DNA of 64,000 bases. Origin: Desulfuromonadales bacterium. GTDB lineage: Bacteria; Desulfobacterota; Desulfuromonadia; Desulfuromonadales; JACZKF01. This document shows positions 1 to 64,000 of this stretch, piece after piece (position 1 is the stretch's first letter; each line of letters opens with the position of its first letter). Location: assembly GCA_029289095.1 (NCBI GenBank), contig JARFUG010000007.1, positions 9,297-73,296 of the forward strand, written 5' to 3'. The position numbers were made by a program, and so were the translations under genes. The notes below the pieces were generated by a model. That model was not told where the DNA came from, did no database searches, and saw only the letters and a list, made by a program, of their open reading frames with translations.

Positions 1-1250
1 TGCGGCGCTGCCGTGGAGACATCGACTTCGCTCCCGACGAGGCGAGCCTCGATTCGTCGCTCGCGCAGTGCAACGATGTGCGCCTGCTGGTCGACGCCCT
101 CTTCGGCACCGGCCTCTCCAGCGCCATTCGAGGACATCACGCGAGGGCTGTCGACTGGATCAACACCAGAGGACGTCCGGTGACGGCCGTCGACATTCCT
201 TCGGGGGTCGACGCCACGAGCGGCCGCATTCTCGGGCGCGCCGTCCGGGCGGATCTGACCGTCACCTTCGGTGCAGCCAAGGTCGGGATGGCGGTCCACC
301 CCGGCGCCGGGCATGTCGGAGAACTGTCTGTTCTCGATATCGGACTCCCACCCTTTCTCGAAGAAGACTGCGACGCCCTTCTGGTCGAGGCGTCCGACGC
401 CGCGCCTCTTCTGCCCCCGCGTCCCGTTACGGGTCACAAGGGGACTTTCGGTCACCTCCTCGTCGTCGCCGGCTCCACCGGCAAGGCGGGGGCCGCATCC
501 ATGACGGCCGAAGGGGCTCTTCGCATCGGCGCCGGACTGGTGACGCTCGCCTGTCCGGAAGGAGTTCATCCGATCGTTGCAGGGAAACCGGTCGAGGCGA
601 TGACCCACCCGCTGGTCGGCGACGACTTTCTGGCCCCCTCTTGCCTGGATGAGCTTCGATCCCTGTGCCGCGGCAAAGATGCCCTGGCTCTCGGACCCGG
701 CATGGGGCAGGCGCCGCAGACCTTCGCGCTGATCAGAGATCTCGTTCGAAGCACATCGCTGCCGATGGTTCTCGATGCCGACGCTCTCAACGCCATCGCC
801 GAGGATCCGCAAGTCCTCACCGAACGGGAAGGAAAAAGGGCTGTGCTTACCCCCCACCCCGGAGAGATGGCTCGTCTGGTCGGGGGGACTGTGGCGGAGA
901 TCGAGGAGGATCGCATCGGCGCCGCCCGTTCATTCGCCGGGCTGCACGGCGTCGTTCTGGTGCTCAAGGGGGCGCGTACGGTGATCGCCTTTCCGGATGG
1001 CCGCATCCGGATCAACGGCAGCGGCAATCCGGGACTTGCCAGCGGCGGCATGGGCGATGTTCTCACGGGAATCATCGGCGGGCTGCTGGCGCAAGGATTA
1101 TCGGCCGAGGACGCTTCGGTCCTCGGCGTCTACCTGCACGGCTTTGCCGCAGATCGGCTTAGCCTCTCATTCGGTTCCGCCGGCATGCTCGCCACCGATC
1201 TTCTCCGCGAAATCCCCGCGGCTCGAAGGGCGCTACTGGAAATTCAATAG
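1..1250 (+). CDS. nnr: Bifunctional NAD(P)H-hydrate repair enzyme (YjeF-type epimerase/dehydratase); 5' end lies outside the window
   Basis: The frame is open from the window edge to the stop at 1250. The YjeF-N part contains LVDALFGTGL. It is followed by a carbohydrate-kinase-like dehydratase domain (GHKGTFGHLLVVAGS ... GNPGLASGGMGDVLTG). Confidence 0.85.
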   Translation, partial: RRCRGDIDFAPDEASLDSSLAQCNDVRLLVDALFGTGLSSAIRGHHARAVDWINTRGRPVTAVDIPSGVDATSGRILGRAVRADLTVTFGAAKVGMAVHPGAGHVGELSVLDIGLPPFLEEDCDALLVEASDAAPLLPPRPVTGHKGTFGHLLVVAGSTGKAGAASMTAEGALRIGAGLVTLACPEGVHPIVAGKPVEAMTHPLVGDDFLAPSCLDELRSLCRGKDALALGPGMGQAPQTFALIRDLVRSTSLPMVLDADALNAIAEDPQVLTEREGKRAVLTPHPGEMARLVGGTVAEIEEDRIGAARSFAGLHGVVLVLKGARTVIAFPDGRIRINGSGNPGLASGGMGDVLTGIIGGLLAQGLSAEDASVLGVYLHGFAADRLSLSFGSAGMLATDLLREIPAARRALLEIQ

Positions 1251-1288
1251 AGGACACCTCCTCTGAGGGGGGCTGAAAGGACTGCGAT

Positions 1289-1738
1289 ATGCTCACTGCA
1301 AAAGACATCATGTCCGTCAAGGTGCACACCGTCACGGCTGAGACGAGCGTCGAGGAACTCGCCCGGCTCTTTGCCGAGACGGGTGTCAACGCCATGCCGG
1401 TGATCGACGCTGATAGGCGTCTGAAAGGGATCGTCACCCAGACCGATCTCGTCGAACAGGACCGCCCCCTGCACATCCCCAAAGTGGTGTCGATCTTCGA
1501 CTGGGTCATCTATCTGGAGAGCGAAAAGAACTTCCGTGAAGAGCTCGAGCGGATTTCGGCGCGCAAGGTTGGAGAGATCTATCACCGCGACGTCGTCACC
1601 TGCCGCCCCGACACGCCGGTCCCCGATATCGCCGATCTGATGGTCAAGCACAAGGCGCATCTTGTTCCGGTGGTGGAGAACGGCAAGGTCGTCGGTGTCG
1701 TCGCCCGTCTCGATATCATCCGTTCCATGGGGCGCTGA
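1289..1738 (+). CDS. CBS-domain pair protein
   Basis: 149-aa ORF with two CBS-like repeats (DIMSVKVHTV...VNAMPVID and HLVPVVENGKVVGVVARLDI). It has no other domain. Confidence 0.75.
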   Translation: MLTAKDIMSVKVHTVTAETSVEELARLFAETGVNAMPVIDADRRLKGIVTQTDLVEQDRPLHIPKVVSIFDWVIYLESEKNFREELERISARKVGEIYHRDVVTCRPDTPVPDIADLMVKHKAHLVPVVENGKVVGVVARLDIIRSMGR

Positions 1739-1740
1739 GC

Positions 1741-2229
1741 TTGGAGCAATTCGAAACCGTCACCACCTCTGCCGAACAGACCCGAAAGCTCGGGCGCCTT
1801 CTCGGAGAACTCCTCGCCCCGCCGGCCCTCCTTTTTCTCACCGGCGATCTTGGGGCGGGAAAGACGTGCTTCGTGCAGGGACTCGCCAGAGGGCTTCAGG
1901 TCCCAGAAGATGAACCGGTGACAAGCCCCACCTTCACCCTCATGAACCAGTATCGCGGACGGGCTCCCCTGTATCATTTCGATCTCTATCGCCTCGGCGG
2001 GCTCGACGATCTGCTAGACTTGGGTTTTGAAGAATATCTGTACGGGGATGGCGTGACGGTGGTCGAATGGGCCGAGCGAGCCACAGGGCTTGAAGACGAT
2101 GCTCTGTGTCTGCATTTCTCGCAGATCGACGATGCGAGCCGCCGCGTCAGCTTTCGCTGCCGGGACGGGCTCTGCGGGAGCCTTTTGTCGCAATTGGCCG
2201 ATCAGTGGCGTGAAAGGGGGCTGGAATGA
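1741..2229 (+). CDS. tsaE: tRNA threonylcarbamoyladenosine (t6A) biosynthesis ATPase TsaE
   Basis: P-loop GDLGAGKT, plus SPTFTL and YHFDLYRL motifs typical of YjeE/TsaE. TTG start. The stop overlaps the lpd start (ATGA). Confidence 0.85.
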   Translation: MEQFETVTTSAEQTRKLGRLLGELLAPPALLFLTGDLGAGKTCFVQGLARGLQVPEDEPVTSPTFTLMNQYRGRAPLYHFDLYRLGGLDDLLDLGFEEYLYGDGVTVVEWAERATGLEDDALCLHFSQIDDASRRVSFRCRDGLCGSLLSQLADQWRERGLE

Positions 2230-3635
2230 AGGAGTTCGATCTTGCAGTTCTGGGAGGAGGGCCGGGGGGATATGTGGCGGCAATCCGGGCGGCGCAGCAG
2301 GGCGCCTGCGTCTGCCTCGTCGAACGGGAGCAGGTCGGAGGGACATGTCTGAACCGTGGGTGCATTCCGACCAAGGCGCTCTACAGCACCGCCCTGATGC
2401 TGCAGCGGATCCGGGGCGCGGAAGCGCACGGGATCGGAGTCGAATCGCTGAAGTTCGATTACGGCAGGGCAGCCGGGCGCAAGGATGAGGTCGTCGCAAA
2501 GCTGGTCGGCGGGGTCGAGCAACTCCTCAAGGGGAACGGCGTCGAGGTCTTCCGGGGCGAGGCGTCTCTGGAGGGGCCGGGGCGGGTGCGAATCCGTCGA
2601 AAGGACGTCACCGGACACATCCGGGCGAAGAAAATTATTATCGCCACCGGATCGGTTTCGGCGCGCCCGAAAGCCCTGCAGATTGATGGGAAAAATGTTT
2701 TGACCAGTCGTGAAATTCTTGCTATTAAAGAGCTTCCCGCATCTTTGCTGGTCGTTGGCGGCGGTTATATCGGCTGCGAATTCGCCAGCATTTTTTCTGC
2801 CTTCGGCGCCCGAGTGACGGTGGTGGAGCAGCTCCCCTCGCTCCTTGCGAACACTGATCGGCAGGCTGTGCGCGAGGTGGAAAAGGCCCTCAAGGAACAG
2901 GGCGTTGCCGTGCACACGGGAACCTCCGTCGAGGAGATCCGCATCGGCGACGGCGAAGTGACGACGCACCTCTCCACAGGAGAGGACGTGAGGAGCGAGA
3001 AGGTTCTCGTCTCCGTCGGGCGCCTCCCCAACTCGGCCGGATTCGGCTTCGAGGAGAACGGCATCCGCCTCGATGAAAAGGGCGCCGTCCAGGTTGATGA
3101 GGGGATGCGCACCTCGGTGGAAGGGGTCTACGCCATCGGGGACGTGACCAATATCATTCAGTTGGCCCATGTGGCGACCTACCAGGCGGAAATTGCGGTC
3201 GCCAACGCGCTTGGTGGAGACGCCACAGCCGACTACCGGGTCGTCCCCGCGACCATATTCACCCTCCCTGAAATCGGTCAGGTCGGTCTCAGCGAAGAGG
3301 AGTGCAAGAAAAAGGGGATCGCCGTCGACGTGGGACGCTTCGCCTATCAGGCCTCCAGCAAAGCGCTGTGCGACGGCGAAACGCGCGGGATGGTGAAGAT
3401 CCTTGCAGAGAAGGATAAGGGACGCATCGTCGGGGCGACCGTCGTCGGAGAGGAGGCATCCTCGCTGGTGGCGGAAGTCGCCGTGGCCATGCAGCGCGGC
3501 ATGAGCGCCGGGGAGCTCGCCCATGTCATCCATTCCCACCCGACTCTTCCCGAGATGATCAAGGAGGCCGCCGAAGACGTCGAAGGGCTGGCGGTTCACA
3601 AGGTCGGCCGCCGCTCTCGGGATAAGGCACGTTGA
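2226..3635 (+). CDS. lpdA: Dihydrolipoyl dehydrogenase (E3)
   Basis: FAD motif GGGPGGY, redox-active disulfide CLNRGCIPTK, NAD motif GGGYIGCE, and C-terminal HSHPTLPE dimer-interface motif. Confidence 0.93.
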   Translation: MKEFDLAVLGGGPGGYVAAIRAAQQGACVCLVEREQVGGTCLNRGCIPTKALYSTALMLQRIRGAEAHGIGVESLKFDYGRAAGRKDEVVAKLVGGVEQLLKGNGVEVFRGEASLEGPGRVRIRRKDVTGHIRAKKIIIATGSVSARPKALQIDGKNVLTSREILAIKELPASLLVVGGGYIGCEFASIFSAFGARVTVVEQLPSLLANTDRQAVREVEKALKEQGVAVHTGTSVEEIRIGDGEVTTHLSTGEDVRSEKVLVSVGRLPNSAGFGFEENGIRLDEKGAVQVDEGMRTSVEGVYAIGDVTNIIQLAHVATYQAEIAVANALGGDATADYRVVPATIFTLPEIGQVGLSEEECKKKGIAVDVGRFAYQASSKALCDGETRGMVKILAEKDKGRIVGATVVGEEASSLVAEVAVAMQRGMSAGELAHVIHSHPTLPEMIKEAAEDVEGLAVHKVGRRSRDKAR

Positions 3636-3698
3636 ACGTACGTCGAACGAAATCGCGACCCTTCCGGCCGCTTTTCCATTAAAGGAGGAATGAGCACC

Positions 3699-4931
3699 AT
3701 GGCCCTGGTTGTGCAGAAATACGGTGGAACCTCCATGGGGTCCATCGAACGGATCCGAAATGTTGCCCGTCGTGTGGCCAAGACCTACGACGACGGCAAC
3801 GATCTGGTGGTGATCGTTTCGGCGATGGCCGGCGAGACCAACAAGCTGGTGGCGCTCGCCAACGAGATGTGCGAATTCCCCAGCGACAGGGAGTACGACG
3901 TGATGGTCGCCACGGGCGAGCAGGTTTCGATGTCCCTGCTGGCCATGGCCCTGATCTCCATGGGGTACAAGGCCAAGAGCTACTGCGGCTTCCAGGTCCC
4001 GATCATTACCGACAGCTCCTTCTCCAAGTCGCGCATCGAAGAGATCAGCGACGCGAAGATCCGCGAGGATCTCAAGAACGGCACCATCATCATCGTCGCC
4101 GGTTTCCAGGGGATCGACCGGGAAGGAAACATCACGACGCTGGGACGCGGCGGCTCCGACACCTCGGCCGTGGCGGTGGCGGCGGCGCTCAAGGCCGACG
4201 TCTGCGAGATCTACACCGATGTCGACGGCGTCTACACCACCGATCCTCGCATCGTTCCCGAGGCGACCAAGCTGGAGAAGATCTCCTACGACGAAATGCT
4301 GGAGATGGCCTCGCTCGGCTCGAAGGTGCTGCAGATACGTTCTGTCGAATTCGCCAAGAAATACGGCGTGGTGGTCCACGTCCGTTCGAGTTTCAACGAC
4401 AATCCCGGTACGCTGGTGATGAAGGAGGATGCCGATATGGAAACCGTTCTGGTTTCGGGAATCAGCTACAACAAAGACGAGGCGAAAATTTCCGTATTCC
4501 GCGTTCCCGACAAGCCGGGGATCGCCGCTCTGCTCTTCTCACCCCTGTCCCACGCCAACATCACGGTGGACATGATCATTCAGAACGTCTCCCACGAGGG
4601 GTACACCGACATGACCTTCACGGTCCCGCGGACCGATCTCAAGAAGGCTCTGAAAATCGTCGAGGAGACGGCCAGGGAGATCGGCGCCAGCGGCGTCGTC
4701 AGCGATGCGAACATCGCCAAGGTCTCCATCATCGGCGTCGGCATGCGCTCCCATTCCGGCGTTGCGAGCAAGATGTTCCAGGTCCTCTCCCAGGAGGGGA
4801 TCAACATTCAGATGATCTCCACCAGCGAAATCAAGATCTCCTGCATCGTCGACGCCAAATACACCGAACTCGCGGTTCGCGTGCTCCACGAAGCCTTCGG
4901 TCTCTCCTCCAGTGACGTTGCGGTTGAATAG
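3699..4931 (+). CDS. lysC: Aspartate kinase (monofunctional, two ACT domains)
   Basis: N-terminus [12 protein letters not shown], an amino-acid kinase fold, and a C-terminal ACT pair. SD AAAGGAGGA lies at 3681-3689. ATG 3699 is preferred over ATG 3690, which sits too close to the SD. Confidence 0.92.
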
Positions 4932-4973
4932 TACCGTTCAGGAGCCGTCGGTATATTGAAAAAGGCTTTCCAG

Positions 4974-5007
4974 GCAGACGGGTGAGGAGCGATTCTCACC
5001 CGTCTGC
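4974..5007 (+). terminator. Stem-loop after lysC (13-bp perfect stem, no clear U-tract)
   Basis: GCAGACGGGTGAG-gagcgatt-CTCACCCGTCTGC, read directly from the sequence. It may be a terminator or an attenuator ahead of cimA. Confidence 0.4.
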
Positions 5008-5064
5008 GCATTCAAGGTGCGCGGTCGTCCCGGATGTCTGCGCTCTTATAAGGAAGGAATCACC

Positions 5065-6624
5065 GTGATCAAGCTCTACGATACGACACTTCGGGACGGA
5101 ACCCAGGCCGAGGACGTCTCCTTTCTCGTCGCCGACAAGATCCGCATCGCTCAACTCCTTGACGAACTCGGCATCCACTACATCGAAGGAGGATGGCCCG
5201 GGAGCAACCCGAAGGATATCGCCTTTTTCCAGGACATCAAAAAGGTGCGCCTCAGTCAGGCGAAGATCGCCGCCTTCGGCTCCACCCGGCGAGCGAAAAC
5301 CACGCCGGAAAAAGACAACAACATCTGCACCCTGGTGGAAGCCGAACCCGACGTCGTCACCATCTTCGGCAAGACGTGGGACTTCCACGTGCATGAGGCT
5401 CTGCGCATCAGCCTCGAGGAGAACCTGGAGTTGATCCACGATTCGCTGGCCTACCTAAAAAAGATGGTCCCCGAGGTCGTCTATGATGCGGAACATTTTT
5501 TCGACGGCTACAAGGCCAACCCCGAATATGCTCTGAAGACGCTGCAGGCGGCCGAGCAGGCAGGGGCGGATTGTATCGTTCTGTGCGACACCAACGGAGG
5601 AACGCTGCCGCAGGAAATTCCCGCGATTCTCGCCGCGGTCCGCCAGAGAGTCTCCGCTCCCCTTGGAATCCATACACACAACGACAGCGAGTGTGCCGTC
5701 GCCAACTCCCTGGTGGCGGTTGACCACGGGATCGTTCACGTTCAGGGGACGATCAACGGCTTTGGCGAGCGCTGCGGAAACGCCAATCTCTGCTCGATCA
5801 TTCCGGCTTTGAAACTCAAGATGGGGCAGGAGTGCATCTCCGATGAACAGCTCTCCCGTCTGCGCCAGATCTCGCGCACTATCTATGAGTTGGCCAATCT
5901 CGTCCCCAACAAGCACCAGGCCTATGTCGGCAATTCAGCCTTCGCCCACAAGGGAGGGGTCCACGTCTCGGCCATCCAGCGCCATGCCGAGACCTACGAA
6001 CACATCCGCCCTGAACGGGTGGGCAACGTCACCCGCGTCCTCGTTTCCGACCTCTCCGGACGCTCCAACATCCTCGCCAAGGCCGAGCAGTTCAATATCA
6101 ATCTCGACAGCAAGGACCCCGTGACGATGGAAATCCTTGAAAATCTCAAGGACATGGAGAACAAGGGATACCAATTCGAGGGCGCCGAGGCCTCGTTCGA
6201 GCTTCTCATGCGCCGTGCTCTCGGAACGCTCGAGAACCATTTTTCGGTCATCGGTTTCCGGGTGATCGACACCAAGCGGAATGAGGACGAAAAGCCCCTC
6301 TCCGAAGCGACGGTCCAGGTCAAGGTCGGGGGCCACATCGAGCACACGGCCGCCGAAGGGAACGGACCCGTCAACGCTCTCGATCACGCCCTGCGCAAAG
6401 CGCTGGAGAGTTTCTATCCCAAGTTGCGCGAAGTGCGGTTGCTTGACTACAAGGTTCGGGTCCTTCCTGCCGGCAAGGGGACCGCCTCGGTGACGCGGGT
6501 CCTCATCGAGTCCGGGGACAAGGAATCGCGCTGGGGGACGGTCGGGGTCTCCGACAACATCATCGATGCTTCCTACCACGCCCTCGTCGATGCCCTGCTC
6601 TACAAGCTGGTCAAGGATCAGTGA
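5065..6624 (+). CDS. cimA: (R)-citramalate synthase (LeuA/CimA family, long form)
   Basis: [11 protein letters not shown] and HTHND motifs of the HMGL-like fold, with a LeuA-dimer-type C-terminal regulatory domain. It closely resembles the Geobacter-type CimA and lies next to lysC. GTG 5065 follows SD AGGAAGGA. Confidence 0.82.
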
Positions 6625-7175
6625 AAGGCTTCGGCGGCATCACCCTGCTGATGCTCCTTCTGCTCGTCCTGCTTTCCTATCGAAGCCGGGATGCCCTGTC
6701 GACGGGGCCCCCGGCTTTTCTTCCGGAAAAGCCATCGGGAATATACCTTTACCTCGGCCAAGGGTTTCCTGCTCCCGGCGTCCATCAATTTTCTGACGGA
6801 GTGACCCTGGGAGGCGTCATGGAATTGACGTTGCCTGGGGCAGGGGGAGAGATTTGCCAGGAAAATGCTCCAGAATTGCCCCTGCTCTCTGGAGAGCTTC
6901 TTGAGTATAACGCTAAGGAGGCGAATTTCGGTTGTTTTCGCAAGCGCTGGATGCGGGCGGGGATGCGAATCGCCCTGGGGATTCCTCTTCACCCCGACCA
7001 GATGGACCTTGAGGACTGGGAGATCCTACCGGGAATCGGGCCTCGTCTTGCCGAAAGAATCGAAATGGACCGTCAAATTAATGGCGATTTTCGGAGTTAC
7101 GCGGCCCTCGAAAGGGTGCGGGGGATCGGTCCGCAGAGAATCCGTCAATGGGAGGAATTTTTTCTGATGGAATAA
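6621..7175 (+). CDS. comEA: ComEA-family helix-hairpin-helix DNA-binding protein (membrane anchored)
   Basis: N-terminal hydrophobic anchor ([12 protein letters not shown]) and C-terminal tandem HhH motifs ([12 protein letters not shown] ... VRGIGPQRI). The GTG start overlaps the cimA stop. Confidence 0.75.
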
Positions 7176-7343
7176 GTCGCCGATATACAAAGTGATTCCT
7201 TTCAGGGTTGCATTAATCCGGCTGGCGCTCTTCTGCCTTAAGCGAAACTGGCACGTCTGATGTAATAGGTTTAGGTACAGTCAGACGCGAAGATAAAACG
7301 CCGAACATAAACGCCAACCATACAGATCTGAAGGGAGTTGCAC

Positions 7344-7499
7344 ATGAAATGTCCCAAATGCAAAGGCAGAATGTATGCTGAGAAATTCTATGATTTCGTT
7401 CGCGCCTTTGATGCTTGGAAATGCTGCTCTTGCGGTGAGGTCATCGATCCCACCATTCTGGCCAACAGGGCACGGAACCAGAATCTCCACCTCGGATGA
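7344..7499 (+). CDS. Small zinc-ribbon protein (51 aa); below the 60-aa cutoff of the ORF track
   Basis: The ATG is preceded by AAGGGAG (7331-7337). Translation: MKCPKCKGRMYAEKFYDFVRAFDAWKCCSCGEVIDPTILANRARNQNLHLG, with CxxC...CxxC. It is followed by a strong hairpin. Confidence 0.55.
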   Translation: MKCPKCKGRMYAEKFYDFVRAFDAWKCCSCGEVIDPTILANRARNQNLHLG

Positions 7500-7521
7500 T
7501 TCACTCAAATCAACGATTTCA

Positions 7522-7549
7522 GGGGCCGGGAGACACCTCTCCCGGCCCC
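7522..7549. terminator. Bidirectional stem-loop between the convergent zinc-ribbon ORF and the fadB-like gene
   Basis: GGGGCCGGGAGA-cacc-TCTCCCGGCCCC, a 12-bp perfect GC-rich stem. Confidence 0.6.
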
Positions 7550-7588
7550 TGTTGCGTGCGTCTGAAGATGACCGGCGATGCGCCGGAA

Positions 7589-9700
7589 TCAAGACCTGTC
7601 GGACGGGCGCTCATAAAAGCTTTCCCGTTGCGACAGATAGGGGCAGGGGGTGAATCGTTCCCGGGCGCCCCATGCCAGTTCAATGAGCTTTTCCCGGATT
7701 TCCCCAAGTCCCGTTCGGTCGGCCCATCGGCAGATCCCCCCTCGGAAAGGAGGGAACCCCGCCCCGAAGACCATCCCCGCATCGACATCCTCGGGTGCGG
7801 AGACGACACCTTCCTCAAGACATCTCCCCGCTTCGTTCACCATCAGATAAAGAAGCCGCTTTCGATCCCGGACGCCGGGGCGGCGAACGGAACTGGTGTG
7901 TATTTGCTCCTGCATCTGCGGATTTGGGCGGCTCCTCGAGCCTTTTTCGTACAGATAGAATCCGGCTCCGTCCTTCTTCCCTTTGATCCCGGCAAGGTTC
8001 GCCTTTTCGAGCAGGGTGCTGAGCGGCAGGTAAGAAAATGAGGCCCCAAGGGTAGCTGCCACCTCCACAGCGATGTCGATCCCCACTTCGTCGATGAGCC
8101 TGAAAGGACCCATGGGAAAACCGAACTCTTCCATCAGCCGGTCAAGAGCCTGCCAGTCGATTCCTTCTTCTACCAGGAGGGCGGCCTCGTTCAGATAGAC
8201 GCCGAGAAGGCGGTTCACCAGAAAGCCGGGGCTGTCTGCAACCAGGACGGGGATTTTGCCGAGCTTGAGGGCAAATGAAACGAGCGTCGCCACCGTGCGC
8301 TCAGACGTCTGGCCGGAGCGAACGATCTCCACAAGAGGCATGCGGTGAACAGGGTTGAAGAAGTGAAGACCTCCGATCATTTCCGGGCGCTCCGCCGCCT
8401 TTTGAAGTTCCGACAGGGACAGGGCCGAGGTGTTGGTGGCGAAGATGGCTCCCGGATACATGTGGGGTTCGGTTTCGCGCAGAACCGATTGTTTCACACC
8501 CATCCGTTCGGCGACGGCTTCGATCACCAGGTCCGCCTCCTCGAATCCCCACAGACGGGTGGTGCCGGTAATGAGCTCGAGTCTTCGTTCTTCGGCCTCA
8601 TCGAGTTTCTTGCTCCGGCCCTGCAGCAGTCGGCGCACCTGGGAGAGCGCCTGCTCGATCGCGCCCTGGTCGATATCCCGAAGGACGACGGGAATGCCTT
8701 TGGAGATCAGCAGGTGTGAAATCCCGGCGCCCATCACGCCGGCGCCGAGGACGGCAGCCCGTCGGACATCGATGCCCTTGGAAGCCAAAGAGGGATCTTT
8801 TTTGGGGCGCTGCGACAGGGAGAAGACGTGCACCAGGTTCTTGCAGACTCCCGAGGCGAGAAGGGGACCGATCTCCTGCGCCTCGAGTTCAAGGCCCTTT
8901 TCGATGGGAATGTCGATTCCTCTGCGGATGACCTCGAGTGCCTTGAGAGGAGCGGGGTAGTGTCCTTTGGTCTTTTTCAGCACTCCCGCCCTGGCCTGGC
9001 GGAAAAGAACCGAGCGCCCAACGGGATTTTTCTCCAAAACGAGACGTCTGACGATTTTCGCCCCAAAGACCCTGGGACGTTGTCGCGAAGCGGGGGAATC
9101 GGCGAGCTGCCGTGCCAGAGCCAGGGCGTCGGAGAGCAGGTCGGTGGAGGCAACCTCATCAACCAGTCCGATGCGCAGAGCCTCCGGTGCGCGGATGGTG
9201 CGGCCGCTCAGCACCATGTCGAGGGCGTTTTCAAGGCCGACCAGGCGGGGCAGGCGCTGTGTGCCCCCGAAGCCCGGAAAAATCCCGAGTTTGACTTCCG
9301 GAAGAGAGAAGTGCGCATCGACGGTGCACAGACGGGCGGTGCAGGAAAGAGCGAATTCGGTCCCCCCGCCGATGCAGTGCCCGTGAACGGCGGCCACGAC
9401 CGGGAAAGGCAAGCGGGACCACAGGTCGAGAATCCTCTGGCCTTCGCGCGCAAGTCTCGATCCGTGCTCAGGGGTTCTCACCCTGGCGATCGCATCGATG
9501 TCCGCCCCCGCAATGAAGCCGGCCGCCTTGGCGCTGAGCACTACGGCGCCTTTCACTCCCTTCTCAGACCCCAGTCGCAGAGCGCTCCGCTCCAGTGCGC
9601 GCAGAAAATCTTCTCTGAGAATGTTGACCTTTTCGTCAGGCAGATCGAGCGTGACCACGGCGATGTCGCCGTTCATCTTATACGAAACCATCGACTGCAT
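7589..9700 (-). CDS. Multifunctional fatty-acid oxidation protein (enoyl-CoA hydratase / 3-hydroxyacyl-CoA dehydrogenase, FadB/FadJ-like)
   Basis: 703 aa. It has an N-terminal crotonase fold (FIAGADI, GGGTEFAL), a central Rossmann motif AAVLGAGVMGAGI, and C-terminal 3HCDH domains. Confidence 0.88.
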   Translation of the reverse strand: MQSMVSYKMNGDIAVVTLDLPDEKVNILREDFLRALERSALRLGSEKGVKGAVVLSAKAAGFIAGADIDAIARVRTPEHGSRLAREGQRILDLWSRLPFPVVAAVHGHCIGGGTEFALSCTARLCTVDAHFSLPEVKLGIFPGFGGTQRLPRLVGLENALDMVLSGRTIRAPEALRIGLVDEVASTDLLSDALALARQLADSPASRQRPRVFGAKIVRRLVLEKNPVGRSVLFRQARAGVLKKTKGHYPAPLKALEVIRRGIDIPIEKGLELEAQEIGPLLASGVCKNLVHVFSLSQRPKKDPSLASKGIDVRRAAVLGAGVMGAGISHLLISKGIPVVLRDIDQGAIEQALSQVRRLLQGRSKKLDEAEERRLELITGTTRLWGFEEADLVIEAVAERMGVKQSVLRETEPHMYPGAIFATNTSALSLSELQKAAERPEMIGGLHFFNPVHRMPLVEIVRSGQTSERTVATLVSFALKLGKIPVLVADSPGFLVNRLLGVYLNEAALLVEEGIDWQALDRLMEEFGFPMGPFRLIDEVGIDIAVEVAATLGASFSYLPLSTLLEKANLAGIKGKKDGAGFYLYEKGSRSRPNPQMQEQIHTSSVRRPGVRDRKRLLYLMVNEAGRCLEEGVVSAPEDVDAGMVFGAGFPPFRGGICRWADRTGLGEIREKLIELAWGARERFTPCPYLSQRESFYERPSDRS

Positions 9701-9969
9701 TGGAGGCCCTTTCCTATCTATTTGTTAATATTAAGCATATCGGGGAATCATTCTCTGGCAAGCAGGGGCGTGCACACTTGCCATCCCAAAGTGAACTGGT
9801 ACCCTTTTTTTGTGTGATCGGCAGTTCCACCTCTTTTCACCCTACGATGGCCGGTCTGAAGGGGTGTGTTTCGGCGGCCTGGCTACCGCCCTTTGTTCCA
9901 TGTTTCCCGAAGCTGCCCATCTTCGCAAACATCGCCAGACAGCGGAACTTTATCGAGAGATCGGAGAAG

Positions 9970-10962
9970 ATGATGAAATCCAAGACGGAGCGCTCTCTCC
10001 TTGAACCCCGCGAACTCCTGCAGATGTACCGTGACATGGTTCTCATCCGCGAGTTCGAAGAAGCCTGTCCCAAACTCTACAGCCAGGGGAAAATGGGGGG
10101 GTTTCTCCATCTCTACAGCGGCCAGGAAGCGGTCGGGGTCGGAGCGGCTCACGCCATCCATGCCGACGACTACATGATCGCCGCCTATCGTGAGCACGGC
10201 CTTATCCTCGCCAAGGGAGCTCATCCCAACGAAATCATGGCGGAGCTCTTCGGCAAGGTGACGGGGTGCAGCCGGGGGAAGGGGGGGTCGATGCACATGT
10301 TCGATCCTTCCCTGCGTTTCATGGGGGGGTACGGCATCGTTGGAGGACATATTCCGCTCGCCGTCGGACTGGGGTATTCGATCCTCTACCGGGAGAGCGA
10401 TGAGGTGGTCCTGTGCCTCTTCGGAGATGGAGCGACAAACCAGGGGGTCTTTCACGAGGCGATGAACATGGCAGCCCTCTACCGGGTTCCGGTCGTTTTC
10501 ATCTGCGAAAACAACGGCTACGGCATCGGTACGGCCGTGACGAGGGCAAGCTCGATGGAGGCGCTCTACAAAAAGAGCTGCGCGTACGAGACGCCGGGTA
10601 TGAAAGTCGATGGAATGGATGTCCTGGCGGTCTACGAGGCGGTTCGCAAAGCGGTCCAGCGCGCCAGGGAAGGGAGCGGGCCGACCTACATCGAGGCGCT
10701 CACCTATCGTTTTCGCGGCCATTCCATTTCCGATCCGGGGACCTACCGCAGCGAGCAGGAGAAGAAGATCTGGCGCGAACGCGACCCCATTCCCAATTTC
10801 TCCGCCTGGCTCATCGATCAGGGGCATGCCGGTCGGGACGAGATCGAGCGTATCGATGCCGAACAGAAGAAAGCCGTGCATGAGGCGATCCGTTTCGCCG
10901 AAGAGAGCCCCGAGCCCGACCCCGAGGAGCTCTGGACCGACGTGTATGTGGAGAGGCAGTAG
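9970..10962 (+). CDS. pdhA: 2-oxoacid (pyruvate/acetoin-type) dehydrogenase E1 alpha subunit, TPP-dependent
   Basis: TPP motif GDGATNQG...ENNGYGIGT and FRGHSISDPGTYR. Start taken at ATG 9970 (MMKSKTERSLLEP...). The upstream ORF extension (9700-9969) looks non-coding. Confidence 0.85.
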   Translation: MMKSKTERSLLEPRELLQMYRDMVLIREFEEACPKLYSQGKMGGFLHLYSGQEAVGVGAAHAIHADDYMIAAYREHGLILAKGAHPNEIMAELFGKVTGCSRGKGGSMHMFDPSLRFMGGYGIVGGHIPLAVGLGYSILYRESDEVVLCLFGDGATNQGVFHEAMNMAALYRVPVVFICENNGYGIGTAVTRASSMEALYKKSCAYETPGMKVDGMDVLAVYEAVRKAVQRAREGSGPTYIEALTYRFRGHSISDPGTYRSEQEKKIWRERDPIPNFSAWLIDQGHAGRDEIERIDAEQKKAVHEAIRFAEESPEPDPEELWTDVYVERQ

Positions 10963-11049
10963 CCAGGAGCCAGAAGCCAGAAGCCAGAAGCCAGAAGCCA
11001 GGAGAAGGTCCAAGGCATTTGAGGTTTTCATTCTGGCTCCTGGCTTCTG
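10963..11049. repeat. Intercistronic heptamer tandem repeat (CCAGRAG x6) plus a complementary arm forming alternative hairpins
   Basis: CCAGGAG CCAGAAG CCAGAAG CCAGAAG CCAGAAG CCAGGAG at 10963-11004. TTCTGGCTCCTGGCTTCTGG at 11030-11049 is complementary to either end of the array. Confidence 0.9.
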
Positions 11050-11068
11050 GATTCCCTAAGGAGTCTTT

Positions 11069-12040
11069 ATGCCCGAAATTACGTGTCGCGAAGCGTTGAA
11101 TCAGGCCATGAGCGAGGAGATGGAGAGGGATCCTGCGGTCTTCATCCTGGGGGAGGATGTCGGTCTGTACGAGGGGAGCTTCAAAGTCACCCGAGGGCTG
11201 CTCGCGAAATTCGGCGAACGCAGAGTCATCGATACCCCGATTGCCGAGGCCGGAATTGTTGGGATGGCCTGCGGGGCTGCCATGACGGGGCTTCGCCCGA
11301 TTGCCGAGCTGATGACGGTGAATTTCTCCATCGTCGCGATGGATCAGATCATGAACCATGTTGCGGTTGCCCGCTACATGTTCGGGGGAAAGGTCGAAGT
11401 CCCGCTGGTGATCCGCGCCCCCGGAGGCGCCGGACATCAGCTCGGAGCGCAGCACTCCCACTCCCTTGAACCGATCTTCATGCATTGTCCGGGGCTGCGG
11501 GTGATCGTCCCGTCCGTCCCAGCCGATGCCAAGGGACTCCTCAAAAGCGCCATCCGTTGTGACGATCCGGTCATGTTTCTCGAGCACGAGGGGATCTACG
11601 GAATCAAGGGAGAAGTGCCCGAAGGGGAGTACACGATCCCCCTGGGGGTTGCCGACGTGAAGCGAAAGGGGGGGGATGTCACCCTGATCACCCTCTCGCG
11701 CATGGTCTATGTCTGCCTGGAGGCGGCCAAGGAACTCGCAGCCGAGGGGATCGAAGCGGAAGTGGTCGATCTGCGTGCTCTCAATCCTCTCGACATGGTC
11801 ACGGTCCTCGAATCGGTCAGAAAAACGAGGCGGGCGCTCACGGTGGAAGAGTCGTGGCTTACCGGGGGGTGGGGAGGCGAGGTGGCCGCACGGATCATGG
11901 AGCATGCTTTCGATTCGCTCGACGCTCCCGTGCTGCGGGTGGGGGGCGCCGACGTTCCGATGCCCTACAACAAGACCCTTGAAAAGCTCGCCATCCCCGA
12001 TGTCCGCCGGATTGTCGCCAGGGTGAAGGAGCTCCTGTAA
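11069..12040 (+). CDS. pdhB: 2-oxoacid dehydrogenase E1 beta subunit
   Basis: 323 aa with transketolase-like pyrimidine-binding and C-terminal domains (GEDVGLYEGSFKVTRGL, IDTPIAEAG). SD TAAGGAG lies upstream. Confidence 0.88.
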   Translation: MPEITCREALNQAMSEEMERDPAVFILGEDVGLYEGSFKVTRGLLAKFGERRVIDTPIAEAGIVGMACGAAMTGLRPIAELMTVNFSIVAMDQIMNHVAVARYMFGGKVEVPLVIRAPGGAGHQLGAQHSHSLEPIFMHCPGLRVIVPSVPADAKGLLKSAIRCDDPVMFLEHEGIYGIKGEVPEGEYTIPLGVADVKRKGGDVTLITLSRMVYVCLEAAKELAAEGIEAEVVDLRALNPLDMVTVLESVRKTRRALTVEESWLTGGWGGEVAARIMEHAFDSLDAPVLRVGGADVPMPYNKTLEKLAIPDVRRIVARVKELL

Positions 12041-12120
12041 CTCCAGAGATATGCCGCAAGCGCTCGGCGCTTCAAAAAAAGCTGTTCGATCCGTTTAATC
12101 AACACGGAGGAAAAATCACC

Positions 12121-13515
12121 ATGGCCATAGAAATCACCATGCCCAAACTGAGCGACACCATGGAGGAGGGGACGATCCTGCAATGGAAGGTCAAGCAAGG
12201 TGACCGTGTCAGTCAGGGGGACGTCATCGCCGAGGTTGAAACCGACAAGGCGGCCATGGAGATGGAGGCCTTCGACACGGGGGTCGTCAGCGCTCTGAAG
12301 GTCGAGGAGGGAGAAACGGTGGCCGTCGGGACGGTGATCGCGGTCCTTGACGTCGAGGGAGAAGAAGAGGCGCAGGAGACGAAGCCGGAGAAAAGGGAGA
12401 AGACTCCTGAAAGGGCTGAAGACGAGCAGAAGGCGAAGCGGAAGAAAAAAGAGGAAATGGAGGCAAAGGAGGAGAAAAAGAAGAAAGAGGAAAAAGAGGA
12501 AAAAGAGGAAAAAGAGGAAAAAGAGGAAAAAGAGGAAAAAGAGGAAAAAGAGGAGGAGGGGTCCGAAGAGCCTGAGGAGAAAAAACCCGCAAAGGTGGAG
12601 CCGTCGAAAGCGGAAGGCGCAGAGGAAGGGAGAAAGGAGAAGGCTCCCCAAATATCCGCCCTCGATATTGTGGCTTCTCCGGCCGCCAGAAAGCTTGCAA
12701 CGGAAAAGAATTTCGATCTCTCGCGGGTGCGGGGGACAGGGCCCGGGGGGCGCATCATCGTTGCAGATGTTGAGAAGGCTCTTAAACAAGGTCGAGCGGA
12801 GCGTGCCGAGCACAAAGCCGGCGCGGGGGAGAGGCGCAAGGAGAAATCGGTCAAGATCCGCAGAATCGTCGCTGGGAAAATGGTGGATAGCTGGAAGAAC
12901 ATCCCCCACTTCTATGTGACCGTTTCGGTCGATATGACCGAAGTCATACGTATTCGCAAGGAACTGGATGTCACCATCAATGATCTGATCATCGCCGCGA
13001 CGGCGCGCACCCTCGAGGAGCATCCCTGGGTCAACAGCCGCTTGGTGGATGGGGAAGTTTCCGAGGAAAAGCGGATCAATATCGCCCTTGCCGTCGCCAC
13101 CGAGCGGGGGCTGTTCAACCCGGTTGTTCAAGACTGTGGCGCCCTTCCACTCAAGGAAATCAGCGCCAGAGCCAGGGAACTCGGAGAGAAAGCCCATTCG
13201 GGTAGACTCACCGCAGAGAACATGGAAGGAGGGACCTTCACAATATCGAACATGGGGATGCTGGGGGTCGAGTCGTTCAGCGCCATCATCACTCCACCCC
13301 AGGTCGCCGTCCTGGCTGTTGGAACTGTTCGGGGCGAGGCCGTGGTGGACGAGCAGGGGAATCCGGCCGTCGCTCCCCTGGTCCGCATGACCCTCTCCGC
13401 GGACCACCGGGTGCTCGATGGCGCCGATGCCGCTGACTTTCTCGGCACTCTCAAGAGCTATCTTGAGGCGCCCGTGACGCTGACAGGCAACCATGCCGGC
13501 AAGGAGATATCATGA
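12121..13515 (+). CDS. Dihydrolipoamide acyltransferase E2 with an unusually long Glu/Lys-rich linker
   Basis: One lipoyl domain (EVETDKAAME), a peripheral subunit-binding domain (SPAARKLATEKNFDLSRVRGTGPGGRI), and a catalytic domain with DHRVLDG. Confidence 0.9.
   Translation: MAIEITMPKLSDTMEEGTILQWKVKQGDRVSQGDVIAEVETDKAAMEMEAFDTGVVSALKVEEGETVAVGTVIAVLDVEGEEEAQETKPEKREKTPERAEDEQKAKRKKKEEMEAKEEKKKKEEKEEKEEKEEKEEKEEKEEKEEEGSEEPEEKKPAKVEPSKAEGAEEGRKEKAPQISALDIVASPAARKLATEKNFDLSRVRGTGPGGRIIVADVEKALKQGRAERAEHKAGAGERRKEKSVKIRRIVAGKMVDSWKNIPHFYVTVSVDMTEVIRIRKELDVTINDLIIAATARTLEEHPWVNSRLVDGEVSEEKRINIALAVATERGLFNPVVQDCGALPLKEISARARELGEKAHSGRLTAENMEGGTFTISNMGMLGVESFSAIITPPQVAVLAVGTVRGEAVVDEQGNPAVAPLVRMTLSADHRVLDGADAADFLGTLKSYLEAPVTLTGNHAGKEIS
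12487..12549 (+). repeat. Perfect in-frame 9-bp tandem repeat (GAGGAAAAA x7) encoding (EEK)7 inside the E2 linker
   Basis: Seven identical 9-mers read directly from the sequence. The repeat starts on a codon boundary of the E2 frame. Confidence 0.95.
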
Positions 13516-15938
13516 GCGTAGATATTCGTCGCCTGGAGCCTGAAGAGCTCTTCTGGCGCTGCGACCCCGCTCAGTTTGAATTTGAAAGCACTCGCGAGCT
13601 CCCGTGCCTCGACGGAACCATCGGGCAGGAGCGGGCGCTTACGGCCATCGAATTCGGCCTTGGCATCCGGGACAGCGGATTCAACATCTTCATCCTCGGC
13701 GAGCCCGGCACCGGGCGCTCCTCCACCATCCGCACCCTGCTGGAGAGAAGAGCCCAGAACGAGCCGGTGCCCGGGGACTGGTGCTACGTCCACGATTTCG
13801 ATGACGGTCTGCGTCCCCGCTGGCTCCATCTGCCGCAGGCGACCGGCAGGGCTCTCCATCGGGAGATGGAGGAGCTCATCAGCCGCCTCGAAGAGGAGAT
13901 CCCCAAGGTCTTCGAGAGCAAGGAATACGAACTGCAGAAGACGCGCATCTCCGAAAATTTCCAGGAAAAACAGAAGGAGCTCTTCCAGCAGCTCGACCAG
14001 CGGGCGCAGGAGGAGGGCTTCACGCTGCAGCGTACCGTCAGTGGTCTTGTTCTCGTCCCGTTAAAGGATGAACACCCTCTTTCCCAGCAGGAATACGAGG
14101 ACCTCTCCGATTCGGACAAGGCTTCTCTCGATGAGAAAGGAAACGATCTGAAGGAGCAGCTCAACGACGTGCTGCGCCATGCGAAAGACCTGGAGAAGGA
14201 GATGCGCACCCGGACCCAGGAGATGGAGAAAGAGATCCTCCTCTACACCATCGGACATATCTTTGAAGATCTGGAGGAGAAATACGAAAGGCACGAAGAG
14301 GTGATCGCGCACTTTGAAAACTGCAAGAAGGACATTCTCGAGCGCATCGACGAACTCCGACCGTCGCAGGGACCCCAGATTGCCATTCCTGGCATGCAAT
14401 TGGGGAAACAGGAGCCTTCCTACGACCGCTACCGCATAAATCTTTTCGTCGACAACGGCGAACAAGAGGGGGCGCCCGTCGTCTTTGAGCCGAATCCCAC
14501 CTATTTCAACCTCTTCGGGCGCATCGATCACGTCATCCAGATGGGCAATGCCGTCACGAACTTCACCCTGGTGCGCTCAGGCGCTCTGCACCGAGCCAAC
14601 GGCGGTTACTTGATTCTCGACTGCCGGGAGGTTTTGCTGAATCTCTTCTCCTACGAGGCACTGAAGCGCTGCATCCGGAATGAAGAGATCAAGATCGAGG
14701 ACATGGCCGAACAGTACCGTATGATCGCCACCTTGAGCCTCAAACCCCAACCGATTCCGCTCAACTGCAAGATCGTCATGATCGGAACGCCCCAGCTCTA
14801 CTACCTGCTCTATCAGCTCGATCCCGACTTCCGCAAGTTTTTCAAGGTAAAGTCCGATTTCGACAGGATGATGAAGAACACCCCTGAAAACGTCCATCGC
14901 TACGCCCGTTTCATCGCCACGAAATGCGCGCAGGAGAATCTTGTCCATTTCAGCCCCGAGGGGGTCAGTCGCCTCATCGAACACGCGGCGAGGCTGAACG
15001 AGGACCAGGGGCGGCTCTCGTCGCGCTTCATCGATCTGGCCGATACCCTGAGGGAAGCGGCCTATTACGCCTCTTTGGATGGAAAGGGGCTGGCCGGACC
15101 AGAACATGTCGAGCAGGCGATCGAGGCGAAGAGATACCGCTCCAACAAGACCGAAGAACATATCCAGGAATATATCGATGAAGGGAAGATCCTTGTCGAT
15201 GTCGAAGGGAAAATCACCGGCCAGGTCAACGGTCTTTCGGTCTACCTGCTGGGCGACTACTCGTTCGGCAGGCCCTCGCGCGTTACTGCCCGGACCTATC
15301 TCGGCAAGGGAGGATTGGTCAATATCGAACGGGAAGCCAAGCTCTCGGGACCCATTCATGACAAGGGAGTGCTCATCTTCAGCGGCTTTTTCGGCGACCG
15401 TTTCGCCCAGGACAAGCCGCTTGCCCTGGCGGCATCGATCGCTTTCGAGCAGTCGTATGCCGGCGTCGAGGGGGACAGCGCCTCCTCGACCGAGCTCTAC
15501 GCGCTGATGTCGTCGCTGGCCAGGCTGCCGATCCATCAGGGGATCGCCGTCACCGGTTCCGTCGATCAGCGAGGACAGGTGCAGCCAATCGGAGGGGTGA
15601 ACGAAAAAATCGAAGGTTTTTATGCCGTCTGCAAGGCCAAGGGGCTGACCGGAGAGCAGGGCGTCATCATTCCGATACAGAACGTCAAAAACCTCATGCT
15701 GCGTAAAGAGGTGGTCGATGCGGTGCGCGAGGGCCGGTTCCATCTGTGGGCCGTCACGAGCGTCGATGAGGGGATCGAGATACTGACCGGAGTTCCTGCC
15801 GGTCGCCAGTCAGAAGACGGCAGTTGGCCCGAGGGGACGGTCAATCACCGCATCGATCACCGCCTCAGGGAAATGGCCGAGGCCGCCCGCAGCTTCGGCC
15901 AGGAAAAAGAAGGAAAAAACAACAGGGAAGATGGCTGA
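13512..15938 (+). CDS. Lon-like protease (COG1067 / LonB-LonC-like) with a degenerate Walker A
   Basis: 808 aa. The AAA-like N-terminal part has GEPGTGRS (Arg in place of the P-loop Lys) and a long coiled insertion. The C-terminal S16 domain has GVEGDSASS (catalytic Ser) and GGVNEKIEG (Lys). The start overlaps the E2 stop (ATGA). Confidence 0.8.
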   Translation: MSVDIRRLEPEELFWRCDPAQFEFESTRELPCLDGTIGQERALTAIEFGLGIRDSGFNIFILGEPGTGRSSTIRTLLERRAQNEPVPGDWCYVHDFDDGLRPRWLHLPQATGRALHREMEELISRLEEEIPKVFESKEYELQKTRISENFQEKQKELFQQLDQRAQEEGFTLQRTVSGLVLVPLKDEHPLSQQEYEDLSDSDKASLDEKGNDLKEQLNDVLRHAKDLEKEMRTRTQEMEKEILLYTIGHIFEDLEEKYERHEEVIAHFENCKKDILERIDELRPSQGPQIAIPGMQLGKQEPSYDRYRINLFVDNGEQEGAPVVFEPNPTYFNLFGRIDHVIQMGNAVTNFTLVRSGALHRANGGYLILDCREVLLNLFSYEALKRCIRNEEIKIEDMAEQYRMIATLSLKPQPIPLNCKIVMIGTPQLYYLLYQLDPDFRKFFKVKSDFDRMMKNTPENVHRYARFIATKCAQENLVHFSPEGVSRLIEHAARLNEDQGRLSSRFIDLADTLREAAYYASLDGKGLAGPEHVEQAIEAKRYRSNKTEEHIQEYIDEGKILVDVEGKITGQVNGLSVYLLGDYSFGRPSRVTARTYLGKGGLVNIEREAKLSGPIHDKGVLIFSGFFGDRFAQDKPLALAASIAFEQSYAGVEGDSASSTELYALMSSLARLPIHQGIAVTGSVDQRGQVQPIGGVNEKIEGFYAVCKAKGLTGEQGVIIPIQNVKNLMLRKEVVDAVREGRFHLWAVTSVDEGIEILTGVPAGRQSEDGSWPEGTVNHRIDHRLREMAEAARSFGQEKEGKNNREDG

Positions 15939-15946
15939 AGAGCGCC

Positions 15947-15974
15947 TTGACAAAGGTGCGCATCTACGTATCCT
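15947..15974 (+). promoter_or_regulatory. Candidate sigma-70 promoter (TTGACA-16 nt-TATCCT)
   Basis: The -35 hexamer is perfect, the spacer is 16 nt, and the -10 matches 4/6. It lies about 50 nt upstream of the 16024 start. Confidence 0.4.
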
Positions 15975-16023
15975 TTAATTGAAGACAAGGTCGGTCGTCA
16001 TTTGTCCGAAAGGAGGAACCGAG

Positions 16024-16548
16024 ATGAAAGTCATCGATTTTGCCATAGAAATGGAAATGCGGGAGCGGGATCTCTACAAAGAGTTGGCGCAGAATGCCGA
16101 GCAGAAGGGGGTGAGAACGATTTATGCCCGCATGGCCGAAGACGAGGAAGGAATCGTCCGGAACTTGCGCGAAATGGCCTCCACGATCTCGGATGTCGAT
16201 TCCCTTGCCCTTGAAAGCGTGAGGAGTCCCCTGGACCGAAATTTCGACAGGGAGCGGGCGCTGAAGATCGATGATGGTCTGCAGGCTTACCGTTTCCTCA
16301 TGGGGATGGAAAAGGCAATGCGTGACTTCTATACGAAGGCCGCGCGCCGGGAATCCGATCCGAGGGCGCGCGATCTTCTCCTGAGCGTCGCGGCGCAGGA
16401 GGAGAAAGAGCTCCATGAGCTGGAGACCCTGTACGAATTCGTCAACGCGCCCAACGAGTATCTGGCGTGGGCCGAGTTCAGCAATCTCGACGAGTTCTAT
16501 AACTTCGGCCGGTACGAAGACAACCGTGGAGTGCGACCGCCGAACTGA
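16024..16548 (+). CDS. Ferritin-like / rubrerythrin-like helical-bundle protein
   Basis: 174 aa, all-helical and Glu-rich with E..E..H-type spacing (EMEMRERDLYKEL, MEKAMRDFY, EEKELHELE). SD AAAGGAGGA lies upstream of ATG 16024. Confidence 0.5.
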   Translation: MKVIDFAIEMEMRERDLYKELAQNAEQKGVRTIYARMAEDEEGIVRNLREMASTISDVDSLALESVRSPLDRNFDRERALKIDDGLQAYRFLMGMEKAMRDFYTKAARRESDPRARDLLLSVAAQEEKELHELETLYEFVNAPNEYLAWAEFSNLDEFYNFGRYEDNRGVRPPN

Positions 16549-16571
16549 CGAGCAATCAGACAGGCATGCGG

Positions 16572-16616
16572 GCAAGGCAAAGGGGCGGTGGTTATCCATC
16601 CGCCCCTTTGCCTTGC
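16572..16616. terminator. Bidirectional stem-loop between convergent genes (17-bp perfect stem)
   Basis: GCAAGGCAAAGGGGCGG-tggttatccat-CCGCCCCTTTGCCTTGC. Confidence 0.65.
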
Positions 16617-16633
16617 ACTTCGGCGATGCATCT

Positions 16634-17074
16634 TCAGGATGCGCGCACCGTCAGCACCGGAATTTCCGAGCGTCGTACGACGCGCTCGGCCGTACTTCCC
16701 ACCAGCACATGTTCCAGCGCCATCTGACTGTGGGTGCCGATGACGATGAGGTCCGCCTTGATCTGTCTGGCGCATTGAAGGATCTGCTGGAAGGGGATCC
16801 CGACGGCGATCTCCGTGGTGTAGCGGACCCCTTTGATGTTCTTCCTGCAGAATTCCTCCATCTCCTTGACGGCATGGATTTCTACTTCCTTCTCCAGAAG
16901 CTCGAAATGTTCCGCCGGAATGTAGCTGCGTCGCCGGTCGGCAAGCTCGCCGACGACGTGCAGCACGTGCAATTCAGCATCGGCGAGTTTTGCAAGAGTT
17001 TCGGCATACCGGAAGGCCGGCTCGGAACGCTCGGTCAGATCGGTGCCGTAGAGGATCTTCTTGATCGGCTTCAT
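16634..17074 (-). CDS. Universal stress protein (UspA family)
   Basis: 146 aa, MKPIKKILYGTDLTERSE...HVLHVV...LIVIGTHS...GSTAERVVRRSEIPVLTV. Its ATG overlaps the stop of the TRAP permease (ATGA). Confidence 0.85.
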   Translation of the reverse strand: MKPIKKILYGTDLTERSEPAFRYAETLAKLADAELHVLHVVGELADRRRSYIPAEHFELLEKEVEIHAVKEMEEFCRKNIKGVRYTTEIAVGIPFQQILQCARQIKADLIVIGTHSQMALEHVLVGSTAERVVRRSEIPVLTVRAS

Positions 17075-19545
17075 CGTGATTCTCCGTTGGAGGTCACCGC
17101 AGGCGGCATCGTGTCGGCGGGGAGGGGATTGCCCTGATCGCGCTTGTTCTTCATCTTCTGCATGAACCACACCAGTGCGACGATCACCACTCCGATCCCG
17201 TCGGTGAGAAAGGTCGGCCAGTACAGCAGGATCGTCGCCGGCGCCAGGAGGATCCATTCAACAATGGAGGTGCGGCGGATCCAGAAACCCATAGTCAGGC
17301 TGGAGAAGGCGATGGTTCCGAGAAACGCTGAGAAGAATGAGGAAAAGATCCGAAACGAGGTTGCCGGGATCTCCGCCCGCACTAGCGTGTCGCCGGGGTA
17401 GACGAGGGCGCCGGGAGATACCATATTGAGGACCGTCGCCTCCTTCGAGGCCTTGATTTCCTTGATCTGTCCTCCGGCCTGAACCACCATCAGAATGTCG
17501 CCGGGGGCGAAGCCCTGTCCGGGGGAGACATCGACCCGCTGAACGGTGGCGAAGGGGGCTCCGTTGCCGAGCTCAGGCAGTGTCGTCTGGACGACCTTCC
17601 CCTGGAAGAGGATAGAGGGGGTGAAGGCGAACAGGAGCGGCATGACATACAGGAGCTTGGCGAATTTGAAGGAGGTCCACCCCGTCTTCCAGGGATCGGC
17701 TCCGGCAATGGCGGCGCCGGCGTAGGCGGCAACGCAGACCGGCGGGGTGATGTTGGAGTCCTGGCTCAGCCAGTAGACGATCTGGTGAGCCACGATAGCG
17801 GCTACGCCGAATTCACCGAGGGCCGGCACGGCGAGAACCGCCACGATCAGGTACGATGCGGTAACGGGAACCCCCATCCCCAGGACGAGAGATGCCAGGG
17901 CGATGAGAACAATGGCGAGCAGCAGGCTTCCGCCGGCCAGCGAGATGATGAGGTCGGAGAACTTCAGCCCCATGCCGGTCAGGGAGATGACTCCGACGAT
18001 GATGCCGATGACCCCGACAGTGGCGCCGATGATGAGGGTGTTGCGCGCTCCGGTCTGGATCGCCTCCCAGATCTCCTTCGGTCCCATGCGGGTCTCCTTG
18101 TTGACCCAACTGATGACGATGCACGAAAGAGTCGCCCAGAAGGCGGCGAAGGCAGGCGAGCGGCCCATGAGCATCAGCACGGTGATGATGACCAGAGGCA
18201 GGGCGAAGTACCATCCGCTCTTCAGAACATCCTGCCAATGGGGGAACTCTTCATGGTCGATCCCCTGAATGTTGAGCTTCTTTGCCTCGAAATGGATCAT
18301 GCAGAAGACGGCGAAGAAATACAGGAGCGCCGGGCCGACGGAGATCATCATGATGTAGGAGTAGGGAAGTCCCGTCAATTCGGCCATCAGGAAGCCGCCC
18401 GCGCCCATGATCGGAGGAAGAAACATCCCCCCGATGGAGGCGGCGGGCTCGATGGCGCCGGCCACATGCGGGCGAAAGCCCGCTCTTTTCATCAGTGGAA
18501 TGGTGAACGCTCCGGTGGAGACGGTGTTGGCGATGGCGCTGCCGGAAACGGACCCGAACAGGGCCGAGGCCATGACGGCGACCTTGGCGGGCCCGCCGGT
18601 GGAGCGCCCGGCCAGCGCAAGGGGCAGATCGATGAAAAACCTGCCGGCGCCCGACTTGTGGAGAAAGGCGCCGAAGAAGATGAAGAGGATAACGTAGGTC
18701 GCAAGAACGCTGGCCATGACGCCGAAGACGCCGTTGGTGGTGATGAACAGGGCGGTGGCGATGCGTTCTATGCTGAAGCCGCGATGGGCGAGGATCTCCG
18801 GGAGGTAGGGGCCGAAGTAGGCGAAGCAGAGCATGCCGACGCCGATCAGCGTCATCGACCACCCGAGCACCCGCCGGCAAACCTCCATGGAGATGATCAA
18901 CCCGGCGATGCCGACAAGAAAGTCAAGTTCGGTTTCGGCCCCGGCCCGCCAGTTCAGCGCTTCGAACTGGCTGATCCAGTAATAGACGGCTCCTCCGGCC
19001 GCCAGGGCGAAAAGGACGTCGGAAACGGTGGGATTGTTCTTCCATCGCTTCTGTACGAAAGTATCTCCGGCCCACAACAGGGCGGCAATCAGGGCGGAAC
19101 CGAGAACAATGGGCCAGAATCCTACCGCGAAAGGGAGGGCCTGGAAGAAACCGTCATTGGACCAGGCATTGCGGAAAACCATCAGTCGCTCGTAGAAGGC
19201 CGCGCTGTCGGGGAAAAAGAACCGTATCGCCACCGCCGACGAGATGAAGAGGCCGAGCGTGAATCCGAGGGGCGCCCGCATGTAGGTGTTGCCCACCGGG
19301 TACAGCAGAAAGACAAGAATATAGGTAATGAGAACGTAGACGCCCAGATGATACTGTGTTCCGACCGATGTGATCCCTGCCGCGTAGAAATAAAACAGGA
19401 CGAGCCCCGCGCCCAGCAACGATATGAGAAACTTCCAAAACCCGGATGGAGTCCGGTACGATTTGGAATCTTTTTCCATCAACTCCTTCAGTTTTTTCTT
19501 TTCTTCCTGACCGAGATCCTGAAGGTCTTTCAATTCGTCAGACAT
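17071..19545 (-). CDS. TRAP transporter fused 4TM/12TM permease (TAXI-type, with DUF3394-like C-terminal insertion)
   Basis: 824 aa and highly hydrophobic. Its architecture matches fused DctQ/DctM permeases, with a soluble ~70-aa insert before the last TM helices. Confidence 0.85.
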   Translation of the reverse strand: MSDELKDLQDLGQEEKKKLKELMEKDSKSYRTPSGFWKFLISLLGAGLVLFYFYAAGITSVGTQYHLGVYVLITYILVFLLYPVGNTYMRAPLGFTLGLFISSAVAIRFFFPDSAAFYERLMVFRNAWSNDGFFQALPFAVGFWPIVLGSALIAALLWAGDTFVQKRWKNNPTVSDVLFALAAGGAVYYWISQFEALNWRAGAETELDFLVGIAGLIISMEVCRRVLGWSMTLIGVGMLCFAYFGPYLPEILAHRGFSIERIATALFITTNGVFGVMASVLATYVILFIFFGAFLHKSGAGRFFIDLPLALAGRSTGGPAKVAVMASALFGSVSGSAIANTVSTGAFTIPLMKRAGFRPHVAGAIEPAASIGGMFLPPIMGAGGFLMAELTGLPYSYIMMISVGPALLYFFAVFCMIHFEAKKLNIQGIDHEEFPHWQDVLKSGWYFALPLVIITVLMLMGRSPAFAAFWATLSCIVISWVNKETRMGPKEIWEAIQTGARNTLIIGATVGVIGIIVGVISLTGMGLKFSDLIISLAGGSLLLAIVLIALASLVLGMGVPVTASYLIVAVLAVPALGEFGVAAIVAHQIVYWLSQDSNITPPVCVAAYAGAAIAGADPWKTGWTSFKFAKLLYVMPLLFAFTPSILFQGKVVQTTLPELGNGAPFATVQRVDVSPGQGFAPGDILMVVQAGGQIKEIKASKEATVLNMVSPGALVYPGDTLVRAEIPATSFRIFSSFFSAFLGTIAFSSLTMGFWIRRTSIVEWILLAPATILLYWPTFLTDGIGVVIVALVWFMQKMKNKRDQGNPLPADTMPPAVTSNGESR

Positions 19546-19606
19546 GGGTGCTCCCTATCCATGCGGCGGCGTGCGCAATTCGTCAAGTCTTTGAGGTCGA
19601 CACGAT

Positions 19607-19632
19607 CAAAGCGGGGCCGAGGCCCCGCTTTG
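19607..19632. terminator. Intercistronic stem-loop between the solute-binding protein gene and the permease gene (possible attenuator)
   Basis: CAAAGCGGGGCC-ga-GGCCCCGCTTTG. There is no U-tract on either strand. Confidence 0.4.
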
Positions 19633-19659
19633 TGAAAACGGCTCAATTGAGATACAGTG

Positions 19660-20649
19660 TTATTTCCCTTGCTGGGCGTCGGTGAGGGTCAGCCCCTTTT
19701 CGCTCCAGAATTTGGCGGCGCCTTTGTGGACCGGCGTGACGATGCCGTACAGCCCGTCTTCAATCGTCATGGCCCTGGCGGTGCTGGTGACGCTGACCAT
19801 GAAGTTGAGCCCCTGGGGGGAGTAGATTTCCTTCAGGGCGTTGTAGATGGTGTCTTCTTTGGCGCGATTGTTGGTGATCCAGATGCAGGAATCCTGGAAG
19901 GTGAAGGTCGGCTTGTCGACGCCGCTATAGGTGCCCGCCGGGATGGTCACTTCGGCGTAGTAGGGGTTGGTGTCGAAGAAGCCGGAGGCCTTTCCTGCCT
20001 CGACGAGGTCAAGGAGCTTGATCCTGTTGCTGGCGGCAGCCTGAATGATGGAAGCGTTGGGGTAGCCGGCGAAGACCCACATGGCGTCGATCAGTCGGTC
20101 GCCCATGGCCGAGGCGCCCTGGGCGTAGCCGATGTACTCGACGCGAATCTTGTCCCAGAGGCCGACGGAGGTGAAGTAGCGCTGCGCCGAAGCGGCGGCG
20201 CCGGAACCGGCGGGACCTACGGCGACGCGCTTGCCGGCGAGATCCTGAACGCTGTTGATCCCGCTGCCGTCGAGCACCACCAGGTGGGCGGGTGCGCCGA
20301 AGAGGTAGGCCAGGGCCTGGACGTTCCGATACTCGCGGGTGTCGTTGGTGAGTTGGCCGTGCATTCCCAGGAATATGTCCCCGGAGTAGGTGAGACCGAA
20401 ATCGGCTTCGCCGGAGTTCACCCTGCGCAGGTTTTCAACGGAGCCGGCGGAAGCCATGTTGGAGACGTCGACATTCGGGAGTTCCCGGGTGAGGCGGGTG
20501 GAGATGGCGTTGGAGAAGAACTGGAAGGTTCCGCCGTCGGGGCCTCCGGAGAAGGCGAGACGCTCTCTGGCTTCGACCGGTGCGGCGCCGGTCAGGAGGG
20601 TGGCCAGAACAAAACCGGCCATTGAAAGCATGCACAACATTTTCTTCAT
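19660..20649 (-). CDS. TAXI-family TRAP transporter solute-binding protein
   Basis: Signal peptide MKKMLCMLSMAGFVLATLLTGAAPVEA, then the TAXI-like core (GGPDGGTFQFF..., NMASAGSVENL, GEADFG). SD GAGGAGG lies upstream of ATG 20649. Confidence 0.85.
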   Translation of the reverse strand: MKKMLCMLSMAGFVLATLLTGAAPVEARERLAFSGGPDGGTFQFFSNAISTRLTRELPNVDVSNMASAGSVENLRRVNSGEADFGLTYSGDIFLGMHGQLTNDTREYRNVQALAYLFGAPAHLVVLDGSGINSVQDLAGKRVAVGPAGSGAAASAQRYFTSVGLWDKIRVEYIGYAQGASAMGDRLIDAMWVFAGYPNASIIQAAASNRIKLLDLVEAGKASGFFDTNPYYAEVTIPAGTYSGVDKPTFTFQDSCIWITNNRAKEDTIYNALKEIYSPQGLNFMVSVTSTARAMTIEDGLYGIVTPVHKGAAKFWSEKGLTLTDAQQGK

Positions 20650-20715
20650 CGGTGGTACCTCCTCTTTGAGGGTTAGGGGCTGCAGAGCCATTTTAATAAA
20701 GTATAGCAGCAACAC

Positions 20716-20730
20716 GCAAGTAGGGTGCCA
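20716..20730 (-). promoter_or_regulatory. Sigma-54 (-24/-12) promoter of the TAXI-TRAP/usp operon
   Basis: The minus strand reads TGGCAC-CCTAC-TTGC, with exact GG-N10-GC spacing, 67 nt upstream of ATG 20649. An AT-rich tract lies further upstream. Confidence 0.7.
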
Positions 20731-21087
20731 GAAATAAAATACTGTTTTTTTCAAAAACCCTCCCGGCCCCCCTAGTTAAATCGGGCACTTGTCGGAATTG
20801 GTGATGCCTCACCTGAATCAGGGGTGGCGGAAATCGGCCGCATGTGGCGAAAAGGAGCCAAGTCTCGAAATTCCCCTTCGCCAATGTAGAACCCTGTTAA
20901 AATTCTGAAGACGATCGCACAAGGAGGGGAGGTCCGCTTTGTCTTGACAGCGGGGCGTCCTTTTACTTACATAGGGCCGGTCCCCCTGGGGCTCCAGCGC
21001 CGGGAGGGGCACTTTGGGAGGCGATCGTCTCGAGGCGGTTTCACCCCTCCCTGTCGGATTTTCATGTTTCGTGCTGAAGGAGGCGCG

Positions 21088-21942
21088 GTGGAAAAGGTGG
21101 TGTGCAAGCGAACGCTGTTGGCTCCGGCGAAGATCAATCTGTGTCTTCATGTGCTCTCGAGGCGCGAGAACGGCTACCACGATCTTGCCATGATCATGCA
21201 GCGCGTCTCGCTTTACGATCGCCTCGAGCTCGAGCTGAGCGACGAGCCGGGCGTTCGCGTCCGTTGCGCCGGCGTCGATCTTTCCGCGGGAGAGGAAAAC
21301 GTGGCCGCGCGGGCTGCCAGGGCACTCCTGGTGCGAAAAGGGAGCGAGGTCGGGGTCGATATCGTCATCGACAAGCAGATTCCTGTGGCTGCAGGGCTCG
21401 GCGGGGGATCGTCCGATGCGGCTTCAGTTCTGCTGGCCCTCAATGAGATGCTCGGTCTGGGCCTTGAGCGCCGGGAACTGATGGCCGAGGGGGTAAGGCT
21501 CGGTGCGGACGTCCCTTTTTTCATCTTTGAGCAGTCGGCGTGGGCAACCGGCATCGGAGAGGTGCTCTCACCGTTCGAGGTGAATGTGCCGCTCTGGTAT
21601 GTGCTGGTCAACCCGGGTTTGGCCGTCTCGACGGCCTGGGTTTACCAAAATTTGAAGTTGACATCATCAAAGGGCGCGGCTAAAATGCCCCGGTTTCCCA
21701 GGACGCTCGAAGAGCTCGTTCCTCTGTTGCACAACGACCTTGAGCAGGTTACCCTTTCGAGGTATCCTCTTGTCGGGGAGATCAAGGACTACCTTCTCTC
21801 TCTCGGCGCCGCGGGCGCGCTGATGTCCGGAAGCGGCCCGACGGTCTTTGGAGTCTTCGCCTCGGAAGACTCGGCATTGAGAGCGGCCCAGGCCTGCTCT
21901 CGCGAGCCGGGGTGGCGATCATTCGCTGTCCACCCTGTCTGA
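21088..21942 (+). CDS. ispE: 4-diphosphocytidyl-2-C-methyl-D-erythritol kinase
   Basis: APAKINLCLHV, GYHDL, and the GHMP kinase motif PVAAGLGGGSSDAA. GTG 21088 behind GAAGGAGG is preferred over the longer ORF. Confidence 0.88.
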   Translation: MEKVVCKRTLLAPAKINLCLHVLSRRENGYHDLAMIMQRVSLYDRLELELSDEPGVRVRCAGVDLSAGEENVAARAARALLVRKGSEVGVDIVIDKQIPVAAGLGGGSSDAASVLLALNEMLGLGLERRELMAEGVRLGADVPFFIFEQSAWATGIGEVLSPFEVNVPLWYVLVNPGLAVSTAWVYQNLKLTSSKGAAKMPRFPRTLEELVPLLHNDLEQVTLSRYPLVGEIKDYLLSLGAAGALMSGSGPTVFGVFASEDSALRAAQACSREPGWRSFAVHPV

Positions 21943-21963
21943 GGCCGTTCGAAAAAAGCATGA

Positions 21964-22038
21964 TGGGGCGTCGCCAAGCGGTAAGGCACCGGATTTTGAT
22001 TCCGGCATCCCCAGGTTCGAATCCTGGCGCCCCAGCCA
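21964..22038 (+). tRNA. tRNA-Gln (anticodon UUG), CCA encoded
   Basis: The cloverleaf was folded by hand. Acceptor TGGGGCG/CGCCCCA; anticodon stem CCGGA/TCCGG with loop TTTTGAT; T-arm CCAGG-TTCGAAT-CCTGG; discriminator G followed by CCA. Confidence 0.9.
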
Positions 22039-22168
22039 TCTTTAACGTATTTCCGGCACGATCCGAGGTGGCCGGAGTCGGCATAAAAACAATCGTCCCA
22101 GTATCCTTCCGGTTAGGTCATGGGCTTCCATGGCCTACAGTTTTTCCAGCAGTGAGGGTCTCCCGCCG

Positions 22169-23107
22169 ATGAACAAACTCAAGATCTTTGCCGGCAACTC
22201 CAATCTTCCGCTTGCCCGTGAAATCTGCGGTCAACTCGCCGTCCCTCTGGGGAGCGCCAAGGTCAGAAATTTCTCCGATGGCGAGATCATGGTGGAGGTC
22301 GGCGAGAATGTCCGGGGGCGAGACGTCTACGTCATCCAGTCGACCTGTGCTCCGACCAACAACAATTTGATGGAGCTGCTGGTGATGTGCGATGCGCTCA
22401 AGCGCGCTTCGGCTGAACGCATCACGGCGGTGATCCCCTATTTCGGCTACGCCCGCCAGGACAGGAAGGTGGCGCCCCGCACCCCCATCACCAGCAAGCT
22501 GGTGGCCGACCTGATCACCACGGCCGGCGCCGACCGCGTTCTGAGCATGGATCTGCACGCCGGGCAGATCCAGGGATTTTTCAACATCCCCGTCGATCAT
22601 CTCTATGCGGCTCCCGTCATTCTTGAGGACATCAGCAGCCGCTTTCGCGGCAAGGTGGTGGTCGTTTCCCCCGACGCCGGCGGGACGGAGCGGGCGCGGG
22701 CCTTCGCAAAGCGCCTCGATGCCGGTCTGGCCATCATCGACAAGCGCCGTAGCGGCCCCAACGTCTCGGAGGTCATGCACATCATCGGTGATGTCGTGGG
22801 CAAGCCGTGCGTCATCGTCGACGACATGATCGACACCGCAGGGACTCTTTGCCAGGCCGCCAAGGCGCTGCAGAGCGAGGGGGCCAGCGAAATCTACGCC
22901 TGCGCCACCCATGCGGTCCTCTCCGGCCCGGCTCTCGAGCGCATCAACGAGAGCTGCCTTCAGGAAGTGCTCGTCACGAACTCTATTCCGACCGACGGAA
23001 AGCTCAAGGATTGCTCCAAACTGCGCATTCTCAGCGTGGCTGAGCTCCTTGCCGAGGCCATTCGCCGGATTCACGGCGACGAATCGGTCAGTTCGCTCTT
23101 CTGTTGA
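22169..23107 (+). CDS. prs: Ribose-phosphate pyrophosphokinase
   Basis: [16 protein letters not shown]..., [11 protein letters not shown], and the PRPP-binding loop [12 protein letters not shown]. Confidence 0.93.
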
Positions 23108-23158
23108 TCCATCACTGCATCCATACCGATCCAGAAAAAATCATTACGGAGGAAATAC

Positions 23159-23755
23159 ATGGCAAAGTCAGAATTGAACGTCAGCGCCCGGGAAGGCGTC
23201 GGCAAAGGGATTTCCCGCAGTCTTCGTCGCCAGGGCTCCGCCCCCGGCGTGGTGTACGGCAGAGGGTTCGCCCCCTGTCCGATCTCCGTCGATCCCAAGG
23301 CGCTCAAAAAGGCGATTTCGACCGAAGCCGGATGGAACACTCTCATCACCCTGCGAGGAGAGGGAACCTTCTCGGGTAAAACGGTCATCCTCAAGGACGT
23401 GCAGCTCGATCCGATCCGGGGAGACATCCTTCATGCCGACTTCCAAACCGTCGATATGAAGGAATCGGTCCACACCACCGTTCCGGTGCATTCCATCGGC
23501 AAGTCGGCCGGCGAGAAGGACGGGGGCAACCTCCAGATCATCCGCCATGAGCTCGAAGTGATCTGTCTGCCGGACGCCATCCCCACTTCGATCGACGTCG
23601 ATGTCACCCATCTGAAGATCGGCGACGTCATCCACATCGACGACATCGTTCTGCCTGCCGGCGTCAAGGTCCCCCACGACGTCAACTTCACCGTCATTAC
23701 CGTGACCGGGCGCAAGGGCGAAGAAGAAGCGGCCGAGGGCGAAGAGACCGCCTAG
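23159..23755 (+). CDS. rplY: 50S ribosomal protein L25 / general stress protein Ctc
   Basis: 198 aa with an L25 N-terminal domain (RRQGSAPGVVYG) and a Ctc-type C-terminal domain. It sits in the conserved position between prs and pth. Confidence 0.88.
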   Translation: MAKSELNVSAREGVGKGISRSLRRQGSAPGVVYGRGFAPCPISVDPKALKKAISTEAGWNTLITLRGEGTFSGKTVILKDVQLDPIRGDILHADFQTVDMKESVHTTVPVHSIGKSAGEKDGGNLQIIRHELEVICLPDAIPTSIDVDVTHLKIGDVIHIDDIVLPAGVKVPHDVNFTVITVTGRKGEEEAAEGEETA

Positions 23756-23769
23756 TAAAGAGAGAGCGC

Positions 23770-24354
23770 TTGAAGCTGATCGCCGGTCTCGGCAATCCAG
23801 GGAGCAAGTACGCCGCCACACGCCACAATATCGGATTCATGGCGGTATCGCGTCTTGCCGAACGCTGCGGTGTCTCCCTGAAGAAGAACGGTTACCAGGG
23901 GATCTACGGCGTGGGGAGGGTCGTGGGGGTGGAGACCACTTTACTGCTCCCGCAAACCTTCATGAACCTCAGCGGCGTGAGCGTCGCTTCCGCCTGCAGA
24001 TCTCTCGGGGTCGAGCCGCATGAACTCGTCGTCGTTCACGACGACATCGAGCTTCCCTTCGGCTCTTTGCGCATACGCACCGGTGGGGGGCACGGGGGGC
24101 ACAACGGCATCCGCAGCATCCGCGAGGTGCTCGGAACCGGGGAGTTCATCAGGCTCAAGATCGGCGTCGGACGCCCTCCTGCCGGGGGGAGTGACGTCTC
24201 CGGTTGGGTCCTCGCCCCTTTCGGCCCCCTGGAGAAAAAGCACCTCGATGAACTTCTCGACCTCTCTTGTTCCGCGCTGGAGACGATTCTCTCGGCTGGT
24301 GTTTCCCAAGGGATGAACGAGTTCAACAACCGAAACATCCTTGACGGCGAGTAG
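23770..24354 (+). CDS. pth: Peptidyl-tRNA hydrolase
   Basis: [17 protein letters not shown] and [12 protein letters not shown] motifs. TTG start. Confidence 0.92.
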
Positions 24355-24418
24355 CCGAAGCGTCGCTTTGGCGGGTCGCTCCGCTCCGTGGCAGGGCGGC
24401 CGCCTTTATCGACAACCG

Positions 24419-24447
24419 GATAGCCGGGGCGATTGGCCCCGGCTATC
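24419..24447 (+). terminator. Stem-loop after pth
   Basis: GATAGCCGGGGC-gattg-GCCCCGGCTATC, followed by TCGTTTCC. Confidence 0.5.
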
Positions 24448-24506
24448 TCGTTTCCATCCTCAGGAAAGTGCGGACGGAAGCGAATTTTCCTGGAAGCAAA
24501 AGATCT

Positions 24507-25601
24507 ATGGGATTCAAGTGTGGAATCGTCGGCCTTCCCAATGTCGGAAAGTCGACCATTTTCAACGCCATCACCTCCGCCGGCGCGGAGTCGGCCAACT
24601 ATCCGTTCTGCACCATCGAACCGAATGTCGGGGTCGTCTCCGTTCCCGATCCCCGTCTCGACCAGTTGGCCCAGATCGTCCGTCCCCAGAAAGTCGTGCC
24701 GACCACCATGGAGTTTGTCGACATCGCCGGTCTGGTCAAGGGGGCAAGCCGTGGAGAGGGGCTCGGAAACCAGTTTCTCGGACACATCCGCCAGGTCGAT
24801 GCCATTGCACACATCGTGCGCTGCTTTGAAGACGAAAACGTCGTTCACGTCGACGGCTCCATCGATCCGCTGCGCGACGTCGAGGTGATCCAGACCGAGC
24901 TCAACCTCTCCGATCTGGAGACGGTTGAAAAGCGCATCTCACGCAGCGAGAAGCAGGCCCGCAGCGGCGACAAGAAACTGCAGGCCGAACTCGAGGTTCT
25001 GAAAAAGCTTCAGGTTCACCTCAATGAAATGCGGCCGGCTCGCAGCGCCGAACTGTCCGATGAGGAGCGCCGCATCATGCGGGAGCTTCATCTCATTACG
25101 GCCAAACCCGTCCTCTACGTCGCCAATGTGGCTGAAGACGATCTGGAGGGAAAGCACCCTTTCGTAGAGCGTCTGCGTGGCCATGCCGCGGCAGAGGGGG
25201 CTAAGATGGTCCTTATCTGCGGGAAGATCGAGGCGGAAATCGCCGAGCTTCCTGCGGAGGAGAAGGAGGAGTTCCTTCGCGAAATGGGGCTCGACCGCTC
25301 GGGTCTCGATCGCATGATCAACGCCGGCTACGACCTGCTCGGTCTGATTACCTACTTCACCGCCGGCGTCAAGGAAGTTAGAGCCTGGACCGTCCCCAGG
25401 GGGACCCGCGGTCCCGGAGCGGCAGGGGTCATCCACTCGGACTTCGAACGCGGATTCATTCGCGCCGAGGTGATCTCCTTCGACGACTTCGTCGCCTCCG
25501 CAGGTGAGGCCGGCGCCCGTGAAAAAGGGCTCCTTCGTCTCGAAGGAAAGGACTACGTCGTCCAGGACGGTGACGTCATGCACTTCCGTTTCAATGTCTG
25601 A
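24507..25601 (+). CDS. ychF: Redox-regulated ribosome-binding ATPase YchF
   Basis: [21 protein letters not shown] (G1 motif), a TGS domain, and the C-terminal tail [11 protein letters not shown]. Confidence 0.93.
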
Positions 25602-25726
25602 ACGTAAAAAGGATTGAAATATCAGCACAAGTGTGGTAAGAGGTTGAGTTCTTTTCGGATGCCTTCCAGGCATCCTCTCCTTGCTCCGGCTCGGGCCGGG
25701 GCTACAAACCCGTGAGGAGTTTCTAC

Positions 25727-26083
25727 ATGCGTACCTACGAAACGATCTTCATTGTCCATCCGGACATCGCCGGCGACAGCTACAATGCGCTGGTGGAAAA
25801 GTTCAAGACCGTGCTCACCGACCAGAACGCCGAGATTCTCAAGGTCGACGAGTGGGGAAGCCGCAAGCTGGCCTACCCGGTCAAGAAGCAGGCTCGTGGA
25901 ACCTTCGTTCTCGTCGCCTACAATGCCGCGTCCGACGTCATTGCCGAATTCGAGCGTCGCATGCGTATCGACGAGAACATCATCAAGTTCCAGACCGTTC
26001 ATTTGGAAAAAGGCCTGGAGACCGCCGCTCCGGTCAAGGAAGCCGCCGAGGCCGGCGCCGAAGAATCCGAAACCGCAGAGTAA
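25727..26083 (+). CDS. rpsF: 30S ribosomal protein S6
   Basis: MRTYETIFIVHPD..., KLAYPV. SD GAGGAG lies upstream. Acidic C-terminal tail. Confidence 0.92.
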   Translation: MRTYETIFIVHPDIAGDSYNALVEKFKTVLTDQNAEILKVDEWGSRKLAYPVKKQARGTFVLVAYNAASDVIAEFERRMRIDENIIKFQTVHLEKGLETAAPVKEAAEAGAEESETAE

Positions 26084-26119
26084 TACCCCAGAGACCTTTT
26101 TTGATACGGGAGACGAATC

Positions 26120-26395
26120 ATGGCCTTTGAAAGAAAACCCGCCAGACCTGCCGCCGGCGCACCTCGCCGCCGCTTCATGAGAAGAAAAGGGTGCCGTTTC
26201 TGTGCCGACAACACCATCAAGATCGATTACAAGGAAGTCCGTTCCCTGCGCTACTTCATTTCCGAGCGCGGAAAGATCGTTCCCCGCCGCATCAGCGGCA
26301 ACTGCGCCGAACACCAGCGCAAGGTGACCGAAGCGATCAAGCGGGCCCGCAATATCGCCCTGCTGCCGTTTACCTCCGGCCACTCGCTGGACTAA
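26120..26395 (+). CDS. rpsR: 30S ribosomal protein S18
   Basis: [60 protein letters not shown]. Confidence 0.95.
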
Positions 26396-26428
26396 ACGGA
26401 GGGGCTGCTCAAGAGAACGGGCTCCGGC

Positions 26429-27349
26429 ATGATTCTGCGCAACGCCGTTATCGGAACGATCCTGACAGTTATCCTGCACTCTGCGGCCGGCTTTCTCGGC
26501 CCCCTCGGCGTGCTCGTCTATATCTTCGTTCCGCTTCCGGTCGCCTACATCGCCCTCAGCAGAGGGCTCACCCCGGCTGCGGGCGCCGTTCTATTCAGCA
26601 CCCTCTTTCTGCTTCTGACCGGAGGGTTCGTCTCGGGGCTTTCTTACCTGCTGCAGTTCGGGCTCGCCTCCTTCGTCTTTTCCCTGTTGCTATGCATGGG
26701 GAGACGATGGGACGCCGCCGTGGCGATCGGCGTTGCCACCTCTGTGGTGACGGGGGGGCTCGCTCTGAGTCTCATCGGGTCGTTCCGAGGCATCTCTCTG
26801 GGAGAAATGGTGCGAAGCTACGTGCAGCTCGAAGTCGATCGGGCGATGAACATCTATCGCCAAGCCCAGCTTCCGCCCGATCAGTTGCAGGAGATTCAGC
26901 GCATCATCGATCACATGGCCGTCTTTCTCGTTCAGACCTGGCCGGCCCTCTCGGTGATCGTCACGGGGACCGTTCTTCTGGCGACCGTCCTCTTTCTTTC
27001 ACAACTTTCCAAGGGGCGCTATCAAATCGTCAATCCGCCCTTTGCGTCATGGAAGGTCCCGGAGAAGCTGATATGGGTCCTTATCCTCGGAGGCGCCGGC
27101 TTTCTGCTCGGCTCTGACGGGACAAGAGTCCTGGCCCTCAACTTGCTCACCGTCGTCCTTCCGATTTATTTTCTTCAGGGGCTGGCCGTGGTGACCTGGT
27201 TCTTTCAGAAGAGGGAGGTCACGCCTTTTTTTCGAAGACTCGGCTACATGCTGGTGCTCCTTCTCAATCCCCTGCCGATTCTCGTAATGGGCGTGGGGAT
27301 ATTCGATCTCTGGATCGACTTCAGGAAACCAAGAGATACTGAGAAATAG
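26429..27349 (+). CDS. Polytopic membrane protein, DUF2232 (YybS-like)
   Basis: 306 aa with about 8 predicted TM helices. It sits between rpsR and rplI, as yybS does in Firmicutes. Confidence 0.55.
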   Translation: MILRNAVIGTILTVILHSAAGFLGPLGVLVYIFVPLPVAYIALSRGLTPAAGAVLFSTLFLLLTGGFVSGLSYLLQFGLASFVFSLLLCMGRRWDAAVAIGVATSVVTGGLALSLIGSFRGISLGEMVRSYVQLEVDRAMNIYRQAQLPPDQLQEIQRIIDHMAVFLVQTWPALSVIVTGTVLLATVLFLSQLSKGRYQIVNPPFASWKVPEKLIWVLILGGAGFLLGSDGTRVLALNLLTVVLPIYFLQGLAVVTWFFQKREVTPFFRRLGYMLVLLLNPLPILVMGVGIFDLWIDFRKPRDTEK

Positions 27350-27370
27350 ATCGCTTCATTGGAGGAAAAT

Positions 27371-27817
27371 ATGGAGATCATCCTTAAAGAAAACGTCGAA
27401 GGGCTTGGAAACATCGGCGACCTCATCAAGGTCAAGGCCGGCTACGCCCGCAACTACCTCGTTCCCCGCGGGCTTGCCGTGGAGGCGAACACCAAGAACA
27501 TCAAAGAATTCGAGCACCACAAGCGCCAGATGGAGTACAAGGCCCAGCGGCTGCTTCAGGGCTCCCAGGAGCTCAAGGGTCGCATCGAGAAGGTTACGTG
27601 CGTCTTCGCCCAGCGAGCCGGTGAGGAAGGAAAGCTCTTCGGTTCGGTCACCGCGAGCGAGATTGCCGAAAAGCTCTCCGAAGCCGGCATCGAGATCGAT
27701 CGCAAGAAGATCCAGCTTGACGAGCCGATCAAGACCCTTGGAGACCATCAGGTCCCACTGCGCCTCCCCGCCGGGGTCAGCGCCACCATCAAGGTGCAGG
27801 TCGTCGCCGCCGAATAA
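27371..27817 (+). CDS. rplI: 50S ribosomal protein L9
   Basis: MEIILKENVEGLGNIGDLIKVKAGYARNYLVPRGLA. SD GGAGGA lies upstream of ATG 27371. Confidence 0.95.
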   Translation: MEIILKENVEGLGNIGDLIKVKAGYARNYLVPRGLAVEANTKNIKEFEHHKRQMEYKAQRLLQGSQELKGRIEKVTCVFAQRAGEEGKLFGSVTASEIAEKLSEAGIEIDRKKIQLDEPIKTLGDHQVPLRLPAGVSATIKVQVVAAE

Positions 27818-27844
27818 CAGATTCACCCCTGGTCTTGCCTGAAA

Positions 27845-27873
27845 GCCCGAAGGGCGTTTTACGTCCTTCGGGC
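27845..27873 (+). terminator. Stem-loop between rplI and dnaB (possible attenuator)
   Basis: GCCCGAAGG-gcgttttacgt-CCTTCGGGC. Confidence 0.35.
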
Positions 27874-27885
27874 CCCCGGATTCCC

Positions 27886-29262
27886 ATGCTCAACGCCGAA
27901 GCGCCGTCCCATCGACTCCCCCCCCAGAGCCTGGAAGGGGAAATGTCCGTTCTCGGAGGCATTCTTCTGGAGAATGAGGCGTTGAACAAGGCTCTTGAGC
28001 TGCTGCGTCCCGAAGACTTCTATCGCGAAAGTCATCGCAAGATCTTCTCCGTTCTCATCGATCTCTCCGAGAAGAACGAACCCGCCGACCTGGTGACCCT
28101 CACCGCCGCCCTTCAGGCCCGAGGGGAGATCGACGCCGTCGGGGGGAGCGCCTATCTCGCCACCCTCGTCGACTACGTCCCCACTGCCGCAAACATCGTC
28201 TATTACTGCAAGCTCGTCAAAGAAAAGGCCCTCTCCCGGCAGCTTATCAGCGTCGCCACCGAGATCGCCACCCGCGGCTACTCTGGGGGAGATATCGAAC
28301 AGAATCTCGACTGGGCCGAAAAGTCGATTTTCGAGATTGCCGGGTCAAAGAGCCGCCCCTCTTATTTCTCCACCCGGGAAATTCTGAAAGACACCTTCAA
28401 AACGATCGAGAAGCTCTATGATCGGAAGGAACTCGTCACAGGGGTCCCGACCGGGTTCACCGACCTCGATCTGATGACGGCCGGCTTTCAGCCGAGCGAC
28501 CTCATCATCGTCGCGGCCCGCCCGTCCATGGGGAAGACGGCCTTTGCCCTCAACCTGGTCGAGAGCGCCTCGATTCATGCCGAAAAGCCCGTCCCTGCCC
28601 TGATTTTCTCCCTCGAGATGAGCAAGGAGCAGCTCGTTCAGCGTATGCTCTGCTCGGTGAGCAAGGTCGATGCCAGCCGGCTGCGCACCGGCCATCTGGG
28701 CGAGAGCGACTGGCCCAAGCTCACCAACGGCGCTGGACTCCTTTCCGAGGCTCAGATCTTCATCGACGACACCCCCGGAATCTCCATCCTCGAGGTCAGA
28801 GCCAAGGCGCGGCGCCTCAAGTCCGAAAAGGACCTGGGGATCATCGTCGTCGACTATCTGCAGCTCATGACCGGCCACAACGCCGAGAGCCGTCAGCAGG
28901 AGATCTCCGAAATCTCCCGCTCTCTGAAGGCCTTGGCCAAAGAGCTCAGTGTTCCGGTCATCGCTCTCTCCCAGCTTAATCGGTCGCTAGAAAACCGCAC
29001 CGACAAGCGACCCATCATGGCCGATCTTCGTGAATCAGGGGCTATCGAGCAGGATGCAGACGTCATCATGTTCGTCTACCGCGAATCGGTCTACTGCGAT
29101 GCTTGCAAGAAACGCGACGGTTCCTGCGACAAGGGGCATGAGAAGGATGCCGAAATCATCGTCGGCAAACAGCGCAACGGGCCAATCGGCGCCGTTCATC
29201 TGACCTTTCGCGGAGAGTTCACCCGCTTCGAGAACCAGAGCCGTCGAAAAGACGACTTCTGA
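27886..29262 (+). CDS. dnaB: Replicative DNA helicase DnaB
   Basis: PPQSLEGEMSVLGGILL N-terminal domain, Walker A ARPSMGKTAF, IVVDYLQLM, and SQLNRSLENR. The start is uncertain (27835 or 27886). Confidence 0.92.
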   Translation: MLNAEAPSHRLPPQSLEGEMSVLGGILLENEALNKALELLRPEDFYRESHRKIFSVLIDLSEKNEPADLVTLTAALQARGEIDAVGGSAYLATLVDYVPTAANIVYYCKLVKEKALSRQLISVATEIATRGYSGGDIEQNLDWAEKSIFEIAGSKSRPSYFSTREILKDTFKTIEKLYDRKELVTGVPTGFTDLDLMTAGFQPSDLIIVAARPSMGKTAFALNLVESASIHAEKPVPALIFSLEMSKEQLVQRMLCSVSKVDASRLRTGHLGESDWPKLTNGAGLLSEAQIFIDDTPGISILEVRAKARRLKSEKDLGIIVVDYLQLMTGHNAESRQQEISEISRSLKALAKELSVPVIALSQLNRSLENRTDKRPIMADLRESGAIEQDADVIMFVYRESVYCDACKKRDGSCDKGHEKDAEIIVGKQRNGPIGAVHLTFRGEFTRFENQSRRKDDF

Positions 29263-29346
29263 TTTCGCCTTTCACGCGTCTCACCGGCGTTGCATCCCTC
29301 TTTCCTGCCGTTATACTGTCTCCTGCGGTCCCGTCGGGAGTCTGCT

Positions 29347-29760
29347 ATGACGCTGCCCGGAAGCACCCACAGCAGGACCATTGGATACCTCCTCTGGATT
29401 TTCGGGTTCACCGGCTCGCACCGCTTCTATTTCGGAAGGCCGGTTACCGGAACGATCTGGTTCTTCACGCTCGGTCTCGCCGGCATCGGGTGGCTGATCG
29501 ACCTTTTCCTCATCCCTTCCATGCAACGCAAGGCGGGGGTTCGCTATCGTTCCGGAACCATTGATTACAATCTGGCCTGGATCCTGCTGACTTTTCTCGG
29601 TCTGTTCGGCGTGCACCGCATGTATATGGGCAAATGGTTCACCGCCATCGTCTACCTGCTGACTCTCGGGCTCTTCGGTCTCGGATACCTTTACGATTAC
29701 TGGACCTTGAACAATCAAATCACTGAACTCAACAGCGGATCGTTCGAGCCGCTCGTCTGA
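29347..29760 (+). CDS. TM2 domain-containing membrane protein (two TM2 repeats)
   Basis: The motifs GSHRFYFGRPVTG and GVHRMYMGKWFTA are each flanked by hydrophobic helices. Confidence 0.75.
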   Translation: MTLPGSTHSRTIGYLLWIFGFTGSHRFYFGRPVTGTIWFFTLGLAGIGWLIDLFLIPSMQRKAGVRYRSGTIDYNLAWILLTFLGLFGVHRMYMGKWFTAIVYLLTLGLFGLGYLYDYWTLNNQITELNSGSFEPLV

Positions 29761-29785
29761 GGCGGCGCATACGCAAAGGAGGGAT

Positions 29786-30778
29786 TTGATGACGAGGAAG
29801 TGGAGCGCCGGCGAGCTTCTCGAGCTCTCCGGCGGATACTGGCAGGCCTGCGCACTGCATGCAGGGGTGCAACTCGATCTCTTCAGCGCCTTGGGCGCAC
29901 AGAAACTCGGCGCCCGCGAAGTCGCTTCGCGCCTGAAGGCTGATCTTCGCGCCACGCAGATGCTTCTCAACGCTCTGGTCGCCATGGGGCTGCTCGAAAA
30001 GGGCGGGGATCTCTTCTGCAATGGTGAGAGCGCCGCACGGTTTCTGTGCAGGGACTCGCAGGAATATCGCGGGCACATCATCAGCCATCACCACCATCTC
30101 ATGGAAACCTGGGCGCATCTGGATGAGGCGGTGCAGGCCGGGCGTCCCGTGACCTCCCCTGCCGTCGAGGATGAGAAGCGGCGCGAGAGTTTTCTGATGG
30201 GGATGTTCAACATCGCCAGCGAGCTGGCTCCCGTGCTCGTTCCCCAGATCGACCTGGAAGGCCGCAGCCGTCTTCTCGACCTTGGTGGAGGGCCGGGAAC
30301 CTATGCCATCCATTTCTGCCGTCAGCATCCCGAGATGCGCGCCACCGTCTTCGATCTGCCGACGACGCGACCCTTTGCGGAAAAGGTGATCGCTTCTTTC
30401 GGGCTGAATGATCGGATCTCCTTTGTCGAAGGAGATTTTCTAAGGGACAGGATATCGGGCGCCTACGACGCGGTCTGGCTCTCCCATATCCTGCACGGCG
30501 AAGGACCCGCAGGATGTGAGCGTATCGTGCAGGCGGCCATCTCTTCGCTAGAGCCCGGAGCCCTCATCCTCGTACACGAATTCATCCTCGACGACGATAT
30601 GGCTTCTCCCCTTTTCCCCGCTCTTTTCTCGCTGAACATGCTTCTGGTCACCGAATCGGGACAATCCTACTCCCAGGGGCAGATCACCTCGATGCTGCAG
30701 CGCGCCGGCGTCAGGGATGTGCGCCGCCTGGATCTCGAGATCCCTGGGCCCTCCGGCGTCATCGCCGGATATGTCTGA
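29786..30778 (+). CDS. SAM-dependent O-methyltransferase (family-2 / COMT-like with N-terminal dimerisation winged helix)
   Basis: 330 aa with SAM motif LLDLGGGPGTYA, followed by FDLP and GDF. The substrate is unknown. Confidence 0.7.
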   Translation: MMTRKWSAGELLELSGGYWQACALHAGVQLDLFSALGAQKLGAREVASRLKADLRATQMLLNALVAMGLLEKGGDLFCNGESAARFLCRDSQEYRGHIISHHHHLMETWAHLDEAVQAGRPVTSPAVEDEKRRESFLMGMFNIASELAPVLVPQIDLEGRSRLLDLGGGPGTYAIHFCRQHPEMRATVFDLPTTRPFAEKVIASFGLNDRISFVEGDFLRDRISGAYDAVWLSHILHGEGPAGCERIVQAAISSLEPGALILVHEFILDDDMASPLFPALFSLNMLLVTESGQSYSQGQITSMLQRAGVRDVRRLDLEIPGPSGVIAGYV

Positions 30779-30782
30779 ATTG

Positions 30783-30829
30783 CAGGCAAGAGAAAAGCCC
30801 GGGTTTTTCCCGGGCTTTTCTCTTGCCTG
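30783..30829. terminator. Bidirectional intrinsic terminator (21-bp perfect stem)
   Basis: CAGGCAAGAGAAAAGCCCGGG-ttttt-CCCGGGCTTTTCTCTTGCCTG, between convergent genes. Confidence 0.8.
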
Positions 30830-30850
30830 TACAGCATGGGGAGCGCATCC

Positions 30851-32284
30851 TCACTCCTTCCTGACCTCGATCCCCAGCGTCTGGATCTTCTTTCGCAACG
30901 TATTGCGGTTTATTCCGAGAATTTCCGCCGCCCGGACCTGGTTGGCGCGAGTCTTCTCCAGGATGATGTTGATCAGCGGCCGCTCCATCTGGTGAAGAAC
31001 CATCTCGTAGAGGTTGTCCAGATCGTTGACATCCATCTGGGTCAGGGAGGTGCGCAGTTTCTTGCCAATGAGCGCCTCGAGGGAACCTTCATTCTCCTCG
31101 TGCTCGGAGCCGCTCATGAGGTCGGGGAAGTCGGCGGGGGTCAACATCTGATCGGGAGACAGAAGAGCGGCGCGCTGGATCGTGTTCTCCAGTTCGCGAA
31201 CGTTGCCGGGCCAGTGATACTGTTTGAGCAGGGTCATTGTTTCAGGCGTGCACCCGCGGGCGGGAACACCCATTTCCTGGTGGGCGCGCTGGATGAAATA
31301 GGCGACGAGTTGCGGGATGTCTTCGCGGCGCTCCCGCAGGGGAGGCAGGAGAATCGGCACGACATTGAGACGGTAAAAGAGGTCCTCGCGGAATTCTTTC
31401 CGTTTCACCTTCTCCTTCAACTCCTGGTTGGTGGCGGCGACGATGCGCACATCGACGGAAATCGAGGCGCTGCCTCCGGTGCGGGTGATTTCCTTCTCCT
31501 GCAGGACGCGCAGAAGCTTGGCCTGCAGATCGAGGGGCATGTCACCGATCTCGTCGAGGAAAAGCGTTCCGCCGTTGGCCTGCTCGAACTTGCCGAACTT
31601 GCGTTCGGCGGCGCCGGTGAAGGCCCCCTTTTCATGTCCGAAGAGTTCGCTCTCGAGAAGTTCGCGGGGGATCGCCGCGCAATTCAGGGCGAGAAACGGT
31701 TTGCCGAGTCGCGGACTGTTGACGTGAATCGCCTTGGCCACCAGTTCTTTGCCCGTACCCGATTCGCCGGTGATGAGGACGGTGACGTCGGAGGGGGCCA
31801 CCTTGCCGAGGACTTTGTAGACGTCCTGCATCGGCTGGCTGGTGCCGATGATAGTGCGGTCCAGATGGTAGGCTTCCTTCATCTCGTCCTTGAGACGGTG
31901 CACCTCGTCAGAGACCTCGCAGGCGCGCTGCGCCTTGAGAATGATGGCATCGAGGGCGTCGAGGTCGAAAGGTTTGGTGATGTAATCGTAGGCGCCGCGC
32001 TTCATCGCCTCGACGGCATTTTTCATCGATGATTCCGCCGTCATGATGACGACGAGCATTTCGGGGCGATCCTCAAGAAAGGAGCTCAGAAGATCCAGGC
32101 CTGAAATCCCCGGCATCTTGATGTCGAGAACGGCCAGATCGTAGGTGTGCTGCCTGAACAAGGAGAGGGCCTCGTTGCCGCTGGCCGCCAGATCGACCTT
32201 CAGGCCCTTTTTCGTCAGAGTCTTCGAAAGGACCCACCGGATACTCTCCTCGTCGTCCGCGACGAGTACGCGCCGAATAGACAT
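30851..32284 (-). CDS. ntrC: Sigma-54-dependent response regulator NtrC (nitrogen regulation protein NR-I)
   Basis: REC domain (VLVADDE...LAVLDIKMPG), AAA+ domain with GESGTGKE and GAFTGA, and a C-terminal Fis-type HTH (QVRAAEILGINRNTLRKK). Confidence 0.88.
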   Translation of the reverse strand: MSIRRVLVADDEESIRWVLSKTLTKKGLKVDLAASGNEALSLFRQHTYDLAVLDIKMPGISGLDLLSSFLEDRPEMLVVIMTAESSMKNAVEAMKRGAYDYITKPFDLDALDAIILKAQRACEVSDEVHRLKDEMKEAYHLDRTIIGTSQPMQDVYKVLGKVAPSDVTVLITGESGTGKELVAKAIHVNSPRLGKPFLALNCAAIPRELLESELFGHEKGAFTGAAERKFGKFEQANGGTLFLDEIGDMPLDLQAKLLRVLQEKEITRTGGSASISVDVRIVAATNQELKEKVKRKEFREDLFYRLNVVPILLPPLRERREDIPQLVAYFIQRAHQEMGVPARGCTPETMTLLKQYHWPGNVRELENTIQRAALLSPDQMLTPADFPDLMSGSEHEENEGSLEALIGKKLRTSLTQMDVNDLDNLYEMVLHQMERPLINIILEKTRANQVRAAEILGINRNTLRKKIQTLGIEVRKE

Positions 32285-32344
32285 GATTGCAATCCCTTTT
32301 CTCAGAGGCGATACGGCGCGGAGCGCAACTCTCCTGAAGCTCGC

Positions 32345-33442
32345 TCAGCGCAGAAACGGCAGATGGACCGAAACGCTCGTCCCCTGGCCGGGGGAGCTCT
32401 CGATTTTCAGGAACCCCCGGTGCTCGTCGACGATCTTCTGACAGGTCGCCAGTCCGAGGCCGCTTCCGCGGGGCTTGGTGGTGTAGAACGGGGTAAAGAG
32501 CTTGTCGAGATCCTCGGGGGCGATCCCCTTGCCGGTATCCTTTACCTCGATCACGACCAGAGGGGCAGGGCGATTCCCCGGGTTGGTCAAATGGTATTCG
32601 GACGAGATCTTCATCGCGATCTCGACTCTGCCCTTACGCTCGATGGCCTCCCCAGCGTTCTTGACGAGATTGAGGAAGAGGCGCGTAAGCAAGTTCTCAT
32701 CCCCGAGAATGGGAGGGATGCTCGGATCGATATTGAGAAAAAAATCGATCTCCCTGCCGCGGTGCGCCTCTTTCTGGAAAAGGACGATGTCGCCCAGAAC
32801 TCTGGCAAGATGAACCTGCGAGAACCGGGGGGGGCGGGGACGAGCAAGATCCATGAGCTCTTCGATGATACCGTTGACCCGCTCGGCCTCTCGGATCATG
32901 ACACCGGTGTATTCTTTGAGGGGACTTTGCTCGGCGACCTCTCTGTCGAGAAGCTGCGCCGCCCCCTTGATCCCCCCCAGGGGGTTTTTGATTTCATGAG
33001 CGAGCCCCGCCGCCAGAGTTCCAAGGATGGAGAGCCGGTCGGTGCGGCGCACAGCCTCTTCGAGATCCCGCACCCGGGAAAGGTCGCGAACGATCAAAAC
33101 GACCCCTTCACGCCTTCCGTCGTGGGTGTAGATCGGCGAAACGGTCACGCTCACAGGCAATGGAGGCGGGGCCGAGCGCTGAATGACGATATTTTCATGG
33201 TCCGATATCGAGCGACCGTTCTCCATGGCGCTTTTGACGAGATAGAGAAGCTGCTCGTGGCCGGCGAAAAGCTCCTCGTGCGCCTTGCCGAGACATTGGC
33301 GCTCCGAGATCCCGAAGCAGGCCTGCGCGGAGGGGTTGAAAAGGGCGATGCGCCCCTGGCGATCGAGAGCGACGACGGCGTCTTCGAGATTTTCGAAGAC
33401 CTGGGCGTAGAGCGAGTCCCGTGGGGCGCCGTCAGGGTTCAT
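32345..33442 (-). CDS. ntrB: PAS-domain sensor histidine kinase NtrB-like
   Basis: PAS domain (LEDAVVALDRQGRIALFNP), H-box GLAHEIKNPL, N-box LVKNAGEA, and G-boxes DTGKGI / GSGLGL. ATG 33442 overlaps the dusB stop. Confidence 0.82.
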   Translation of the reverse strand: MNPDGAPRDSLYAQVFENLEDAVVALDRQGRIALFNPSAQACFGISERQCLGKAHEELFAGHEQLLYLVKSAMENGRSISDHENIVIQRSAPPPLPVSVTVSPIYTHDGRREGVVLIVRDLSRVRDLEEAVRRTDRLSILGTLAAGLAHEIKNPLGGIKGAAQLLDREVAEQSPLKEYTGVMIREAERVNGIIEELMDLARPRPPRFSQVHLARVLGDIVLFQKEAHRGREIDFFLNIDPSIPPILGDENLLTRLFLNLVKNAGEAIERKGRVEIAMKISSEYHLTNPGNRPAPLVVIEVKDTGKGIAPEDLDKLFTPFYTTKPRGSGLGLATCQKIVDEHRGFLKIESSPGQGTSVSVHLPFLR

Positions 33443-34419
33443 GCCGGACTCTCTTCGGAAACTGTCGCCTGTTCGAAGAACTCCTCGAGAGCGCTGCGCA
33501 TTTCGGCCATCGAAAGGACCTGGTTGATGCGCGATCGAAACGCCGTCGCCCCGCAAAGACCTTTGGAATACCATGCGAGATGCTTGCGCAGGTCCCGCAC
33601 CGCCTTGCGCTCTGGAAAACACTCCAGAAAAAGCTCGATGTGGCGTAGCGCCGCCGCTCTTTTCTCCTGCACGCTCGGAGGCCGCGGGAGGCGATCGTCA
33701 AGACGCAGGAGAATGTCGCGGATGAGCCAGGGGTTGCCGTAACCGCCCCGGCCGATCATCACGGCGTCGCATCCGGTCTGCTCCATCATCCGAAGCGCAT
33801 CGTCGGCACTGAAGATGTCGCCGCTGCCGATGACGGGGAGCGCGATCTCCGTCTTCAGCCGCCCGATCATCGACCAGTCGGCCCGGCCCCCGAACCCCTG
33901 GGCGCGGGTCCGGGGGTGAAGCGTGATCGCGTCGACCCCTTCACCGGCACAGATACGCGCGACTTCCAGGTAATTGATGCTTGCGCTGTCCCAGCCTGCC
34001 CGGATCTTGACCGTCAGAGGAAGGGTGGTGGCGCGGCGCATGGCCCGCAGCGCCGAAGCGATGCGGCGAGGCTCGCGCAAAAGGGCGCTGCCGGCTCCGG
34101 AACGCACGACCTTGTGAACCGGGCACCCCATGTTCAAATCGATGAGATCGCCGTCCTCCCGGACCATGCGAACGGCTTCGGCCAGGGTTTCGGGATCGTC
34201 GCCGAAAAGCTGTATCCCCAGGGGACGCTCCTGAGGATGGGAGCGAAGGAGCTCGCGGGTCCTTGCGCCTGAACGGACCAGTCCGTTGGCGCTCACCATC
34301 TCGGTGAAGACCAGACCGGCGCCGAACCCCTTCATCAGGCGTCGATACGGAAGATCGGATATTCCTGCCATGGGGGCGAGAACAACAGGATTTTTCAGGG
34401 AGAGTGAGTCGTTACGCAT
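33439..34419 (-). CDS. dusB: tRNA-dihydrouridine synthase (DusB / NifR3 family)
   Basis: VLAPMAGISDLPYRRL, IDLNMGCP and TLHPRT motifs. The start is ambiguous (34419, 34446 or 34473). Confidence 0.88.
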   Translation of the reverse strand: MRNDSLSLKNPVVLAPMAGISDLPYRRLMKGFGAGLVFTEMVSANGLVRSGARTRELLRSHPQERPLGIQLFGDDPETLAEAVRMVREDGDLIDLNMGCPVHKVVRSGAGSALLREPRRIASALRAMRRATTLPLTVKIRAGWDSASINYLEVARICAGEGVDAITLHPRTRAQGFGGRADWSMIGRLKTEIALPVIGSGDIFSADDALRMMEQTGCDAVMIGRGGYGNPWLIRDILLRLDDRLPRPPSVQEKRAAALRHIELFLECFPERKAVRDLRKHLAWYSKGLCGATAFRSRINQVLSMAEMRSALEEFFEQATVSEESPA

Positions 34420-34799
34420 AAAGAAATCTGCACATTTTTTACGCATTTTAGCGGGGGGGAGCGCAGAAAGCAAGGGAAAAGACGGGTGTTGTATAAAGGG
34501 GCAGGAAATGAAAGCGTCTCGTGAATACTGTATACAAAATTAACTTGACAACCATCGGTTGACTTGTTAGAAATATACCCAAAAAATGAGATTTAATAAA
34601 TTTTGAATCTTCGCCGCAGAAGTCACCGAATCATTCATCCTTTCGATCATTTATCTCCGATCGTGGCCGCTCTGGTCGCGAGTCGGAACCCTCGCAACGC
34701 TTTTAATACTGTTTTAAATTGCAGTTCGGCAAGAGGTTGTTCGGCCGATGGACCACTCCGATAGTCCATCCATTCCATTCACCACAAGGAGAGAGAGTT

Positions 34800-36134
34800 A
34801 TGGCGACATTGAAAGAGATTCTGGCCCAGAAGATTCAGGAGCACCGCCCCCGCACGACCCGTCTGGTCAAGGAGTTCGGCGACGTCAAGATCGGTGACGT
34901 GACCATTTCTCAGGCCATCGGCGGCGCCCGCGACATCAAGTGCCTGGTCACTGACATCTCTTACCTCGACCCTCAGGAAGGGATCCGCTTCCGGGGCAAG
35001 ACGATTCCCGAAACCTTCGAAGCTCTGCCCAAGGCCCCCGGTTCCGACTACCCGACGGTCGAGTCGTTCTGGTTCTTCCTCCTCACCGGTGACGTTCCGA
35101 CCAAGGAGCAGGTCGATCAGGTCGTCGCCGAGTGGAAGACCCGTCAGATCGTCCCCTCCTATGTCTGGGACACCATCCGTGCTCTGCCCCGCGACAGCCA
35201 TCCGATGGTGATGCTCTCCGTCGGTCTCATGGCCATGCAGAAGGACTCCAAATTCGCCGCCTTCTACAGCTCGGGCCAGTTCAACAAGATGACCGCCTGG
35301 GAGTCCGTCTACGAAGATGCCAGCGACATCGTCGCCCGTATCCCCATCGTCGCCGCTTTCATCTACAATCTCAAGTATCGCAGCGACTTCCAGGTCGCCA
35401 TCGATCCGAAGCTCGACATGGGCGCCAACTTCGCCCACATGATCGGCCAGCCCAAGCCCTACGACGACGTCGCAAGGATGTACTTCATCCTTCACTCCGA
35501 CCATGAGTCGGGCAACGTCTCGGCCCACACCACCCACCTGGTTCACTCGGCCCTGTCCGACCCGTACTATGCCTATGCCGCAGGCCTCAACGGCCTGGCC
35601 GGCCCCCTGCACGGCCTCGCCAACCAGGAGGTTCTCGACTGGACCCTTCAGTTCCAGGAGAAGTACTGCAAAGGTCAGGAGCCGACCAAGGAGCTCGTCA
35701 CCAAGGCTCTCTGGGACACCCTCAACTCCGGCCAGGTCGTTCCCGGCTACGGCCATGCCGTTCTGCGCAAGACCGACCCCCGCTACACCGCGCAGCGTGA
35801 GTTCTGCCTCAAGACCCCCGGCCTGAAGGACGATCCTCTCTTCAAGCTCGTTTCGATGATCTTCGAAACCGCTCCGGGCGTTCTCATGGAGCACGGCAAG
35901 GCGAAGAACCCCTGGCCGAACGTCGATGCCCAGTCCGGCGTCATCCAGTGGTACTACGGCGTGCGCGAGTGGGATTTCTACACCGTTCTGTTCGGTGTGG
36001 GCCGCGCCCTCGGCTGCATGGCCAACATCACCTGGGACCGCGGCCTCGGATACGCCATCGAGCGTCCCAAGTCCGTCACCACCGCCATGCTCGAGAAGTG
36101 GGGCGAAGAAGCCAAGAAGTCGGTTGCCGTCTAA
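34800..36134 (+). CDS. gltA: Citrate synthase, eukaryote-like (type I mitochondrial-like) form
   Basis: 444 aa, MATLKEILAQKI...GGARDIK...LHSDHE...GYGHAVLR...NVD. The sequence style is mitochondrial-type, as described for Geobacteraceae. SD AAGGAGAG lies upstream. Confidence 0.9.
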   Translation: MATLKEILAQKIQEHRPRTTRLVKEFGDVKIGDVTISQAIGGARDIKCLVTDISYLDPQEGIRFRGKTIPETFEALPKAPGSDYPTVESFWFFLLTGDVPTKEQVDQVVAEWKTRQIVPSYVWDTIRALPRDSHPMVMLSVGLMAMQKDSKFAAFYSSGQFNKMTAWESVYEDASDIVARIPIVAAFIYNLKYRSDFQVAIDPKLDMGANFAHMIGQPKPYDDVARMYFILHSDHESGNVSAHTTHLVHSALSDPYYAYAAGLNGLAGPLHGLANQEVLDWTLQFQEKYCKGQEPTKELVTKALWDTLNSGQVVPGYGHAVLRKTDPRYTAQREFCLKTPGLKDDPLFKLVSMIFETAPGVLMEHGKAKNPWPNVDAQSGVIQWYYGVREWDFYTVLFGVGRALGCMANITWDRGLGYAIERPKSVTTAMLEKWGEEAKKSVAV

Positions 36135-36153
36135 GGCAACCTTCTTCACCGAC

Positions 36154-36198
36154 AAAAAAAGAGCGGGGACGCCCATGGGGCGTCCCCGCTCTTTTTTT
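36154..36198. terminator. Bidirectional rho-independent terminator (A-tract / 14-bp GC stem / T-tract)
   Basis: AAAAAAA-GAGCGGGGACGCCC-atg-GGGCGTCCCCGCTC-TTTTTTT. Confidence 0.9.
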
Positions 36199-36302
36199 GT
36201 CGGTGATGTTTGCTGCTTTTCGGAGGCGTACATGGTGCGCCGCACAAGCGATCATGAAATCGACGCCGCCACGGCGCAAAAGGACCGTTTCTCTGCCGAA
36301 AA

Positions 36303-37097
36303 CTATTTTTTTTCCTTTTCCGGGCGCGTTGCAAAGAGCAGCAGTTTCTGATCGGTATAGCTCTCCACCTCTCCGGCGAAGGTTTCGATCTGGAAGTAGT
36401 CGTGGATCTTGGGCGGGGCCTGCATGACAAAGCGGTTCAGACGCTGCACCCCTTCACGATTGAGACCCGCTCTTTTGGCCCACTCCTGAAAATCGTGTGT
36501 CTTGGGGAACGTCTTCGTTTTCTGGACGGTAAAACCGGCGTCCGTGGCCATGGCGATCCATTCGGCCTCGGTGTAGGCGCGAAGGTGCGTCGGGTCGCGC
36601 ATCTTCTCGAGGGTCTGGTAGAACTCGGCGATTTCGGGATCGTCTGGAAGGAGCGTGTCGATGACGACCATCCTTCCACCGCGGCGCAGGACGCGGTGGA
36701 ACTCCCGCATCGCCCGGGGGACATCCGGAAAGTGGTGAGGCGCGATGCGGCATGTGAGCAGGGTGAAGGCGCCCGCAGGGAAAGGGAGATCTTCGGCATC
36801 GGCCTCCCGGAAGGTGACGTTCTCCACCTTCCCTTCCTCACTGATGTATTCCTGTGCGCGCTTGAGCATCTGCATGGTCAGATCCGATGCCACCACGCTG
36901 CGCACCAGGGAAGCGAAATAAAGAGCAGTGTGCCCTCCGCCGCAGGCGACGTCCAACAGGGTGTCTTCCGGAGTTGGTTTGAGCAGTCGGACCGCTTCGG
37001 CGAGATCGTCCCCCCGCGCGAATCCCTGGTTGTGCACGTACCCGTCAGCGGTTTTCGAAAACTGTTCTCGAACGCGTTCCTTGAAGTCCCTGCTCAT
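36303..37097 (-). CDS. Class I SAM-dependent methyltransferase (Methyltransf_11 / UbiE-like)
   Basis: SAM motif LLDVACGGGH, followed by FREADAEDLPF and LRRGGRMVVID. Start taken at MSRDFKERV. Confidence 0.75.
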   Translation of the reverse strand: MSRDFKERVREQFSKTADGYVHNQGFARGDDLAEAVRLLKPTPEDTLLDVACGGGHTALYFASLVRSVVASDLTMQMLKRAQEYISEEGKVENVTFREADAEDLPFPAGAFTLLTCRIAPHHFPDVPRAMREFHRVLRRGGRMVVIDTLLPDDPEIAEFYQTLEKMRDPTHLRAYTEAEWIAMATDAGFTVQKTKTFPKTHDFQEWAKRAGLNREGVQRLNRFVMQAPPKIHDYFQIETFAGEVESYTDQKLLLFATRPEKEKK

Positions 37098-37233
37098 CGC
37101 ATTCTCCTGGTCAGAAAACGAAACCAGTATATCATATCGAACGTTTATGGCCTGTAATTCTCTTGCACATCGCCCTGTCAGAGGGCAGAATCGCGGGAAG
37201 ATAACATGGATTGCGTCCCCTTTGGGAAAAAGC

Positions 37234-37875
37234 TCAAGAGTGATCGCCGTTTTTCTCTTCGGCGTCCAGCCATTGCGCCAGCCGGTTGACGGCATCGATG
37301 AATTCGGCCGGGACGTGCGGGAGAGTTTCGAGGGCGGTTCCGAGGCGTCTGGCGGCGCTGATGGCCGCCTTCAGGGAAGGCGCAGCGACTCCGTCCTCTC
37401 CCCGGGCGGCCTCCACCTCCCTGAATCGCTTCAGCACCGTTGGATGGCTGCGCTCCTCTTCCACGATCGCCTGGCGCAACTGCGAATATTGCTCGGGAGA
37501 GAAGTCCTTTTCCTCGCGCGCCTGGCGCAGCAGATCGACGCTGCGGTAATCGGGCAGAGGCTTGATCTCGGTGCGCCGCGCCAGGATCTCGGGTTCTTCC
37601 TGCTCGAGATAACGATAGGCGAGGGTGAGTTTCTGTGCGGTTGGTTTCTGGATTCGGATTTCCCTGGCGCAGTACTCCTCGAACGATTCGTATCCCCACT
37701 GCCGGAAACACTGCTCGCGTTGCACCAGCAGAAGTTTTTCGCCGAGTTCCACCCATGACGATTTGAAGCGTCTGGCCGTGGCGAGGACTCTGTACCTGTC
37801 CGATTCCGGGTCGAGTTCCTGCATCAGGCGCTCGATCATCAACTCGCCCTTGGATCGGGGAGGGTGCTGTTCCAT
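37234..37875 (-). CDS. Conserved hypothetical helical protein
   Basis: 213 aa with a strong SD (AAGGAGG) before ATG 37875. I recognise no motif in it. Confidence 0.5.
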   Translation of the reverse strand: MEQHPPRSKGELMIERLMQELDPESDRYRVLATARRFKSSWVELGEKLLLVQREQCFRQWGYESFEEYCAREIRIQKPTAQKLTLAYRYLEQEEPEILARRTEIKPLPDYRSVDLLRQAREEKDFSPEQYSQLRQAIVEEERSHPTVLKRFREVEAARGEDGVAAPSLKAAISAARRLGTALETLPHVPAEFIDAVNRLAQWLDAEEKNGDHS

Positions 37876-37977
37876 CCGTGTGAACCTCCTTCGTGTCGAG
37901 AGAATCGGGAAGTTTAGCACGGCCCATCTTCCAAAAAGAAGTATTTTCGCGACCCTCGGCCGAGGGCGATCGAGGAA

Positions 37978-39189
37978 ATGGAAATGAAGAAAAGACGGAT
38001 GACGGCAGGGCCCGAAACGGCCCGCATGCTGGAACTGGGGCATCCATGGGTGATAGCGGATGCATATACGAAGCGCTGGAGCGCCGTGAAGCCTGGGGAT
38101 GTCGTCGAACTGGTCGACGGGAGCGACCGGCTCATCGGCACAGCTCTGCTCGATCCATCGGATCGCGTCGCAGCGCGGATCCTGTCAGCGGGAAAGATGC
38201 ACCTCGATCTTTCGTGGATGCGCGAAAAACTCCAGCGGGCGCTCGCCCTGCGCAGAGACCACGCGGACTTGGCGGAGACGAGCGCCTATCGGCTGGTGAA
38301 TGCCGAAGGGGACGGGCTGCCGGGACTGACCGTCGACCGCTATGAAGAGCATCTGATGGTGCAACTCTATACGAGCGCCTGGCAGCCGCACCTGCCGCTC
38401 GTGTCCGAAGCGCTGGAGCAGGTGCTGAAACCGGCGGGGATTTACTGGAAACCGCGCCCGCAGCAGACGCGCGCCCTTGGGAGCGAGAAGGAGGGGAAAA
38501 AATACAGCAGGCTCATCCGGGGGGTCGGAGCGCCCGGGACGATGAAAGTCAAAGAGAACGGCCTTTTCTATCAGGTCCGCCTCGAGGAGGGACTTCACAC
38601 GGGACTTTTTCTCGACCAGCGGCGGAACCGGCGCGATCTGATGGATCGCGTCCGGGGAAAATCGTTCCTGAATCTCTTCGCCTATACCGGCGCCTTCTCG
38701 GTAGCGGCAGCCGCAGCCGGCGCAGCGCGCGTCGTCAGCGTCGATGCCTCACTGCCGTACCTGGAGTGGGCACAGGAGAACTTCGGCCTCAACCGCCTCA
38801 ACCCGAAGCGCCACGAATTCATCCAGGGCGACTGCTTCGAGGTTTTGGACGACCTGCGCCGGGTGGGGCGGCGCTTCGACATCGTTCTGATGGATCCGCC
38901 CAGCTTTTCCACCACGGGGTCGAGCCGCTTCACCACCCGACAGGGAACCGCCGAACTCGTGGCGACATCTCTCGAACTCCTTCCGGCCGGGGGGATGCTC
39001 ATCTGTTCATCGAACCACCAGAAGATTGATCTTTCCGACTACCTCAAGGAACTGCGCCGGGGCGCTCTTCTTGCACGGTGCTCCCTGCGGGTGATCCGCA
39101 TCTCGGGACAGCCCGAGGACTTTCCTTTCCCCGTCACCTTCCCCGAAGGGCGTTATCTCAAATACGTCGTCGCCGTGAAGGAAGAATAA
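37978..39189 (+). CDS. rlmI: 23S rRNA (cytosine-C5) methyltransferase RlmI-like (PUA + SAM-MTase)
   Basis: PUA-like N-terminus (HPWVIADAY...GDVVELVD), GLTVDRY, SAM motif LNLFAYTGAFS, and DPPSF. The start is uncertain within the first 8 codons. Confidence 0.8.
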   Translation: MEMKKRRMTAGPETARMLELGHPWVIADAYTKRWSAVKPGDVVELVDGSDRLIGTALLDPSDRVAARILSAGKMHLDLSWMREKLQRALALRRDHADLAETSAYRLVNAEGDGLPGLTVDRYEEHLMVQLYTSAWQPHLPLVSEALEQVLKPAGIYWKPRPQQTRALGSEKEGKKYSRLIRGVGAPGTMKVKENGLFYQVRLEEGLHTGLFLDQRRNRRDLMDRVRGKSFLNLFAYTGAFSVAAAAAGAARVVSVDASLPYLEWAQENFGLNRLNPKRHEFIQGDCFEVLDDLRRVGRRFDIVLMDPPSFSTTGSSRFTTRQGTAELVATSLELLPAGGMLICSSNHQKIDLSDYLKELRRGALLARCSLRVIRISGQPEDFPFPVTFPEGRYLKYVVAVKEE

Positions 39190-39193
39190 AAAA

Positions 39194-39217
39194 AGCCGGG
39201 GCCTCTCGGCCCCGGCT
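39194..39217. terminator. Bidirectional stem-loop between rlmI and the cyclophilin gene
   Basis: AAAAA-AGCCGGGGCC-tctc-GGCCCCGGCT. Confidence 0.65.
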
Positions 39218-39219
39218 GC

Positions 39220-39732
39220 TCAGTTCTCCACCACGACCCGCTCGATCGTTACCGGAGTTTTGGGGACGTCCTGGTGCATCCCCTGGTTGCCGGTAGCGAC
39301 TTTGCGGATGGCGTCGACCGTCTCCAACCCTGCAGTCACCCGCCCGAAGACCGCATAGCCGTAACCCGCCGGCGTCTTGTCCCTGTGATCGAGAAAATCA
39401 TTGTTCGCGACGTTGATGAAGAACTGGGAAGTGGCGCTGTCCACGACCTGCGTGCGCGCCATGGCGATCGTTCCGCGCGCGTTCTTCAGCCCATTGTCAG
39501 CCTCGTTCTTGATGGGGGCCTTGTTCTTCTTCGGCTTCAGGTCTGCTTCCATCCCCCCGCCCTGGATCATGAAGTTGTCGATCACGCGGTGAAAGACGGT
39601 CCCTTCGTAAAATCCCTCGTTCACATACGAGAGGAAGTTGGCCACCGTGATGGGCGCCTTCTCGGCATCGAGCTCGAGGGTGATGTCCCCCATGGATGTC
39701 TCCATCCGGACGACGGTGCTCTTGGAACTCAT
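39220..39732 (-). CDS. ppiB: Peptidyl-prolyl cis-trans isomerase, cyclophilin type
   Basis: 170 aa with [23 protein letters not shown] and SATSQFFIN. The long upstream ORF extension was rejected. Confidence 0.92.
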
Positions 39733-39857
39733 GAATTTCTCCTTTGCAGTTTGATGGGCAAGGGGCGGTCGAGGCCCGATCTGTTTTGCGCCAGTGTAGC
39801 GCAACGAAGGGAAAAGGTACAAGACGAAGAATTCCAACTTCATGAAAATACAGGACA

Positions 39858-39885
39858 TTGACAGGCGGAAAGGCGGTTCTATCCT
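39858..39885 (+). promoter_or_regulatory. Candidate sigma-70 promoter (TTGACA-16 nt-TATCCT)
   Basis: It has the same hexamer pair as the candidate at 15947. It lies about 65 nt upstream of ATG 39952. Confidence 0.4.
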
Positions 39886-39951
39886 AGAGACTAGGAAGTT
39901 TCTAATCGTTACGATCTGAAGCCAAACGCTACGAGCTCTGGGAGGTTCCGT

Positions 39952-40320
39952 ATGAAACCCTTCGCACGATCGATCTTTTTCACGGTTCTGGCCGGCGCCG
40001 TCGCTGTGAGCGGCTGTGCCCGCGTGGAGCCGCCGACCGAGCAGTTGACCAGAGGCCAGGCCGCAGTATCCCAGGCACAAGGGGCCGATTCGCTGGAGTT
40101 CGCTCCGGCCGAGTTCGTCACAGCCCAGGAGAAACTTGAGATGGCACAAGATGCCATGCGGGACAGGCAATTTGACAGGGCAAGAATCCTCGCCGAACAG
40201 GCCGAAGTCGACGCCCAACTGGCCTTTGCGAGAGCCCGCACGGCCCAGGCCCAGAGGGCTGCCCAGGAAATTCAGGAAAATATAGACATCTTGCGTCGAG
40301 AACTGGAAGCGGGAAGCTGA
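39952..40320 (+). CDS. DUF4398-type helical lipoprotein
   Basis: Lipobox AVSGC, then a helical Q/A/E-rich domain ([21 protein letters not shown]). Confidence 0.65.
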
Positions 40321-40345
40321 TTCCCAATTTGGACAAGGAGACAGA

Positions 40346-41254
40346 GTGATGAAACCACTGTTGCGAACGAATATGGGGATCATTGTGCTGCTTGCGGTCA
40401 TTGCCGCTGCCGGCTGCGCCCGTCCCCAGAACGAAATGCTTGCAGAAGCCCAGCAGGCCTACACGGCCGCACGCAACGACCCACAGGTCATTCAGAACGC
40501 ACCGCTCGAGATGAGACGGGCGGGTGAGGCGCTTCAGAGAGCTGAGGAACTGGAGCAGGGCAGAGCCCGTGACGAAGAGGTGACACACCAGGCGTACCTG
40601 GCCAGGCAGAGGGTCGAAATCGCACGGGAAACGGCACAACTGCAGTCGGCCCGGCAAGCGGTCGAAGACGCGGAGGTCATGCGGCAGCAAGTCCTCCTGC
40701 AGGCCCGTGAGCGTGAGCTGGAGGTGGCTCGTCAGCAGGCCCAGGCCCGCCAGGCAGAGCTCGAAGAGGCGCGGCGGACCGCAGAAGAAAGAGAATTGGC
40801 CCAACTGCGTGAGAGGGCCGAAAGAGCCGAGCAGCTCGAGGCGCAGATCGCCGAGCTGGAAGAGATGCGCCCTGAGCGCACCGAGCGCGGAATCGTGCTG
40901 ACGATGCCGGGCGTCCTGTTCGGATTTGACGAATCGGAACTGCAGCCGGGGGCGGAGCGCTCTCTCGATCAACTCGCCGAAATCCTGGTGGAGAATCCTG
41001 ATCAGCGCATTCTCGTCGAGGGCTTCACCGACAGCACGGGGCCGGCCGACTACAACCTCAGGCTCTCGGAAGAGCGCGCCGAGGCCGTTCGCGATGCCCT
41101 GGTCGAGCGGGGGGTCGAGCCCCAGCGCATCGAGACGCGGGGATACGGAGAAGCCTATCCGGTCGCCACCAATGAGACCGCGGCCGGTCGCCAGATGAAT
41201 CGCCGGGTGGAGATCGTCATCGCCGGCGCCGCCGAGAGGATCTCTCTGCGGTGA
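40346..41254 (+). CDS. OmpA-family lipoprotein with coiled-coil N-terminal (DUF4398-like) region
   Basis: Lipobox AAAGC and a long coiled coil. The C-terminal OmpA/MotB peptidoglycan-binding domain reads [23 protein letters not shown]...NRRVEIV. Confidence 0.85.
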
Positions 41255-41298
41255 TCCATTGACGTTGACGCGGGCGTGCGGCACAAGGGAGATGCGTC

Positions 41299-41721
41299 AT
41301 GACAGATACATCAAGGCAGGTGTTGCCGGCGGGCTCGCTGATCGGCGAGTCGGTGCAGGACGCCGAAGGTGTCCATCTCGGCACCATCGAGGAGTTGATG
41401 ATCGATATGGAGGACGGCGATCTCGCCTATGTGGTCCTCGTTCCCGCCAGCGAGCATGCCAGGGAGAGCAGGCTCCTCGCCATCCCCTGGAGCAGCCTGA
41501 AGCGCAGCGACGGCGCCCTGTTGATTCTCGATGCCGACCTGCGGCGCGCACCCGGCTTCGACCGTGGCAACTGGCCGATCATGTCGGATCGCGGCTGGGG
41601 TGAAGAAGTGCACGACTTTTATGGGCAGGTCCCTTACTGGCAGAAAAGATATTACGCCGACGATCTCTCGGGGCCGACCCAGACAGGCGGGGAGAAAAAG
41701 CCGTCTCCTTTCCGCCCCTGA
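41299..41721 (+). CDS. PRC-barrel domain protein
   Basis: LIGESVQDAEGVHLGTIEELMIDMEDGDLAYVVL is typical of a PRC barrel. Confidence 0.6.
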   Translation: MTDTSRQVLPAGSLIGESVQDAEGVHLGTIEELMIDMEDGDLAYVVLVPASEHARESRLLAIPWSSLKRSDGALLILDADLRRAPGFDRGNWPIMSDRGWGEEVHDFYGQVPYWQKRYYADDLSGPTQTGGEKKPSPFRP

Positions 41722-41755
41722 CGCAGTTCACGACCATTGACGACACGACCGCATC

Positions 41756-41793
41756 GCGTCCTCTGCCGATCGCAGGGGACGCGTTTATTTTAT
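41756..41793 (+). terminator. Intrinsic terminator after the PRC-barrel gene
   Basis: GCGTCCTCTGC-cgatc-GCAGGGGACGC with one G-U pair, followed by GTTTATTTTATT. Confidence 0.7.
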
Positions 41794-42260
41794 TGCACCA
41801 CCATCCAGGAGCCGTCGGGCTGCCTGCATGCCGTGCCGTAGGCCTGCTGCAACTGCCCGCCGATATTGACGGTCTGCGTGTATTCCCTGCAGTACTGCCC
41901 CTGAGAGGTCTGGTACGTTCTGGTCGGGGTGAAGGTTCCGCTGCGACCCGAATCGGGGTTCACCCAGGTTGTGGTTGCGTGGGTGCGGGAATATTCGAGA
42001 GATTGCTGGGCATTTTGCTGCATCGCCAATTGATCGGCGCGATCCAGGGATCTGCCGACTTCCTGCCCGATGAGCGCTCCGGCCAGAGTGCCGACGGCGA
42101 CGGCCACGAGGGTCCCGCGTCCGCCTCCGATCTGTGAGCCGATCAGGGCTCCTGTGCCGGCGCCGATCAGGGTTCCCCCGGTTTCCTTGGGGCCCATCTG
42201 CGGAGCGCAACCGACGAGGATGAGAGCCAGGATGACGATCAGGGACATTGAACGCGTCAT
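41790..42260 (-). CDS. Glycine-zipper / 17-kDa surface-antigen-family outer-membrane lipoprotein
   Basis: Lipobox LVGC, glycine zipper GAGTGALIGSQIGGGRGTLVAVAVGTLAGALIG, and a C-terminal Cys-containing domain (YCREY...CRQPDGSW). Confidence 0.7.
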   Translation of the reverse strand: MTRSMSLIVILALILVGCAPQMGPKETGGTLIGAGTGALIGSQIGGGRGTLVAVAVGTLAGALIGQEVGRSLDRADQLAMQQNAQQSLEYSRTHATTTWVNPDSGRSGTFTPTRTYQTSQGQYCREYTQTVNIGGQLQQAYGTACRQPDGSWMVVQ

Positions 42261-42396
42261 TGTGATCCTCCTTGCAGGGGTTCTTCTTCATTATACCCTC
42301 AGTCGATTGTTATGGCGATCGTTTCATCTGCACGCGAAACGGCCCGGACTTCAATATCCCGGGCCGCTCTCTCCTTGTTTTTTCGAGCCTTGAATC

Positions 42397-42855
42397 TCAG
42401 GTGCGCTCCAGCGCTTCCTTTCTCGGCAGGGTCTTTTGCGCATAGGACCAGATATTGAGCTGCTCCAGGGCGTAGAGCGCCAGACCTGCGAAAAAGACCC
42501 CCATGAAATGCCCCTCCAGGGCTCCTGCAAAGAGATAGAAGGGGTAGAAGACGGTTCGGAAGAAAAGGTGCAGCCAGTTCGATGACGGTTTCTGAGCGCC
42601 CGCGATGCGCCCCAGGATCAGTACGGCGGCAGAAAAGGTATAGGCGCCCACCGCGACGCTCGTCATGGCGACCGGGGGAGCCGCCCCCAGGATCATCCGG
42701 GCGCTTTCCCCCAAGGGGGCGAGCAGATCGGCCCCGCGGGAGAAGAAAAATATGGTGCTGACCAGCAGGAAAAGAGAGAGATCGCAAAGGCCCCGCCTGC
42801 ACAGGGCGTGGAGATCGGCGCCGGTCCTGTCGGTTGGATTCCTCTGGCGTTTCAT
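42397..42855 (-). CDS. Hypothetical 4-TM membrane protein; last gene of the cytochrome c/b operon
   Basis: 152 aa and hydrophobic. The gap to the cytochrome b gene is only 9 nt. Confidence 0.55.
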   Translation of the reverse strand: MKRQRNPTDRTGADLHALCRRGLCDLSLFLLVSTIFFFSRGADLLAPLGESARMILGAAPPVAMTSVAVGAYTFSAAVLILGRIAGAQKPSSNWLHLFFRTVFYPFYLFAGALEGHFMGVFFAGLALYALEQLNIWSYAQKTLPRKEALERT

Positions 42856-42864
42856 GATGTCCTC

Positions 42865-43542
42865 CTAGCCGTGATGTCCGCTCTCGAGAGTCGTTTCGCT
42901 TTCGTGCTCGTCGATCTCTTCCCATCCGTTCCACATCGGCTTGAAATAGGCCAGCGGCGTCTTGCCCAGGGTCGCCAGGTAGAGGTGCGTGAAGAGGAAG
43001 GCGAACATGGCGCACGAGAGCAGGAAGTGGATGCCGACGAGGATCTTCAGCCCGCCGATGAGCAGGACGATTTCCCGCAAGGGGGCGATGTTCATCAGCA
43101 GAATTCCGCTCAGGCTCACCAGGGGCATGAGGACGAACATGATGGCCAGGTAAGCCGACTTCTGCAGCGGGTTGAACTTGTTGTCCGGGGTGGGATGATG
43201 CGGGCTCGGCTTGCCCCGGAAGTAGTTGAAGAAGTAGTAGACGCTCTGTCGCAGCAGGCCGTGGCGCAGGTCGTCGCTGCTGGGCACGTAGAGCTGCGTC
43301 ATCTTGCGTGCGATGCAGGTGTAGTAGAAGAACCAGAAGGTGAACGAGAGCGCCACGAGAATCCCCGCCGTGTTGTGCAGCTCGATCGCCGCCTTGTAGC
43401 TGCCGAAGAGGTTGATGTATTCCGGGAACCGGATCTGCGCTCCCGACAGACCGAGAGTGACGATGCCCAGGGCGTTGAGCCAGTGCCAGATGCGCACCGG
43501 GGTCGGCTGCAGATAGACGCGTTTGCTGCTGTGAGTGGTCAT
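42865..43542 (-). CDS. Di-heme b-type cytochrome membrane subunit (PhsC / cytochrome b561-like; CbcB-like)
   Basis: 225 aa with 4-5 TM helices and conserved His residues (RIWHWLNA, ELHNTAG, GIHFLLS, FTHLY). Confidence 0.8.
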   Translation of the reverse strand: MTTHSSKRVYLQPTPVRIWHWLNALGIVTLGLSGAQIRFPEYINLFGSYKAAIELHNTAGILVALSFTFWFFYYTCIARKMTQLYVPSSDDLRHGLLRQSVYYFFNYFRGKPSPHHPTPDNKFNPLQKSAYLAIMFVLMPLVSLSGILLMNIAPLREIVLLIGGLKILVGIHFLLSCAMFAFLFTHLYLATLGKTPLAYFKPMWNGWEEIDEHESETTLESGHHG

Positions 43543-43554
43543 GGCTTCGGCTCC

Positions 43555-44607
43555 TTATCGTCGGTTCTTGCGGGTCAGAAATCGCAGCGTTCCGTGCCCC
43601 ACCGGCATGATCAGTCCGGCGGCCAGGATCGCCAGCCCGATATAGTTGAGGGTGGCGCTGCGGGTCGCTCCCACGATGTAGAAGTCGGGGGTCCCGTACA
43701 GGACATCGAGAACCGCCCCCTTCTCCACCGCAAGGCGTTCAAAGGAGCCGTCCTGGCGCGGGAAGGCGACGAAGCTCGTCTGCATCGCTCCGGGGCCGGA
43801 GGCGTGACAGAAGGTGCAGTCCCATCGGTTGGCGAGGATGCCGAAGTCGTGGGTGACGATCTCCGGAGTGAGCATCCCCTTGAGTCGCAGGTTGCGATTG
43901 TCCCTGTTGCGGTTGAAGCTCCGGAGCTCGGCCAGGGAGATGAAACCGTCGCCGTCGGTGTCGATCAGAGAAGAGATCTTCTCCTGCTCGCTCAAGAGTT
44001 TGAGATCTTCATATCCGGCGAGTTCAAAGGGGAGTCCCCGCGCCGGCGCTCCCGAGTCCGGGTGGAGCGGGCGTCGGGTGAGATACAGGGAGATGACGAT
44101 ATTCTCCGAGCCCGAATGGCAGGAGATGCACGGCAGCATCTCCAGGTGAAGAGCCGCCTGCGGCAGCCAGCTCCCATGGGAACGTACAAGGCCGGAGGTC
44201 TCGTGGCAGACGGCGCAGTTGCGGTTCATGTCGTGCCCGGAGATCGTCGTCGGCCCGCGCACGAGGTGGGGGTTGTGGCAGTCGCCGCAGTCGGCATATT
44301 GGGCGTGTCCGCTCTGGGCGTATTCTTCGTAGATGTCCTGATGGCAATCGAGGCAGCCGGCCCTGGACAGAGGCTGGCCGTCGTCGGGATGATCCCAGGT
44401 GACCGATTCGTGGCAGGCCACGCACCCCAGCCCCGCATGCGCGGTGGTGTCATAGCGCAAAGGATCGATCACGTAGGCGTCTCCCACCATCCCCGCATCG
44501 GCGTGACAGCTCACGCAGCTCTCGTCGTCCATCGCCGCCGTTTCAACCGGGGCGGCCAACCAGAGTGCCGCCAGCCCCAGAGAGAGAAATCCGATTTTGC
44601 GTCCCAT
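43555..44607 (-). CDS. Heptaheme c-type cytochrome with an internal EF-hand and a C-terminal TM anchor (CbcA-like)
   Basis: Signal peptide. Seven CXXCH motifs: CVSCH, CVACH, CLDCH, CGDCH, CAVCH, CISCH, CTFCH. DTDGDGFISLAE lies between hemes 6 and 7. C-terminal helix LNYIGLAILAAGLIMPV. Confidence 0.88.
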   Translation of the reverse strand: MGRKIGFLSLGLAALWLAAPVETAAMDDESCVSCHADAGMVGDAYVIDPLRYDTTAHAGLGCVACHESVTWDHPDDGQPLSRAGCLDCHQDIYEEYAQSGHAQYADCGDCHNPHLVRGPTTISGHDMNRNCAVCHETSGLVRSHGSWLPQAALHLEMLPCISCHSGSENIVISLYLTRRPLHPDSGAPARGLPFELAGYEDLKLLSEQEKISSLIDTDGDGFISLAELRSFNRNRDNRNLRLKGMLTPEIVTHDFGILANRWDCTFCHASGPGAMQTSFVAFPRQDGSFERLAVEKGAVLDVLYGTPDFYIVGATRSATLNYIGLAILAAGLIMPVGHGTLRFLTRKNRR

Positions 44608-44638
44608 GTTTTCCTCCGGTGAGGTTAATGCGTGTGGA

Positions 44639-44878
44639 TCAGCGCAGGGTCTGCCGGCACGACTCTTTCTTCCTCGTTGCGGACTCGCTCAGGAACTGCC
44701 AGAGGGCGACCAGGGCCGCATAGAGCTGCGCCACAACGATGATCGCGCAATACGCCAGGAAGAACTTGATGGTCAGTCCGCTGAAACCGTCCATGACGGT
44801 TCCTCCCGGGAAGGGGGTGAAGAAGAAAAATGCGAAGAGCAGCAGCATCATCCCTAGCCAGTAGATCTGTCGTTTCAT
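44639..44878 (-). CDS. Small two-TM membrane protein (79 aa)
   Basis: SD GAGGAG lies upstream. Hydrophobic segments WLGMMLLLFAFFFF and FFLAYCAIIVVAQLYAALVAL. Confidence 0.5.
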   Translation of the reverse strand: MKRQIYWLGMMLLLFAFFFFTPFPGGTVMDGFSGLTIKFFLAYCAIIVVAQLYAALVALWQFLSESATRKKESCRQTLR

Positions 44879-44956
44879 GGCTGTATCTCCTCATCGTCGC
44901 GGCGCCGGCGAAAAAGCCGCAGATGGCGCTCCCTCCTGCCGTTGGCCGGCTCTTTC

Positions 44957-45199
44957 CTACTTGCGGGTGACCGATTCCACGGGAGCGAGCTCTTGGCTCT
45001 CCTGTTGCTGGCGTGCGGCCTTTCTGGCGCTGCGCAGAGCGGGGAGGACCTGGGCCAGAACGATCAGGGCGCAGAAGCCCAGAAAGATCAGAACGACCAG
45101 TGAACTGTTGTCCTTGCGCGCCTCGGCGGCGGCCAGGGCTGGGGAAGCCAGGGCCGAGAATGCGACTGCTGCGATGACTGCCGTCAACTTCTCTTTCAT
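44957..45199 (-). CDS. Small secreted/single-TM protein, family member A (80 aa)
   Basis: MKEKLTAVIAAVAFSALASPALAAAEA (signal peptide), then SSLVVLIFLGFCALIVLAQVLPAL. Its closest relative in the window is the ORF at 52531-52779. SD AAGGAG lies upstream. Confidence 0.65.
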   Translation of the reverse strand: MKEKLTAVIAAVAFSALASPALAAAEARKDNSSLVVLIFLGFCALIVLAQVLPALRSARKAARQQQESQELAPVESVTRK

Positions 45200-45225
45200 C
45201 TTTTTTCTCCTTTTGCGCATGGCGG

Positions 45226-45627
45226 TTAATGGATGCTCAGCACGTTTAGGACATTTCTGAAAGCGCATTCGACAGCGGTGCGGATTTCCTCGCCGTCGCG
45301 GGCGTTCACCGGTTTGAGGGAGTGATAGAAAATCCCTTCGCGGCGGATCTTCTGCATGATCGGAAGAGGTTTTTCATCGGAAACAAGGATGATGGTCAAA
45401 GACCGATCACACCTCTTCATCAAGGGGATAAGGTCCTCGGCGCCGACCTTCTCGTCGAAATCGCTCCCGACCAGCACGACATGGGGCTTGTTCTTCAGGA
45501 GGTCTCCCAGGACATCCACGGCCGAATCGGTGGTCCTCACCTCGTATCCTGCCCGGGAGAGAACATTTGCAATGAGCCTGCGGGTGGCGGTATCCCGGTC
45601 GGCCAGGAGAACGCTTTTCTCTTTCAT
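45226..45627 (-). CDS. Stand-alone receiver-fold protein lacking the phospho-acceptor Asp (pseudo-receiver), copy 1
   Basis: 133 aa. A gapless alignment to the canonical REC at 46095-47504 places Gly (VVLVGSD) where Asp (VIFLDVR) sits. The Ser/Thr (IILVS) and Lys (LKP) positions are retained. Confidence 0.75.
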   Translation of the reverse strand: MKEKSVLLADRDTATRRLIANVLSRAGYEVRTTDSAVDVLGDLLKNKPHVVLVGSDFDEKVGAEDLIPLMKRCDRSLTIILVSDEKPLPIMQKIRREGIFYHSLKPVNARDGEEIRTAVECAFRNVLNVLSIH

Positions 45628-45657
45628 GGCTGCCTCGCTTCGGCTTGCAGGGACCTC

Positions 45658-45894
45658 TCAACTCTCCTTGCCGGTGCGCACCTGCGCTTTTTTCCCGCGG
45701 AAGAATTCCCGCACCAGCGCACCGAAGAGCATCATCGCAGGGACGATCTGAAGGGCGATAATGGCGGCGATGAAAAGGAAGAAGATGGCGGGCATCAGAT
45801 TGCCCTCCCCTCCGACTCCCGCCAGGGAACCGAAGAAAATCGTTCCGTACGCGACCAGGGCGACGATGAAGCAACTGATGAATTTCTCTTTCAT
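45658..45894 (-). CDS. Small secreted/single-TM protein, family member B (78 aa)
   Basis: MKEKFISCFIVALVAYGTIFFGSLAGVGGEGNLMPAIFFLFIAAIIALQIVPAMMLF. Its closest relative is the ORF at 51812-52048. SD AAAGGAGGAAGG lies upstream. Confidence 0.65.
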   Translation of the reverse strand: MKEKFISCFIVALVAYGTIFFGSLAGVGGEGNLMPAIFFLFIAAIIALQIVPAMMLFGALVREFFRGKKAQVRTGKES

Positions 45895-45938
45895 GACCTT
45901 CCTCCTTTCACGGTGTCGGCGTTTGCTCTTGTGTAAGA

Positions 45939-45954
45939 GCAACGCCCGTACCCA
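45939..45954 (-). promoter_or_regulatory. Candidate sigma-54 promoter of the small-protein / pseudo-receiver / cytochrome c-b operon
   Basis: The minus strand reads GGGTAC-GGGCG-TTGCT. The invariant GG and GC are present with exact N10 spacing, and the TTGC -12 box is present. It lies 45 nt upstream of ATG 45894. Confidence 0.55.
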
Positions 45955-46046
45955 CGGGAGAAAGAAATCGAACGATTTCAAAACAGCTTGGTTTTCAACA
46001 GGTTGGCGCTATGGCTGGAGCAGGGGAGGGGAGATTTTATTCCTGC

Positions 46047-46087
46047 CCCACGGGAAAATTCCTGCCGGAGAGGAATTTTCCCGTGGG
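46047..46087. promoter_or_regulatory. 16-bp perfect inverted repeat (candidate enhancer-binding-protein UAS and/or terminator of the upstream activator gene)
   Basis: CCCACGGGAAAATTCC-N9-GGAATTTTCCCGTGGG. It sits 7 nt past the stop at 46095 and about 95-135 bp upstream of the -24 element at 45953. Confidence 0.6.
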
Positions 46088-46094
46088 ATGGGAA

Positions 46095-47504
46095 TCAGCC
46101 CGATCTCTCGATTCGGTGCTTTTTCAGCAACGCATAGAGGCGGGATTGGGAAAGGCCGGACAGACGACAGGCTTCGGGAATGTTCTCTTCAGCCAGCGCC
46201 ATCAATTCCTGCAGGTAATGCTTTTCAGCCTGGGTATAGACGTTGTCGCGATAATCCTGAAGCTTCGGGAGTCTCCTCAGGGGTTGTTCGGAAGCGGCTT
46301 CATCCGGAAGTGCATTCCGGCGCACCGAGTGGCGCATGATCTCGGCGCGGAAGGACGGAGGGAGGTGTTTGGGGTAGAGAGTCGGTTCGAAACGTGCTGC
46401 GGAAAAGGCGCGCACCAGGGTGTTCGCCAGTTCGCGCACATTGCCGGGCCAGTGATAGGTGAGCAGGGCGTCGAGGAATTCGGGGGAGAATCCTTTGGAC
46501 GCCACGCCGTCCCCCTCACAGAGCCGGTCGATATGGATCCTCGTCAGTTCCCGGATGTCCTCGGCGCGCTCGCGCAAGGGGGGGAGCTCGATGGTGAAGG
46601 AGCGGAGGCGAAAAAGCAGATCGCTGCGAAACAGATTCCTGGCCACCATATCGTCCAGGTCGCGGTTGGTCGCGGCCACCAGCCGGAAGTCGCTCTCGAC
46701 CTCGCGGGTGCTCCCCAGCGGACGGAAGCGCCTCTCCTGCAGAACCCGCAGGAACGTCTTCTGAACCGATAGAGGGAGTTCGCCGACTTCATCGAGAAAG
46801 AGGGTGCCGCCGTGCGCCTGCCGAACGAGACCTTCCTGCGGTTTTTCCGCGCCGGTGAACGACCCCTTCTCGTGGCCGAAGAGGAGGCTTTCGGCCAGTG
46901 TTTCGGGCAGGGCCGCGCAGTCGACGATGACGAAATTCTTTTCCGCCCGCGGGCTGTTGCGGTGAATCGCCTGGGCGAAGAGCTCTTTGCCCGTCCCCGT
47001 CTCACCGGTGATCAGAATGCTGGCATCGCTGGCCGCCGCCTGGGCGAGCAGATTCAGGCAGGCCTTGAGCTTGGGGCTGTTGCCGCAGATGTCCTCGCGC
47101 TTGAGCGCAACGATGTTCTGCCTTGGGTCGGACTTCTTCTCGCGGCGGTACTGCAGGGCGCGCTCCAGCGAAAGGGTGATCTCCTTGCTCGAGGAACCCT
47201 TCTCGATGTAGTCCCAGGCGCCCGATTTCATCGCCAACTCCGCCCCGTCCGGCTCGCCGAAGCCGGTGATGATGATCACCTCGGGGTTCGAGGCTGCCTG
47301 GGCGAGGCGCGGCAGCGCCTGCAGGCCGTTGCCGTCTGGCATGCGCACATCGAGAAAGATCACGTCGAAATCCTCCGAGGCGCTCTTCTCGAGCCCCTCG
47401 GTCAGGCACGACGCACTGGCCACCTCGTGCCCCAGGCGCGAAGCCATGAGGGAGAGCGACGAGACCATCAGATCATCGTCATCGATGATCAGCACCTTAG
47501 CCAT
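46095..47504 (-). CDS. Sigma-54-dependent response regulator (REC-AAA+-Fis HTH), activator 1
   Basis: REC domain (LIIDDDD...VIFLDVRMPDG), GETGTGKE, GSFTGA, and C-terminal HTH (IPEACRLSGLSQSRLYALLKK). Confidence 0.9.
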   Translation of the reverse strand: MAKVLIIDDDDLMVSSLSLMASRLGHEVASASCLTEGLEKSASEDFDVIFLDVRMPDGNGLQALPRLAQAASNPEVIIITGFGEPDGAELAMKSGAWDYIEKGSSSKEITLSLERALQYRREKKSDPRQNIVALKREDICGNSPKLKACLNLLAQAAASDASILITGETGTGKELFAQAIHRNSPRAEKNFVIVDCAALPETLAESLLFGHEKGSFTGAEKPQEGLVRQAHGGTLFLDEVGELPLSVQKTFLRVLQERRFRPLGSTREVESDFRLVAATNRDLDDMVARNLFRSDLLFRLRSFTIELPPLRERAEDIRELTRIHIDRLCEGDGVASKGFSPEFLDALLTYHWPGNVRELANTLVRAFSAARFEPTLYPKHLPPSFRAEIMRHSVRRNALPDEAASEQPLRRLPKLQDYRDNVYTQAEKHYLQELMALAEENIPEACRLSGLSQSRLYALLKKHRIERSG

Positions 47505-47561
47505 TGCGACCCTCCCGAGTCCCAGCCGTTACGGTCTTTTTTCCCTGTCCTCCGTCTTCGG

Positions 47562-49937
47562 TCATCTGTCCTCTTTCCCGCTCTTCTCATTCCCCCCCCC
47601 GTCCAGAACGCGACGGATGATCCGCGCCATCTCGCTCCTTTCCGTCGGTTTCATGACGACCTCGCGGATGCCGATGGTGCGTGCGATCTTTTCGGTGACG
47701 CCGCTCTGGGAAAAGGAGCCCAGACCGGTGCAGAGGATGACGGGGATGTCGGGGCGCAGGGCGAGGACCTCCAGCGCAAACCTCTCTCCCGTCAGATGGG
47801 GCATTGTCTGGTCGGTGATGACGAGATCGAAGCGATCGGGCTGAGCCCGGAAGACTTCCAGGGCCTCCAGGCTGCTCGTCCCAGCGACGACTTCGTAACC
47901 GAGGTTCTCCAGCATCCGCTGGTTGGACGAGACGATATCGGCCTCATCGTCGAGAAACAGGATGCGCTCCTTCCCGCCGGGTGGCGGAGGCGATGCCGGA
48001 TACTCCTGCTCTGCGTCGCCTGCCGCATCACAGCGGGGCAGATAGACCCGGAAGGTCGTCCCCACCCCCGGTTCGCTGGTGACGTCGATCGCCCCGCCGT
48101 GGCTTCTGACGATGGCGTGGACCACCGAAAGGCCCAGGCCCGTTCCTCGCCCCGGCGCCTTGGTGGTGAAGAACGGGTCGAAGATGCGCTCCATCGTCTT
48201 TCGGTCCATCCCGTGCCCCGTGTCGGCAACGCTCAGACAGACGTAGCGCCCGGGGGGGAGCCCCATCGAGTTGTCGCTCCCCAGATCGCTGTTGCCCATG
48301 AAGATTTCGAGTCGCCCCCCATGCTCCTGCATGGCGTCGGCGGCGTTGGTGCACAGGTTCATGATGACCTGGTGGATCTGCGAGGTGTCGGCGTGGACGA
48401 AGCCGATCCCGTTGGTCCGGTGCAGAGGGATCTCGATCGTCGTCGGGAGGGAGGCTCGCAGCAGCTTCAGACACTCCCTGGCGATCAGATCGATGCGTAC
48501 CGGCTGACGCTCCTCTTCCTTCTGGTAGCTCAGGGTGAGGATCTGGCGCACGAGACTCCTGGCCCGGAACCCCGCCTTCAGAACGATTGCCAGATGCTCC
48601 CGCAGCGCCGAGCCTTCCGGGGCGTCATCCATCGCCATTTCGGTGTTGGTGATGATGGCTGCCAGGATGTTGTTGAAGTCGTGGGCGATCCCTCCGGCGA
48701 GCGTCGCGATCGCCTCCACCTTCTGGGCCTGGCAGAGCTGCCTTTCGAGCTGGACTTCGTAGGTGAGATCCCTCACGACGGCGGCGTAGGCCGTCGTCCC
48801 CGATGGTTCGCTCACCGGCGAGACTTTTACCTCGATGTCGTACAGGGTTCCGTCATTCCGGCGGTTCGCCAGGCGTTCGAAGCGACTCTGTCCGGTGTGG
48901 ACAGCATCGCTCATGATCTGGAAAAAGGATCTGTTCGTCCCGACCTTCTCGACATTGCGCACGTTTCTTCCAATCAGCTCTTCCCGGCCGTACCCGCTGA
49001 TCGTTTCGAAAGCCGGGTTGACGTAGTGAATGAACCCTGCGGTATTGAAGGTGAGGATGCCGTCGGTTTCCTGCTCGACGATCGTCGCCAGCAGGGTCCT
49101 CTCCCTTTGCGTGCGCTCCTTGTCGCGGCGCATCCGCAGCGTGGCGATGCCGTAGGCGAGATCGTCGGCAAGCCCCTTGAGGAGATCGAGTTCCCGACCG
49201 TCGAAGGCGTCGGGCTCGCCGGCGAAGATGACCAGAGCGCCGATGACCCGGGCCTCGATGCTCAACGGGAGTGAGGCCGATGATGCGTAACCGAGCCGCA
49301 GGGCCTTTTCGCGCCATGGCCCCCACTTCCTGTCGGTTAGTATATGGCGTGCGATGTGCGGCTCCGCCGAGCGGATGGCGTGGCCGGTCGGTCCCTGGCC
49401 CAGTTCGTCGTCTCCCCACGAGACGCGGATCGATTCGAGGTATCCGTGCTCGTCCCCCCATTGAGCCGCAGGTCGGACGGTCTTCTGGGCGTCGTTTTCG
49501 GCCAGTCCGACCCAGGCCAGGCGATATCCCCCCGACTCGACGATGATGCGGCATACATCGGTCATCAGGGCCTGCTCGCTTTCGGCGCGCACAACGAGCT
49601 GACTGCAGTCGCTGCGCGCCTTCAGTGCGCGATTGACCCGGTGAAGCGTCTGCTGAGAGGCGAGGAAGTTATTTTCCGTATTGCGGATCAGGTAAAACAG
49701 GAAGCCGCCGGTGAAGATCAGGCCGGCATAGCACAGGATGTATTCTGCCCGGCGAACGCTTTCCGACAGGATGAGCCACTCCGAAAAGAAAAAGAGGGTG
49801 GAGAAGATCCAGACGGCTGCGATCAGGAGGTAGATCGTGGTAATCGGAAGAGTGTCGGCCCTCGCCTGGAGTTGCATGCTCACCTGCTCAGTCGACGTCA
49901 GTTGGTATTTCCCCGACCCGCAACCCTGCAAAGACAA
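47562..49937 (-). CDS. Hybrid sensor histidine kinase (TM-GAF-PAS-HisKA-HATPase-REC)
   Basis: N-terminal TM helices, a GAF-like region, PAS domain (ETDGILTFNTAGFIHYVNPAF), H-box GGIAHDFNN, G-boxes DTGHGM / GTGLGL, and C-terminal REC (ILFLDDE...LVITDQTMP). The start is uncertain (49937 or 49877). Confidence 0.88.
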   Translation of the reverse strand: MSLQGCGSGKYQLTSTEQVSMQLQARADTLPITTIYLLIAAVWIFSTLFFFSEWLILSESVRRAEYILCYAGLIFTGGFLFYLIRNTENNFLASQQTLHRVNRALKARSDCSQLVVRAESEQALMTDVCRIIVESGGYRLAWVGLAENDAQKTVRPAAQWGDEHGYLESIRVSWGDDELGQGPTGHAIRSAEPHIARHILTDRKWGPWREKALRLGYASSASLPLSIEARVIGALVIFAGEPDAFDGRELDLLKGLADDLAYGIATLRMRRDKERTQRERTLLATIVEQETDGILTFNTAGFIHYVNPAFETISGYGREELIGRNVRNVEKVGTNRSFFQIMSDAVHTGQSRFERLANRRNDGTLYDIEVKVSPVSEPSGTTAYAAVVRDLTYEVQLERQLCQAQKVEAIATLAGGIAHDFNNILAAIITNTEMAMDDAPEGSALREHLAIVLKAGFRARSLVRQILTLSYQKEEERQPVRIDLIARECLKLLRASLPTTIEIPLHRTNGIGFVHADTSQIHQVIMNLCTNAADAMQEHGGRLEIFMGNSDLGSDNSMGLPPGRYVCLSVADTGHGMDRKTMERIFDPFFTTKAPGRGTGLGLSVVHAIVRSHGGAIDVTSEPGVGTTFRVYLPRCDAAGDAEQEYPASPPPPGGKERILFLDDEADIVSSNQRMLENLGYEVVAGTSSLEALEVFRAQPDRFDLVITDQTMPHLTGERFALEVLALRPDIPVILCTGLGSFSQSGVTEKIARTIGIREVVMKPTERSEMARIIRRVLDGGGNEKSGKEDR

Positions 49938-49986
49938 GCAGCCGAGATGCGAAGGCCGCTCACCCCTTGCTCTTCACTCCGTACGG

Positions 49987-51399
49987 TTACGAAGTCGGGC
50001 CTTCGCGTCCGGAGATCCCCTGTTTTTTCAGCAAAGCCTGAAAGTTGGGGCGCAGCATGCCGACTTCCTTGGCCGCCCGGGTGACGCTCCAGTCGTTGCG
50101 GTTGAGCGCCTCCAGCAGGAAGGCCCGCTCCAGCGATTCCACCGCACGCACGCGCAACTGGCGTTTTTTGAGTTTGAGCTCTTCATGGCTGTGGGGGATG
50201 TGATCGAGCGGGGAGGCCCTTTCCTCCCCCGGGGGGTGCAGTTCGAGATCTTCGCGCTGGATGAATTCCTCCTCGGTCAGGACGACCGCCCTCTCGATGA
50301 GGTTCTCGAGCTCCCGGACATTGCCGGGGAAGTGGTAATTCTCGAGCATCCTGAGAGCTTCGGGGGCGATCCCCTTGATTTCCTTGCCGAGCTCCTCGGC
50401 GAAGTGCTTGATGAAATGCGCCGTGAGCAGGCGCAGGTCCCCCGATCTCTCGCGAAGCGGAGGCAGGTCTATGGGGATGATGTTGAGGCGGAAAAAGAGA
50501 TCGTCCCGAAATTTCCCTTCGGCGACGAGGTCCCGCAGGTTGCGGTTGGTGGCCGCCACGAGGCGGATGTTGATCGGAACGGGTTGCGTCCCCCCGATGG
50601 GGGTCACCTCGCGCTCCTGAAGCACTCGCAGCAGCTTGGCCTGGGTGGTGAGACTGATGTTGGCGACCTCGTCGAGAAAGAGGGTGCCGTTGTCGGCGAT
50701 CTTGAACAGGCCGGACTTGGTCTGGACCGCTCCGGTGAAGGAGCCCTTGACGTGGCCGAAGAGTTCGCTCTCGAGCAGGTTCTCCACCAGTGAGGTGCAG
50801 TCGACGGCGACAAAGGGGTAATCGCGCCTTGCGCTGTTGCGATGGATCGCCTGGGCGACGAGTTCCTTGCCCGTTCCGCTTTCGCCGGTGATCAGCACGG
50901 TGCTGTCGGTCGGGGCCACCTGCAGGATGCGCCGGTAGACTCGCTCCATCTCGCGGCTGGCGCCGATGAAGCGGTCGAATCCCTTGAAGTCCCTCAGCTC
51001 TTTTCTGATGTAGATGTCGTCGAGGAGGATGACCTTCTGCTCCAGCGCCGACTGAACCTTCTCGGCGATCTCCTCGGGAGTGAAGGGCTTGGCGATGTAG
51101 TCGACGGCGCCGTTCTTCATCGCCTCGACTGCCGTGTCGACCGTCGAGTACCCCGTGATCATGATGATCGGGACTTCGGGCTGGGTGGTTTTGATGTGTT
51201 TCAGAACTTCGATGCCGCTCATGCCGGGCATCTTCAGGTCGGTAATGACCAGGCCGAACTGCTGCGTGGTCATTCTTTCAACAGCCAGCGCGCCGCTGGC
51301 GAACAGTTCGACCGAATATCCCCTCCCCTCGAGGATGCGCCGCAGTCCCTGCCGGATCACGGCATCGTCATCAACAACCAGAATGTTGAGCTTTTCCAT
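49987..51399 (-). CDS. Sigma-54-dependent response regulator (REC-AAA+-Fis HTH), activator 2
   Basis: [12 protein letters not shown]...[24 protein letters not shown], and C-terminal HTH ([21 protein letters not shown]). SD GAGGAG lies upstream of ATG 51399. Confidence 0.9.
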
Positions 51400-51707
51400 C
51401 CGGCAGGCTCCTCGTATAGGTGCAAACAGTGCAAACAAAATCCCTCTAGAAACAATTTAATTGTGCCTAATGCAGTCTAATGTAGCAATTTTTGCGAGTC
51501 AAGGGATAAAAGCCGCTTCCCTGGGGGTGTATAGCAGAATCATACACTGTCGAAAGAGGAATGGAAGCATAGAAAAAACGTGCAGATGCACATTTTTCCG
51601 CGATTCCCGCCGGCCTTCGCTTCTGACGGGGGTGCACAAATTTTTTATACGTTCCAGAGGGCAACGCGACGAGAGCGAAAGTTCTTCTGGCCGGAATAAG
51701 CTCGTAA

Positions 51708-51720
51708 AATCAAGCTCTTG
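51708..51720 (+). promoter_or_regulatory. Candidate IHF site (WATCAA-N4-TTR) just upstream of the sigma-54 promoter
   Basis: AATCAAGCTCTTG matches the consensus exactly. A degenerate counterpart, AACCAAGCTGTTT, occurs upstream of the minus-strand promoter at 45939. Confidence 0.45.
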
Positions 51721-51737
51721 AATAATGTGTTTGCAAG

Positions 51738-51753
51738 TGGCACGCCCTCTGCA
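51738..51753 (+). promoter_or_regulatory. Sigma-54 promoter of the small-protein / pseudo-receiver / c3-FeS-NrfD operon
   Basis: TGGCACG-CCCT-CTGCA with exact GG-N10-GC spacing, 60 nt upstream of ATG 51812. Confidence 0.7.
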
Positions 51754-51811
51754 CAAGGGAAAGACACGGGCCGGAACCCGTCGGCATTTCCCTCAAGAGC
51801 AGGAGGTCATC

Positions 51812-52048
51812 ATGAAAAACATCCTCAAGGCAGCCCTCGTCGTTGTACTGAGCAGCTCGACCGCTTTCGCGGCAGGAGCGGGGCAGGGCGAAGGTCTCAG
51901 CACCCTGACCATCCTCTTTCTCGTCTTCGGAGCCACCATCCTCGTCTTTCAACTCGTTCCCGGGATCGCTCTTTTCGTCTCCATGATCCGGGGGCTTTTC
52001 TCGCGCAAGGAGGCTATCGACGCGGTGAATGCGGGCGAAAAAAATTAG
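51812..52048 (+). CDS. Small secreted/single-TM protein, family member C (78 aa)
   Basis: MKNILKAALVVVLSSSTAFAAGAGQGEGLSTLTILFLVFGATILVFQLVPGIALF. SD AGGAGG lies upstream. The longer track ORF (51725) would include the promoter, so it was rejected. Confidence 0.65.
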   Translation: MKNILKAALVVVLSSSTAFAAGAGQGEGLSTLTILFLVFGATILVFQLVPGIALFVSMIRGLFSRKEAIDAVNAGEKN

Positions 52049-52099
52049 TTCGGTCGGCGAAAGCGTCAGACGCTAACCCCTAAAGAGAGGGTAAGGGTC

Positions 52100-52486
52100 A
52101 TGCTGGGACTTCTCATCGCAGATGAAAATGTGGAATCCAGAAAACAGATGGCCGACCTTTTCATCGAGGCGGGATACAACGTAACCGTGACAAACTCGGC
52201 CGCCAACGCACTCTATGGAATTCTCAAGAGAACAGCTCAGGTCGTGATCCTGAGCAGCCAGTTCGACGAGATTACGGCCACGGAGCTCATCCCCATACTC
52301 AAGAAATGCAACCGCAAGCTCACTATCATCCTGGTTTCCGGCGACCTGTCTCTGTCTCTGCTTCGAAAGGTCCGAAAGGAAGGAATTTTCTACCACGCTC
52401 TCAAGCCGGTGGAGCCCGAAGATCGAGAGGAGATCCGACAGGTCGTCCAGTGCGCCTTCAACAACCTGTCAAGTTCGATGGTTTAG
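52100..52486 (+). CDS. Stand-alone pseudo-receiver, copy 2
   Basis: 128 aa, colinear with the protein at 45226-45627 (LIPxxKxCxRxLTIILVS, EGIFYHxLKPV, EEIRxxVxCAF). Ser occupies the phospho-acceptor position (VVILSSQ). Confidence 0.75.
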   Translation: MLGLLIADENVESRKQMADLFIEAGYNVTVTNSAANALYGILKRTAQVVILSSQFDEITATELIPILKKCNRKLTIILVSGDLSLSLLRKVRKEGIFYHALKPVEPEDREEIRQVVQCAFNNLSSSMV

Positions 52487-52530
52487 GCGGAACACAGGTT
52501 CCGGTATTCAATTTTCGAAAGGAGAACGCC

Positions 52531-52779
52531 ATGAAAAAGCCCGCAACGCCCCTCATGACTGTCTGCATGCTCCTGGCGGCAGCCCCCGCATTTGCCGTCG
52601 ACACGACCCAGGTTTACAGCAGCGGCATTCTGGTCCTCGTATTTCTCGGGATCTGCGCCCTGTTCGTCGTCTCTCAACTGATTCCCGCCATGATGATGCT
52701 TTTGGGGATGGTCAAGGGGGTCTTCAAAGGCAAGAGGATCGAAGCGGTCGCCGAGGCCGAGAAGAAGAATCTGGGCTGA
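52531..52779 (+). CDS. Small secreted/single-TM protein, family member D (82 aa)
   Basis: MKKPATPLMTVCMLLAAAPAFAVDT (signal peptide), then SSGILVLVFLGICALFVVSQLIPAMMM. SD AAAGGAG lies upstream of ATG 52531. Confidence 0.65.
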   Translation: MKKPATPLMTVCMLLAAAPAFAVDTTQVYSSGILVLVFLGICALFVVSQLIPAMMMLLGMVKGVFKGKRIEAVAEAEKKNLG

Positions 52780-52818
52780 GTGCAGCAACCGACGTTCACA
52801 CCTAAGGGAGGTTTCTCC

Positions 52819-52998
52819 ATGGATGCCATCATGTCGCGGTTTTTAAACTCGGTCGGTGAATACAAGAGCGTCTACACCCTGGTCGACTTCTACCAGTACA
52901 TCAAGGGGGTGGAATACCTCCTGATCGTCGCTTTCTTCATCGTCTTTGTGAAGTATTTCAAATATATCGACGCGCCGCAGCAGAAGAAGGAGCACTGA
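52819..52998 (+). CDS. Small single-TM membrane protein (59 aa)
   Basis: SD AAGGGAGG lies upstream of ATG 52819. Hydrophobic helix YLLIVAFFIVFV. It occupies the same operon position as the ORF at 44639-44878. Confidence 0.45.
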   Translation: MDAIMSRFLNSVGEYKSVYTLVDFYQYIKGVEYLLIVAFFIVFVKYFKYIDAPQQKKEH

Positions 52999-53045
52999 GG
53001 CCGCGGCGCTTCAGACGTTTACTCACAAGCGGAGGAGAGATCGCA

Positions 53046-53534
53046 ATGCATACAAAACGCAAATGGTTGGTTGGCGCAATCGTTCTGGCCGCCCTCTGGA
53101 GCGCCCCTCTCGAGGAAGGTGCAGCGCAGGATTTTCCCGAATTCATCGAACTGGATTCCCTGAGTGATCTCTACGGTCCGGTCCCCTTCGATCATCTGAT
53201 GCACCTCGATTTCGGGAGCTGCGCCGATTGCCACCATCACGGCACGGGCGTTCCGGTGCAGGATGCAAACTGCGCCCGCTGTCACAGCAACGCAGAGACG
53301 GTGCCGATCATCAGTTGCAAAGAGTGCCACGCACGCGATCCCTTCTCAGCCACGGATATCCGGGAGAAAGAGGCAGATCTCCACCTCTATCATCGCGACA
53401 AGCCGGGGCTGAAGGGGGCCTATCACCTGAGCTGTCTCGGATGCCACGAAGAAATGGGCGCCCCGACCGGGTGCAACGACTGTCACGTCAGGACCAAGGC
53501 GGGCGAGGCCTTCTTCCGGGGCGGCCCCCGGTGA
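53046..53534 (+). CDS. Periplasmic c3-type (class III) multiheme cytochrome, five CXXCH motifs
   Basis: Signal peptide, then CADCH, CARCH, CKECH, CLGCH and CNDCH within 162 aa. Confidence 0.85.
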   Translation: MHTKRKWLVGAIVLAALWSAPLEEGAAQDFPEFIELDSLSDLYGPVPFDHLMHLDFGSCADCHHHGTGVPVQDANCARCHSNAETVPIISCKECHARDPFSATDIREKEADLHLYHRDKPGLKGAYHLSCLGCHEEMGAPTGCNDCHVRTKAGEAFFRGGPR

Positions 53535-53617
53535 TCGGCTGGGCAGGGGAGCGCCGGCACCGAGCGTGAATCCGGCGGTTTGCGCAAGCGACTCGAAATA
53601 GAGCGAGGAGATAGATC

Positions 53618-54553
53618 ATGAAAGGAATCAGTCGAAGAAGGTTTCTGGCGGCTAGTCTGGCCGGAGGCGCGGCGACAACGCTGAGCGTGACGAAGGAAGC
53701 CTGGGGAGCCTCTTCGTTTGACGGCTACCCGGACGGAATGGGGGTCCTGGTCGATCTGACCCGGTGCGTGGGGTGCCGCTCCTGCGAGGCGGCCTGCAAC
53801 AAGGAGCAGAATCTTGCCGCTCCGGCCGAGCCCTTTGACGATATGTCGATCTACGACAAGCGCTTTCACGGGCAGAAGCGCCGCACCGACGAAAACTCCT
53901 ATACCGTGGTGAACCGCTACGAGAAGGACGGAGCCAAACCGGTCTATCGCAAGATCCAGTGCAACCACTGCAACGAGCCGGCATGCCTGACCTCCTGCTT
54001 CACCAGCGCCTACAAGAAGACAAAAGAAGGGGCGGTCACCTACAACTCAAAGGTCTGCGTCGGCTGCCGCAACTGCATGGTCGCCTGCCCCTTCGCGATC
54101 CCGGCCTACAGTTACTCGAGCGCCTTCAACCCCGAGATCAAAAAATGCGTCTTCTGCCACGAGACCCGGCTCAAGAACGGACAGCCCCCGGCGTGCGTCG
54201 ATGCGTGCCCCCAGGAGGTGATGACCTTCGGAAGGCGAAGAGACCTGATCAAGATCGCCAACGACCGGATCCGCACCCGGCCGGGACGCTATGTCGACCA
54301 CATCTACGGTGAGCACGAGGTCGGCGGCACAGCCTGGCTCTATCTTTCGGATCGCCCCTTCGAGGAGGTCGGTTTCGACACTACGCTGAGCAAGGAGCCG
54401 ATCATCTCCAACGTCAAGGGATTTCTCTCGACGGTGCCGATGGTCCTGGCCATCTGGCCGGCCCTTTTCACCGGATTCCATCTGCTGTCCAAGAAGCAGG
54501 ACCACGGACACGGAGAGCACGCCCACTCGGCGCAGGAGGAGGACGAAAAATGA
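53618..54553 (+). CDS. Tat-exported 4x[4Fe-4S] ferredoxin subunit (NrfC/HybA/PsrB-like) with C-terminal TM anchor and His-rich tail
   Basis: Twin-arginine signal SRRRFLAAS. Cys clusters CVGCRSCEAAC, CNHCNEPAC, CVGCRNCMVACP and CVFC...CVDACP. Helix VPMVLAIWPALFTGF. Tail DHGHGEHAH. Confidence 0.85.
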   Translation: MKGISRRRFLAASLAGGAATTLSVTKEAWGASSFDGYPDGMGVLVDLTRCVGCRSCEAACNKEQNLAAPAEPFDDMSIYDKRFHGQKRRTDENSYTVVNRYEKDGAKPVYRKIQCNHCNEPACLTSCFTSAYKKTKEGAVTYNSKVCVGCRNCMVACPFAIPAYSYSSAFNPEIKKCVFCHETRLKNGQPPACVDACPQEVMTFGRRRDLIKIANDRIRTRPGRYVDHIYGEHEVGGTAWLYLSDRPFEEVGFDTTLSKEPIISNVKGFLSTVPMVLAIWPALFTGFHLLSKKQDHGHGEHAHSAQEEDEK

Positions 54554-55899
54554 AACGGCACATTATGCATGGCGGCAAAATCGTCGATTCCGAGTACAAG
54601 TCCGAGGAGAACGAGGCGAAGAAAAAGTGGAGCCTCATGGAGAAGCTCCTTCTCGGCCTGACGCCGCGCCAGTACCTGGCCCAGGCGATACGAAATCCGT
54701 TCAACTGGATCCTGGCGGCGATCTTCGCCATCGGAATCCCTCTGATCCTCGGCCGGTTCGTCTTCGGACTGCACTGGATCACCCACAGCTCCAACGATTA
54801 TCCCTGGGGCCTGATCCTCGCCTTCGGACTTTTCACCATGGTGCCGCTGTCGGCCTCGGGGTTCATGCTCGGCACGGCGGTGGAGATCTTCGGCCGCCAC
54901 GACTTCCACCCCATCGAGCGCCTGGCTCTGCTCAACGGCCTGCTCGGTTACTTCTTCGCCGTCATCTTCCTGATGGTCGACCTCGGACAGCCTTGGCGTC
55001 TGCCCTACCCGATGGTCGTCTCCTTCGGAACGGCCGCCGTCCTCTTCCTCGTCGCCTGGCACGTCGCCACCTACCTCTCGGTGCAGATCGCCGAGGTCTC
55101 GGTCTCCTTCTTCGAGTGGATCGGCTGGCCGCAGGGGGCGAAGTTCATCCGCAAGATCATCGTCGGGCTGACCGTGGCGGGGATCATCCTCTCCACCCTG
55201 CACCAGGGCGCCCTGGGCGCGCTCTTCACCTACGCCCACGGCAAGCTTCACCCCCTGTGGTACTACGCCTCATTTCAGTGGATCTACTTCTTCTGCTCCG
55301 CCATCCCCGCCGGCCTGTGCATGGTCATTGCGGTGAGCACCATCGTAAAGAAGACAATGGCCTGGCGCTGCGACGACAACTTCATGGACAACCTCGATTC
55401 GCTCACCCTGAAGCTGGCCAAGGGCGCGAGCCTGGGTCTGATCACCTACCTGGCCATCAAGATGATCGGGGTCGCCCATTACAACCTGTGGGGTTATCTG
55501 GCCACCGGTTGGGGGCAGTGGTACCTGCTCGAGATGTTTGTCGGCGTCGTGCTCCCCATCGCCCTGTTCGGCTACGCTCTGCGGCACAACAAGGCGGGGC
55601 TCGCCCGGTTCACCGCATTCCTGACGATCTTCGGCGTCGCGCTGAACCGGATCAACACCAGCCTGATCGCCTACAATTACAAGATCTATCACGAGATCCC
55701 TCACTGGCGTGAAGTCATCGTGACCCTGACGATCTTCGCCATCTACATCGTGGTCTACCGCTTCATCCTCTACCGTCTGCCGATCCTCTACACCTGGAAG
55801 ACGGCGCCGCAGACCGCCGAAGAAACGGTCGAAGAGCCGGTCTACATCCACTCGGGAGCGGAGCCGAGGCCGGTCAGCATGTATCGGGAAATGAAATGA
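54550..55899 (+). CDS. NrfD/PsrC-family polytopic quinol-interacting membrane subunit
   Basis: 449 aa with about 10 TM helices. The start overlaps the FeS-subunit stop (ATGA), the typical partner arrangement for NrfC-like proteins. Confidence 0.8.
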   Translation: MKRHIMHGGKIVDSEYKSEENEAKKKWSLMEKLLLGLTPRQYLAQAIRNPFNWILAAIFAIGIPLILGRFVFGLHWITHSSNDYPWGLILAFGLFTMVPLSASGFMLGTAVEIFGRHDFHPIERLALLNGLLGYFFAVIFLMVDLGQPWRLPYPMVVSFGTAAVLFLVAWHVATYLSVQIAEVSVSFFEWIGWPQGAKFIRKIIVGLTVAGIILSTLHQGALGALFTYAHGKLHPLWYYASFQWIYFFCSAIPAGLCMVIAVSTIVKKTMAWRCDDNFMDNLDSLTLKLAKGASLGLITYLAIKMIGVAHYNLWGYLATGWGQWYLLEMFVGVVLPIALFGYALRHNKAGLARFTAFLTIFGVALNRINTSLIAYNYKIYHEIPHWREVIVTLTIFAIYIVVYRFILYRLPILYTWKTAPQTAEETVEEPVYIHSGAEPRPVSMYREMK

Positions 55900-55984
55900 G
55901 ACAGTCCATCGCCGGCGGGTTCGCCCCGCCGGCGGATCGCAGCGACAAGGGCCTGATCACGGAAACCGGAAAAGGAGCTGGGCT

Positions 55985-56863
55985 ATGTTACGGAACCTGA
56001 CGGCAAGGGCGATCGTCCCCGTGGCCATGACTGTGACTGGATTCGTCCTGGTCTGCTGCATCCTCCTGTACGCCGTCATCAAGGGGGACATGACCCGCAG
56101 CACGATCCAGCATTCGGTGAGTCTGGCCGACACCGTCATGAAGTCGACCCATTACGCCATGCTGCGCGACGACCGCGAGAGTCTCGGCAACATTATCGTC
56201 AACATCGGCGAGCAGCAGGGGATCAAACACCTCAGGATCTTCGACAAGGCGGGAATCGTGCGCTTCTCTCACCACCCCGAAGACAACGGTCACGAGGTCG
56301 ACATGACCTTCTCCGGATGCCTGGGGTGTCATATGGAGCCCGTGCCCAAGGAGACCCTCGAGGCGATGCAGCAGGCGCGCAAGTTCAGCGCCGAAGACGG
56401 CAGCCATGTCCTGGCCATCACCGCCCCCATCTACAACCAGCCGGTCTGTTTCGCCGGGGACTGCCACGCCCATCCCCCCGAACAGCAGATCCTCGGCATC
56501 CTCGACATCGGCCTCGATCTCACCCCGCTCGAGCGCAACCTCGCCGAGATGCGCGGCCGCATGGCCGTCTTCACGGTGATGGTTCTGCTCCTCACCCTGG
56601 GGGGCGTTGCGGCCCTGCTGCGCAGGAGCGTGATTCTGCCGATTCAGACCCTGGCCGTCTTTACGGAGCGCGCACTTAATGATACTGTTGTGGGTGAGTT
56701 CCCTCACAAGGAAGGGGAGATCGCCGAAATCGCCGCCAACGTCAAACGGCTGCACTTCCGGCTGGTCGAATCGGACAAGGAGTTGGCCCGCAGGCGAAGA
56801 GGGCCGCAGCAGGGCTCGGGGGCGGGCAGCGAGTCCGAAGGCGGTGACACTCGACACGAGTAG
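55985..56863 (+). CDS. Membrane sensor-like protein: TM, periplasmic heme-c domain, TM, HAMP; no output domain
   Basis: TM1 is IVPVAMTVTGFVLVCCILLYAVI. The periplasmic region has CLGCH and CFAGDCH (CX4CH). TM2 is MAVFTVMVLLLTLGGVAALL. A HAMP-like segment follows (ILPIQTLAVFTERA...EGEIAEIAANVKRL), then a short low-complexity tail. Confidence 0.65.
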   Translation: MLRNLTARAIVPVAMTVTGFVLVCCILLYAVIKGDMTRSTIQHSVSLADTVMKSTHYAMLRDDRESLGNIIVNIGEQQGIKHLRIFDKAGIVRFSHHPEDNGHEVDMTFSGCLGCHMEPVPKETLEAMQQARKFSAEDGSHVLAITAPIYNQPVCFAGDCHAHPPEQQILGILDIGLDLTPLERNLAEMRGRMAVFTVMVLLLTLGGVAALLRRSVILPIQTLAVFTERALNDTVVGEFPHKEGEIAEIAANVKRLHFRLVESDKELARRRRGPQQGSGAGSESEGGDTRHE

Positions 56864-56880
56864 GCCGGAAGCGAGTCCCC

Positions 56881-57426
56881 ATGGCGATCCCGAGAAAAAA
56901 AAAGGGGCGGGACGGGATCTCTCCCCGTGAAGAGCTGATAGAGAAGATCCGTCGTCTCGAATCGCGCGCCGCCCGGGGGCTCTGGGCCATGGCCGGCTTC
57001 ATGGCGATGAGCATCGCCGCCTGGCGCTATCCCGACCCCTTCTCACATCTACCCGAGCGGGCGGCGGCCATCCTCGGCGCCCCCCCGCCCACGGGACTGA
57101 TCAGCGCCGCCCTGATCGTCTATATCTTCTCCGCCATCATCCTCATCCTCACCCGCATGGCGACCGGCGCCGAGGCGGGGGTCGGCTTCAACCACGTCGG
57201 CTACCTGACCGGATTCTACTTCTTCTATTCGGTGGCCGGCGCCATGGGGGAGAACTTCTGGGCCGTCCTCGTGGCCGGGATCACCATCCTTTCCCTGCAG
57301 AGCTACCATCTGTGGACGTATTGCGCCGAACAGGTGCGCAACGACAAAGAGACCCTCGCCGCCCTCGAGCGCAAGGAAAAGTTCGCTTCGCTCTACTCGC
57401 CCGAGTCCCGGGAAGGCGAACCGTAG
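56881..57426 (+). CDS. Hypothetical 4-TM membrane protein; last gene of the c3-FeS-NrfD operon
   Basis: 181 aa with a hydrophobic core and charged termini. It lies 17 nt after the preceding gene. Confidence 0.5.
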   Translation: MAIPRKKKGRDGISPREELIEKIRRLESRAARGLWAMAGFMAMSIAAWRYPDPFSHLPERAAAILGAPPPTGLISAALIVYIFSAIILILTRMATGAEAGVGFNHVGYLTGFYFFYSVAGAMGENFWAVLVAGITILSLQSYHLWTYCAEQVRNDKETLAALERKEKFASLYSPESREGEP

Positions 57427-57438
57427 CCGTCTCCCACT

Positions 57439-58647
57439 TCAATGTTGCAGCGTGAAGCAGAAGGAGGCTCCTTCGCCCACGCGCCCCTCGCCCCAGATTC
57501 TGCCGCCGTGCCGGGTGATGATGCGCTCGACGATGACGAGTCCGATCCCGGTGCCGGGAAAGTCCGTTTCGGAGTGCAGGCGCTGAAAGCTGGCGAAGAG
57601 TTTGTCGGTCTCACTCATGTCGAACCCGGCGCCGTTGTCCCGGACACAGTAGACGGGAAGCTCTCCTCCTTCAGATCCAACCTCGATGCGCGCCAACTCT
57701 TTCTTCGATGTGAATTTCCAGGCGTTTCGCAGCAGATTCTCGATGGCGATCCGCAGCAGGTTGCGGTCACCCGTGACCATCATCCCCTCTTCGACAGTGA
57801 AATCGACCTTGCGATCAGGCTCCAGCCTTCGCAGTTCATCCGCGACGCCGCGCACCAGTTCCGAAAAGTCGAAGCGCTCGGAGCGCAGGTCGCTTCGGGT
57901 GACGTTGCCGAGTTTGAGCAGATCGTCGATGAGCCGCTCCATCTTGACTGTGCTCTGACGGATCATGTCGAGGTGCTTTCGCCCCATCTCGTCGTAAAGG
58001 GGAGCGTAGTCGAGCCACAGCAGTTCGGCGAATCCGGCAATGACCGAAAGGGGCGAGCGCAGATCGTGAGAGACCGAATAGCTGAAGGCTTCAAGCTCCT
58101 GGTTGGCTACGCGCAACTCGTCCTGCGCCTGTTTGAGCCGCTCGTTTCTCTGCAGAGCGGTCTCGTAGCTCGAAAGGAGAATTTCCGCCATCTGACGGCG
58201 GTTCGAGCGAATGGTGATCTGTCTGCCTGCCATCTCCATCGGTAGCGGAGAGACGCAGTCGTCCGAGGGTGAAGGAGCCTTGAGGGTGCGCCGGATGCGC
58301 GAGAGGAGAAAATCGTGTTCGTAGGGCTTCATGACGAAGTTGTCGGCTCCGGCCTCGAGGCCCCGCACCACATCGAGGGGCTCGGAGAGATAGGTGACGA
58401 GCACCACCGGGATGGAAGCCAGGGCGGGATCATCCTTGATCCTGCGGCACAGGGTGTAGCCGTCCATTCCGGGCATCATGACGTCGCTTATCACCAGGGC
58501 CGGGCGGTGCTCGGCCAGCATTTCCAGGGCTTCGCGGCCGTCGCTTGCCGCCTTCACCCTGAAGCCGCCGTCCTCGAGAATGTGGACGAGCCGATTTCGC
58601 TGGGTCGGGCTGTCCTCGACGATGAGGATCTCGGTTTCCGTCGTCAT
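57439..58647 (-). CDS. Response-regulator / histidine-kinase hybrid (REC-HisKA-HATPase)
   Basis: N-terminal REC (ILIVEDS...LVISDVMMPGMDG), H-box SYSVSHDLRSPL, N-box LLRNAWKF, and G-boxes DNGAGF / GTGIGL. Confidence 0.88.
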   Translation of the reverse strand: MTTETEILIVEDSPTQRNRLVHILEDGGFRVKAASDGREALEMLAEHRPALVISDVMMPGMDGYTLCRRIKDDPALASIPVVLVTYLSEPLDVVRGLEAGADNFVMKPYEHDFLLSRIRRTLKAPSPSDDCVSPLPMEMAGRQITIRSNRRQMAEILLSSYETALQRNERLKQAQDELRVANQELEAFSYSVSHDLRSPLSVIAGFAELLWLDYAPLYDEMGRKHLDMIRQSTVKMERLIDDLLKLGNVTRSDLRSERFDFSELVRGVADELRRLEPDRKVDFTVEEGMMVTGDRNLLRIAIENLLRNAWKFTSKKELARIEVGSEGGELPVYCVRDNGAGFDMSETDKLFASFQRLHSETDFPGTGIGLVIVERIITRHGGRIWGEGRVGEGASFCFTLQH

Positions 58648-59708
58648 TGGGTCTCCCCGGTTTCGCGTCTCCTGCCGCTTGCCGACGCGGCGACTCTTTC
58701 AAGCATATCCGAGATCTGCGAGGGTGAGAGTTGCTGCCCCGCCGCCCCGGTGCGCACCGCCTCCCCCGGCATCCCGTAGATCACTGAAGAGGCCTCGTCC
58801 TGGGCGATCGTCATCGCGCCGGCGTCCCTGAGCAATTTCATCTCCTTGACCCCGTCGGCTCCCATCCCGGTCAAAAGGATGGCGATCGCCCGATGGCCGC
58901 ACACAACCCGCACCGAGCGGAAGAGACAATCGACCGAAGGGCGAATCCCGTTTTCCGCTGGGGCATCGGAGAGATGCGCCCGCAGCCTCGGTGCGACACA
59001 CAGATGGCGCTCGTCCGGGCCGATATAGACGCGTCCCCCGAGCAGTCTCTCGCCATCTTCGGCCATCCTCACCGGTAAAGGGCAACTCCGGTCGAGCCAT
59101 TCGCACAATCCGCTCAGAAAGCCGGCGGCCATGTGCTGGACGATGAGAATCGGAAGGGGAAAGTCGGCGGGAAGGGCGCTCAGGATTCGATGAAGAGCCT
59201 CCGGCCCCCCCGTGGATGCCCCGATGGCGACCAGAACAGGGGGCTCGGAAGGGACGGGGAGGGGTTTTCTGGATGCGGGCCATCGACGCACCACCCGCAC
59301 TTCAGCCATCGCCTTGACCGTGCGCACAAATTCTTTCGCCGCGCTTTGAAAATCCGGGCTCCCCGGGCCGACGAGGCGGGGGAGCGCCGCCACCGCCCCT
59401 GCCTCGAGCGCCCTGAAGGCCGTTGAAACCTCCTGGCGGTTGACGGTGCCGCTCACGATGATGATCGGTCGGGGAAACTTCTCCATGATCAGGCGCGTCG
59501 CCTCCAGCCCGTCCATCTCCGGCATGACGACATCCATCGTCACCACGTCGGGCCGAAGCGCTTCCACCGCCTCGACGGCCTCTCGGCCATTGCGTGCGCT
59601 TCCCGCCACCGTGATCGCCGGGTCCGATTTCAGGACATGAACGAGAAGCTCGCGCGCCAAGGCGGAGTCCTCAACGACCAGAACACGGATAGGCAGGTCC
59701 CTTTTCAC
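58644..59708 (-). CDS. cheB: Chemotaxis response regulator protein-glutamate methylesterase
   Basis: REC domain (VLVVEDS...VVTMDVVMPEMDG) plus a methylesterase domain (AIGASTGGPEAL, GMGADG). It overlaps both neighbouring genes by 4 nt. Confidence 0.9.
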   Translation of the reverse strand: MKRDLPIRVLVVEDSALARELLVHVLKSDPAITVAGSARNGREAVEAVEALRPDVVTMDVVMPEMDGLEATRLIMEKFPRPIIIVSGTVNRQEVSTAFRALEAGAVAALPRLVGPGSPDFQSAAKEFVRTVKAMAEVRVVRRWPASRKPLPVPSEPPVLVAIGASTGGPEALHRILSALPADFPLPILIVQHMAAGFLSGLCEWLDRSCPLPVRMAEDGERLLGGRVYIGPDERHLCVAPRLRAHLSDAPAENGIRPSVDCLFRSVRVVCGHRAIAILLTGMGADGVKEMKLLRDAGAMTIAQDEASSVIYGMPGEAVRTGAAGQQLSPSQISDMLERVAASASGRRRETGETQ

Positions 59709-61942
59709 GAAAGCCTCCCGACGACTTCGAGGAGATTGCCCTGATCGAAGCGGCTTTTGACGATATAGGCGTCGGCGCCGGCTTCGATTCCCTTTTCCCT
59801 GTCCTTCGGATCGGCCAGGCCGGTCACCAGGATGACGGGGAGGCGAGCGTAGTTTTCGCGGATCTTGCGGGTGAGGGCGAAGCCGTCCATTCGCGGCATC
59901 TCCACATCCGACACGACGATGTCGAAGACGGCCGAAGCGAGTTTCTGAAGGGCGTCCATGCCGTCGACCGCCGTGGTGACGGCGTATCCCGCCCCTTCCA
60001 GGATGTTGCGCAGCAGAGTGCGGGCGGTGATCGAGTCCTCGGCCACCAGGACGCGCTTGCGCACCGGCATGCTCGCAACCGGTTCGGGTGTGGAGGCGAG
60101 GGCCGGGGAGGGAGCCGAAGCGCGGCGGGCCAGATCCTCGGTGTCGAGAATAAATGCGATCGTTCCGTCACCGAGAATGACCGATCCGGTGAGGTTTTCC
60201 ACCTTGACCAACTGGGGGCCGAGCCCTTTGACCCGAAACTCCTGCTCCGAGAGGATCTCGTCGACGGCGAAGGCGATCCGCCCCCGTCGCGAGTGCGTCA
60301 CCACCACCGGGAGGGGATCCCGGACGCTGCGCACCGAGGGGGGGAGTTCCAGCGGAACATCGAGTCCGACGATCGGCAGCGCCACCCCCTCCAGTTCGGT
60401 CATCTCCCGGTTCTCGATAGTCTTCACCTGGTGAGACGCAACCCGCACGACCCGCTCGACGGCGACCGCGGGAAAGATGTAGCGGGCCTCTCCCAGGCGG
60501 GTGAGGATGCCGCGAAAGGCGGCAAGGGCTGCAGGGATTTCCAGATGAAAAGTCGTTCCTTCCCCCGCGCGTGAGTGAATGCGCACCTTCCCCCCGAGGC
60601 GCTCCACCTTCTCGCGCACGATGGAGAGGCCGAGCCCGCGCCCCGAAACAGTCGTCACGCTTTTTCGGGTGGAGAGGCCGGCGATAAAGGCGAGTTCGGC
60701 AATCTCCCATTCGCCAAGGGTGTCCGCCTGATCGCGGGAAACGATCCCCTCGCGTAGCGCCGCATCCTTGATGGCGCTCGTATCGATTCCCCGCCCGTCG
60801 TCGCTCAGCGTGAAAAGAACCCGGCGCGGTGACGGTGCGGTGACGTCCAGGCGAATGCGGCCGCGGACCTCCTTTCCCCGGCTGCTCCGCTCATCGGGAT
60901 CTTCCACCCCGTGATCGATGGCGTTGCGAAGGAGGTGGTAAAGAGGATCGCGGAGTTGTTCGAGGATGCGTCGGTCCACAGGAATCTCTCCTCCGGAGAG
61001 TTCCAACTCCGCACTTTTGCCCGATTCGCGCGCGAGTTCCCTCACCATGCGGGGGAGCGGTTCGAGCAGGGAACCCACCGGGAGCATGAGCGTTTCGCGC
61101 ACGGCGCCCAGAAGAGCATCGACCTTTGTGGCCAGAAACCTGAAATGCTCCTCACTGTCTGCCAGGAGCTGGCGCGCGGATTCCTGCAAAGTGCGCGAAG
61201 CGTCTTCGCTCTGGCCGAGGAGGCTGATGAGACGCAGCAGCGCCTGGGTGCGTTCCGTCACCGGCCCGCGGCGCAAGGATGCCCCTTCGAGACTGCGTTG
61301 CAGGGATCTGGCCTCCGTCGAGGCAAGAGCCAGACTCCGCCGCACCTGCGAGAGATTCCCGAGCAGGCCGCCGACCGCCTCCTTCTGCACTTTTGCGCTC
61401 AGTTTGGTTCCCAGAAGCTCTTCGGCCTGAAGAAGGACCTTTTCGATCTTCTCGGTTCCGATTCTCAGCGTGTCGTGCGGCCGGGGCGAGGCAACGGGGT
61501 CGGGCGCCGGAGGGCGGCGCGTGGGGGGAGGTCCGATCCGCTGACCCCTGGCTGCGGCGCCGAGCCTTCGGGTCGCCTCGGCCGCCAGTGCGCGAAGCTC
61601 GGGAGACAGATCTCTGCCGGCCTCGCGCGCCATGTCCGAGGCAAGATCGGCCGCCAGGTAGAGCAGATCGAGAGTTTCACGCTCCAGGGCGACCTGTGCC
61701 TTCTCCACCCCCGCGAAGACCCCTTCCATCTCCTGACACAGAGCCTCGAGCTCGCGGGCATCGACGGCCCGGGCCGCCCCCTTGAGACTGTGCATCTCGC
61801 GGTAGGCTTCCTGCAGCGCCTCGGGGGACGCACCCTTGCCGAGTGTCCCGAGCAGCGATTCGATGGTGCGCAGGTGATCCTCGGCTTCGAGGCGAAAGGT
61901 GGGGAGGAGCCGGCTCAACAGTTCGGCGTCGCGAGGGTCCAT
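59705..61942 (-). CDS. cheA: CheA-type histidine kinase fused to a C-terminal receiver (Hpt-HATPase-CheW-REC)
   Basis: Hpt domain (EMHSLKGAARAV), N-box HLLRNAIDHGVE, DDGRGID, GRGLGL, a CheW-like domain, and C-terminal REC (VLVAEDS...IVVSDVEMPRMDG). Confidence 0.88.
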   Translation of the reverse strand: MDPRDAELLSRLLPTFRLEAEDHLRTIESLLGTLGKGASPEALQEAYREMHSLKGAARAVDARELEALCQEMEGVFAGVEKAQVALERETLDLLYLAADLASDMAREAGRDLSPELRALAAEATRRLGAAARGQRIGPPPTRRPPAPDPVASPRPHDTLRIGTEKIEKVLLQAEELLGTKLSAKVQKEAVGGLLGNLSQVRRSLALASTEARSLQRSLEGASLRRGPVTERTQALLRLISLLGQSEDASRTLQESARQLLADSEEHFRFLATKVDALLGAVRETLMLPVGSLLEPLPRMVRELARESGKSAELELSGGEIPVDRRILEQLRDPLYHLLRNAIDHGVEDPDERSSRGKEVRGRIRLDVTAPSPRRVLFTLSDDGRGIDTSAIKDAALREGIVSRDQADTLGEWEIAELAFIAGLSTRKSVTTVSGRGLGLSIVREKVERLGGKVRIHSRAGEGTTFHLEIPAALAAFRGILTRLGEARYIFPAVAVERVVRVASHQVKTIENREMTELEGVALPIVGLDVPLELPPSVRSVRDPLPVVVTHSRRGRIAFAVDEILSEQEFRVKGLGPQLVKVENLTGSVILGDGTIAFILDTEDLARRASAPSPALASTPEPVASMPVRKRVLVAEDSITARTLLRNILEGAGYAVTTAVDGMDALQKLASAVFDIVVSDVEMPRMDGFALTRKIRENYARLPVILVTGLADPKDREKGIEAGADAYIVKSRFDQGNLLEVVGRLS

Positions 61943-61943
61943 G

Positions 61944-63575
61944 TCACACTCTGAACCGGCTGGTGATCTCCTTGAGCCGCTCTCCCAGCCTGTGAAGCTC
62001 CACGGCGGCGTTTTCAGTCTGCTTCGTTCCCGAGACGTGCTGCCCAGTGGCGATTTTTATGTTCTGCATCGCGGTGGCGATCTGGTCCATTCCCATGAGC
62101 TGTTCCTTGCTCGATGCGGCGATCTGCAAAGAGGCGGTCGCCGCCTCCTCGACGGTGTCGGTCAAAGTGCGGATCGCCTCGCCTGCACGGGACGATTGCC
62201 GCATTCCCGTCTCCACCGCCCGCGCTCCCTGCTCCGTCGCCATGACCGAGGCCGAGGTCGCCTTCTGGATGTCTCCGAGGATGGAGCGGACCTGGGCCGT
62301 CGCCTGCTTCGACTGCCCGGCAAGATGACGCACTTCCTGGGCGACCACGGCGAACCCCTTGCCGTGCTCTCCCGCCTTGGCCGCCTCGATGGCGGCGTTG
62401 ACCGCAAGCAGATTCGACTGTTCGGCCAGATCGTTGACGGTGTTGATGATCTCGCCGATCGCCTGGCTCAGTTCGCTCAGCCGGACGATGCTGTCGGTCA
62501 CCGCTTCCATCTGCCCCATGATCCGGCGCATCCCCTCCACAGCCTCCTCCACCGCCTCACGTCCTGTCACCGAGGCCTGGACCGCCCTCTGGGAGACTTC
62601 GGCCACATGGTTGGACTTGTCCGAAGCCAGGTGAACCGTCTGCTTGACCTGCTCGACCGTAGCCGTCGTCTCGCTGACGGCGGCGGCCGTTTCAGAGGCG
62701 CCCGAGGCGATCTGGGAGCTGGTCGCCAGGATCTGGCTTCCCGATGAGGCCAGAACGTTCGTCCCTTCCAGGATCTCCGTTACCAGCTCGCGCAGGTTCT
62801 CCACCATCACAGCGATGTCGTTGCCGAGTTTTCCGAACTCATCGGCGCGCTCTTCCCTGCGGATGTCGACGACAAGGTTGCCGGCGGAAATCTCCCGGAT
62901 CTGGGAACTGACGCGCCCCAGAGGGTCGGTGATCAGTCGGGTGAGGACCGAGGCGAGATAGATTCCGACGCCGACGGCCGCTGCGCCGATGCCGATGAAA
63001 ATCAGGACGGCATTTCGGGACTGCGCCTGCATCTGGGCCATCGAGCCTTCGGCCCTCAGTCGGGCGCTCCCTTCCATCTGGTCGAGCAGCGACCGGATGC
63101 GCTGGTAAAGAGGATCCTGGACTTCGGTGACGATGTTGAAGGCGTCATCCATCCGCCCCTCGCGCAGGGCCGGAAAGAGGATCTCACGCCGAATGCGAAG
63201 AAACTCCGCGTATGCCCGGCGAAATTCGCTGAAAGGCTCCTGGATCTCCGGGGCCTCCCCCATGTACGCCTCCAGTTCGGCCTGGATCCGGATGGCAGAG
63301 TCCATGACGTCCTGCATCCGTACGATGCCCTCTTCGATCTCCTCACCGGTAAAAGTCATGGTGAGCACCCTCGCGCGGTTCTGGTGAAAAAGGGCTTCCA
63401 GGTTGTAGAGATTGATCAGCGCGCGGACATCGCGATGATAGAGGTGATCCTGGCGCTCAACGAAGGAAAGAAGGATCCAGGAAGCGATGACGATCAGAAG
63501 CCCCAGGAGCGTCGCCTGCAGAAGAAAGTTCAGCAAAAGCTTTTTTCGGGTCGGCATGTCGATGAATCGAGGCAT
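61944..63575 (-). CDS. Methyl-accepting chemotaxis protein (4-helix-bundle sensor, HAMP, MA domain)
   Basis: Two TM helices, a HAMP domain (ITDPLGRVSSQIREISAGNL...DEFGKL), and the highly conserved signalling hairpin (AEQSNLLAVNAAIEAAKAGEHGKGFAVVAQEVRHLA). Confidence 0.9.
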   Translation of the reverse strand: MPRFIDMPTRKKLLLNFLLQATLLGLLIVIASWILLSFVERQDHLYHRDVRALINLYNLEALFHQNRARVLTMTFTGEEIEEGIVRMQDVMDSAIRIQAELEAYMGEAPEIQEPFSEFRRAYAEFLRIRREILFPALREGRMDDAFNIVTEVQDPLYQRIRSLLDQMEGSARLRAEGSMAQMQAQSRNAVLIFIGIGAAAVGVGIYLASVLTRLITDPLGRVSSQIREISAGNLVVDIRREERADEFGKLGNDIAVMVENLRELVTEILEGTNVLASSGSQILATSSQIASGASETAAAVSETTATVEQVKQTVHLASDKSNHVAEVSQRAVQASVTGREAVEEAVEGMRRIMGQMEAVTDSIVRLSELSQAIGEIINTVNDLAEQSNLLAVNAAIEAAKAGEHGKGFAVVAQEVRHLAGQSKQATAQVRSILGDIQKATSASVMATEQGARAVETGMRQSSRAGEAIRTLTDTVEEAATASLQIAASSKEQLMGMDQIATAMQNIKIATGQHVSGTKQTENAAVELHRLGERLKEITSRFRV

Positions 63576-63592
63576 CGTTTATTCTTCCTCTC

Positions 63593-64000
63593 TCAGTCGG
63601 CGTTCTCCTTGCGCTCTACCCTCATCTGCGGCGATGACAGTAGAAGACGGGCGTCCAGAAGGCAGACCGCTCCCGGCAGGATCCCCCGCTGAAAACGCGT
63701 CGTTTTTTCCGCAACAGTGGTCAGAGGCGACTGGATCTCGTGGTGGAAAACCGTTCTGGCGGACTCGACTTCGGCGGCCAGAACGCCGAACGCCATCTTC
63801 CCGTCAGACAGAAGAAGGGCCGCTTTGGCTTCCTGGGCCGCTGCAGGAATATCGAGGACGAGGCTCAGGTCGACAACCGAGAGGATCGAGCCTCTCAGGT
63901 TGACGACCCCGGCGACGAAGGGGGGAGTGCAGGGGACCTTCACGATGGCGCGGGGGGTGAAGACCTCCTGCACCCAGGCGGCCTCAAAGGCCAGACGCTC
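63593..64000 (-). CDS. cheW: CheW-like coupling protein; 5' end lies beyond the window
   Basis: The frame is open to the window edge. Motifs include FAGVVNLRGSILSVVDL and KMAFGVLAAEV. Confidence 0.8.
   Translation of the reverse strand, partial: ERLAFEAAWVQEVFTPRAIVKVPCTPPFVAGVVNLRGSILSVVDLSLVLDIPAAAQEAKAALLLSDGKMAFGVLAAEVESARTVFHHEIQSPLTTVAEKTTRFQRGILPGAVCLLDARLLLSSPQMRVERKENAD

Follow-up and report, generated by a model that had tools for sequence, protein, structure and literature searches.

The described system that this locus most recalls is the cbcBA operon of Geobacter sulfurreducens (GSU0597-GSU0593). Published experiments established that induction of GSU0597-GSU0593 depends on BccR, and a sigma-54 promoter was assigned to it by bioinformatics and transcriptomics. 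GSU0597, GSU0596 and GSU3489 are reported to be co-regulated. In a cbcBA deletion strain, cbcBA driven by the operon promoter but lacking the leader genes restored Fe(III) reduction. This complementation leaves the role of the leader undecided because the deletion strain still carried the chromosomal leader genes.

Layout of the locus

Positions 42397-57426 of the window (the whole 64-kb stretch of DNA that was analysed) form a two-branch, sigma-54-dependent regulon for Geobacter Cbc-type quinol:cytochrome c oxidoreductases. A central operon encoding act1, a hybrid histidine kinase and act2 sits between two target operons (Table 1). Both target operons share a frame: they open (5') with tm1-REC*-tm2 and close (3') with the gene of a CbcE-like membrane protein. 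Between these lies an exchangeable core, which is CbcA and CbcB on the left and smR, a 5-haem cytochrome, an FeS protein and an HmcC-like subunit plus a CbcD-like protein on the right. All 19 genes are present, each with an ATG start and a Shine-Dalgarno-like sequence. The gene list of an earlier note on this DNA was borne out by ORFs and Pfam in position, exactly or nearly, and in domain content. One entry, a 'heme/HAMP' protein, stands in part: the CbcD-like protein contains one CXXCH motif, but Pfam detected no HAMP domain in it and gave weak matches to periplasmic sensors (Mcp40H-20_sensor and sCache). The hybrid kinase possibly starts at 49937 instead of 49877, and CbcA carries an EF-hand-like loop (weak EF-hand Pfam matches). 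The host group is that of an iron-reducing, Geobacter-type bacterium.

Table 1. Genes and regulatory elements of the two target operons and the central operon (window coordinates)
Feature	Position	Strand	Evidence
memL, CbcE-like membrane protein, last of left operon	42397..42855	-	ORF; conserved after cbcB in L-type loci
cbcB, b-type cytochrome membrane subunit	42865..43542	-	PF01292 E = 7e-28; NF011582 E = 7e-36, below curated cut-off
cbcA, cytochrome c, 7 CXXCH, C-terminal TM anchor	43555..44607	-	hydrophobic segment, residues 318-336; multihaem Pfam matches
smL, 79-aa small membrane protein	44639..44878	-	third tm-family member (Smith-Waterman)
tmA, tm2 L type, 80 aa	44957..45199	-	ATG, AGGAG upstream; two hydrophobic segments
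recL, REC* L type, receiver fold without canonical phospho-acceptor	45226..45627	-	PF00072 E = 4e-9
tmB, tm1 L type, 78 aa	45658..45894	-	ATG, AGGAGG upstream
sigma-54 -24/-12 element, left operon, GGGTACGGGCGTTGCT	45938..45954	-	sequence
L-type upstream site, tandem (G)CAGGAAwwTTCC repeats ~19 bp apart	46031..46084	-	directly 3' of act2 stop codon
act2, REC-AAA+ sigma-54 activator	46095..47504	-	Pfam Sigma54_activat E = 5e-66; synteny
hybrid histidine kinase, 2 TM, GAF, PAS, HisKA, HATPase, REC	47562..49877	-	Pfam; two N-terminal hydrophobic segments
act1, REC-AAA+-HTH sigma-54 activator, BccR-like	49987..51399	-	Pfam; orthologue synteny
R-type upstream dyad TGTATAGCAGAATCATACA (TGTAT-N9-ATACA)	51528..51546	+	210 nt upstream of -24 element
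degenerate second R-type dyad (TGCAC-N9-ATACG)	51633..51651	+	3 mismatches; 105 nt upstream of -24 element
sigma-54 -24/-12 element, right operon, TGGCACGCCCTCTGCA	51738..51753	+	11/12 consensus positions; 58 nt before tmC start
tmC, tm1 R type, 78 aa	51812..52048	+	paralogy with tmB; ATG and Shine-Dalgarno-like sequence
recR, REC* R type, receiver fold without canonical phospho-acceptor	52100..52486	+	PF00072 E = 6e-10
tmD, tm2 R type, 82 aa	52531..52779	+	paralogy with tmA; ATG and Shine-Dalgarno-like sequence
smR, 59-aa single-TM protein	52819..52998	+	conserved in R-type loci, 54-60 bits
c3-type cytochrome, 5 CXXCH motifs	53046..53534	+	PF02085; CbcX-like by composition
Tat-exported 4Fe-4S ferredoxin-type subunit	53618..54553	+	Fer4_11 E = 1e-17; weak TAT_signal match
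HmcC/NrfD-like integral membrane quinol-interacting subunit	54550..55899	+	NF045714 HmcC E = 1e-100, 338 bits, below cut-off 550
CbcD-like 2-TM protein, periplasmic c-haem sensor-like domain, short cytoplasmic tail	55985..56863	+	1 CXXCH; TM residues 10-28, 194-212
memR, CbcE-like membrane protein, last of right operon	56881..57426	+	ORF; paralogue of memL

The leader trio and its promoters

The leader trios of the two operons are paralogous position by position. Smith-Waterman comparison gives scores of 300 for recL and recR (shuffles, 27 +/- 5), 83 for tmB and tmC and 96 for tmA and tmD (shuffles, ~27 for both), and the paralogy is not due to chance. Among related loci, the best cross-type match of a first-position tm protein is also a first-position protein in 24/24 cases, and that of a second-position tm protein is also a second-position protein in 21/22. 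A three-gene leader has been duplicated ahead of two different quinol:cytochrome machines, as the earlier note had read it. In a correction to the earlier description, smL also belongs to the tm family, as its third member (z = 8.6 against tmA and 8.0 against tmD); smL occurs in the window's own clade (loci L003-L012). In Cbc3-like operons, smR always stands ahead of the 5-haem cytochrome; it showed no relation to the tm family by Smith-Waterman comparison.

The small leader ORFs are most improbable as non-genes, that is, as conserved untranslated leader RNA or as chance hydrophobic ORFs in GC-rich DNA. The tm proteins match no Pfam or NCBIfam family and shuffle-based z-scores are inflated by hydrophobic composition, both of which suit such a view, but a strong Shine-Dalgarno sequence precedes each leader ORF, and the tm ORF length of ~80 aa is kept (75-85 aa across 550 representative clusters). 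Codon position 3 varies most, position 1 less and position 2 least; orthology is position-specific; and in-frame fusions of tm2 to REC* are known. No Rfam family matches in the region, and independent gene callers call the same ORFs. The non-gene reading is effectively refuted.

The arrangement is not peculiar to the window but is found across this bacterial group. Besides the window, at least 8 species-level genomes, Citrifermentans bremense and Geomonas among them, carry the entire two-flank layout, and the trio is found in 317 genome hits (recR, 902 homologous clusters). In 80 related genome loci, the trio lies ahead of either core type in conserved synteny. In these loci, recL-type REC* occurs only with cbcAB and memL, and recR-type REC* accompanies the Cbc3-like core in 43 cases and cbcAB together with CbcD/E in 8. 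The literature found by search gives no function for the trio. Literature searches yielded no description of its reuse, including that before an NrfCD-type complex, of the upstream sites or of the REC*-tm2 fusions, in line with the earlier note on the leader genes and their reuse.

The two sigma-54 elements of the window are moderate matches when taken alone, with an equal number of hits in 31 of 100 shuffles. Of 83 leader modules, 96% have an equivalent element ahead of tm1 that matches 9 or more of the 12 consensus positions, a threshold reached by 6.7% of random segments; its distance from the tm1 start codon is 42-87 nt with few exceptions (43-115 nt upstream of tm1 in L-type loci). The promoters that had been predicted ahead of both operons are supported by these equivalents.

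The promoters fall into two classes, each with its own conserved upstream site, and the sites are mutually exclusive. The TGTAT-N9-ATACA dyad is present in 53/54 R-type regions, 0/19 L-type regions and 2.7% of random segments and is positioned at about -210 and at -105 to -124. The upstream dyad of the right operon is the sole match with at most one mismatch in the 64 kb, and the degenerate dyad fits the conserved proximal site class in position. The GCAGGAAwwTTCC motif is present in 14/19 L-type upstream regions (absent or undetected in 5/19), 1/54 R-type regions and 3.1% of random segments. The dyads travel with act1 and the repeats with the hybrid kinase and act2. Orthologues of the hybrid kinase (750-1070 bits) always immediately precede act2, which is always found in the order hybrid kinase, act2, L-type operon; act1 orthologues (590-750 bits) are divergent from R-type operons, including the cbcBA operons of Geobacter sensu stricto. 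The conserved cis-elements and synteny suggest that the hybrid kinase and act2 would switch on the left operon through the repeats, and that act1, the BccR counterpart, would switch on the right operon through its two dyads. The mutually exclusive sites, each class with one activator, lend strong comparative support to the earlier proposal that each activator may drive one flank.

Receiver-like proteins and the role of the trio

The AlphaFold2 model of recL (pLDDT 81) adopts a (beta/alpha)5 fold in which beta3 ends at G54, and a profile alignment to Spo0F places Gly opposite D54. The acceptor column contains G or A in 33/33 L-type sequences and S (37/76, including recR itself) or G (39/76) in R-type sequences; the canonical acceptor Asp is replaced in 109/109 REC* sequences. 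REC* retains nearly invariant D10, D12 and D58 (beta3-alpha3 loop), Ser at the T87 position and K or R at the K109 position. These residues, and the receiver of the adjoining hybrid kinase, an architecture often tied to relays, would fit a genuine single-domain response regulator with D56 or D58 as its non-canonical phosphorylation site, acting as a phosphate sink or relay for the kinase. Such a function is unlikely given the replaced acceptor at the beta3 end. Moreover, D56 is variable (Q in recR and A, E or G in other sequences), K, R or E takes the place of the second acidic residue after beta1, the region showed no HPt protein, and R-type operons are also found without the hybrid kinase.

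An invariant block of REC*, R95-x-E-G-I-F-(Y)-H-x-L-(K)-P, maps to alpha4-beta5, the surface that receivers use for signalling contacts. REC*-tm2 fusions are found in 6 genome loci and 3 independent metagenome contigs; the genome loci are Citrifermentans/Geomonas-type, and the isolates include Citrifermentans bremense R1 and Geomonas diazotrophica. This natural fusion indicates that REC* probably acts at the membrane and favours the membrane-to-cytoplasm device that had been proposed for the leader.

The best explanation, given about a 50% probability, is a two-branch sigma-54 Cbc regulon in which the trio serves as a non-phosphorylatable membrane adaptor that feeds back to the activators. REC* would be held at the inner membrane by the hairpin or single-pass tm proteins, covalently so in the lineages with tm2 fusions. 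REC* is made only when the operon is on and is therefore most likely a non-phosphorylatable adaptor, which could signal to the cognate two-component/activator pair whether the membrane complex or the quinone pool is present or what state it is in. The invariant alpha4-beta5 surface is the likely point of contact, for example by pairing with a true receiver domain. Such reporting may adjust the expression of the low-potential pathway or lock it. We infer the role of the trio, be it feedback signalling or complex assembly; for REC*, the inference of feedback draws on fold, location and gene order.

It is possible, though less likely, that the trio and the CbcE-like tail are instead structural subunits or assembly/maturation factors without a part in gene regulation, with REC* as a cytoplasmic scaffold of retained fold. 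In this reading, their role would be comparable to that of the small accessory subunits known from other respiratory oxidases. The trio is always placed ahead of a respiratory core and co-transcribed with it, and a structural or assembly role would account equally well for its place as the leading cistrons of respiratory operons that are expressed very strongly. One frame, CbcE-like gene included, encloses two different cores, as expected of generic assembly or anchoring parts; the tm proteins lie in the membrane with a conserved Q-x-x-P, and in tm2 also a Cys, inside the helix; and the missing acceptor Asp of REC* is compatible with a scaffold. However, Trichlorobacter-type loci contain units made up of the leader only, which have a sigma-54 promoter of their own, and core-less, REC-less tm-tm pairs directly downstream of act1-hybrid kinase, and the conserved surface of REC* is the signalling face.

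Relation to known Cbc systems

The right core resembles Cbc3/Hmc-like complexes, as assigned by composition only, with a 5-haem cytochrome c, a Tat-exported FeS protein and an HmcC-like subunit followed by CbcD- and CbcE-like genes. Its c3-type cytochrome is like CbcX, which is annotated with '5 heme binding sites' (PMC7894505), and homologues of its HmcC/NrfD-like subunit are named polysulfide reductase or HybB-like. The CbcD-like gene precedes the CbcE-like gene in both Cbc3-like and Geobacter cbcBA operons. The two machines had been called unrelated; their cores differ, but a CbcE-like gene closes both operons, which makes them related in part. The paralogy of memL and memR (Smith-Waterman 187, z = 32) was missed by the earlier note, and memL had no match in Pfam or NCBIfam.

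On the left lies a cbcBA operon of the Cbc5 type, like GSU0597-GSU0593, and the left half is already known as the G. sulfurreducens cbcBA operon. The earlier likening of this half to the BccR-regulated cbcBA locus holds for the operon but not for its control: judged by synteny and score, it is the right flank (act1, recR type) that appears to match the Geobacter sensu stricto cbcBA operon in its BccR-type activator, type of leader and upstream site. An act1 gene and a recR-type leader lie beside cbcBA in G. hydrogenophilus and strain AOG1, in agreement with the published G. sulfurreducens map, and act1 is equated with BccR by synteny in these two genomes rather than by the GSU0598 sequence.

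Gene content of the two operons

The left operon (minus strand) and the right operon (plus strand) enclose act1 (a BccR-like sigma-54 activator), a hybrid kinase and act2 (a second sigma-54 activator). Every gene named in the earlier note was found in the window. All of the listed genes start with ATG, and a GGAG-type ribosome-binding site is recognizable for each except act2, the kinase and memR. Both activators combine a receiver with an AAA+ sigma-54 interaction domain (PF00158; E = 5e-66 for act2 and 8e-69 for act1 in Pfam) and contain a GAFTGA-type loop, which is GSFTGA in both sequences. The hybrid kinase has two transmembrane (TM) helices and no periplasmic domain. Pfam and NCBIfam assigned no family, even at E = 5, to the small leader membrane proteins (tm proteins), the additional small membrane proteins smL and smR or the CbcE-like proteins memL and memR. 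A HAMP domain had been proposed for the haem protein of the right operon, but Pfam detected none in this CbcD-like protein. The operon ends were not defined by a terminator and sigma-70 promoter scan, whose counts were near the level of shuffled sequence (promoters, 3 versus 2.8 expected; terminators, 18 versus 12.5 ± 3.7).

Coordinates of the genes and candidate regulatory sites in the window
Feature	Position	Strand	Location	Remarks
memL	42397-42855	minus	left operon	CbcE-like, paralogue of memR
cbcB	42865-43542	minus	left operon	PF01292, E = 7e-28; directly 3' of cbcA
cbcA	43555-44607	minus	left operon	7 CXXCH; C-terminal anchor, hydrophobic segment of residues 318-336
smL	44639-44878	minus	left operon	tm-family member
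tmA	44957-45199	minus	left operon	tm2 (second position)
recL	45226-45627	minus	left operon	REC* (receiver-like), L type
tmB	45658-45894	minus	left operon	tm1 (first position)
Left sigma-54 element	45938-45954		before tmB	GG-N10-GC, predicted promoter
GCAGGAAwwTTCC repeats	about 46031-46084		directly 3' of act2 stop codon	
act2	46095-47504	minus	centre	sigma-54 activator
Hybrid kinase	47562-49877	minus	centre	2 TM, GAF-PAS-HisKA-HATPase-REC
act1	49987-51399	minus	centre	sigma-54 activator
R-type dyad TGTAT-N9-ATACA	51528-51546			sole such site in 64 kb (<=1 mismatch)
R-type dyad, second copy	51633-51651			degenerate
tmC	51812-52048	plus	right operon	tm1
recR	52100-52486	plus	right operon	REC*, R type
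tmD	52531-52779	plus	right operon	tm2
smR	52819-52998	plus	right operon	
c3-type cytochrome	53046-53534	plus	right operon	5 CXXCH motifs
Tat/4Fe-4S protein	53618-54553	plus	right operon	Fer4_11 and weak TAT signal match
HmcC/NrfD-like membrane subunit	54550-55899	plus	right operon	NF045714, E = 1e-100
CbcD-like 2-TM protein	55985-56863	plus	right operon	one CXXCH, weak periplasmic-sensor matches
memR	56881-57426	plus	right operon, last gene	CbcE-like

Apart from its activator, which is not divergent, the left operon belongs to the published cbcBA/Cbc5 kind. It encodes a seven-haem CbcA with a C-terminal membrane anchor and, beside it, the b-type cytochrome membrane subunit CbcB, and its tmB-recL-tmA leader lies behind a predicted sigma-54 promoter in the order of GSU0597-GSU0596-GSU3489. 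No divergent BccR-type activator adjoins the left operon, which follows the hybrid kinase and act2 on the same strand. The resemblance of the left half to the BccR-regulated cbcBA locus, pointed out in the earlier note, holds for the gene order and for CbcA and CbcB, but the BccR-like act1 diverges from the right operon instead. In Geobacter sulfurreducens, the cbcBA (Cbc5, cbcEDCBA) operon, described together with the sigma-54 activator BccR, is needed for respiration at potentials under about -0.21 V, and its induction comes late in the course of Fe(III) reduction (Joshi, Chan & Bond 2021, bioRxiv 10.1101/2021.04.15.440034). Published papers label GSU0596 a 'response receiver' and both GSU0597 and GSU3489 'hypothetical'; they report co-regulation and, in agreement with the earlier note, give no function. 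As a separate observation, residues 216-227 of CbcA (43555-44607, minus strand) compose a canonical EF-hand-like loop (DTDGDGFISLAE), with Pfam EF-hand matches just under threshold and the strict pattern in 12 of 40 CbcA homologues, a hint that this periplasmic multihaem cytochrome may have a Ca2+ site.

The right core has a Cbc3/Hmc-type composition, with a five-haem cytochrome c, a 4Fe-4S Tat protein and an NrfD/HmcC-type subunit encoded in one operon. The HmcC-like subunit scores 338 bits against NF045714 versus an equivalog cut-off of 550. A homologue search returned only 'polysulfide reductase' and 'HybB-like' names and no Cbc3-named protein; the right operon is accordingly a Cbc3 candidate by its composition. 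Directly next to the end of the right operon lies a chemotaxis-type signalling cluster (57439-61942, minus strand) with genes for a REC-HisKA-HATPase protein, a CheB-like methylesterase and a CheA-like kinase, and another sigma-54 activator and histidine kinase pair is located at 30851-33622 (minus strand).

Duplicated leader and its receiver-like protein

Each operon opens with a tm1-REC*-tm2 trio, tmB-recL-tmA on the left (L type) and tmC-recR-tmD on the right (R type). recL and recR align over their full length with a Smith-Waterman score of 300, versus 27 ± 5 for shuffled sequences. The four tm proteins and smL, about 80 aa each, form one family, in which an N-terminal hydrophobic segment ending in AxA is connected via a short loop to a second helix with Q-x-x-P. 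In the window alone, the position-specific duplication put forward earlier is weak (scores of 83 for B-C and 65 for B-D, but 91 for C-D). Sequence comparison across related loci argues decisively for position-by-position orthology: the best cross-type match of the first-position L-type protein is the first-position R-type protein in all 24 cases, and second-position proteins match second-position proteins in 21 of 22. memL and memR are also clear paralogues (Smith-Waterman score 187, z = 32), and the two operons therefore have a common tail as well as a common head. Thus, the description of a three-gene module duplicated before two unrelated machines is upheld for the trio but overlooks the CbcE-like tail that the operons share.

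The differences between the small ORFs are greatest at codon position 3 and least at position 2, and a profile of the four tm proteins, run against 1.84 billion proteins, matched 550 representative clusters, nearly all with lengths of 75-85 aa. Given the codon pattern and these clusters, together with the position-specific orthology and fusions of REC* to tm2, we reject the view of the leader ORFs as non-coding artefacts, to which we give a very small probability. An Rfam scan of 41.5-58 kb identified no RNA family, so the leader is not an RNA leader.

REC* and tm2 are fused in three long tm-family members (219-226 aa), each of which is encoded after a tm1 gene, on contigs from different data sources. 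In six genome loci (L025, L030, L037, L044, L055 and L071), the L-type gene regularly takes this fused form, and two of these loci are from isolates (L044, Citrifermentans bremense; L055, Geomonas diazotrophica). The fusion physically ties REC* to tm2 at the cytoplasmic face of the membrane and implies that tm2 can use its first hydrophobic segment as a membrane-spanning helix.

REC* scores above the Pfam receiver threshold and is predicted by AlphaFold2 to adopt a (β/α)5 fold of five strand-helix units (pLDDT 81). Its nearest solved structures in Foldseek are ordinary single-domain receivers, including Spo0F, DivK and the NtrX receiver (TM-score 0.7-0.87), and PDB sequence and fold searches returned ordinary receivers only, with no special relative. 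None of the 109 family members has Asp at the acceptor position (CheY D57), which holds G, S or A instead. Three independent alignments (MAFFT with CheY, NtrC and the local receivers; the end of predicted β3; a family profile against Spo0F) place Gly in this column in the L type and Ser or Gly in the R type; β3 ends at G54 in the AlphaFold2 model, and Spo0F D54 lies opposite Gly in the profile. The acidic pair after β1 (CheY D12 and D13) is not kept, the first residue being D or E and the second K, R, E, Q or N. The T87 position is S or T in most sequences, and the K109 position is K or R in all. An invariant block, R-x-E-G-I-F-Y-H-x-L-K-P, is located on α4-β5 and is accompanied by two nearly invariant Cys residues. 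The pseudo-receiver label is justified because the acceptor Asp and the second acidic residue are replaced in a predicted receiver fold, with the caveat that an Asp in the loop after the acceptor position (D58) is nearly invariant. A role of REC* in a non-canonical phosphorelay is unlikely. On a possible origin of REC* from the receiver of the neighbouring activator, the scores are mixed: recR is somewhat closer to the act1 receiver than to CheY (scores of 92 and 43), and recL shows no such preference (60 versus 61).

Promoters, upstream sites and layouts in relatives

The survey covered one genome per species and located REC* relatives at 317 loci. The best 80 of these, almost all from Geobacteraceae or Desulfuromonadales, were retrieved, and mapping the proteins of the window onto them revealed four recurring layouts. 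Layout I is hybrid kinase-act2-tm1-REC*(L)-tm2-(smL)-cbcA-cbcB-memL. In layout II, act1 diverges from tm1-REC*(R)-tm2-smR-c3-FeS-HmcC-CbcD-like-memR. Layout III occurs in G. hydrogenophilus, strain AOG1 and other members of Geobacter sensu stricto; in it, act1 diverges from tm1-REC*(R)-tm2-cbcA-cbcB-(CbcC)-CbcD-like-memR, which is exactly the published G. sulfurreducens map of bccR and GSU0597-GSU0596-GSU3489-cbcA-cbcB followed by cbcCDE. Layout IV, of Trichlorobacter type, contains two leader units in tandem, which have separate promoters, and a REC-less tm-tm pair 3' of act1 and a kinase gene. Complete back-to-back I+II arrangements also occur among the 80 loci in L007, L009, L010, L011, L015, L037, L044 (the isolate C. 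bremense R1) and L055 (the isolate G. diazotrophica). In clustering of the 109 REC* sequences, the L type occurs only with cbcAB and memL, and the R type occurs with a Cbc3-like core in 43 cases and with cbcAB and CbcD/E in 8. Since the R type pairs with either core, the frame (leader, activator and tail) and the core are separable units. The neighbourhood check proposed in the earlier note thus places the trio before Cbc-type cores and beside sigma-54 activators in recurring layouts of the best 80 of 317 loci.

Several features of individual loci were also recorded. Tandem leader units are present in L036, L041 (Trichlorobacter thiogenes), L046, L051-L053, L056, L063 and L074, with a sigma-54 element for each unit wherever the first tm gene was identified, and several of these loci (e.g. 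L041, L046, L056, L063 and L074) carry the REC-less pair just 3' of the act1-kinase operon on the opposite strand. The first unit of L041 is followed by small unknown ORFs, including one of 155 aa that may, as a guess from its sequence, be HAD-like. An extra multihaem cytochrome gene of c7-like repeats (CbcC-like; L041 13548-14561 and L023 12460-13747) sits between the core and the CbcD-like gene in some relatives, a place where the window has no gene. L013 contains, beside an intact cbcAB/REC* copy, a second copy fragmented into several short ORFs per gene (5216-8357), which is either a decaying duplicate or the product of assembly indel errors. The REC* loci in bins labelled Syntrophales, Syntrophus or Draconibacterium (L035, L039 and L077; L039 is a 1-kb contig) probably reflect mis-binning of Desulfuromonadota DNA and not a true spread of the module.

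Taken alone, the two -24/-12 elements of the window are moderate matches. Among 83 modules, an element with at least 9/12 consensus positions lies 5' of the first tm gene in 96% (6.7% of random segments), in nearly all cases 42-87 nt from the tm1 start codon; at 10/12 the share is 78% (1.75% of random segments). Elsewhere in the window, a perfect TGGCAC-N5-TTGC element is located at 20716-20730 (minus strand).

The regions 5' of the L- and R-type elements contain different conserved sequences, with no top k-mers in common. K-mer and dyad scans of R-type promoters identified TGTAT-N9-ATACA dyads at two positions, one near -210 and the other at about -105 to -124, present in 53 of 54 R-type and 0 of 19 L-type regions (2.7% of random segments). 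Of the 19 L-type regions, 14 contain tandem GCAGGAAwwTTCC repeats 19 bp apart, as does one of the 54 R-type regions (3.1% of random segments). In related loci, the hybrid kinase orthologue (750-1070 bits) always immediately precedes act2, and act1 orthologues (590-750 bits) diverge from R-type operons; in act1-only loci, another kinase of about 540 aa accompanies act1. The layout of the regulon has good support. The proposal that each activator drives one flank gains good comparative evidence, short of proof, from the class-specific sites and this synteny, which suggest that the hybrid kinase and act2 serve the left operon and act1 the right. A sigma-70-like TTGACT-17-TAGACT sequence 5' of act1 (51474-51502, minus strand) lies immediately beside the distal dyad, from which act1 could autoregulate its own operon.

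Proposed role of the trio and comparison with known systems

The trio is proposed, with a probability of about one half for the whole statement, to be a regulatory adaptor in which a non-phosphorylatable, membrane-anchored receiver feeds back to the kinase/activator pair. REC* would be anchored by the small membrane proteins, these components would be made only while the operon is on, and the trio would report the membrane complex or the quinone pool back to the pair. The receiver fold with its conserved signalling face, the membrane tether, the leader-only transcription units, the tm pairs attached to act1-kinase operons and a local kinase without a periplasmic domain were counted for the adaptor. 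The common CbcE-like tail and the operon position fit equally well with the main rival, a structural or assembly part of the complexes, which we regard as possible and less probable. On the adaptor reading, the trio may, more tentatively, be a so far unrecognised class of membrane-tethered pseudo-receiver that links the state of the quinol oxidoreductases in the inner membrane, or of the menaquinone pool, to sigma-54 enhancer-binding proteins. In this way it would help to set the redox-potential threshold for turning on the lowest-energy respiratory branches of Geobacter-type bacteria, with one frame reused around CbcAB or Cbc3-like cores.

Respiration close to the thermodynamic limit is made possible in Geobacter by the CbcBA pathway. 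The analysis supplies candidate sites for the BccR-type activator (two copies of TGTAT-N9-ATACA) and the second activator (GCAGGAAwwTTCC repeats), a hybrid GAF-PAS kinase as putative cognate of the latter, and a conserved membrane-anchored receiver-like module transcribed first from both operon types. These parts are direct handles on the control of the lowest-potential respiratory branches and are not surprising in kind. A common frame with swappable cores changes how 'Cbc' gene clusters ought to be compared between genomes, and available genetic methods allow deletion of the leader genes GSU0597, GSU0596 and GSU3489 in the model organism.

The feature is real and conserved, and the locus belongs to a known type; as far as the searched literature shows, the trio with its cis-elements and its use around different cores had not been described. 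In the literature searched, which omits most subscription-journal papers and where absence is not proof, no description was found of a paralogous leader before a Cbc3-like operon, of the missing acceptor Asp or of REC*-tm2 fusions, and no mention of either upstream motif. The literature searched gave no information on a leader at G. sulfurreducens Cbc3 (around GSU1645-1653).

MgrB and SafA are small membrane-protein feedback regulators of the PhoQ two-component system. The tm proteins are likewise small membrane proteins encoded inside a regulon on which they might feed back, and the local hybrid kinase has two TM helices and no periplasmic domain; unlike MgrB and SafA, to which they have no sequence relationship, the proteins here are two or three paralogues with a receiver-fold partner. 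Receiver folds that act without Asp phosphorylation include the KaiA N-domain, FrzS, HP1043 and plant PRRs. REC* shares with atypical receivers the (β/α)5 fold and the replacement of the acceptor Asp and one Mg-binding Asp, but differs in being a stand-alone protein of 125-135 aa, encoded between two small membrane proteins and sometimes fused to one, with its own REGIFYHxLKP signature and two Cys residues. NtrC-family bacterial enhancer-binding proteins use tandem upstream dyad sites; act1 and act2 have the same REC-AAA+(GSFTGA)-HTH build, and the candidate TGTAT-N9-ATACA dyads here are likewise paired, about 100 bp apart and 100-210 bp 5' of a -24/-12 promoter.

The right core matches Cbc3 (CbcVWX) of G. 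sulfurreducens and the Hmc membrane module (HmcB/HmcC) of sulfate reducers in composition, and its operon additionally carries the trio, smR and the CbcD-like and CbcE-like genes. The left operon shares with G. sulfurreducens cbcBA the order hypothetical-response receiver-hypothetical-cbcA (seven haems)-cbcB, and CbcD-like and CbcE-like genes and a neighbouring NtrC-family activator are found here too. Unlike in G. sulfurreducens, the 12-haem CbcC is absent, the cbcBA operon has an L-type leader, the same-strand kinase and act2 upstream and GCAGGAAwwTTCC sites, and it is the Cbc3-like operon that has the BccR-like act1, an R-type leader, TGTAT-N9-ATACA dyads and a CbcD-like gene.

Follow-up and report, generated by a model that had tools for sequence, protein, structure and literature searches.

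Judged from alignments of its homologues, an EF-hand loop is the rule in the periplasmic cytochrome CbcA of the Desulfuromonadia, Geobacter sulfurreducens included, and is not peculiar to the source genome of the DNA analysed here; we consider it probable that this loop binds Ca2+ as a constitutive structural site. The window (the whole 64-kb stretch of DNA that was analysed) carries the cytochrome, its loop and its membrane partner as follows.

43555..44607, minus strand: cbcA orthologue, encoding a 350-aa heptahaem c-type cytochrome (from ORF translation and motifs)
44116..44130, minus strand: haem-binding motif 6, CISCH (aa 160-164)
43927..43962, minus strand: 12-residue EF-hand loop DTDGDGFISLAE (aa 216-227), which passes PROSITE PS00018
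43804..43818, minus strand: haem-binding motif 7, CTFCH (aa 264-268)
42865..43542, minus strand: cbcB orthologue, encoding a 225-aa membrane b-type cytochrome (Pfam PF01292 Ni_hydr_CYTB, E 7e-28)

The 350-aa protein opens with a signal-like segment and ends in a transmembrane anchor, in which AF2 predicts hydrophobic helices at 318-330 and 335-347; its seven CxxCH motifs start at C31, C62, C85, C107, C131, C160 and C264, the last two being CISCH and CTFCH. It shares 54% identity over 326 aa (E 1e-129) with CbcA of G. sulfurreducens PCA (AAR33925.1), whose seven CxxCH motifs follow the same order and which likewise has a C-terminal anchor and the dihaem b-type cytochrome CbcB immediately downstream; on the strength of these shared features the window cytochrome is the orthologue of G. 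sulfurreducens CbcA (GSU0594), and its haem motifs and membrane anchor agree with published descriptions of that protein. The cbcB start lies 13 bp downstream of cbcA, and each of the 32 Desulfuromonadia-type loci examined has both the loop in CbcA and a homologous cytochrome b gene after cbcA. By homology, then, the gene product is the periplasmic heptahaem subunit CbcA of a CbcBA-type menaquinol:periplasmic-cytochrome oxidoreductase, and the CbcA homology, the anchor and the adjoining PF01292 gene bear out the preliminary description, which had read it as a periplasmic, membrane-anchored cytochrome partnered with a cytochrome b. The soluble domain of G. sulfurreducens CbcA is available as PDB 28pb, in which residues 3-278 are 100% identical to residues 29-304 of AAR33925.1; chain 28pb_A matches the window CbcA at E 3.7e-99. 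The structure paper is reportedly that of Antunes et al. 2026 (Int J Biol Macromol 369:152597).

Re-translation returned exactly the coordinates first given for the loop, 43927-43962 and residues 216-227. Residues 216-228 (DTDGDGFISLAEL) satisfy the full PS00018 pattern, with oxygen-ligand residues at EF-hand positions 1, 3, 5, 9 and 12, a small residue at position 6 (G221) and hydrophobic residues at position 8 (I223) and position 13, the L228 that follows the loop; G221 and I223 occupy the structural positions of the motif. This is the sole PS00018 match across the six reading frames of the window, the chance expectation for a protein of the composition of the window CbcA is about 0.0015-0.0016 matches, and shuffling the protein gave a match in 272 of 200,000 shuffles. 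The preliminary description had also proposed a scan with the Pfam EF-hand models (PF13202, PF00036 and PF13405), which turned out less clear-cut: they matched the same residues, with scores under the curated gathering cut-offs (22.4 bits against 25.9 for EF-hand_5, 19.8 against 25.4 for EF-hand_1 and 18.6 against 25 for EF-hand_6), as is usual for a single EF-hand, and EF-hand_5 reached E <0.01 in only 34 of 113 CbcA homologues. With one PS00018 match there is no second EF-hand loop in the window CbcA, and the loop is thus a single, unpaired EF-hand. A dockerin or Excalibur reading was dropped, as neither model matched the window CbcA in Pfam even at E up to 10 and the protein has a single loop with no duplicated 22-residue segments.

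Conservation among CbcA homologues, which had been named as a check on the motif, proved to be near-universal and was strictest at the ligand positions. The loop is kept in all of the 120 closest homologues (the best 120 matches), 14 of which fail PS00018, at the non-ligand positions 4, 6 or 8 only, and in 131 of 132 Geobacter-side homologues, the exception being a truncated fragment of 236 aa; position 12 in this set is Glu in 127 and Asp in four, the remaining protein being the truncated fragment. In an alignment of 113 homologues (53-81% identity to the window CbcA) mean entropy was 0.40 bits at the ligand positions, 1.75 at the non-ligand loop positions and 1.28 over the whole periplasmic domain. 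D216 and E227 are invariant in this alignment, and the only residues seen are D and N at position 3, D, N, T and S at position 5, I and V at position 8 and S and T at position 9; position 6 is G, N or D among CbcA homologues, while positions 2, 4, 7 and 11 drift, basic residues included. G. sulfurreducens CbcA has its loop, DTNNDNYISLAEL, in the same place (D213-L225), although it is of the DxNxDN type where the window loop is of the DxDxDG type; in precursor numbering its ligand positions are D213, N215, D217, Y219, S221 and E224, and in the SEQRES of 28pb the loop runs from D187 to E198. Conservation of this kind indicates that the motif is under selection and rules out a chance match. A profile of aa 190-262 searched against PDB sequences found, after CbcA itself, EF-hand proteins only (EhCaBP2 at 2e-11, EhCaBP1 at 1e-8, calmodulins and polcalcins at ~1e-6), with profile positions 14-41 aligned in register to calmodulin 8-35, its helix A and loop 1.

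The loop lies in a subdomain between the last two haem motifs, whose parts are given below.

43819..44115, minus strand: haem-free beta/alpha subdomain (aa 165-263) between haem motifs 6 and 7 (AF2)
43963..44013, minus strand: segment before the loop, YEDLKLLSEQEKISSLI (aa 199-215) (AF2 full-length and subdomain models)
43909..43935, minus strand: exiting helix LAELRSFNR (aa 225-233) (AF2 helix, pLDDT >89)
43849..43851, minus strand: codon of His253, an invariant non-CxxCH histidine 26 residues after E227

AF2 predicts two long strands (170-178 and 240-248) and three short helices in the subdomain, and places the loop between an entering and an exiting helix at pLDDT 89-96. Of the helix-loop-helix first proposed for this region, the model gives the exiting helix, where L228 and F231 are invariant and N232 nearly so; the entering helix would be much shorter than canonical, since YEDLKLLSEQEKISSLI is predicted to form a helix at 199-205, a break and an entering helix of a single turn (211-214), with L202 and L214 nearly invariant in the 113 homologues. 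His253 is invariant in 113 of 113 homologues, and the periplasmic part has exactly seven invariant free histidines (57, 73, 101, 114, 144, 154 and 253) for seven haems; on this count His253, which corresponds to His250 of G. sulfurreducens CbcA, would serve haem 6 or haem 7 as distal axial ligand. A Foldseek search of the PDB with the subdomain model (aa 165-262) gave no significant match and no EF-hand protein (best E 0.52), on which result the idea of an inserted EF-hand-pair domain was dropped, and the full-length window CbcA model gave a weak match to MtrA only; the PDB set searched ends 2026-04-08 and is without 28pb.

The haem-free stretch had been described as roughly 100 residues long and as an insertion. 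The length agrees with the 99 residues measured between haem motifs 6 and 7; the insertion reading had to be abandoned, because distant relatives that lack the loop retain the whole subdomain, including the invariant His253. These relatives are nine-haem CbcA-like cytochromes of Beta- and Alphaproteobacteria (loci L034-L050; 22-31% identity, full-length homology), for example in Ramlibacter lithotrophicus and a Rhodoferax ferrireducens MAG, and as in the window a cytochrome b gene lies directly downstream. They keep the strand-helix-strand scaffold, the exiting helix (LWSLLKEFN), the His253 equivalent (AHQL) and the final CxxCH, but have two extra haems, and their Ca2+-ligand loop is deleted or degenerate, with GLDERALWSLLKEFN at the place of DTDGDGFISLAELRSFN. 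In 13-haem relatives the module occurs twice within a single chain.

From the sequence and the predicted fold we infer that the loop of CbcA is occupied by Ca2+ and has a stabilising function. Periplasmic Ca2+ tracks the medium and is usually far above EF-hand dissociation constants, so the site would most likely always be filled and would act as a structural cofactor. One Ca2+ would be held in a pentagonal bipyramid by the putative ligands D216 (X), D218 (Y) and D220 (Z) through their side chains, F222 (-Y) through its carbonyl, S224 (-X) directly or via water and E227 (-Z) as a bidentate ligand, and would lock the entering and exiting helices (L228, F231, N232) against the two long strands. 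The locked helices would fix the segment leading to His253, and the site would set the geometry of the haem chain where it comes closest to the membrane, beside CbcB. The loop-less relatives still have the scaffold, His253 and haem 7, which points to an accessory, stabilising site more readily than to a catalytic one. Against a structural Ca2+ site stand the scaffold of the nine-haem relatives, which evidently folds without the loop, and, on the side of the loop itself, the sub-cut-off Pfam scores, the one-turn entering helix and the missing partner EF-hand; lone EF-hands often bind Ca2+ weakly unless paired. Also against it, a review that summarises the CbcA structure paper makes no mention of calcium.

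Upstream of cbcA the called genes encode proteins of 78, 133 (the receiver), 80 and 79 aa and a sigma-54 response regulator, the two regulatory genes being:

45226..45627, minus strand: stand-alone response-receiver protein, 133 aa (Pfam Response_reg and NCBIfam receiver matches)
46095..47504, minus strand: sigma-54-dependent response regulator, 469 aa (receiver, Sigma54_activat and AAA_lid domains)

In G. sulfurreducens, too, the cbcBA operon encodes small hypothetical proteins and a receiver, and its sigma-54 activator is BccR (Joshi et al., bioRxiv 10.1101/2021.04.15.440034); the 133-aa receiver gene, upstream in the cbcA gene string, matches the receiver gene of that operon, and the 469-aa regulator is the likely counterpart of BccR. 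Small proteins, receiver and sigma-54 activator near cbcA thus reproduce the pattern of the cbcBA operon, except that the activator is co-oriented with cbcA in the window and divergent from it in G. sulfurreducens. The window also differs in having no dodecahaem CbcC-like gene adjoining cbcB; its only other multihaem ORF is ~8 kb away. A sigma-54 consensus scan gave a candidate -24/-12 element upstream of the operon at 45939-45953, which is suggestive of an operon promoter and not significant alone, the same scan over the whole window having returned fewer matches than expected by chance. Strong induction of CbcBA in G. sulfurreducens comes late in the reduction of Fe(III) citrate, once ~70% of the Fe(III) has been consumed, and respiration below about -0.21 V requires the complex (bioRxiv 10.1101/2021.04.15.440034).

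This late induction bears on a second reading, which we think unlikely and unsupported: the loop would be a regulatory switch whose occupancy by Ca2+, or by another divalent cation plentiful where CbcBA works, for instance Fe2+ or Mn2+ towards the end of metal reduction, shifts the subdomain into another conformation. Haem 6/7 would then change in potential or ligation, or the subdomain would meet CbcB differently, and electron flow close to the thermodynamic limit would be gated. The loop shares its subdomain with His253 and adjoins the membrane-proximal haem 7, much periplasmic Fe(II) would be expected at the time when CbcBA is induced, and a few orthologues have Asp at position 12, a replacement that shifts EF-hand selectivity to smaller cations. 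However, almost every member has Glu at position 12, the residue of constitutive Ca2+ sites, Ca2+ in the periplasm is not normally limiting, and the regulation of cbcBA is already accounted for transcriptionally by BccR.

It is improbable, too, that the loop is an EF-hand lookalike, a conserved acidic stretch that binds no metal and serves as a structural turn or as an electrostatic patch for basic partners. PS00018 is prone to false positives, the Pfam scores lie under threshold and Foldseek sees no EF-hand fold in the modelled subdomain; yet what is conserved is ligand chemistry and not charge, with Asp and Asn exchanging at positions 3 and 5 and Ser and Thr at position 9, and the aa 190-262 profile matches genuine EF-hands in register. 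Much the same doubt attaches to a broader proposal, in which the lone EF-hand would serve in the periplasm as a metal sensor or as a pairing module and make the lowest-potential quinol oxidase of metal reducers dependent on, or tunable by, Ca2+ or the Fe2+/Mn2+ that build up as metals are reduced, with the signal passing through the His253 subdomain; the loop-less proteobacterial relatives would then be its unregulated form. Least likely of all is a Ca2+-dependent surface by which the EF-hand pairs with a second CbcA, or docks CbcB or periplasmic partners, CbcC or the PpcA family for example, and drives oligomerisation or complex formation: EF-hands almost always work in pairs, isolated EF-hand peptides pair, the window CbcA has one, 28pb contains two chains of the same sequence, and the full-length AF2 model has a beta-bridge, the pairing element of EF-hands, at loop positions 7-8, but two chains in a crystal entry do not demonstrate a biological dimer, the bridge is absent from the subdomain model and, being seen in a monomer model, has an intramolecular partner, and the two copies of the 13-haem relatives, which show a possible origin of pairing, have no second counterpart in the 7-haem proteins.

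CbcBA is an inner-membrane quinol oxidase for Geobacter-type respiration at the thermodynamic limit, the workings of which are poorly understood, and a conserved, ligand-complete EF-hand near its membrane-proximal haems predicts a required metal cofactor. Such a cofactor in CbcA would bear on heterologous expression, on purification (where EDTA would be avoided), on redox measurements and on the interpretation of structures; the simple point mutants D216A and E227Q offer themselves as probes of the subdomain, and the 7-haem proteins of the Desulfuromonadia, which have the loop, and their 9-haem proteobacterial relatives, which have the same scaffold without it, make up a natural experiment. 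Our literature search found no paper that connects CbcA, Geobacter or multihaem cytochromes with EF-hands or calcium. The CbcA EF-hand may already show in the G. sulfurreducens coordinates on deposit, so that the value of the present observation is mainly that of a pointer and not the discovery of a new kind of system.

Among exported proteins, E. coli Slt35, dockerin modules and P. aeruginosa EfhP have single or atypically flanked EF-hand loops in which Ca2+ is thought to stabilise the fold, and extracellular or periplasmic EF-hand-like sites such as those of Slt35 and the dockerins are typically structural; dockerins lack the entering helix and consist of duplicated segments, and to our knowledge none of the three is a redox protein. 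Ca2+ is found near the haems of NrfA, of dihaem cytochrome c peroxidases (Geobacter MacA) and of outer-membrane cytochromes of the MtrC type, where it influences structure or activation, at sites that as far as we know are not helix-loop-helix EF-hands. With calmodulin, the polcalcins Bet v 4 and Phl p 7 and Entamoeba CaBP1/2 the loop of the window CbcA has in common its 12 residues, its ligand positions, Gly6, Ile8, Glu12 and, as predicted, flanking helices. Whereas proteins of the calmodulin type are cytosolic and carry paired EF-hands in an all-helical domain, the window CbcA has one unpaired loop, entered by a helix of a single turn, in the periplasmic beta/alpha subdomain of a multihaem cytochrome.

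The loop lies in the product of the second of these genes (window numbering):

42865-43542, minus strand: cbcB, b-type cytochrome (PF01292, Pfam), starting 13 bp downstream of cbcA
43555-44607, minus strand: cbcA orthologue, an open-reading frame of 350 residues that starts with a signal-like segment, has seven CxxCH motifs and ends in a hydrophobic stretch
43927-43962, minus strand: 12-residue EF-hand loop, by exact coordinate mapping from the protein
46095-47504, minus strand: BccR-like sigma-54 response regulator, sharing its strand with the cbcBA genes

Upstream of cbcA on the same strand are three small open-reading frames, a stand-alone receiver protein and the sigma-54-dependent response regulator, an architecture known from the cbcBA operon of G. 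sulfurreducens and the activator BccR, although the activator is divergently transcribed there (Joshi et al., bioRxiv 10.1101/2021.04.15.440034) and co-oriented with cbcBA here. Among solved structures, PDB 28pb chain A (annotated 'Cytochrome c', 278 residues) matches best, at E 3.7e-99; its residues 3-278, rebuilt from the printed alignment, coincide fully (100% identity) with residues 29-304 of AAR33925.1, a G. sulfurreducens PCA cytochrome c; G. sulfurreducens CbcA shares 54% identity with the window protein over 326 residues. Neighbourhood, structure match and identity thus identify the protein as an orthologue of CbcA in an uncultured, Desulfuromonadales-like bacterium. Its nearest named relatives are MAG proteins about 60% identical, and the window has a G+C of 60.5%. 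A passage of a 2026 review (PMC13591261) credits an experimental CbcA structure to Antunes et al. 2026; the review's Figure 1 legend gives it as 'PDB 2BPB', which looks like a misprint of 28PB because sequence search puts the G. sulfurreducens CbcA soluble domain in entry 28pb.

In the slot after cbcB, where G. sulfurreducens has cbcC/D/E, the window instead encodes a 152-residue multi-pass membrane protein without a Pfam match (42397-42855, minus strand), and no dodecahaem CbcC-like gene adjoins cbcB. The sole other multihaem frame in the window, ~224 residues with five CxxCH (52860-53531, plus strand), is ~8 kb from cbcA. GGGTACgggcgTTGC (45939-45953, minus strand), some 40 nt before the first small frame of the cbcA gene string, matches the sigma-54 -24/-12 consensus with two mismatches, which fits the report of a sigma-54 promoter for the cbcBA operon of Geobacter; such matches are no commoner than chance across the window.

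The preliminary description had placed an EF-hand loop in a membrane-anchored heptahaem cytochrome partnered with a cytochrome b, and this is borne out by the hydrophobic C-terminus, the adjacent PF01292 gene, the haem motifs (C31, C62, C85, C107, C131, C160 and C264) and the loop itself: residues 216-228, DTDGDGFISLAEL, satisfy PROSITE PS00018 at every position. No other PS00018 match occurs in any of the window's six reading frames; 0.0016 were expected from the protein's own composition, and only 272 of 200,000 shuffles produced one. The proposed scan succeeded less fully with Pfam, where EF-hand_5 (22.4 vs. 25.9), EF-hand_1 (19.8 vs. 25.4) and EF-hand_6 (18.6 vs. 25) all match residues 213-231 below their gathering scores.

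Conservation, which the preliminary description had proposed to check by alignment, is strong and ligand-specific. The loop is present in all 120 closest homologues, every one heptahaem, and in CbcA, followed by a CbcB homologue, at 32 of 32 Desulfuromonadia-type genomic loci. PS00018 is passed by 106 of the 120, the other 14 failing at non-ligand positions only (Ser at 6, Ala at 8 or Ile at 4). Loop residues in an alignment of 113 sequences (53-81% identity) were:

Position 1: Asp, invariant
Position 3: only Asp or Asn
Position 5: Asp 98, Asn 10, Thr 4, Ser 1
Position 6: Gly, Asn, Asp, Ser, His or Gln
Position 8: Ile 86, Val 25, Ala 2
Position 9: only Ser or Thr
Position 12: Glu, invariant
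Position 13: Leu, invariant
Positions 2, 4, 7 and 11: wide variation

Ligand positions had a mean entropy of 0.40 bits, against 1.75 for the other positions of the loop and 1.28 for the periplasmic domain as a whole. In G. sulfurreducens CbcA the loop is DTNNDNYISLAEL (D213-L225), and among 132 Geobacter-side homologues of that protein 127 have the loop with Glu12 and four have Asp12 instead, the remaining one being truncated. A profile covering residues 190-262 and built from 41 diverse homologues, run against all PDB sequences, picked up nothing but EF-hand proteins after CbcA (Entamoeba CaBP2, 2e-11; CaBP1, 1e-8; many calmodulins, about 1e-6; also polcalcins), with profile positions 14-41 aligned to helix A and loop 1 of calmodulin (8-35).

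With the alignment of 113 sequences as input, AlphaFold2 gave a model (mean pLDDT 78; residues 201-240 at 89-96) that contains, in the haem-free subdomain:

170-178: strand
199-205: helix
211-214: one-turn helix
216-227: loop, with a beta-bridge at loop positions 7-8 (full-length model)
225-233: exiting helix
240-248: strand

Residues 165-262 modelled separately gave the same elements, so helices are predicted on both sides of the loop, the entering one of a single turn only. The preliminary description had also called the stretch an insertion of roughly 100 residues; its length, 99 residues, is right, but an inserted EF-hand domain was rejected because the PS00018 scan found no second EF-hand in the protein and Foldseek returned no significant PDB match, and no EF-hand protein, for the subdomain (only a weak MtrA match for the full-length model). 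The stretch is instead modelled as a beta/alpha subdomain containing one EF-hand loop, on a scaffold kept in loop-less relatives. It also holds the invariant His253, which together with H57, H73, H101, H114, H144 and H154 brings the invariant histidines outside CxxCH in the periplasmic part to exactly seven, matching the number of haems. We infer distal ligation of haem 6 or 7 by His253, which would tie the loop-bearing subdomain directly to haem coordination. After the membrane helix, the tail PxGHGTLRFLTRKNR (43558-43620, minus strand; residues 330-350) is almost invariant in the 113 homologues (P335, G337, H338, G339, R342, T345, R346, N348, R349); an eighth invariant histidine, H338, falls in it, at the cytoplasmic end of the anchor or past it, and may touch CbcB or a b-haem of CbcB.

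For the wider family, a profile was searched against 1.84 billion representative proteins, yielding 669 relatives at E ≤ 1e-10. The best 150 of these contain 84 domain instances spanning the loop region, 46 with a ligand-competent loop and 38 without; the loop-bearing ones include more distant seven-haem proteins and 13-, 17- and 21-haem proteins. One or two CbcA-like modules occur in P0138, P0139 and P0185 (13 haems), P0144 (17) and P0158 and P0160 (21), several with an EF-hand-type loop in each copy; some 13-haem relatives have two copies, each with a loop, which suggests that haem chain plus loop is a duplicable building block. Nine-haem relatives (loci L034-L050) occur in Beta- and Alphaproteobacteria, for example:

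4001-4945 of L040: nine-haem CbcA-like cytochrome, Ramlibacter lithotrophicus
2216-3478 of L042: nine-haem CbcA-like cytochrome, Rhodoferax ferrireducens MAG

They align essentially full length (22-31% identity), likewise with a cytochrome b immediately downstream (34-39% identical to window CbcB), and appear to be an uncharacterised lineage of CbcBA-like quinol oxidoreductases outside Desulfuromonadia. They retain both strands, the exiting helix (LWSLLKEFN), the counterpart of His253 and the final CxxCH, but have the ligand loop deleted or degenerate. This indicates a scaffold older or broader than the putative Ca2+ site, which would be dispensable for the fold in some lineages.

The reading with the most support, which we consider probable, is a structural Ca2+ site that is always occupied. 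Ligand-specific conservation argues for a bound metal, Glu at position 12 and Gly or Asn at position 6 form the Ca2+-type signature, and the periplasmic location makes permanent occupancy likely; the loop-less relatives speak for accessory stabilisation rather than catalysis. By clamping the helix-loop-helix to the two strands, Ca2+ would keep the segment with His253, and the haem 6/7 geometry, in place at the end of the haem chain nearest CbcB. A regulatory metal switch is unlikely, and so is a loop that is simply acidic and metal-free. Least likely is a Ca2+-dependent pairing or docking surface, an idea prompted by how rarely EF-hands occur alone and by the presence of two chains in 28pb.

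Our literature search found no paper linking CbcA or any multihaem cytochrome to an EF-hand or calcium; the site may already be described in the 2026 structure paper (Antunes et al. 2026), which lay outside its reach, and precomputed Pfam annotation already gives EF-hand_5 for 8 of 120 listed Geobacter-side homologues. As far as that search reached, what had apparently gone unstated is the contrast between clades with the same scaffold with and without the loop, and the link of the loop to His253. The window gene is an ordinary further member of the CbcA family, and its loop is, judging by the alignments, a trait of that family, present in the crystallised G. sulfurreducens CbcA too.

Follow-up and report, generated by a model that had tools for sequence, protein, structure and literature searches.

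A conserved pair of small paralogous membrane proteins brackets an aspartate-less receiver at the head of putative quinol:cytochrome-c oxidoreductase operons in a Desulfuromonadales bacterium

The window analysed here is a 64,000-nucleotide stretch of DNA from a Desulfuromonadales bacterium. It holds two modules in which a pair of small membrane-protein genes flanks the gene for a single-domain receiver. The first-pass annotation had described four small genes, here called A to D; all four are found where it had placed them, with lengths of 80, 78, 78 and 82 aa, respectively, and a fifth relative, E, lies beside A. E had been overlooked, as had the Asp-less receiver between the pair members and the sigma-54 promoters of both modules.

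44639..44878, minus strand: E, fifth family member, 79 aa (family HMM E 3e-24)
44957..45199, minus strand: A, type-2 (A subtype), 80 aa (open reading frame, Shine-Dalgarno sequence, family HMM E 3e-22)
45226..45627, minus strand: REC1, single-domain aspartate-less receiver, 133 aa, between B and A (PF00072, 37.1 bits; gathering cut-off 30.2 bits)
45658..45894, minus strand: B, type-1, 78 aa (open reading frame, Shine-Dalgarno sequence, family HMM E 9e-20)
51812..52048, plus strand: C, type-1, 78 aa (open reading frame, Shine-Dalgarno sequence, family HMM E 2e-20)
52100..52486, plus strand: REC2, single-domain aspartate-less receiver, 128 aa (PF00072, 39.7 bits)
52531..52779, plus strand: D, type-2 (D subtype), 82 aa (open reading frame, Shine-Dalgarno sequence, family HMM E 2e-32)

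The program-made list of open reading frames over-extends A to D, as had been noticed at the outset: the longest frames run to 103, 107, 107 and 157 aa. Each gene does have the Shine-Dalgarno sequence claimed for it, of the GGAGG/AGGAG type and 6-9 nt before the proposed ATG. The proposed sequences of B, C, D and E coincide exactly with public gene calls (P0003, P0004, P0001 and P0002, respectively), and a sequence look-up found the 80-aa form of A absent from the protein collection.

Judging from their sequences, the family members are probably inner-membrane proteins of ~75-85 aa, built on a plan of a signal-peptide-like N-terminus ending in an AxA site, some 10 exposed residues, one long hydrophobic helix and a basic tail. 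The helix core described previously, L/I-x-F-L-x-F-x-A-x-I-x-x-x-Q-x-x-P, is correct; the Gln is invariant and the Pro three residues after it nearly so, with Q-x-x-P present in 184 of 188 members. The description of this motif as buried needs adjustment, since the motif is conserved within the helix but the Gln stands near its cytoplasmic end rather than in mid-membrane, and in the A subtype the polar tail begins immediately past the Pro. The proposed AxA-like site is likewise conserved in both types, as PAFA/VDT in type-2 and SAFA/AG in type-1 (the slash marks the putative cleavage point), while the h-region before it varies freely; B, however, retains only a weak S-L-A. E, which has Q-x-x-A and lacks an AxA site, represents a third subtype. 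The N-terminal segment may alternatively remain uncleaved, giving a two-helix hairpin. In an AF2 model of D, a short N-terminal helix and a loop precede one long helix (residues 29-80, with pLDDT of 83-91 over residues 31-60), and a Foldseek search of the PDB with this model gave no match.

Homologues are abundant: 220 clusters at 90% identity and 673 at 50% identity, all of ~70-90 aa, and at least 325 loci in species-representative genomes, whose named hosts are almost all Desulfuromonadales. Type-1 and type-2 profiles align with an hhalign probability of 99.5% (E 2e-23), and the two subtypes are homologous. Scans of A to E against Pfam and NCBIfam at E<=1 yielded sub-threshold noise only (DUF7937, DUF6332, YbgE). 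The label "unannotated" thus holds for family models, but public genomes do call the homologues, as "hypothetical protein". One divergent homologue (P0334) sits on a 2-kb contig with no informative neighbourhood.

Short, hydrophobic and without a family model, A to D could in principle be chance open frames that resemble one another through generic hydrophobic composition. That explanation is refuted. In Smith-Waterman comparisons against shuffles that preserve the signal, linker, TM and tail segments, all six A-D pairs gave z 4.4-9.0, and no more than one of 1000 shuffles scored as high as the real sequences; E against A and E against D gave z ~7. Chance frames would not be expected to have hundreds of homologues of the same length, nor the invariant columns S31, G32, F38, G40, A43, Q49 and P52. 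Purifying selection is likewise evident, with a median dN/dS of 0.136 over 335 close pairs and values of 0.19-0.43 for the orthologues of the window genes themselves. The Shine-Dalgarno sequences, and published transcription of the genes' operon-position counterparts, point the same way. None of the four refuting conditions set in the first-pass annotation is borne out, the one on translation being judged from transcription of the counterparts. A to D, and E, are genuine genes of a conserved uncharacterised family. The original reading is supported: a real family whose members combine a putative signal peptide with one TM helix, carry a specific intramembrane Q-x-x-P and are paired by operon position.

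The pairing of A with D and of B with C proves to be general. In ~80 loci a type-1 gene (as B and C) precedes a type-2 gene (as A and D), whether or not a receiver is present, and the two genes form an obligate pair in this order. Usually a single-domain Asp-less receiver is encoded between them. B orthologues are present in loci L003, L005 and L058, and those of E are confined to L005 and L058 among the loci compared. The most amplified genomes (L010, L039) carry three or more sets. Stand-alone pairs and trios also occur among unrelated genes, and the existence of pairs without a receiver implies that the pair must be able to function without one encoded alongside. The neighbours of stand-alone modules are functionally unrelated (LysE-like exporter, ThyX-like, MBL-fold and permease-like proteins), and clustering of the open reading frames within 5 kb revealed no recurrent partner, just local synteny among close relatives.

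REC1 has Gly and REC2 Ser at the phospho-acceptor position. Among the receiver homologues the acceptor Asp is replaced in 120 of 120 (Gly in 68, Ser in 52), with the Lys and Ser/Thr retained; Asp does stand at the acceptor position of a few fused variants (L022, P0251), which are missing the acidic DD pair. Homologues from MAGs and from named species of Geotalea and Geobacter share 71-90% identity with REC2. The predicted fold is canonical, and the nearest structures are the single-domain receivers Spo0F and DivK (Foldseek TM-scores 0.85-0.9). Receiver domains that lack the phosphorylation-site Asp have been defined as aspartate-less receivers, or ALRs (J Bacteriol 2025, PMC12632262); REC1 and REC2 share with these both the PF00072 identity and the missing residue, but the ALR literature consulted, this source included, describes no ALR that is flanked by two small bitopic membrane proteins or fused to such a pair.

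Such fusions are found repeatedly in this family. Continuous receiver::type-2 open reading frames of 217-245 aa occur at five loci (L019, L022, L037, L060 and L073), and three more fusion clusters (P0251, P0258 and P0280) share <50% mutual identity. An AF2 model of a fusion comprises the receiver, a helix, a loop and a long helix, and this predicted topology supports a placement of the first hydrophobic segment N-in and of the tail C-in. We also considered, and rejected, the idea that the receivers are recent copies of those in the neighbouring sigma-54 activators. REC2 is just 23% identical to its neighbour, and REC1 shows no significant similarity to the receiver of the adjoining activator. 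The alpha-1 residues of the pseudo-receivers are dissimilar to those of the neighbouring activators' receivers, which, together with the 23% identity, leaves a decoy with the activators' kinase specificity unsupported.

The region between and upstream of the two modules carries candidate regulators and promoter elements.

45939..45953, minus strand: predicted sigma-54 -24/-12 element, GGGTAC-N5-TTGC, ~45-60 nt upstream of B (score 8/10)
46052..46082, minus strand: inverted repeat GGGAAAATTCCT / AGGAATTTTCCC, candidate enhancer for the same-strand sigma-54 activator
46095..47504, minus strand: sigma-54-dependent response regulator, 469 aa, directly upstream of B
47562..49937, minus strand: hybrid histidine kinase, GAF-PAS-HisKA-HATPase-REC after two N-terminal TM helices (Pfam)
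49987..51438, minus strand: second sigma-54-dependent response regulator, BccR-like, divergent from C (Pfam)
51527..51547, plus strand: candidate enhancer palindrome, GTGTAT-N9-ATACAC (from sequence)
51738..51752, plus strand: predicted sigma-54 -24/-12 element, TGGCAC-N5-CTGC, 60-74 nt upstream of C (score 9/10)

The sigma-54 elements were called on GG at -24 and GC at -12 with 10-nt spacing, near TGGCAC-N5-TTGC and at a conserved position. Scores of >=8 were obtained for 65 of 90 type-1 genes, as against 6.7% of random windows; the family element lies ~70-75 nt from the type-1 ATG, both window elements occupy the family-typical position, and the stand-alone modules keep the element. The core of the palindrome, GTAT-N9-ATAC, recurs in 54 of 82 type-1 upstream regions against a background of 2.9%, stand-alone modules again included, and GGAA-N-TTCC repeats were found again at the orthologous B-type promoters of L005 and L058. 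The regulator upstream of B has Response_reg, Sigma54_activat and AAA_lid_14 domains, and the one divergent from C is laid out like bccR in L081. The hybrid kinase, read from its translation, has two TM helices separated by a loop of ~8 residues, in agreement with the claim that it has TM helices and no periplasmic domain.

Downstream of the small genes lie two sets of oxidoreductase genes.

42865..43542, minus strand: CbcB-like dihaem cytochrome b, 225 aa (PF01292, E 7e-28)
43555..44607, minus strand: CbcA-like cytochrome c, 350 aa, seven CXXCH (cytochrome c Pfam matches)
52780-52998, plus strand: HmcD-like small protein, likely start 52820 (weak Pfam/NCBIfam model match)
53046-53534, plus strand: 5-CXXCH cytochrome c (Pfam and NCBIfam)
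53618-54553, plus strand: TAT 4Fe-4S protein (Pfam and NCBIfam)
54550-55899, plus strand: large membrane protein
55985-56863, plus strand: haem-sensor-like p292
56881-57426, plus strand: p181

From their sequences, the window modules appear to head a CbcBA-type and a Cbc4-like quinol:cytochrome-c oxidoreductase operon. B is the opening gene of the cbcBA-type operon, whose CbcA-like protein has the length and position of cbcA in L081. The gene order of the second operon is repeated in ~25 loci, and its composition matches the published description of Cbc4/CbcSTU (10.1101/2025.04.14.648717). Its large membrane subunit has no Pfam match, so the label "NrfD" given previously is unconfirmed. In a motif-based classification, all seven instances of the A subtype lie upstream of cbcA, separated from it by no more than one other family member, and the D subtype precedes the HmcD-like gene in 36 cases; Desulfuromusa-type loci have an additional type-2 gene immediately before the oxidoreductase genes. 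The surroundings form a shared chassis of kinase, divergent sigma-54 activator, type-1, receiver and type-2 genes, followed after the enzyme by p292, p181 and thiSG. The cargo of this chassis is cbcA-cbcB in L081, and the HmcD-like, cytochrome, FeS and membrane cassette in L079 and the window.

The closest published counterpart is the cbcBA operon of G. sulfurreducens, described as a hypothetical gene, a response receiver, a second hypothetical gene, cbcA (7 haems) and cbcB, with a sigma-54 promoter ahead and a BccR-type activator beside it (Joshi, Chan and Bond, bioRxiv 10.1101/2021.04.15.440034). The same study reports that the operon requires the sigma-54 activator BccR, is induced only at low redox potential and is expressed at >12,000 RPKM. 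GSU0597, GSU0596 and GSU3489 are coordinately regulated in transcriptomes (PMC10599522). Since the published operon description agrees with the congeneric G. hydrogenophilus locus L081, which has the cbcBA layout and encodes a type-1 protein of 79 aa and a type-2 protein of 76 aa with the family motifs, we infer that the small pair corresponds to GSU0597 and GSU3489 flanking GSU0596, a match by operon layout. The window shows this front end as B, REC1, A, (E), CbcA and CbcB behind a GG-N10-GC element, and C, REC2 and D repeat it with another enzyme behind. It thus differs from G. sulfurreducens in that the module is duplicated, with one copy before the Cbc4-like oxidoreductase, in the presence of the fifth paralogue, and in the activator of the cbcBA copy, which shares the operon's strand instead of diverging from it. 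The cbcBA literature lists the GSU proteins merely as hypothetical or inner-membrane proteins, and its descriptions mention neither the paired paralogues and the Asp-less receiver nor the fusions and stand-alone copies; literature searches, both by locus tag and by concept, brought up no work on the function of these proteins.

Overall, we favour, at a probability of roughly 40%, a reading in which a type-1/type-2 heterodimer tethers the pseudo-receiver, and the trio acts, without catalytic activity of its own, as an adaptor that links the sigma-54/two-component circuit to the quinol oxidoreductases. The signal peptides would be cleaved and the two proteins would assemble N-out/C-in, held together by the membrane-embedded Gln and a helix face of small residues, and the Asp-less receiver would bind to their juxtamembrane tails on the cytoplasmic side. 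Induced by a BccR-type sigma-54/two-component system, the trio would link this regulatory circuit with the downstream-encoded oxidoreductase, by either of two routes: the pseudo-receiver might occupy the membrane kinase as a non-phosphorylatable partner and so exert feedback, or the trio might report or gate the activity of the oxidoreductase complex. We base this adaptor reading on genes under selection, a fixed pair order, a receiver without its Asp and receiver::type-2 fusions, on the use of one chassis and promoter for different enzymes and for stand-alone modules, and on the BccR-dependent induction of the cbcBA operon at low redox potential only. A bolder version, which we regard as doubtful, has the heterodimer sense the quinone pool or oxidoreductase turnover, with the conserved intramembrane Gln/Pro/Cys and the periplasmic N-terminus as its sensor parts, and sequester or release the pseudo-receiver that tunes the kinase/BccR sigma-54 circuit. 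If true, this would be a signalling device of a kind not previously described, one that helps Geobacter-type bacteria to pick a respiratory pathway by the redox potential of the acceptor.

At the same time, not all of the evidence leans toward an adaptor. The type-2 subtype tracks the downstream enzyme, which fits a subunit or assembly role as well, and gene amplification and very high expression suggest that the proteins act stoichiometrically or as structural components. Respiratory complexes often contain single-TM subunits, and A to E are comparable to HmcD, CydX, CcoQ and NapE/TorE in size, membrane location and oxidoreductase-operon setting. A to E might belong to the Cbc quinol:cytochrome-c oxidoreductases as subunits with an accessory or assembly role, with the receiver a separate regulatory passenger, an explanation that we consider unlikely but take seriously as the main competitor. 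The small genes open both oxidoreductase operons, with intergenic gaps of only 26-78 nt, the additional Desulfuromusa-type gene directly precedes the enzyme genes, and the stand-alone pairs share the promoter architecture, so co-induction in trans is possible. Nonetheless, no oxidoreductase is encoded within 5-10 kb of many pairs and trios, which sets the family apart from those subunits; at one syntenic position, unrelated enzymes of two types follow the same type-1/receiver set; and repeated fusion to a signalling domain is unexpected of a redox-complex subunit. Moreover, A to E match no HmcD (NF045712 / PF28260), NapE/TorE, CcoQ or CydX model at E<=1, and the operon has an HmcD-like protein of its own, the weak match at 52780-52998, with a counterpart in L079.

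We find it improbable that the pair is instead an autonomous sigma-54-controlled membrane effector of energy-limited cells, which would sense or stabilise the membrane or the proton-motive force in the manner of PspB/PspC or PspG and have no specific link to Cbc complexes. The sigma-54 promoters and palindromes of stand-alone pairs, and the several near-identical sets per genome, would suit such a role, and so would the precedent of PspB and PspC, two small single-pass inner-membrane proteins of a sigma-54-dependent operon that act via a soluble partner on a sigma-54 activator. The parallel is a functional analogy only: no sequence relationship and no Pfam match to PspA, PspB, PspC or PspG (E<=1) was found, PspB and PspC are not paralogues of one another and have no cleavable signal peptide, and the soluble partner is PspA in the phage-shock system and a receiver fold here. 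Also telling against an autonomous effector are the tight linkage to Cbc operons in the fetched Geobacteraceae and unclassified Desulfuromonadales loci, where the type-2 subtype follows the enzyme, and the absence of any sign of a membrane-stress stimulus. A further parallel is offered by MgrB, SafA and MzrA, tiny bitopic modulators encoded within the regulon of the two-component system on which they feed back; the small proteins here likewise stand beside a hybrid kinase with two TM helices and no periplasmic domain, but MgrB, SafA and MzrA act singly and directly on the kinase, without a pseudo-receiver partner.

To our knowledge, it is not yet understood by what means these bacteria gauge the redox potential of their electron acceptor and change from one inner-membrane pathway to another. 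The genes at the head of cbcBA, passed over as "hypothetical" and "response receiver", make up a conserved trio, in which two paralogous bitopic proteins accompany a receiver that cannot be phosphorylated; the trio is reused before different oxidoreductases and keeps one promoter architecture even when alone. These small genes, amenable to genetic manipulation, are concrete candidates for the regulatory or gating layer that is missing. The small-protein family merits a database model, and GTAT-N9-ATAC together with the sigma-54 element provides a motif set for mapping the regulon.

At 42.8-57.4 kb of the window, two operons point outward from a regulatory gene block, and both contain a trio of genes: a type-1 small membrane protein (B or C), a receiver (REC1 or REC2) and a type-2 small membrane protein (A or D).

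Features of the two operons
Minus strand, in order:
49987-51438, minus: sigma-54 activator
47562-49937, minus: hybrid histidine kinase
46095-47504, minus: second sigma-54 activator
45953-45939, minus: predicted sigma-54 element upstream of B, GGGTACGGGCGTTGC
45658-45894, minus: B, small membrane protein, type-1
45226-45627, minus: REC1, 133-aa receiver
44957-45199, minus: A, small membrane protein, type-2, 80 aa
44639-44878, minus: E, small ORF of 79 aa between A and the cbcA-like gene
43555-44607, minus: CbcA-like cytochrome c, seven CXXCH motifs
42865-43542, minus: CbcB-like cytochrome b, last in order
Plus-strand operon:
51527-51547: palindrome of the GTAT-N9-ATAC type, GTGTATAGCAGAATCATACAC
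51738-51752, plus: predicted sigma-54 element upstream of C, TGGCACGCCCTCTGC
51812-52048, plus: C, small membrane protein, type-1
52100-52486, plus: REC2, 128-aa receiver
52531-52779, plus: D, small membrane protein, type-2
52780-52998 (likely start 52820), plus: HmcD-like small ORF
then, plus: cytochrome c, TAT-exported 4Fe-4S protein, large membrane protein, p292 and p181, in that order

The small ORFs are genuine genes under purifying selection. A first-pass annotation had described A to D with their lengths, a common motif and starts that follow Shine-Dalgarno sequences, all of which match our findings, and overall it was a correct and useful first-stage call. Public gene calls of exactly the same sequence were found for B, C, D and E; none is identical to the 80-aa form of A. 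The likeness of A to D goes beyond transmembrane composition, with pairwise local alignments at z 4.4-9.0 against shuffles that kept the signal, linker, TM and tail segments separate, and in the same test E is similar to A and D (z ~7). Over 335 pairs of close relatives, dN/dS has a median of 0.136; the window genes give 0.19-0.43 against their closest orthologues, at a dS that is almost saturated. Within the 64 kb of the window, a family HMM matches five ORFs, A to E, and nothing else.

Searching ~5.8 billion proteins with a profile of the five returned many homologues: 220 clusters at 90% identity, 71-113 aa in length, without a Pfam domain in any and, where named, called "hypothetical". Exhaustive scanning with HMMER covered 1.84 billion cluster representatives, of which 673 reached E<=1e-3 and 252 reached E<=1e-10. 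No Pfam-A or NCBIfam model covers proteins of the A-E type; they fall outside HmcD, the Psp families and every other family in these collections. A pattern scan with one genome per species located 325 loci, 78 of which were fetched for context work; these are mostly from Geobacteraceae, Desulfuromusa, Pelovirga, Geopsychrobacteraceae, Malonomonas and unclassified Desulfuromonadales, a few records being labelled otherwise.

The Q..P motif is present in 184 of 188 members from 80 loci, and the pairing by operon position first noticed in the window proves general across them, with B and C in a type-1 group, A and D in a type-2 group, and type-1 always first, type-2 second. Aligned with hhalign, the type-1 and type-2 profiles prove homologous (probability 99.5%, E 2e-23). 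The type-1 consensus is ..SAFAAG..GxGEGsLLlsLFIGFFALIIVFQLVPA..GLF; type-2 proteins vary freely in their N-terminal hydrophobic stretch and are nearly constant from the AxA site on (PAFA/VDTxKVYNSGILVLxFLGFCALVVVxQLIPA), with S31, G32, L34, V35, F38, G40, A43, L44, V47, Q49 and P52 invariant in 26 diverse members. E-type proteins keep the Gln but lack both the Pro and the AxA site (E itself has Q-L-Y-A in place of Q-x-x-P); they are confined to the interval from A to cbcA, and apart from the window only L005 and L058, its nearest relatives, have them. In one locus (L010, 5752-5979) a chimeric gene combines a type-1 N-terminal part, up to QLVPA, with a type-2 C-terminal part, AVLALFGMTKAVAQGSRKTAAAKN, and looks like a recombination of adjacent paralogues at the common motif.

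REC1 and REC2 are PF00072 receivers, both over the gathering score, in which the phospho-acceptor Asp is replaced, by alignment with Spo0F and CheY, by Gly in REC1 and Ser in REC2; the position is Gly in 68 and Ser in 52 of the best 120 homologues. The Lys is retained, the Thr is mostly Ser, and only the first of two acidic residues is kept. Elsewhere in the window, the hybrid kinase and the two sigma-54 activators have receivers with the Asp. Judged by these alignments, the middle-gene receivers, missing the Asp, thus belong by published definition to the aspartate-less receivers (ALRs), which make up ~2% of PF00072 domains (PMC12632262). The receiver is strongly conserved (1291 clusters); at 71-90% identity, REC2 has counterparts in MAGs and in named species of Geotalea and Geobacter. 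In the G. sulfurreducens operon paper, GSU0596 is termed a response regulator, the missing Asp unmentioned (10.1101/2021.04.15.440034).

In five loci (L019, L022, L037, L060, L073), receiver and type-2 share one uninterrupted ORF of 217-245 aa, which runs from receiver through linker, hydrophobic segment and AxA site to a complete type-2 mature region, and three more fusion clusters (P0251, P0258, P0280; mutual identity <50%) occur in the representative library. The AF2 model of P0258 has a (beta-alpha)5 receiver (pLDDT 91-95) that superposes with Spo0F and DivK, a helix at 133-151, a loop, and a long helix at 167-218 (pLDDT ~90). Such natural fusions, a classical type of evidence, argue that receiver and type-2 act together, and they point to a topology in which the first hydrophobic segment runs N-in to C-out and the type-2 helix N-out to C-in. 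In related Desulfuromusa loci, a truncated remnant of the fusion linker stays attached to the receiver, and type-2 is a gene of its own ~500 nt further on. Receivers of this kind, 149-161 aa long and separated from type-2 by ~500 nt that code for nothing, are those of L035, L041, L046, L063, L069 and L074; they look like the remains of former fusions.

Genomic context was determined by tblastn of the window proteins against the 78 loci. In ~25 loci the order is activator, type-1, receiver, type-2, HmcD-like, cytochrome, FeS, membrane protein, p292, p181. Others have type-1, receiver, type-2 of the A subtype, an optional E, CbcA and CbcB, complete in L003, L052 and L067; in L005 and L058 the contig ends after E. 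Elsewhere there are trios with none of these enzymes near, or receiver-less type-1/type-2 pairs among unrelated neighbours, as in Desulfuromusa kysingii and Geobacter sp. DSM 9736; in these last two contexts, no functional partner recurred when the neighbouring ORFs were clustered. Consider Geobacter hydrogenophilus (L081), where the order is HAMP kinase, divergent bccR-like activator, type-1, receiver, type-2(A), cbcA, cbcB, cytochrome, p282, p185, thiSG, the layout published for G. sulfurreducens. At the same syntenic position, a locus of Geobacter sp. DSM 9736 (L079) is flanked by the same genes (kinase, bccR-like gene, trio ... p292, p181, thiSG) but has an HmcD-like/cytochrome/FeS/membrane cassette where L081 has cbcA-cbcB. 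The enzyme cassette is thus exchangeable within a constant chassis that contains the trio, and the context of the module is more regulatory than enzymatic.

Some 70-75 nt upstream of type-1 start codons lies a sigma-54-type element, TGGCAC-N5-xTGC, which scores at least 8 of 10 in 65 of 90 type-1 genes versus 6.7% of random windows; stand-alone pairs have it too. About 115 nt further upstream, 54 of 82 promoters carry GTAT-N9-ATAC (a second copy in 15; background 2.9%), a palindrome found in L081, L079, trios and stand-alone pairs alike. The B-type promoters of the window, L005 and L058 have GGAA-N-TTCC inverted repeats instead, at 46052-46082 in the window, right after the same-strand activator gene. 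These motifs suggest that the two modules are driven by two activator classes, and that the stand-alone pairs may be part of a BccR-type regulon. Induction of the G. sulfurreducens cbcBA operon needs the sigma-54 activator BccR, and expression of the operon, at >12,000 RPKM, is restricted to low redox potential (10.1101/2021.04.15.440034); its genes GSU0597, GSU0596 and GSU3489 change together in transcriptomes (PMC10599522). Further close matches to the sigma-54 consensus lie in the window at 20716-20730 and 28661-28675, both minus (TGGCACCCTACTTGC and TGGCATCGACCTTGC).

Overall, we regard the anatomy of the trio as solid, and from it we infer a function. The reading we favour, at a probability of about 0.4, is that the trio, which has no catalytic residues, serves as an adaptor linking the sigma-54/two-component circuit to the oxidoreductase. 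Type-1 and type-2 would form a heterodimer, and their cytoplasmic tails would hold the pseudo-receiver. A strongly polar Gln in an otherwise apolar helix with a Gly/Ala/Ser face is a classic recipe for helix-helix association. The pseudo-receiver might bind the membrane kinase but take no phosphate from it, much as DivK and other single-domain receivers act through kinase binding, or it might report or gate the oxidoreductase complex. The main rival, that the small proteins are accessory subunits, draws on the observation that the type-2 subtype, as split by a motif classifier, follows the enzyme: the A subtype (..REDNSSLVVWIFLGFCALIVVAQLLPAIRNAR..) stands upstream of cbcA in 7 of 7 instances seen, separated from it by a single further family member (E-type or type-1) at most, and the D subtype precedes an HmcD-like gene in 36 cases and nothing recognisable in 47. 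We consider it rather unlikely; the stand-alone modules, the swap of the enzyme cassette and the fusion of type-2 to a signalling domain all weaken it. An autonomous, Psp-like membrane role is weaker still, and improbable.

The existence of these proteins is not new, since by layout they correspond to the two "hypothetical proteins" of the G. sulfurreducens cbcBA operon; in the literature searched they have no assigned function, and the family, its pairing, the pseudo-receiver and the fusions are unrecognised there. What is new is the system, a paralogous bitopic pair and an ALR behind a sigma-54 promoter, which falls within the known "small membrane-protein modulators" and "pseudo-receiver adaptors". 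This anatomy gives experimenters a clear way into a question that research on Geobacter respiration has left open.

The HmcD-like ORF, a weak match to NF045712 (E 0.006) whose L079 counterpart matches PF28260 DVU_0533, is another kind of small subunit than A-E. The large membrane protein (54550-55899, plus, 449 aa), labelled NrfD in the first-pass annotation, has no Pfam match at E<=0.001, nor does its 464-aa L079 counterpart. The membrane protein p292 (55985-56863, plus) has a periplasmic CXXCH motif, a C-x4-CH motif and no kinase domain. In a comparison with the HAMP histidine kinase that adjoins bccR in G. hydrogenophilus (L081, 5114-6745), residues 27-223 of p292 match the kinase's sensor region at 31% identity (E 2e-29), with both Cys motifs in common. 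It resembles a haem-based sensor that was copied without its kinase part and is encoded within the operon under regulation. The multi-TM p181 (56881-57426, plus), with a weak Yip1-like match seen in L081, is the last gene of the second operon, and a paralogue 37% identical to it (42397-42855, minus) lies directly downstream of the cbcB-like gene; thus the same kind of membrane protein closes both operons. Residues ~213-231 of the CbcA-like cytochrome give a sub-threshold EF-hand match (DTDGDGFISLAELRSF; PF13202, 22.4 bits versus a cut-off of 25.9), which is surprising for a periplasmic multihaem protein.
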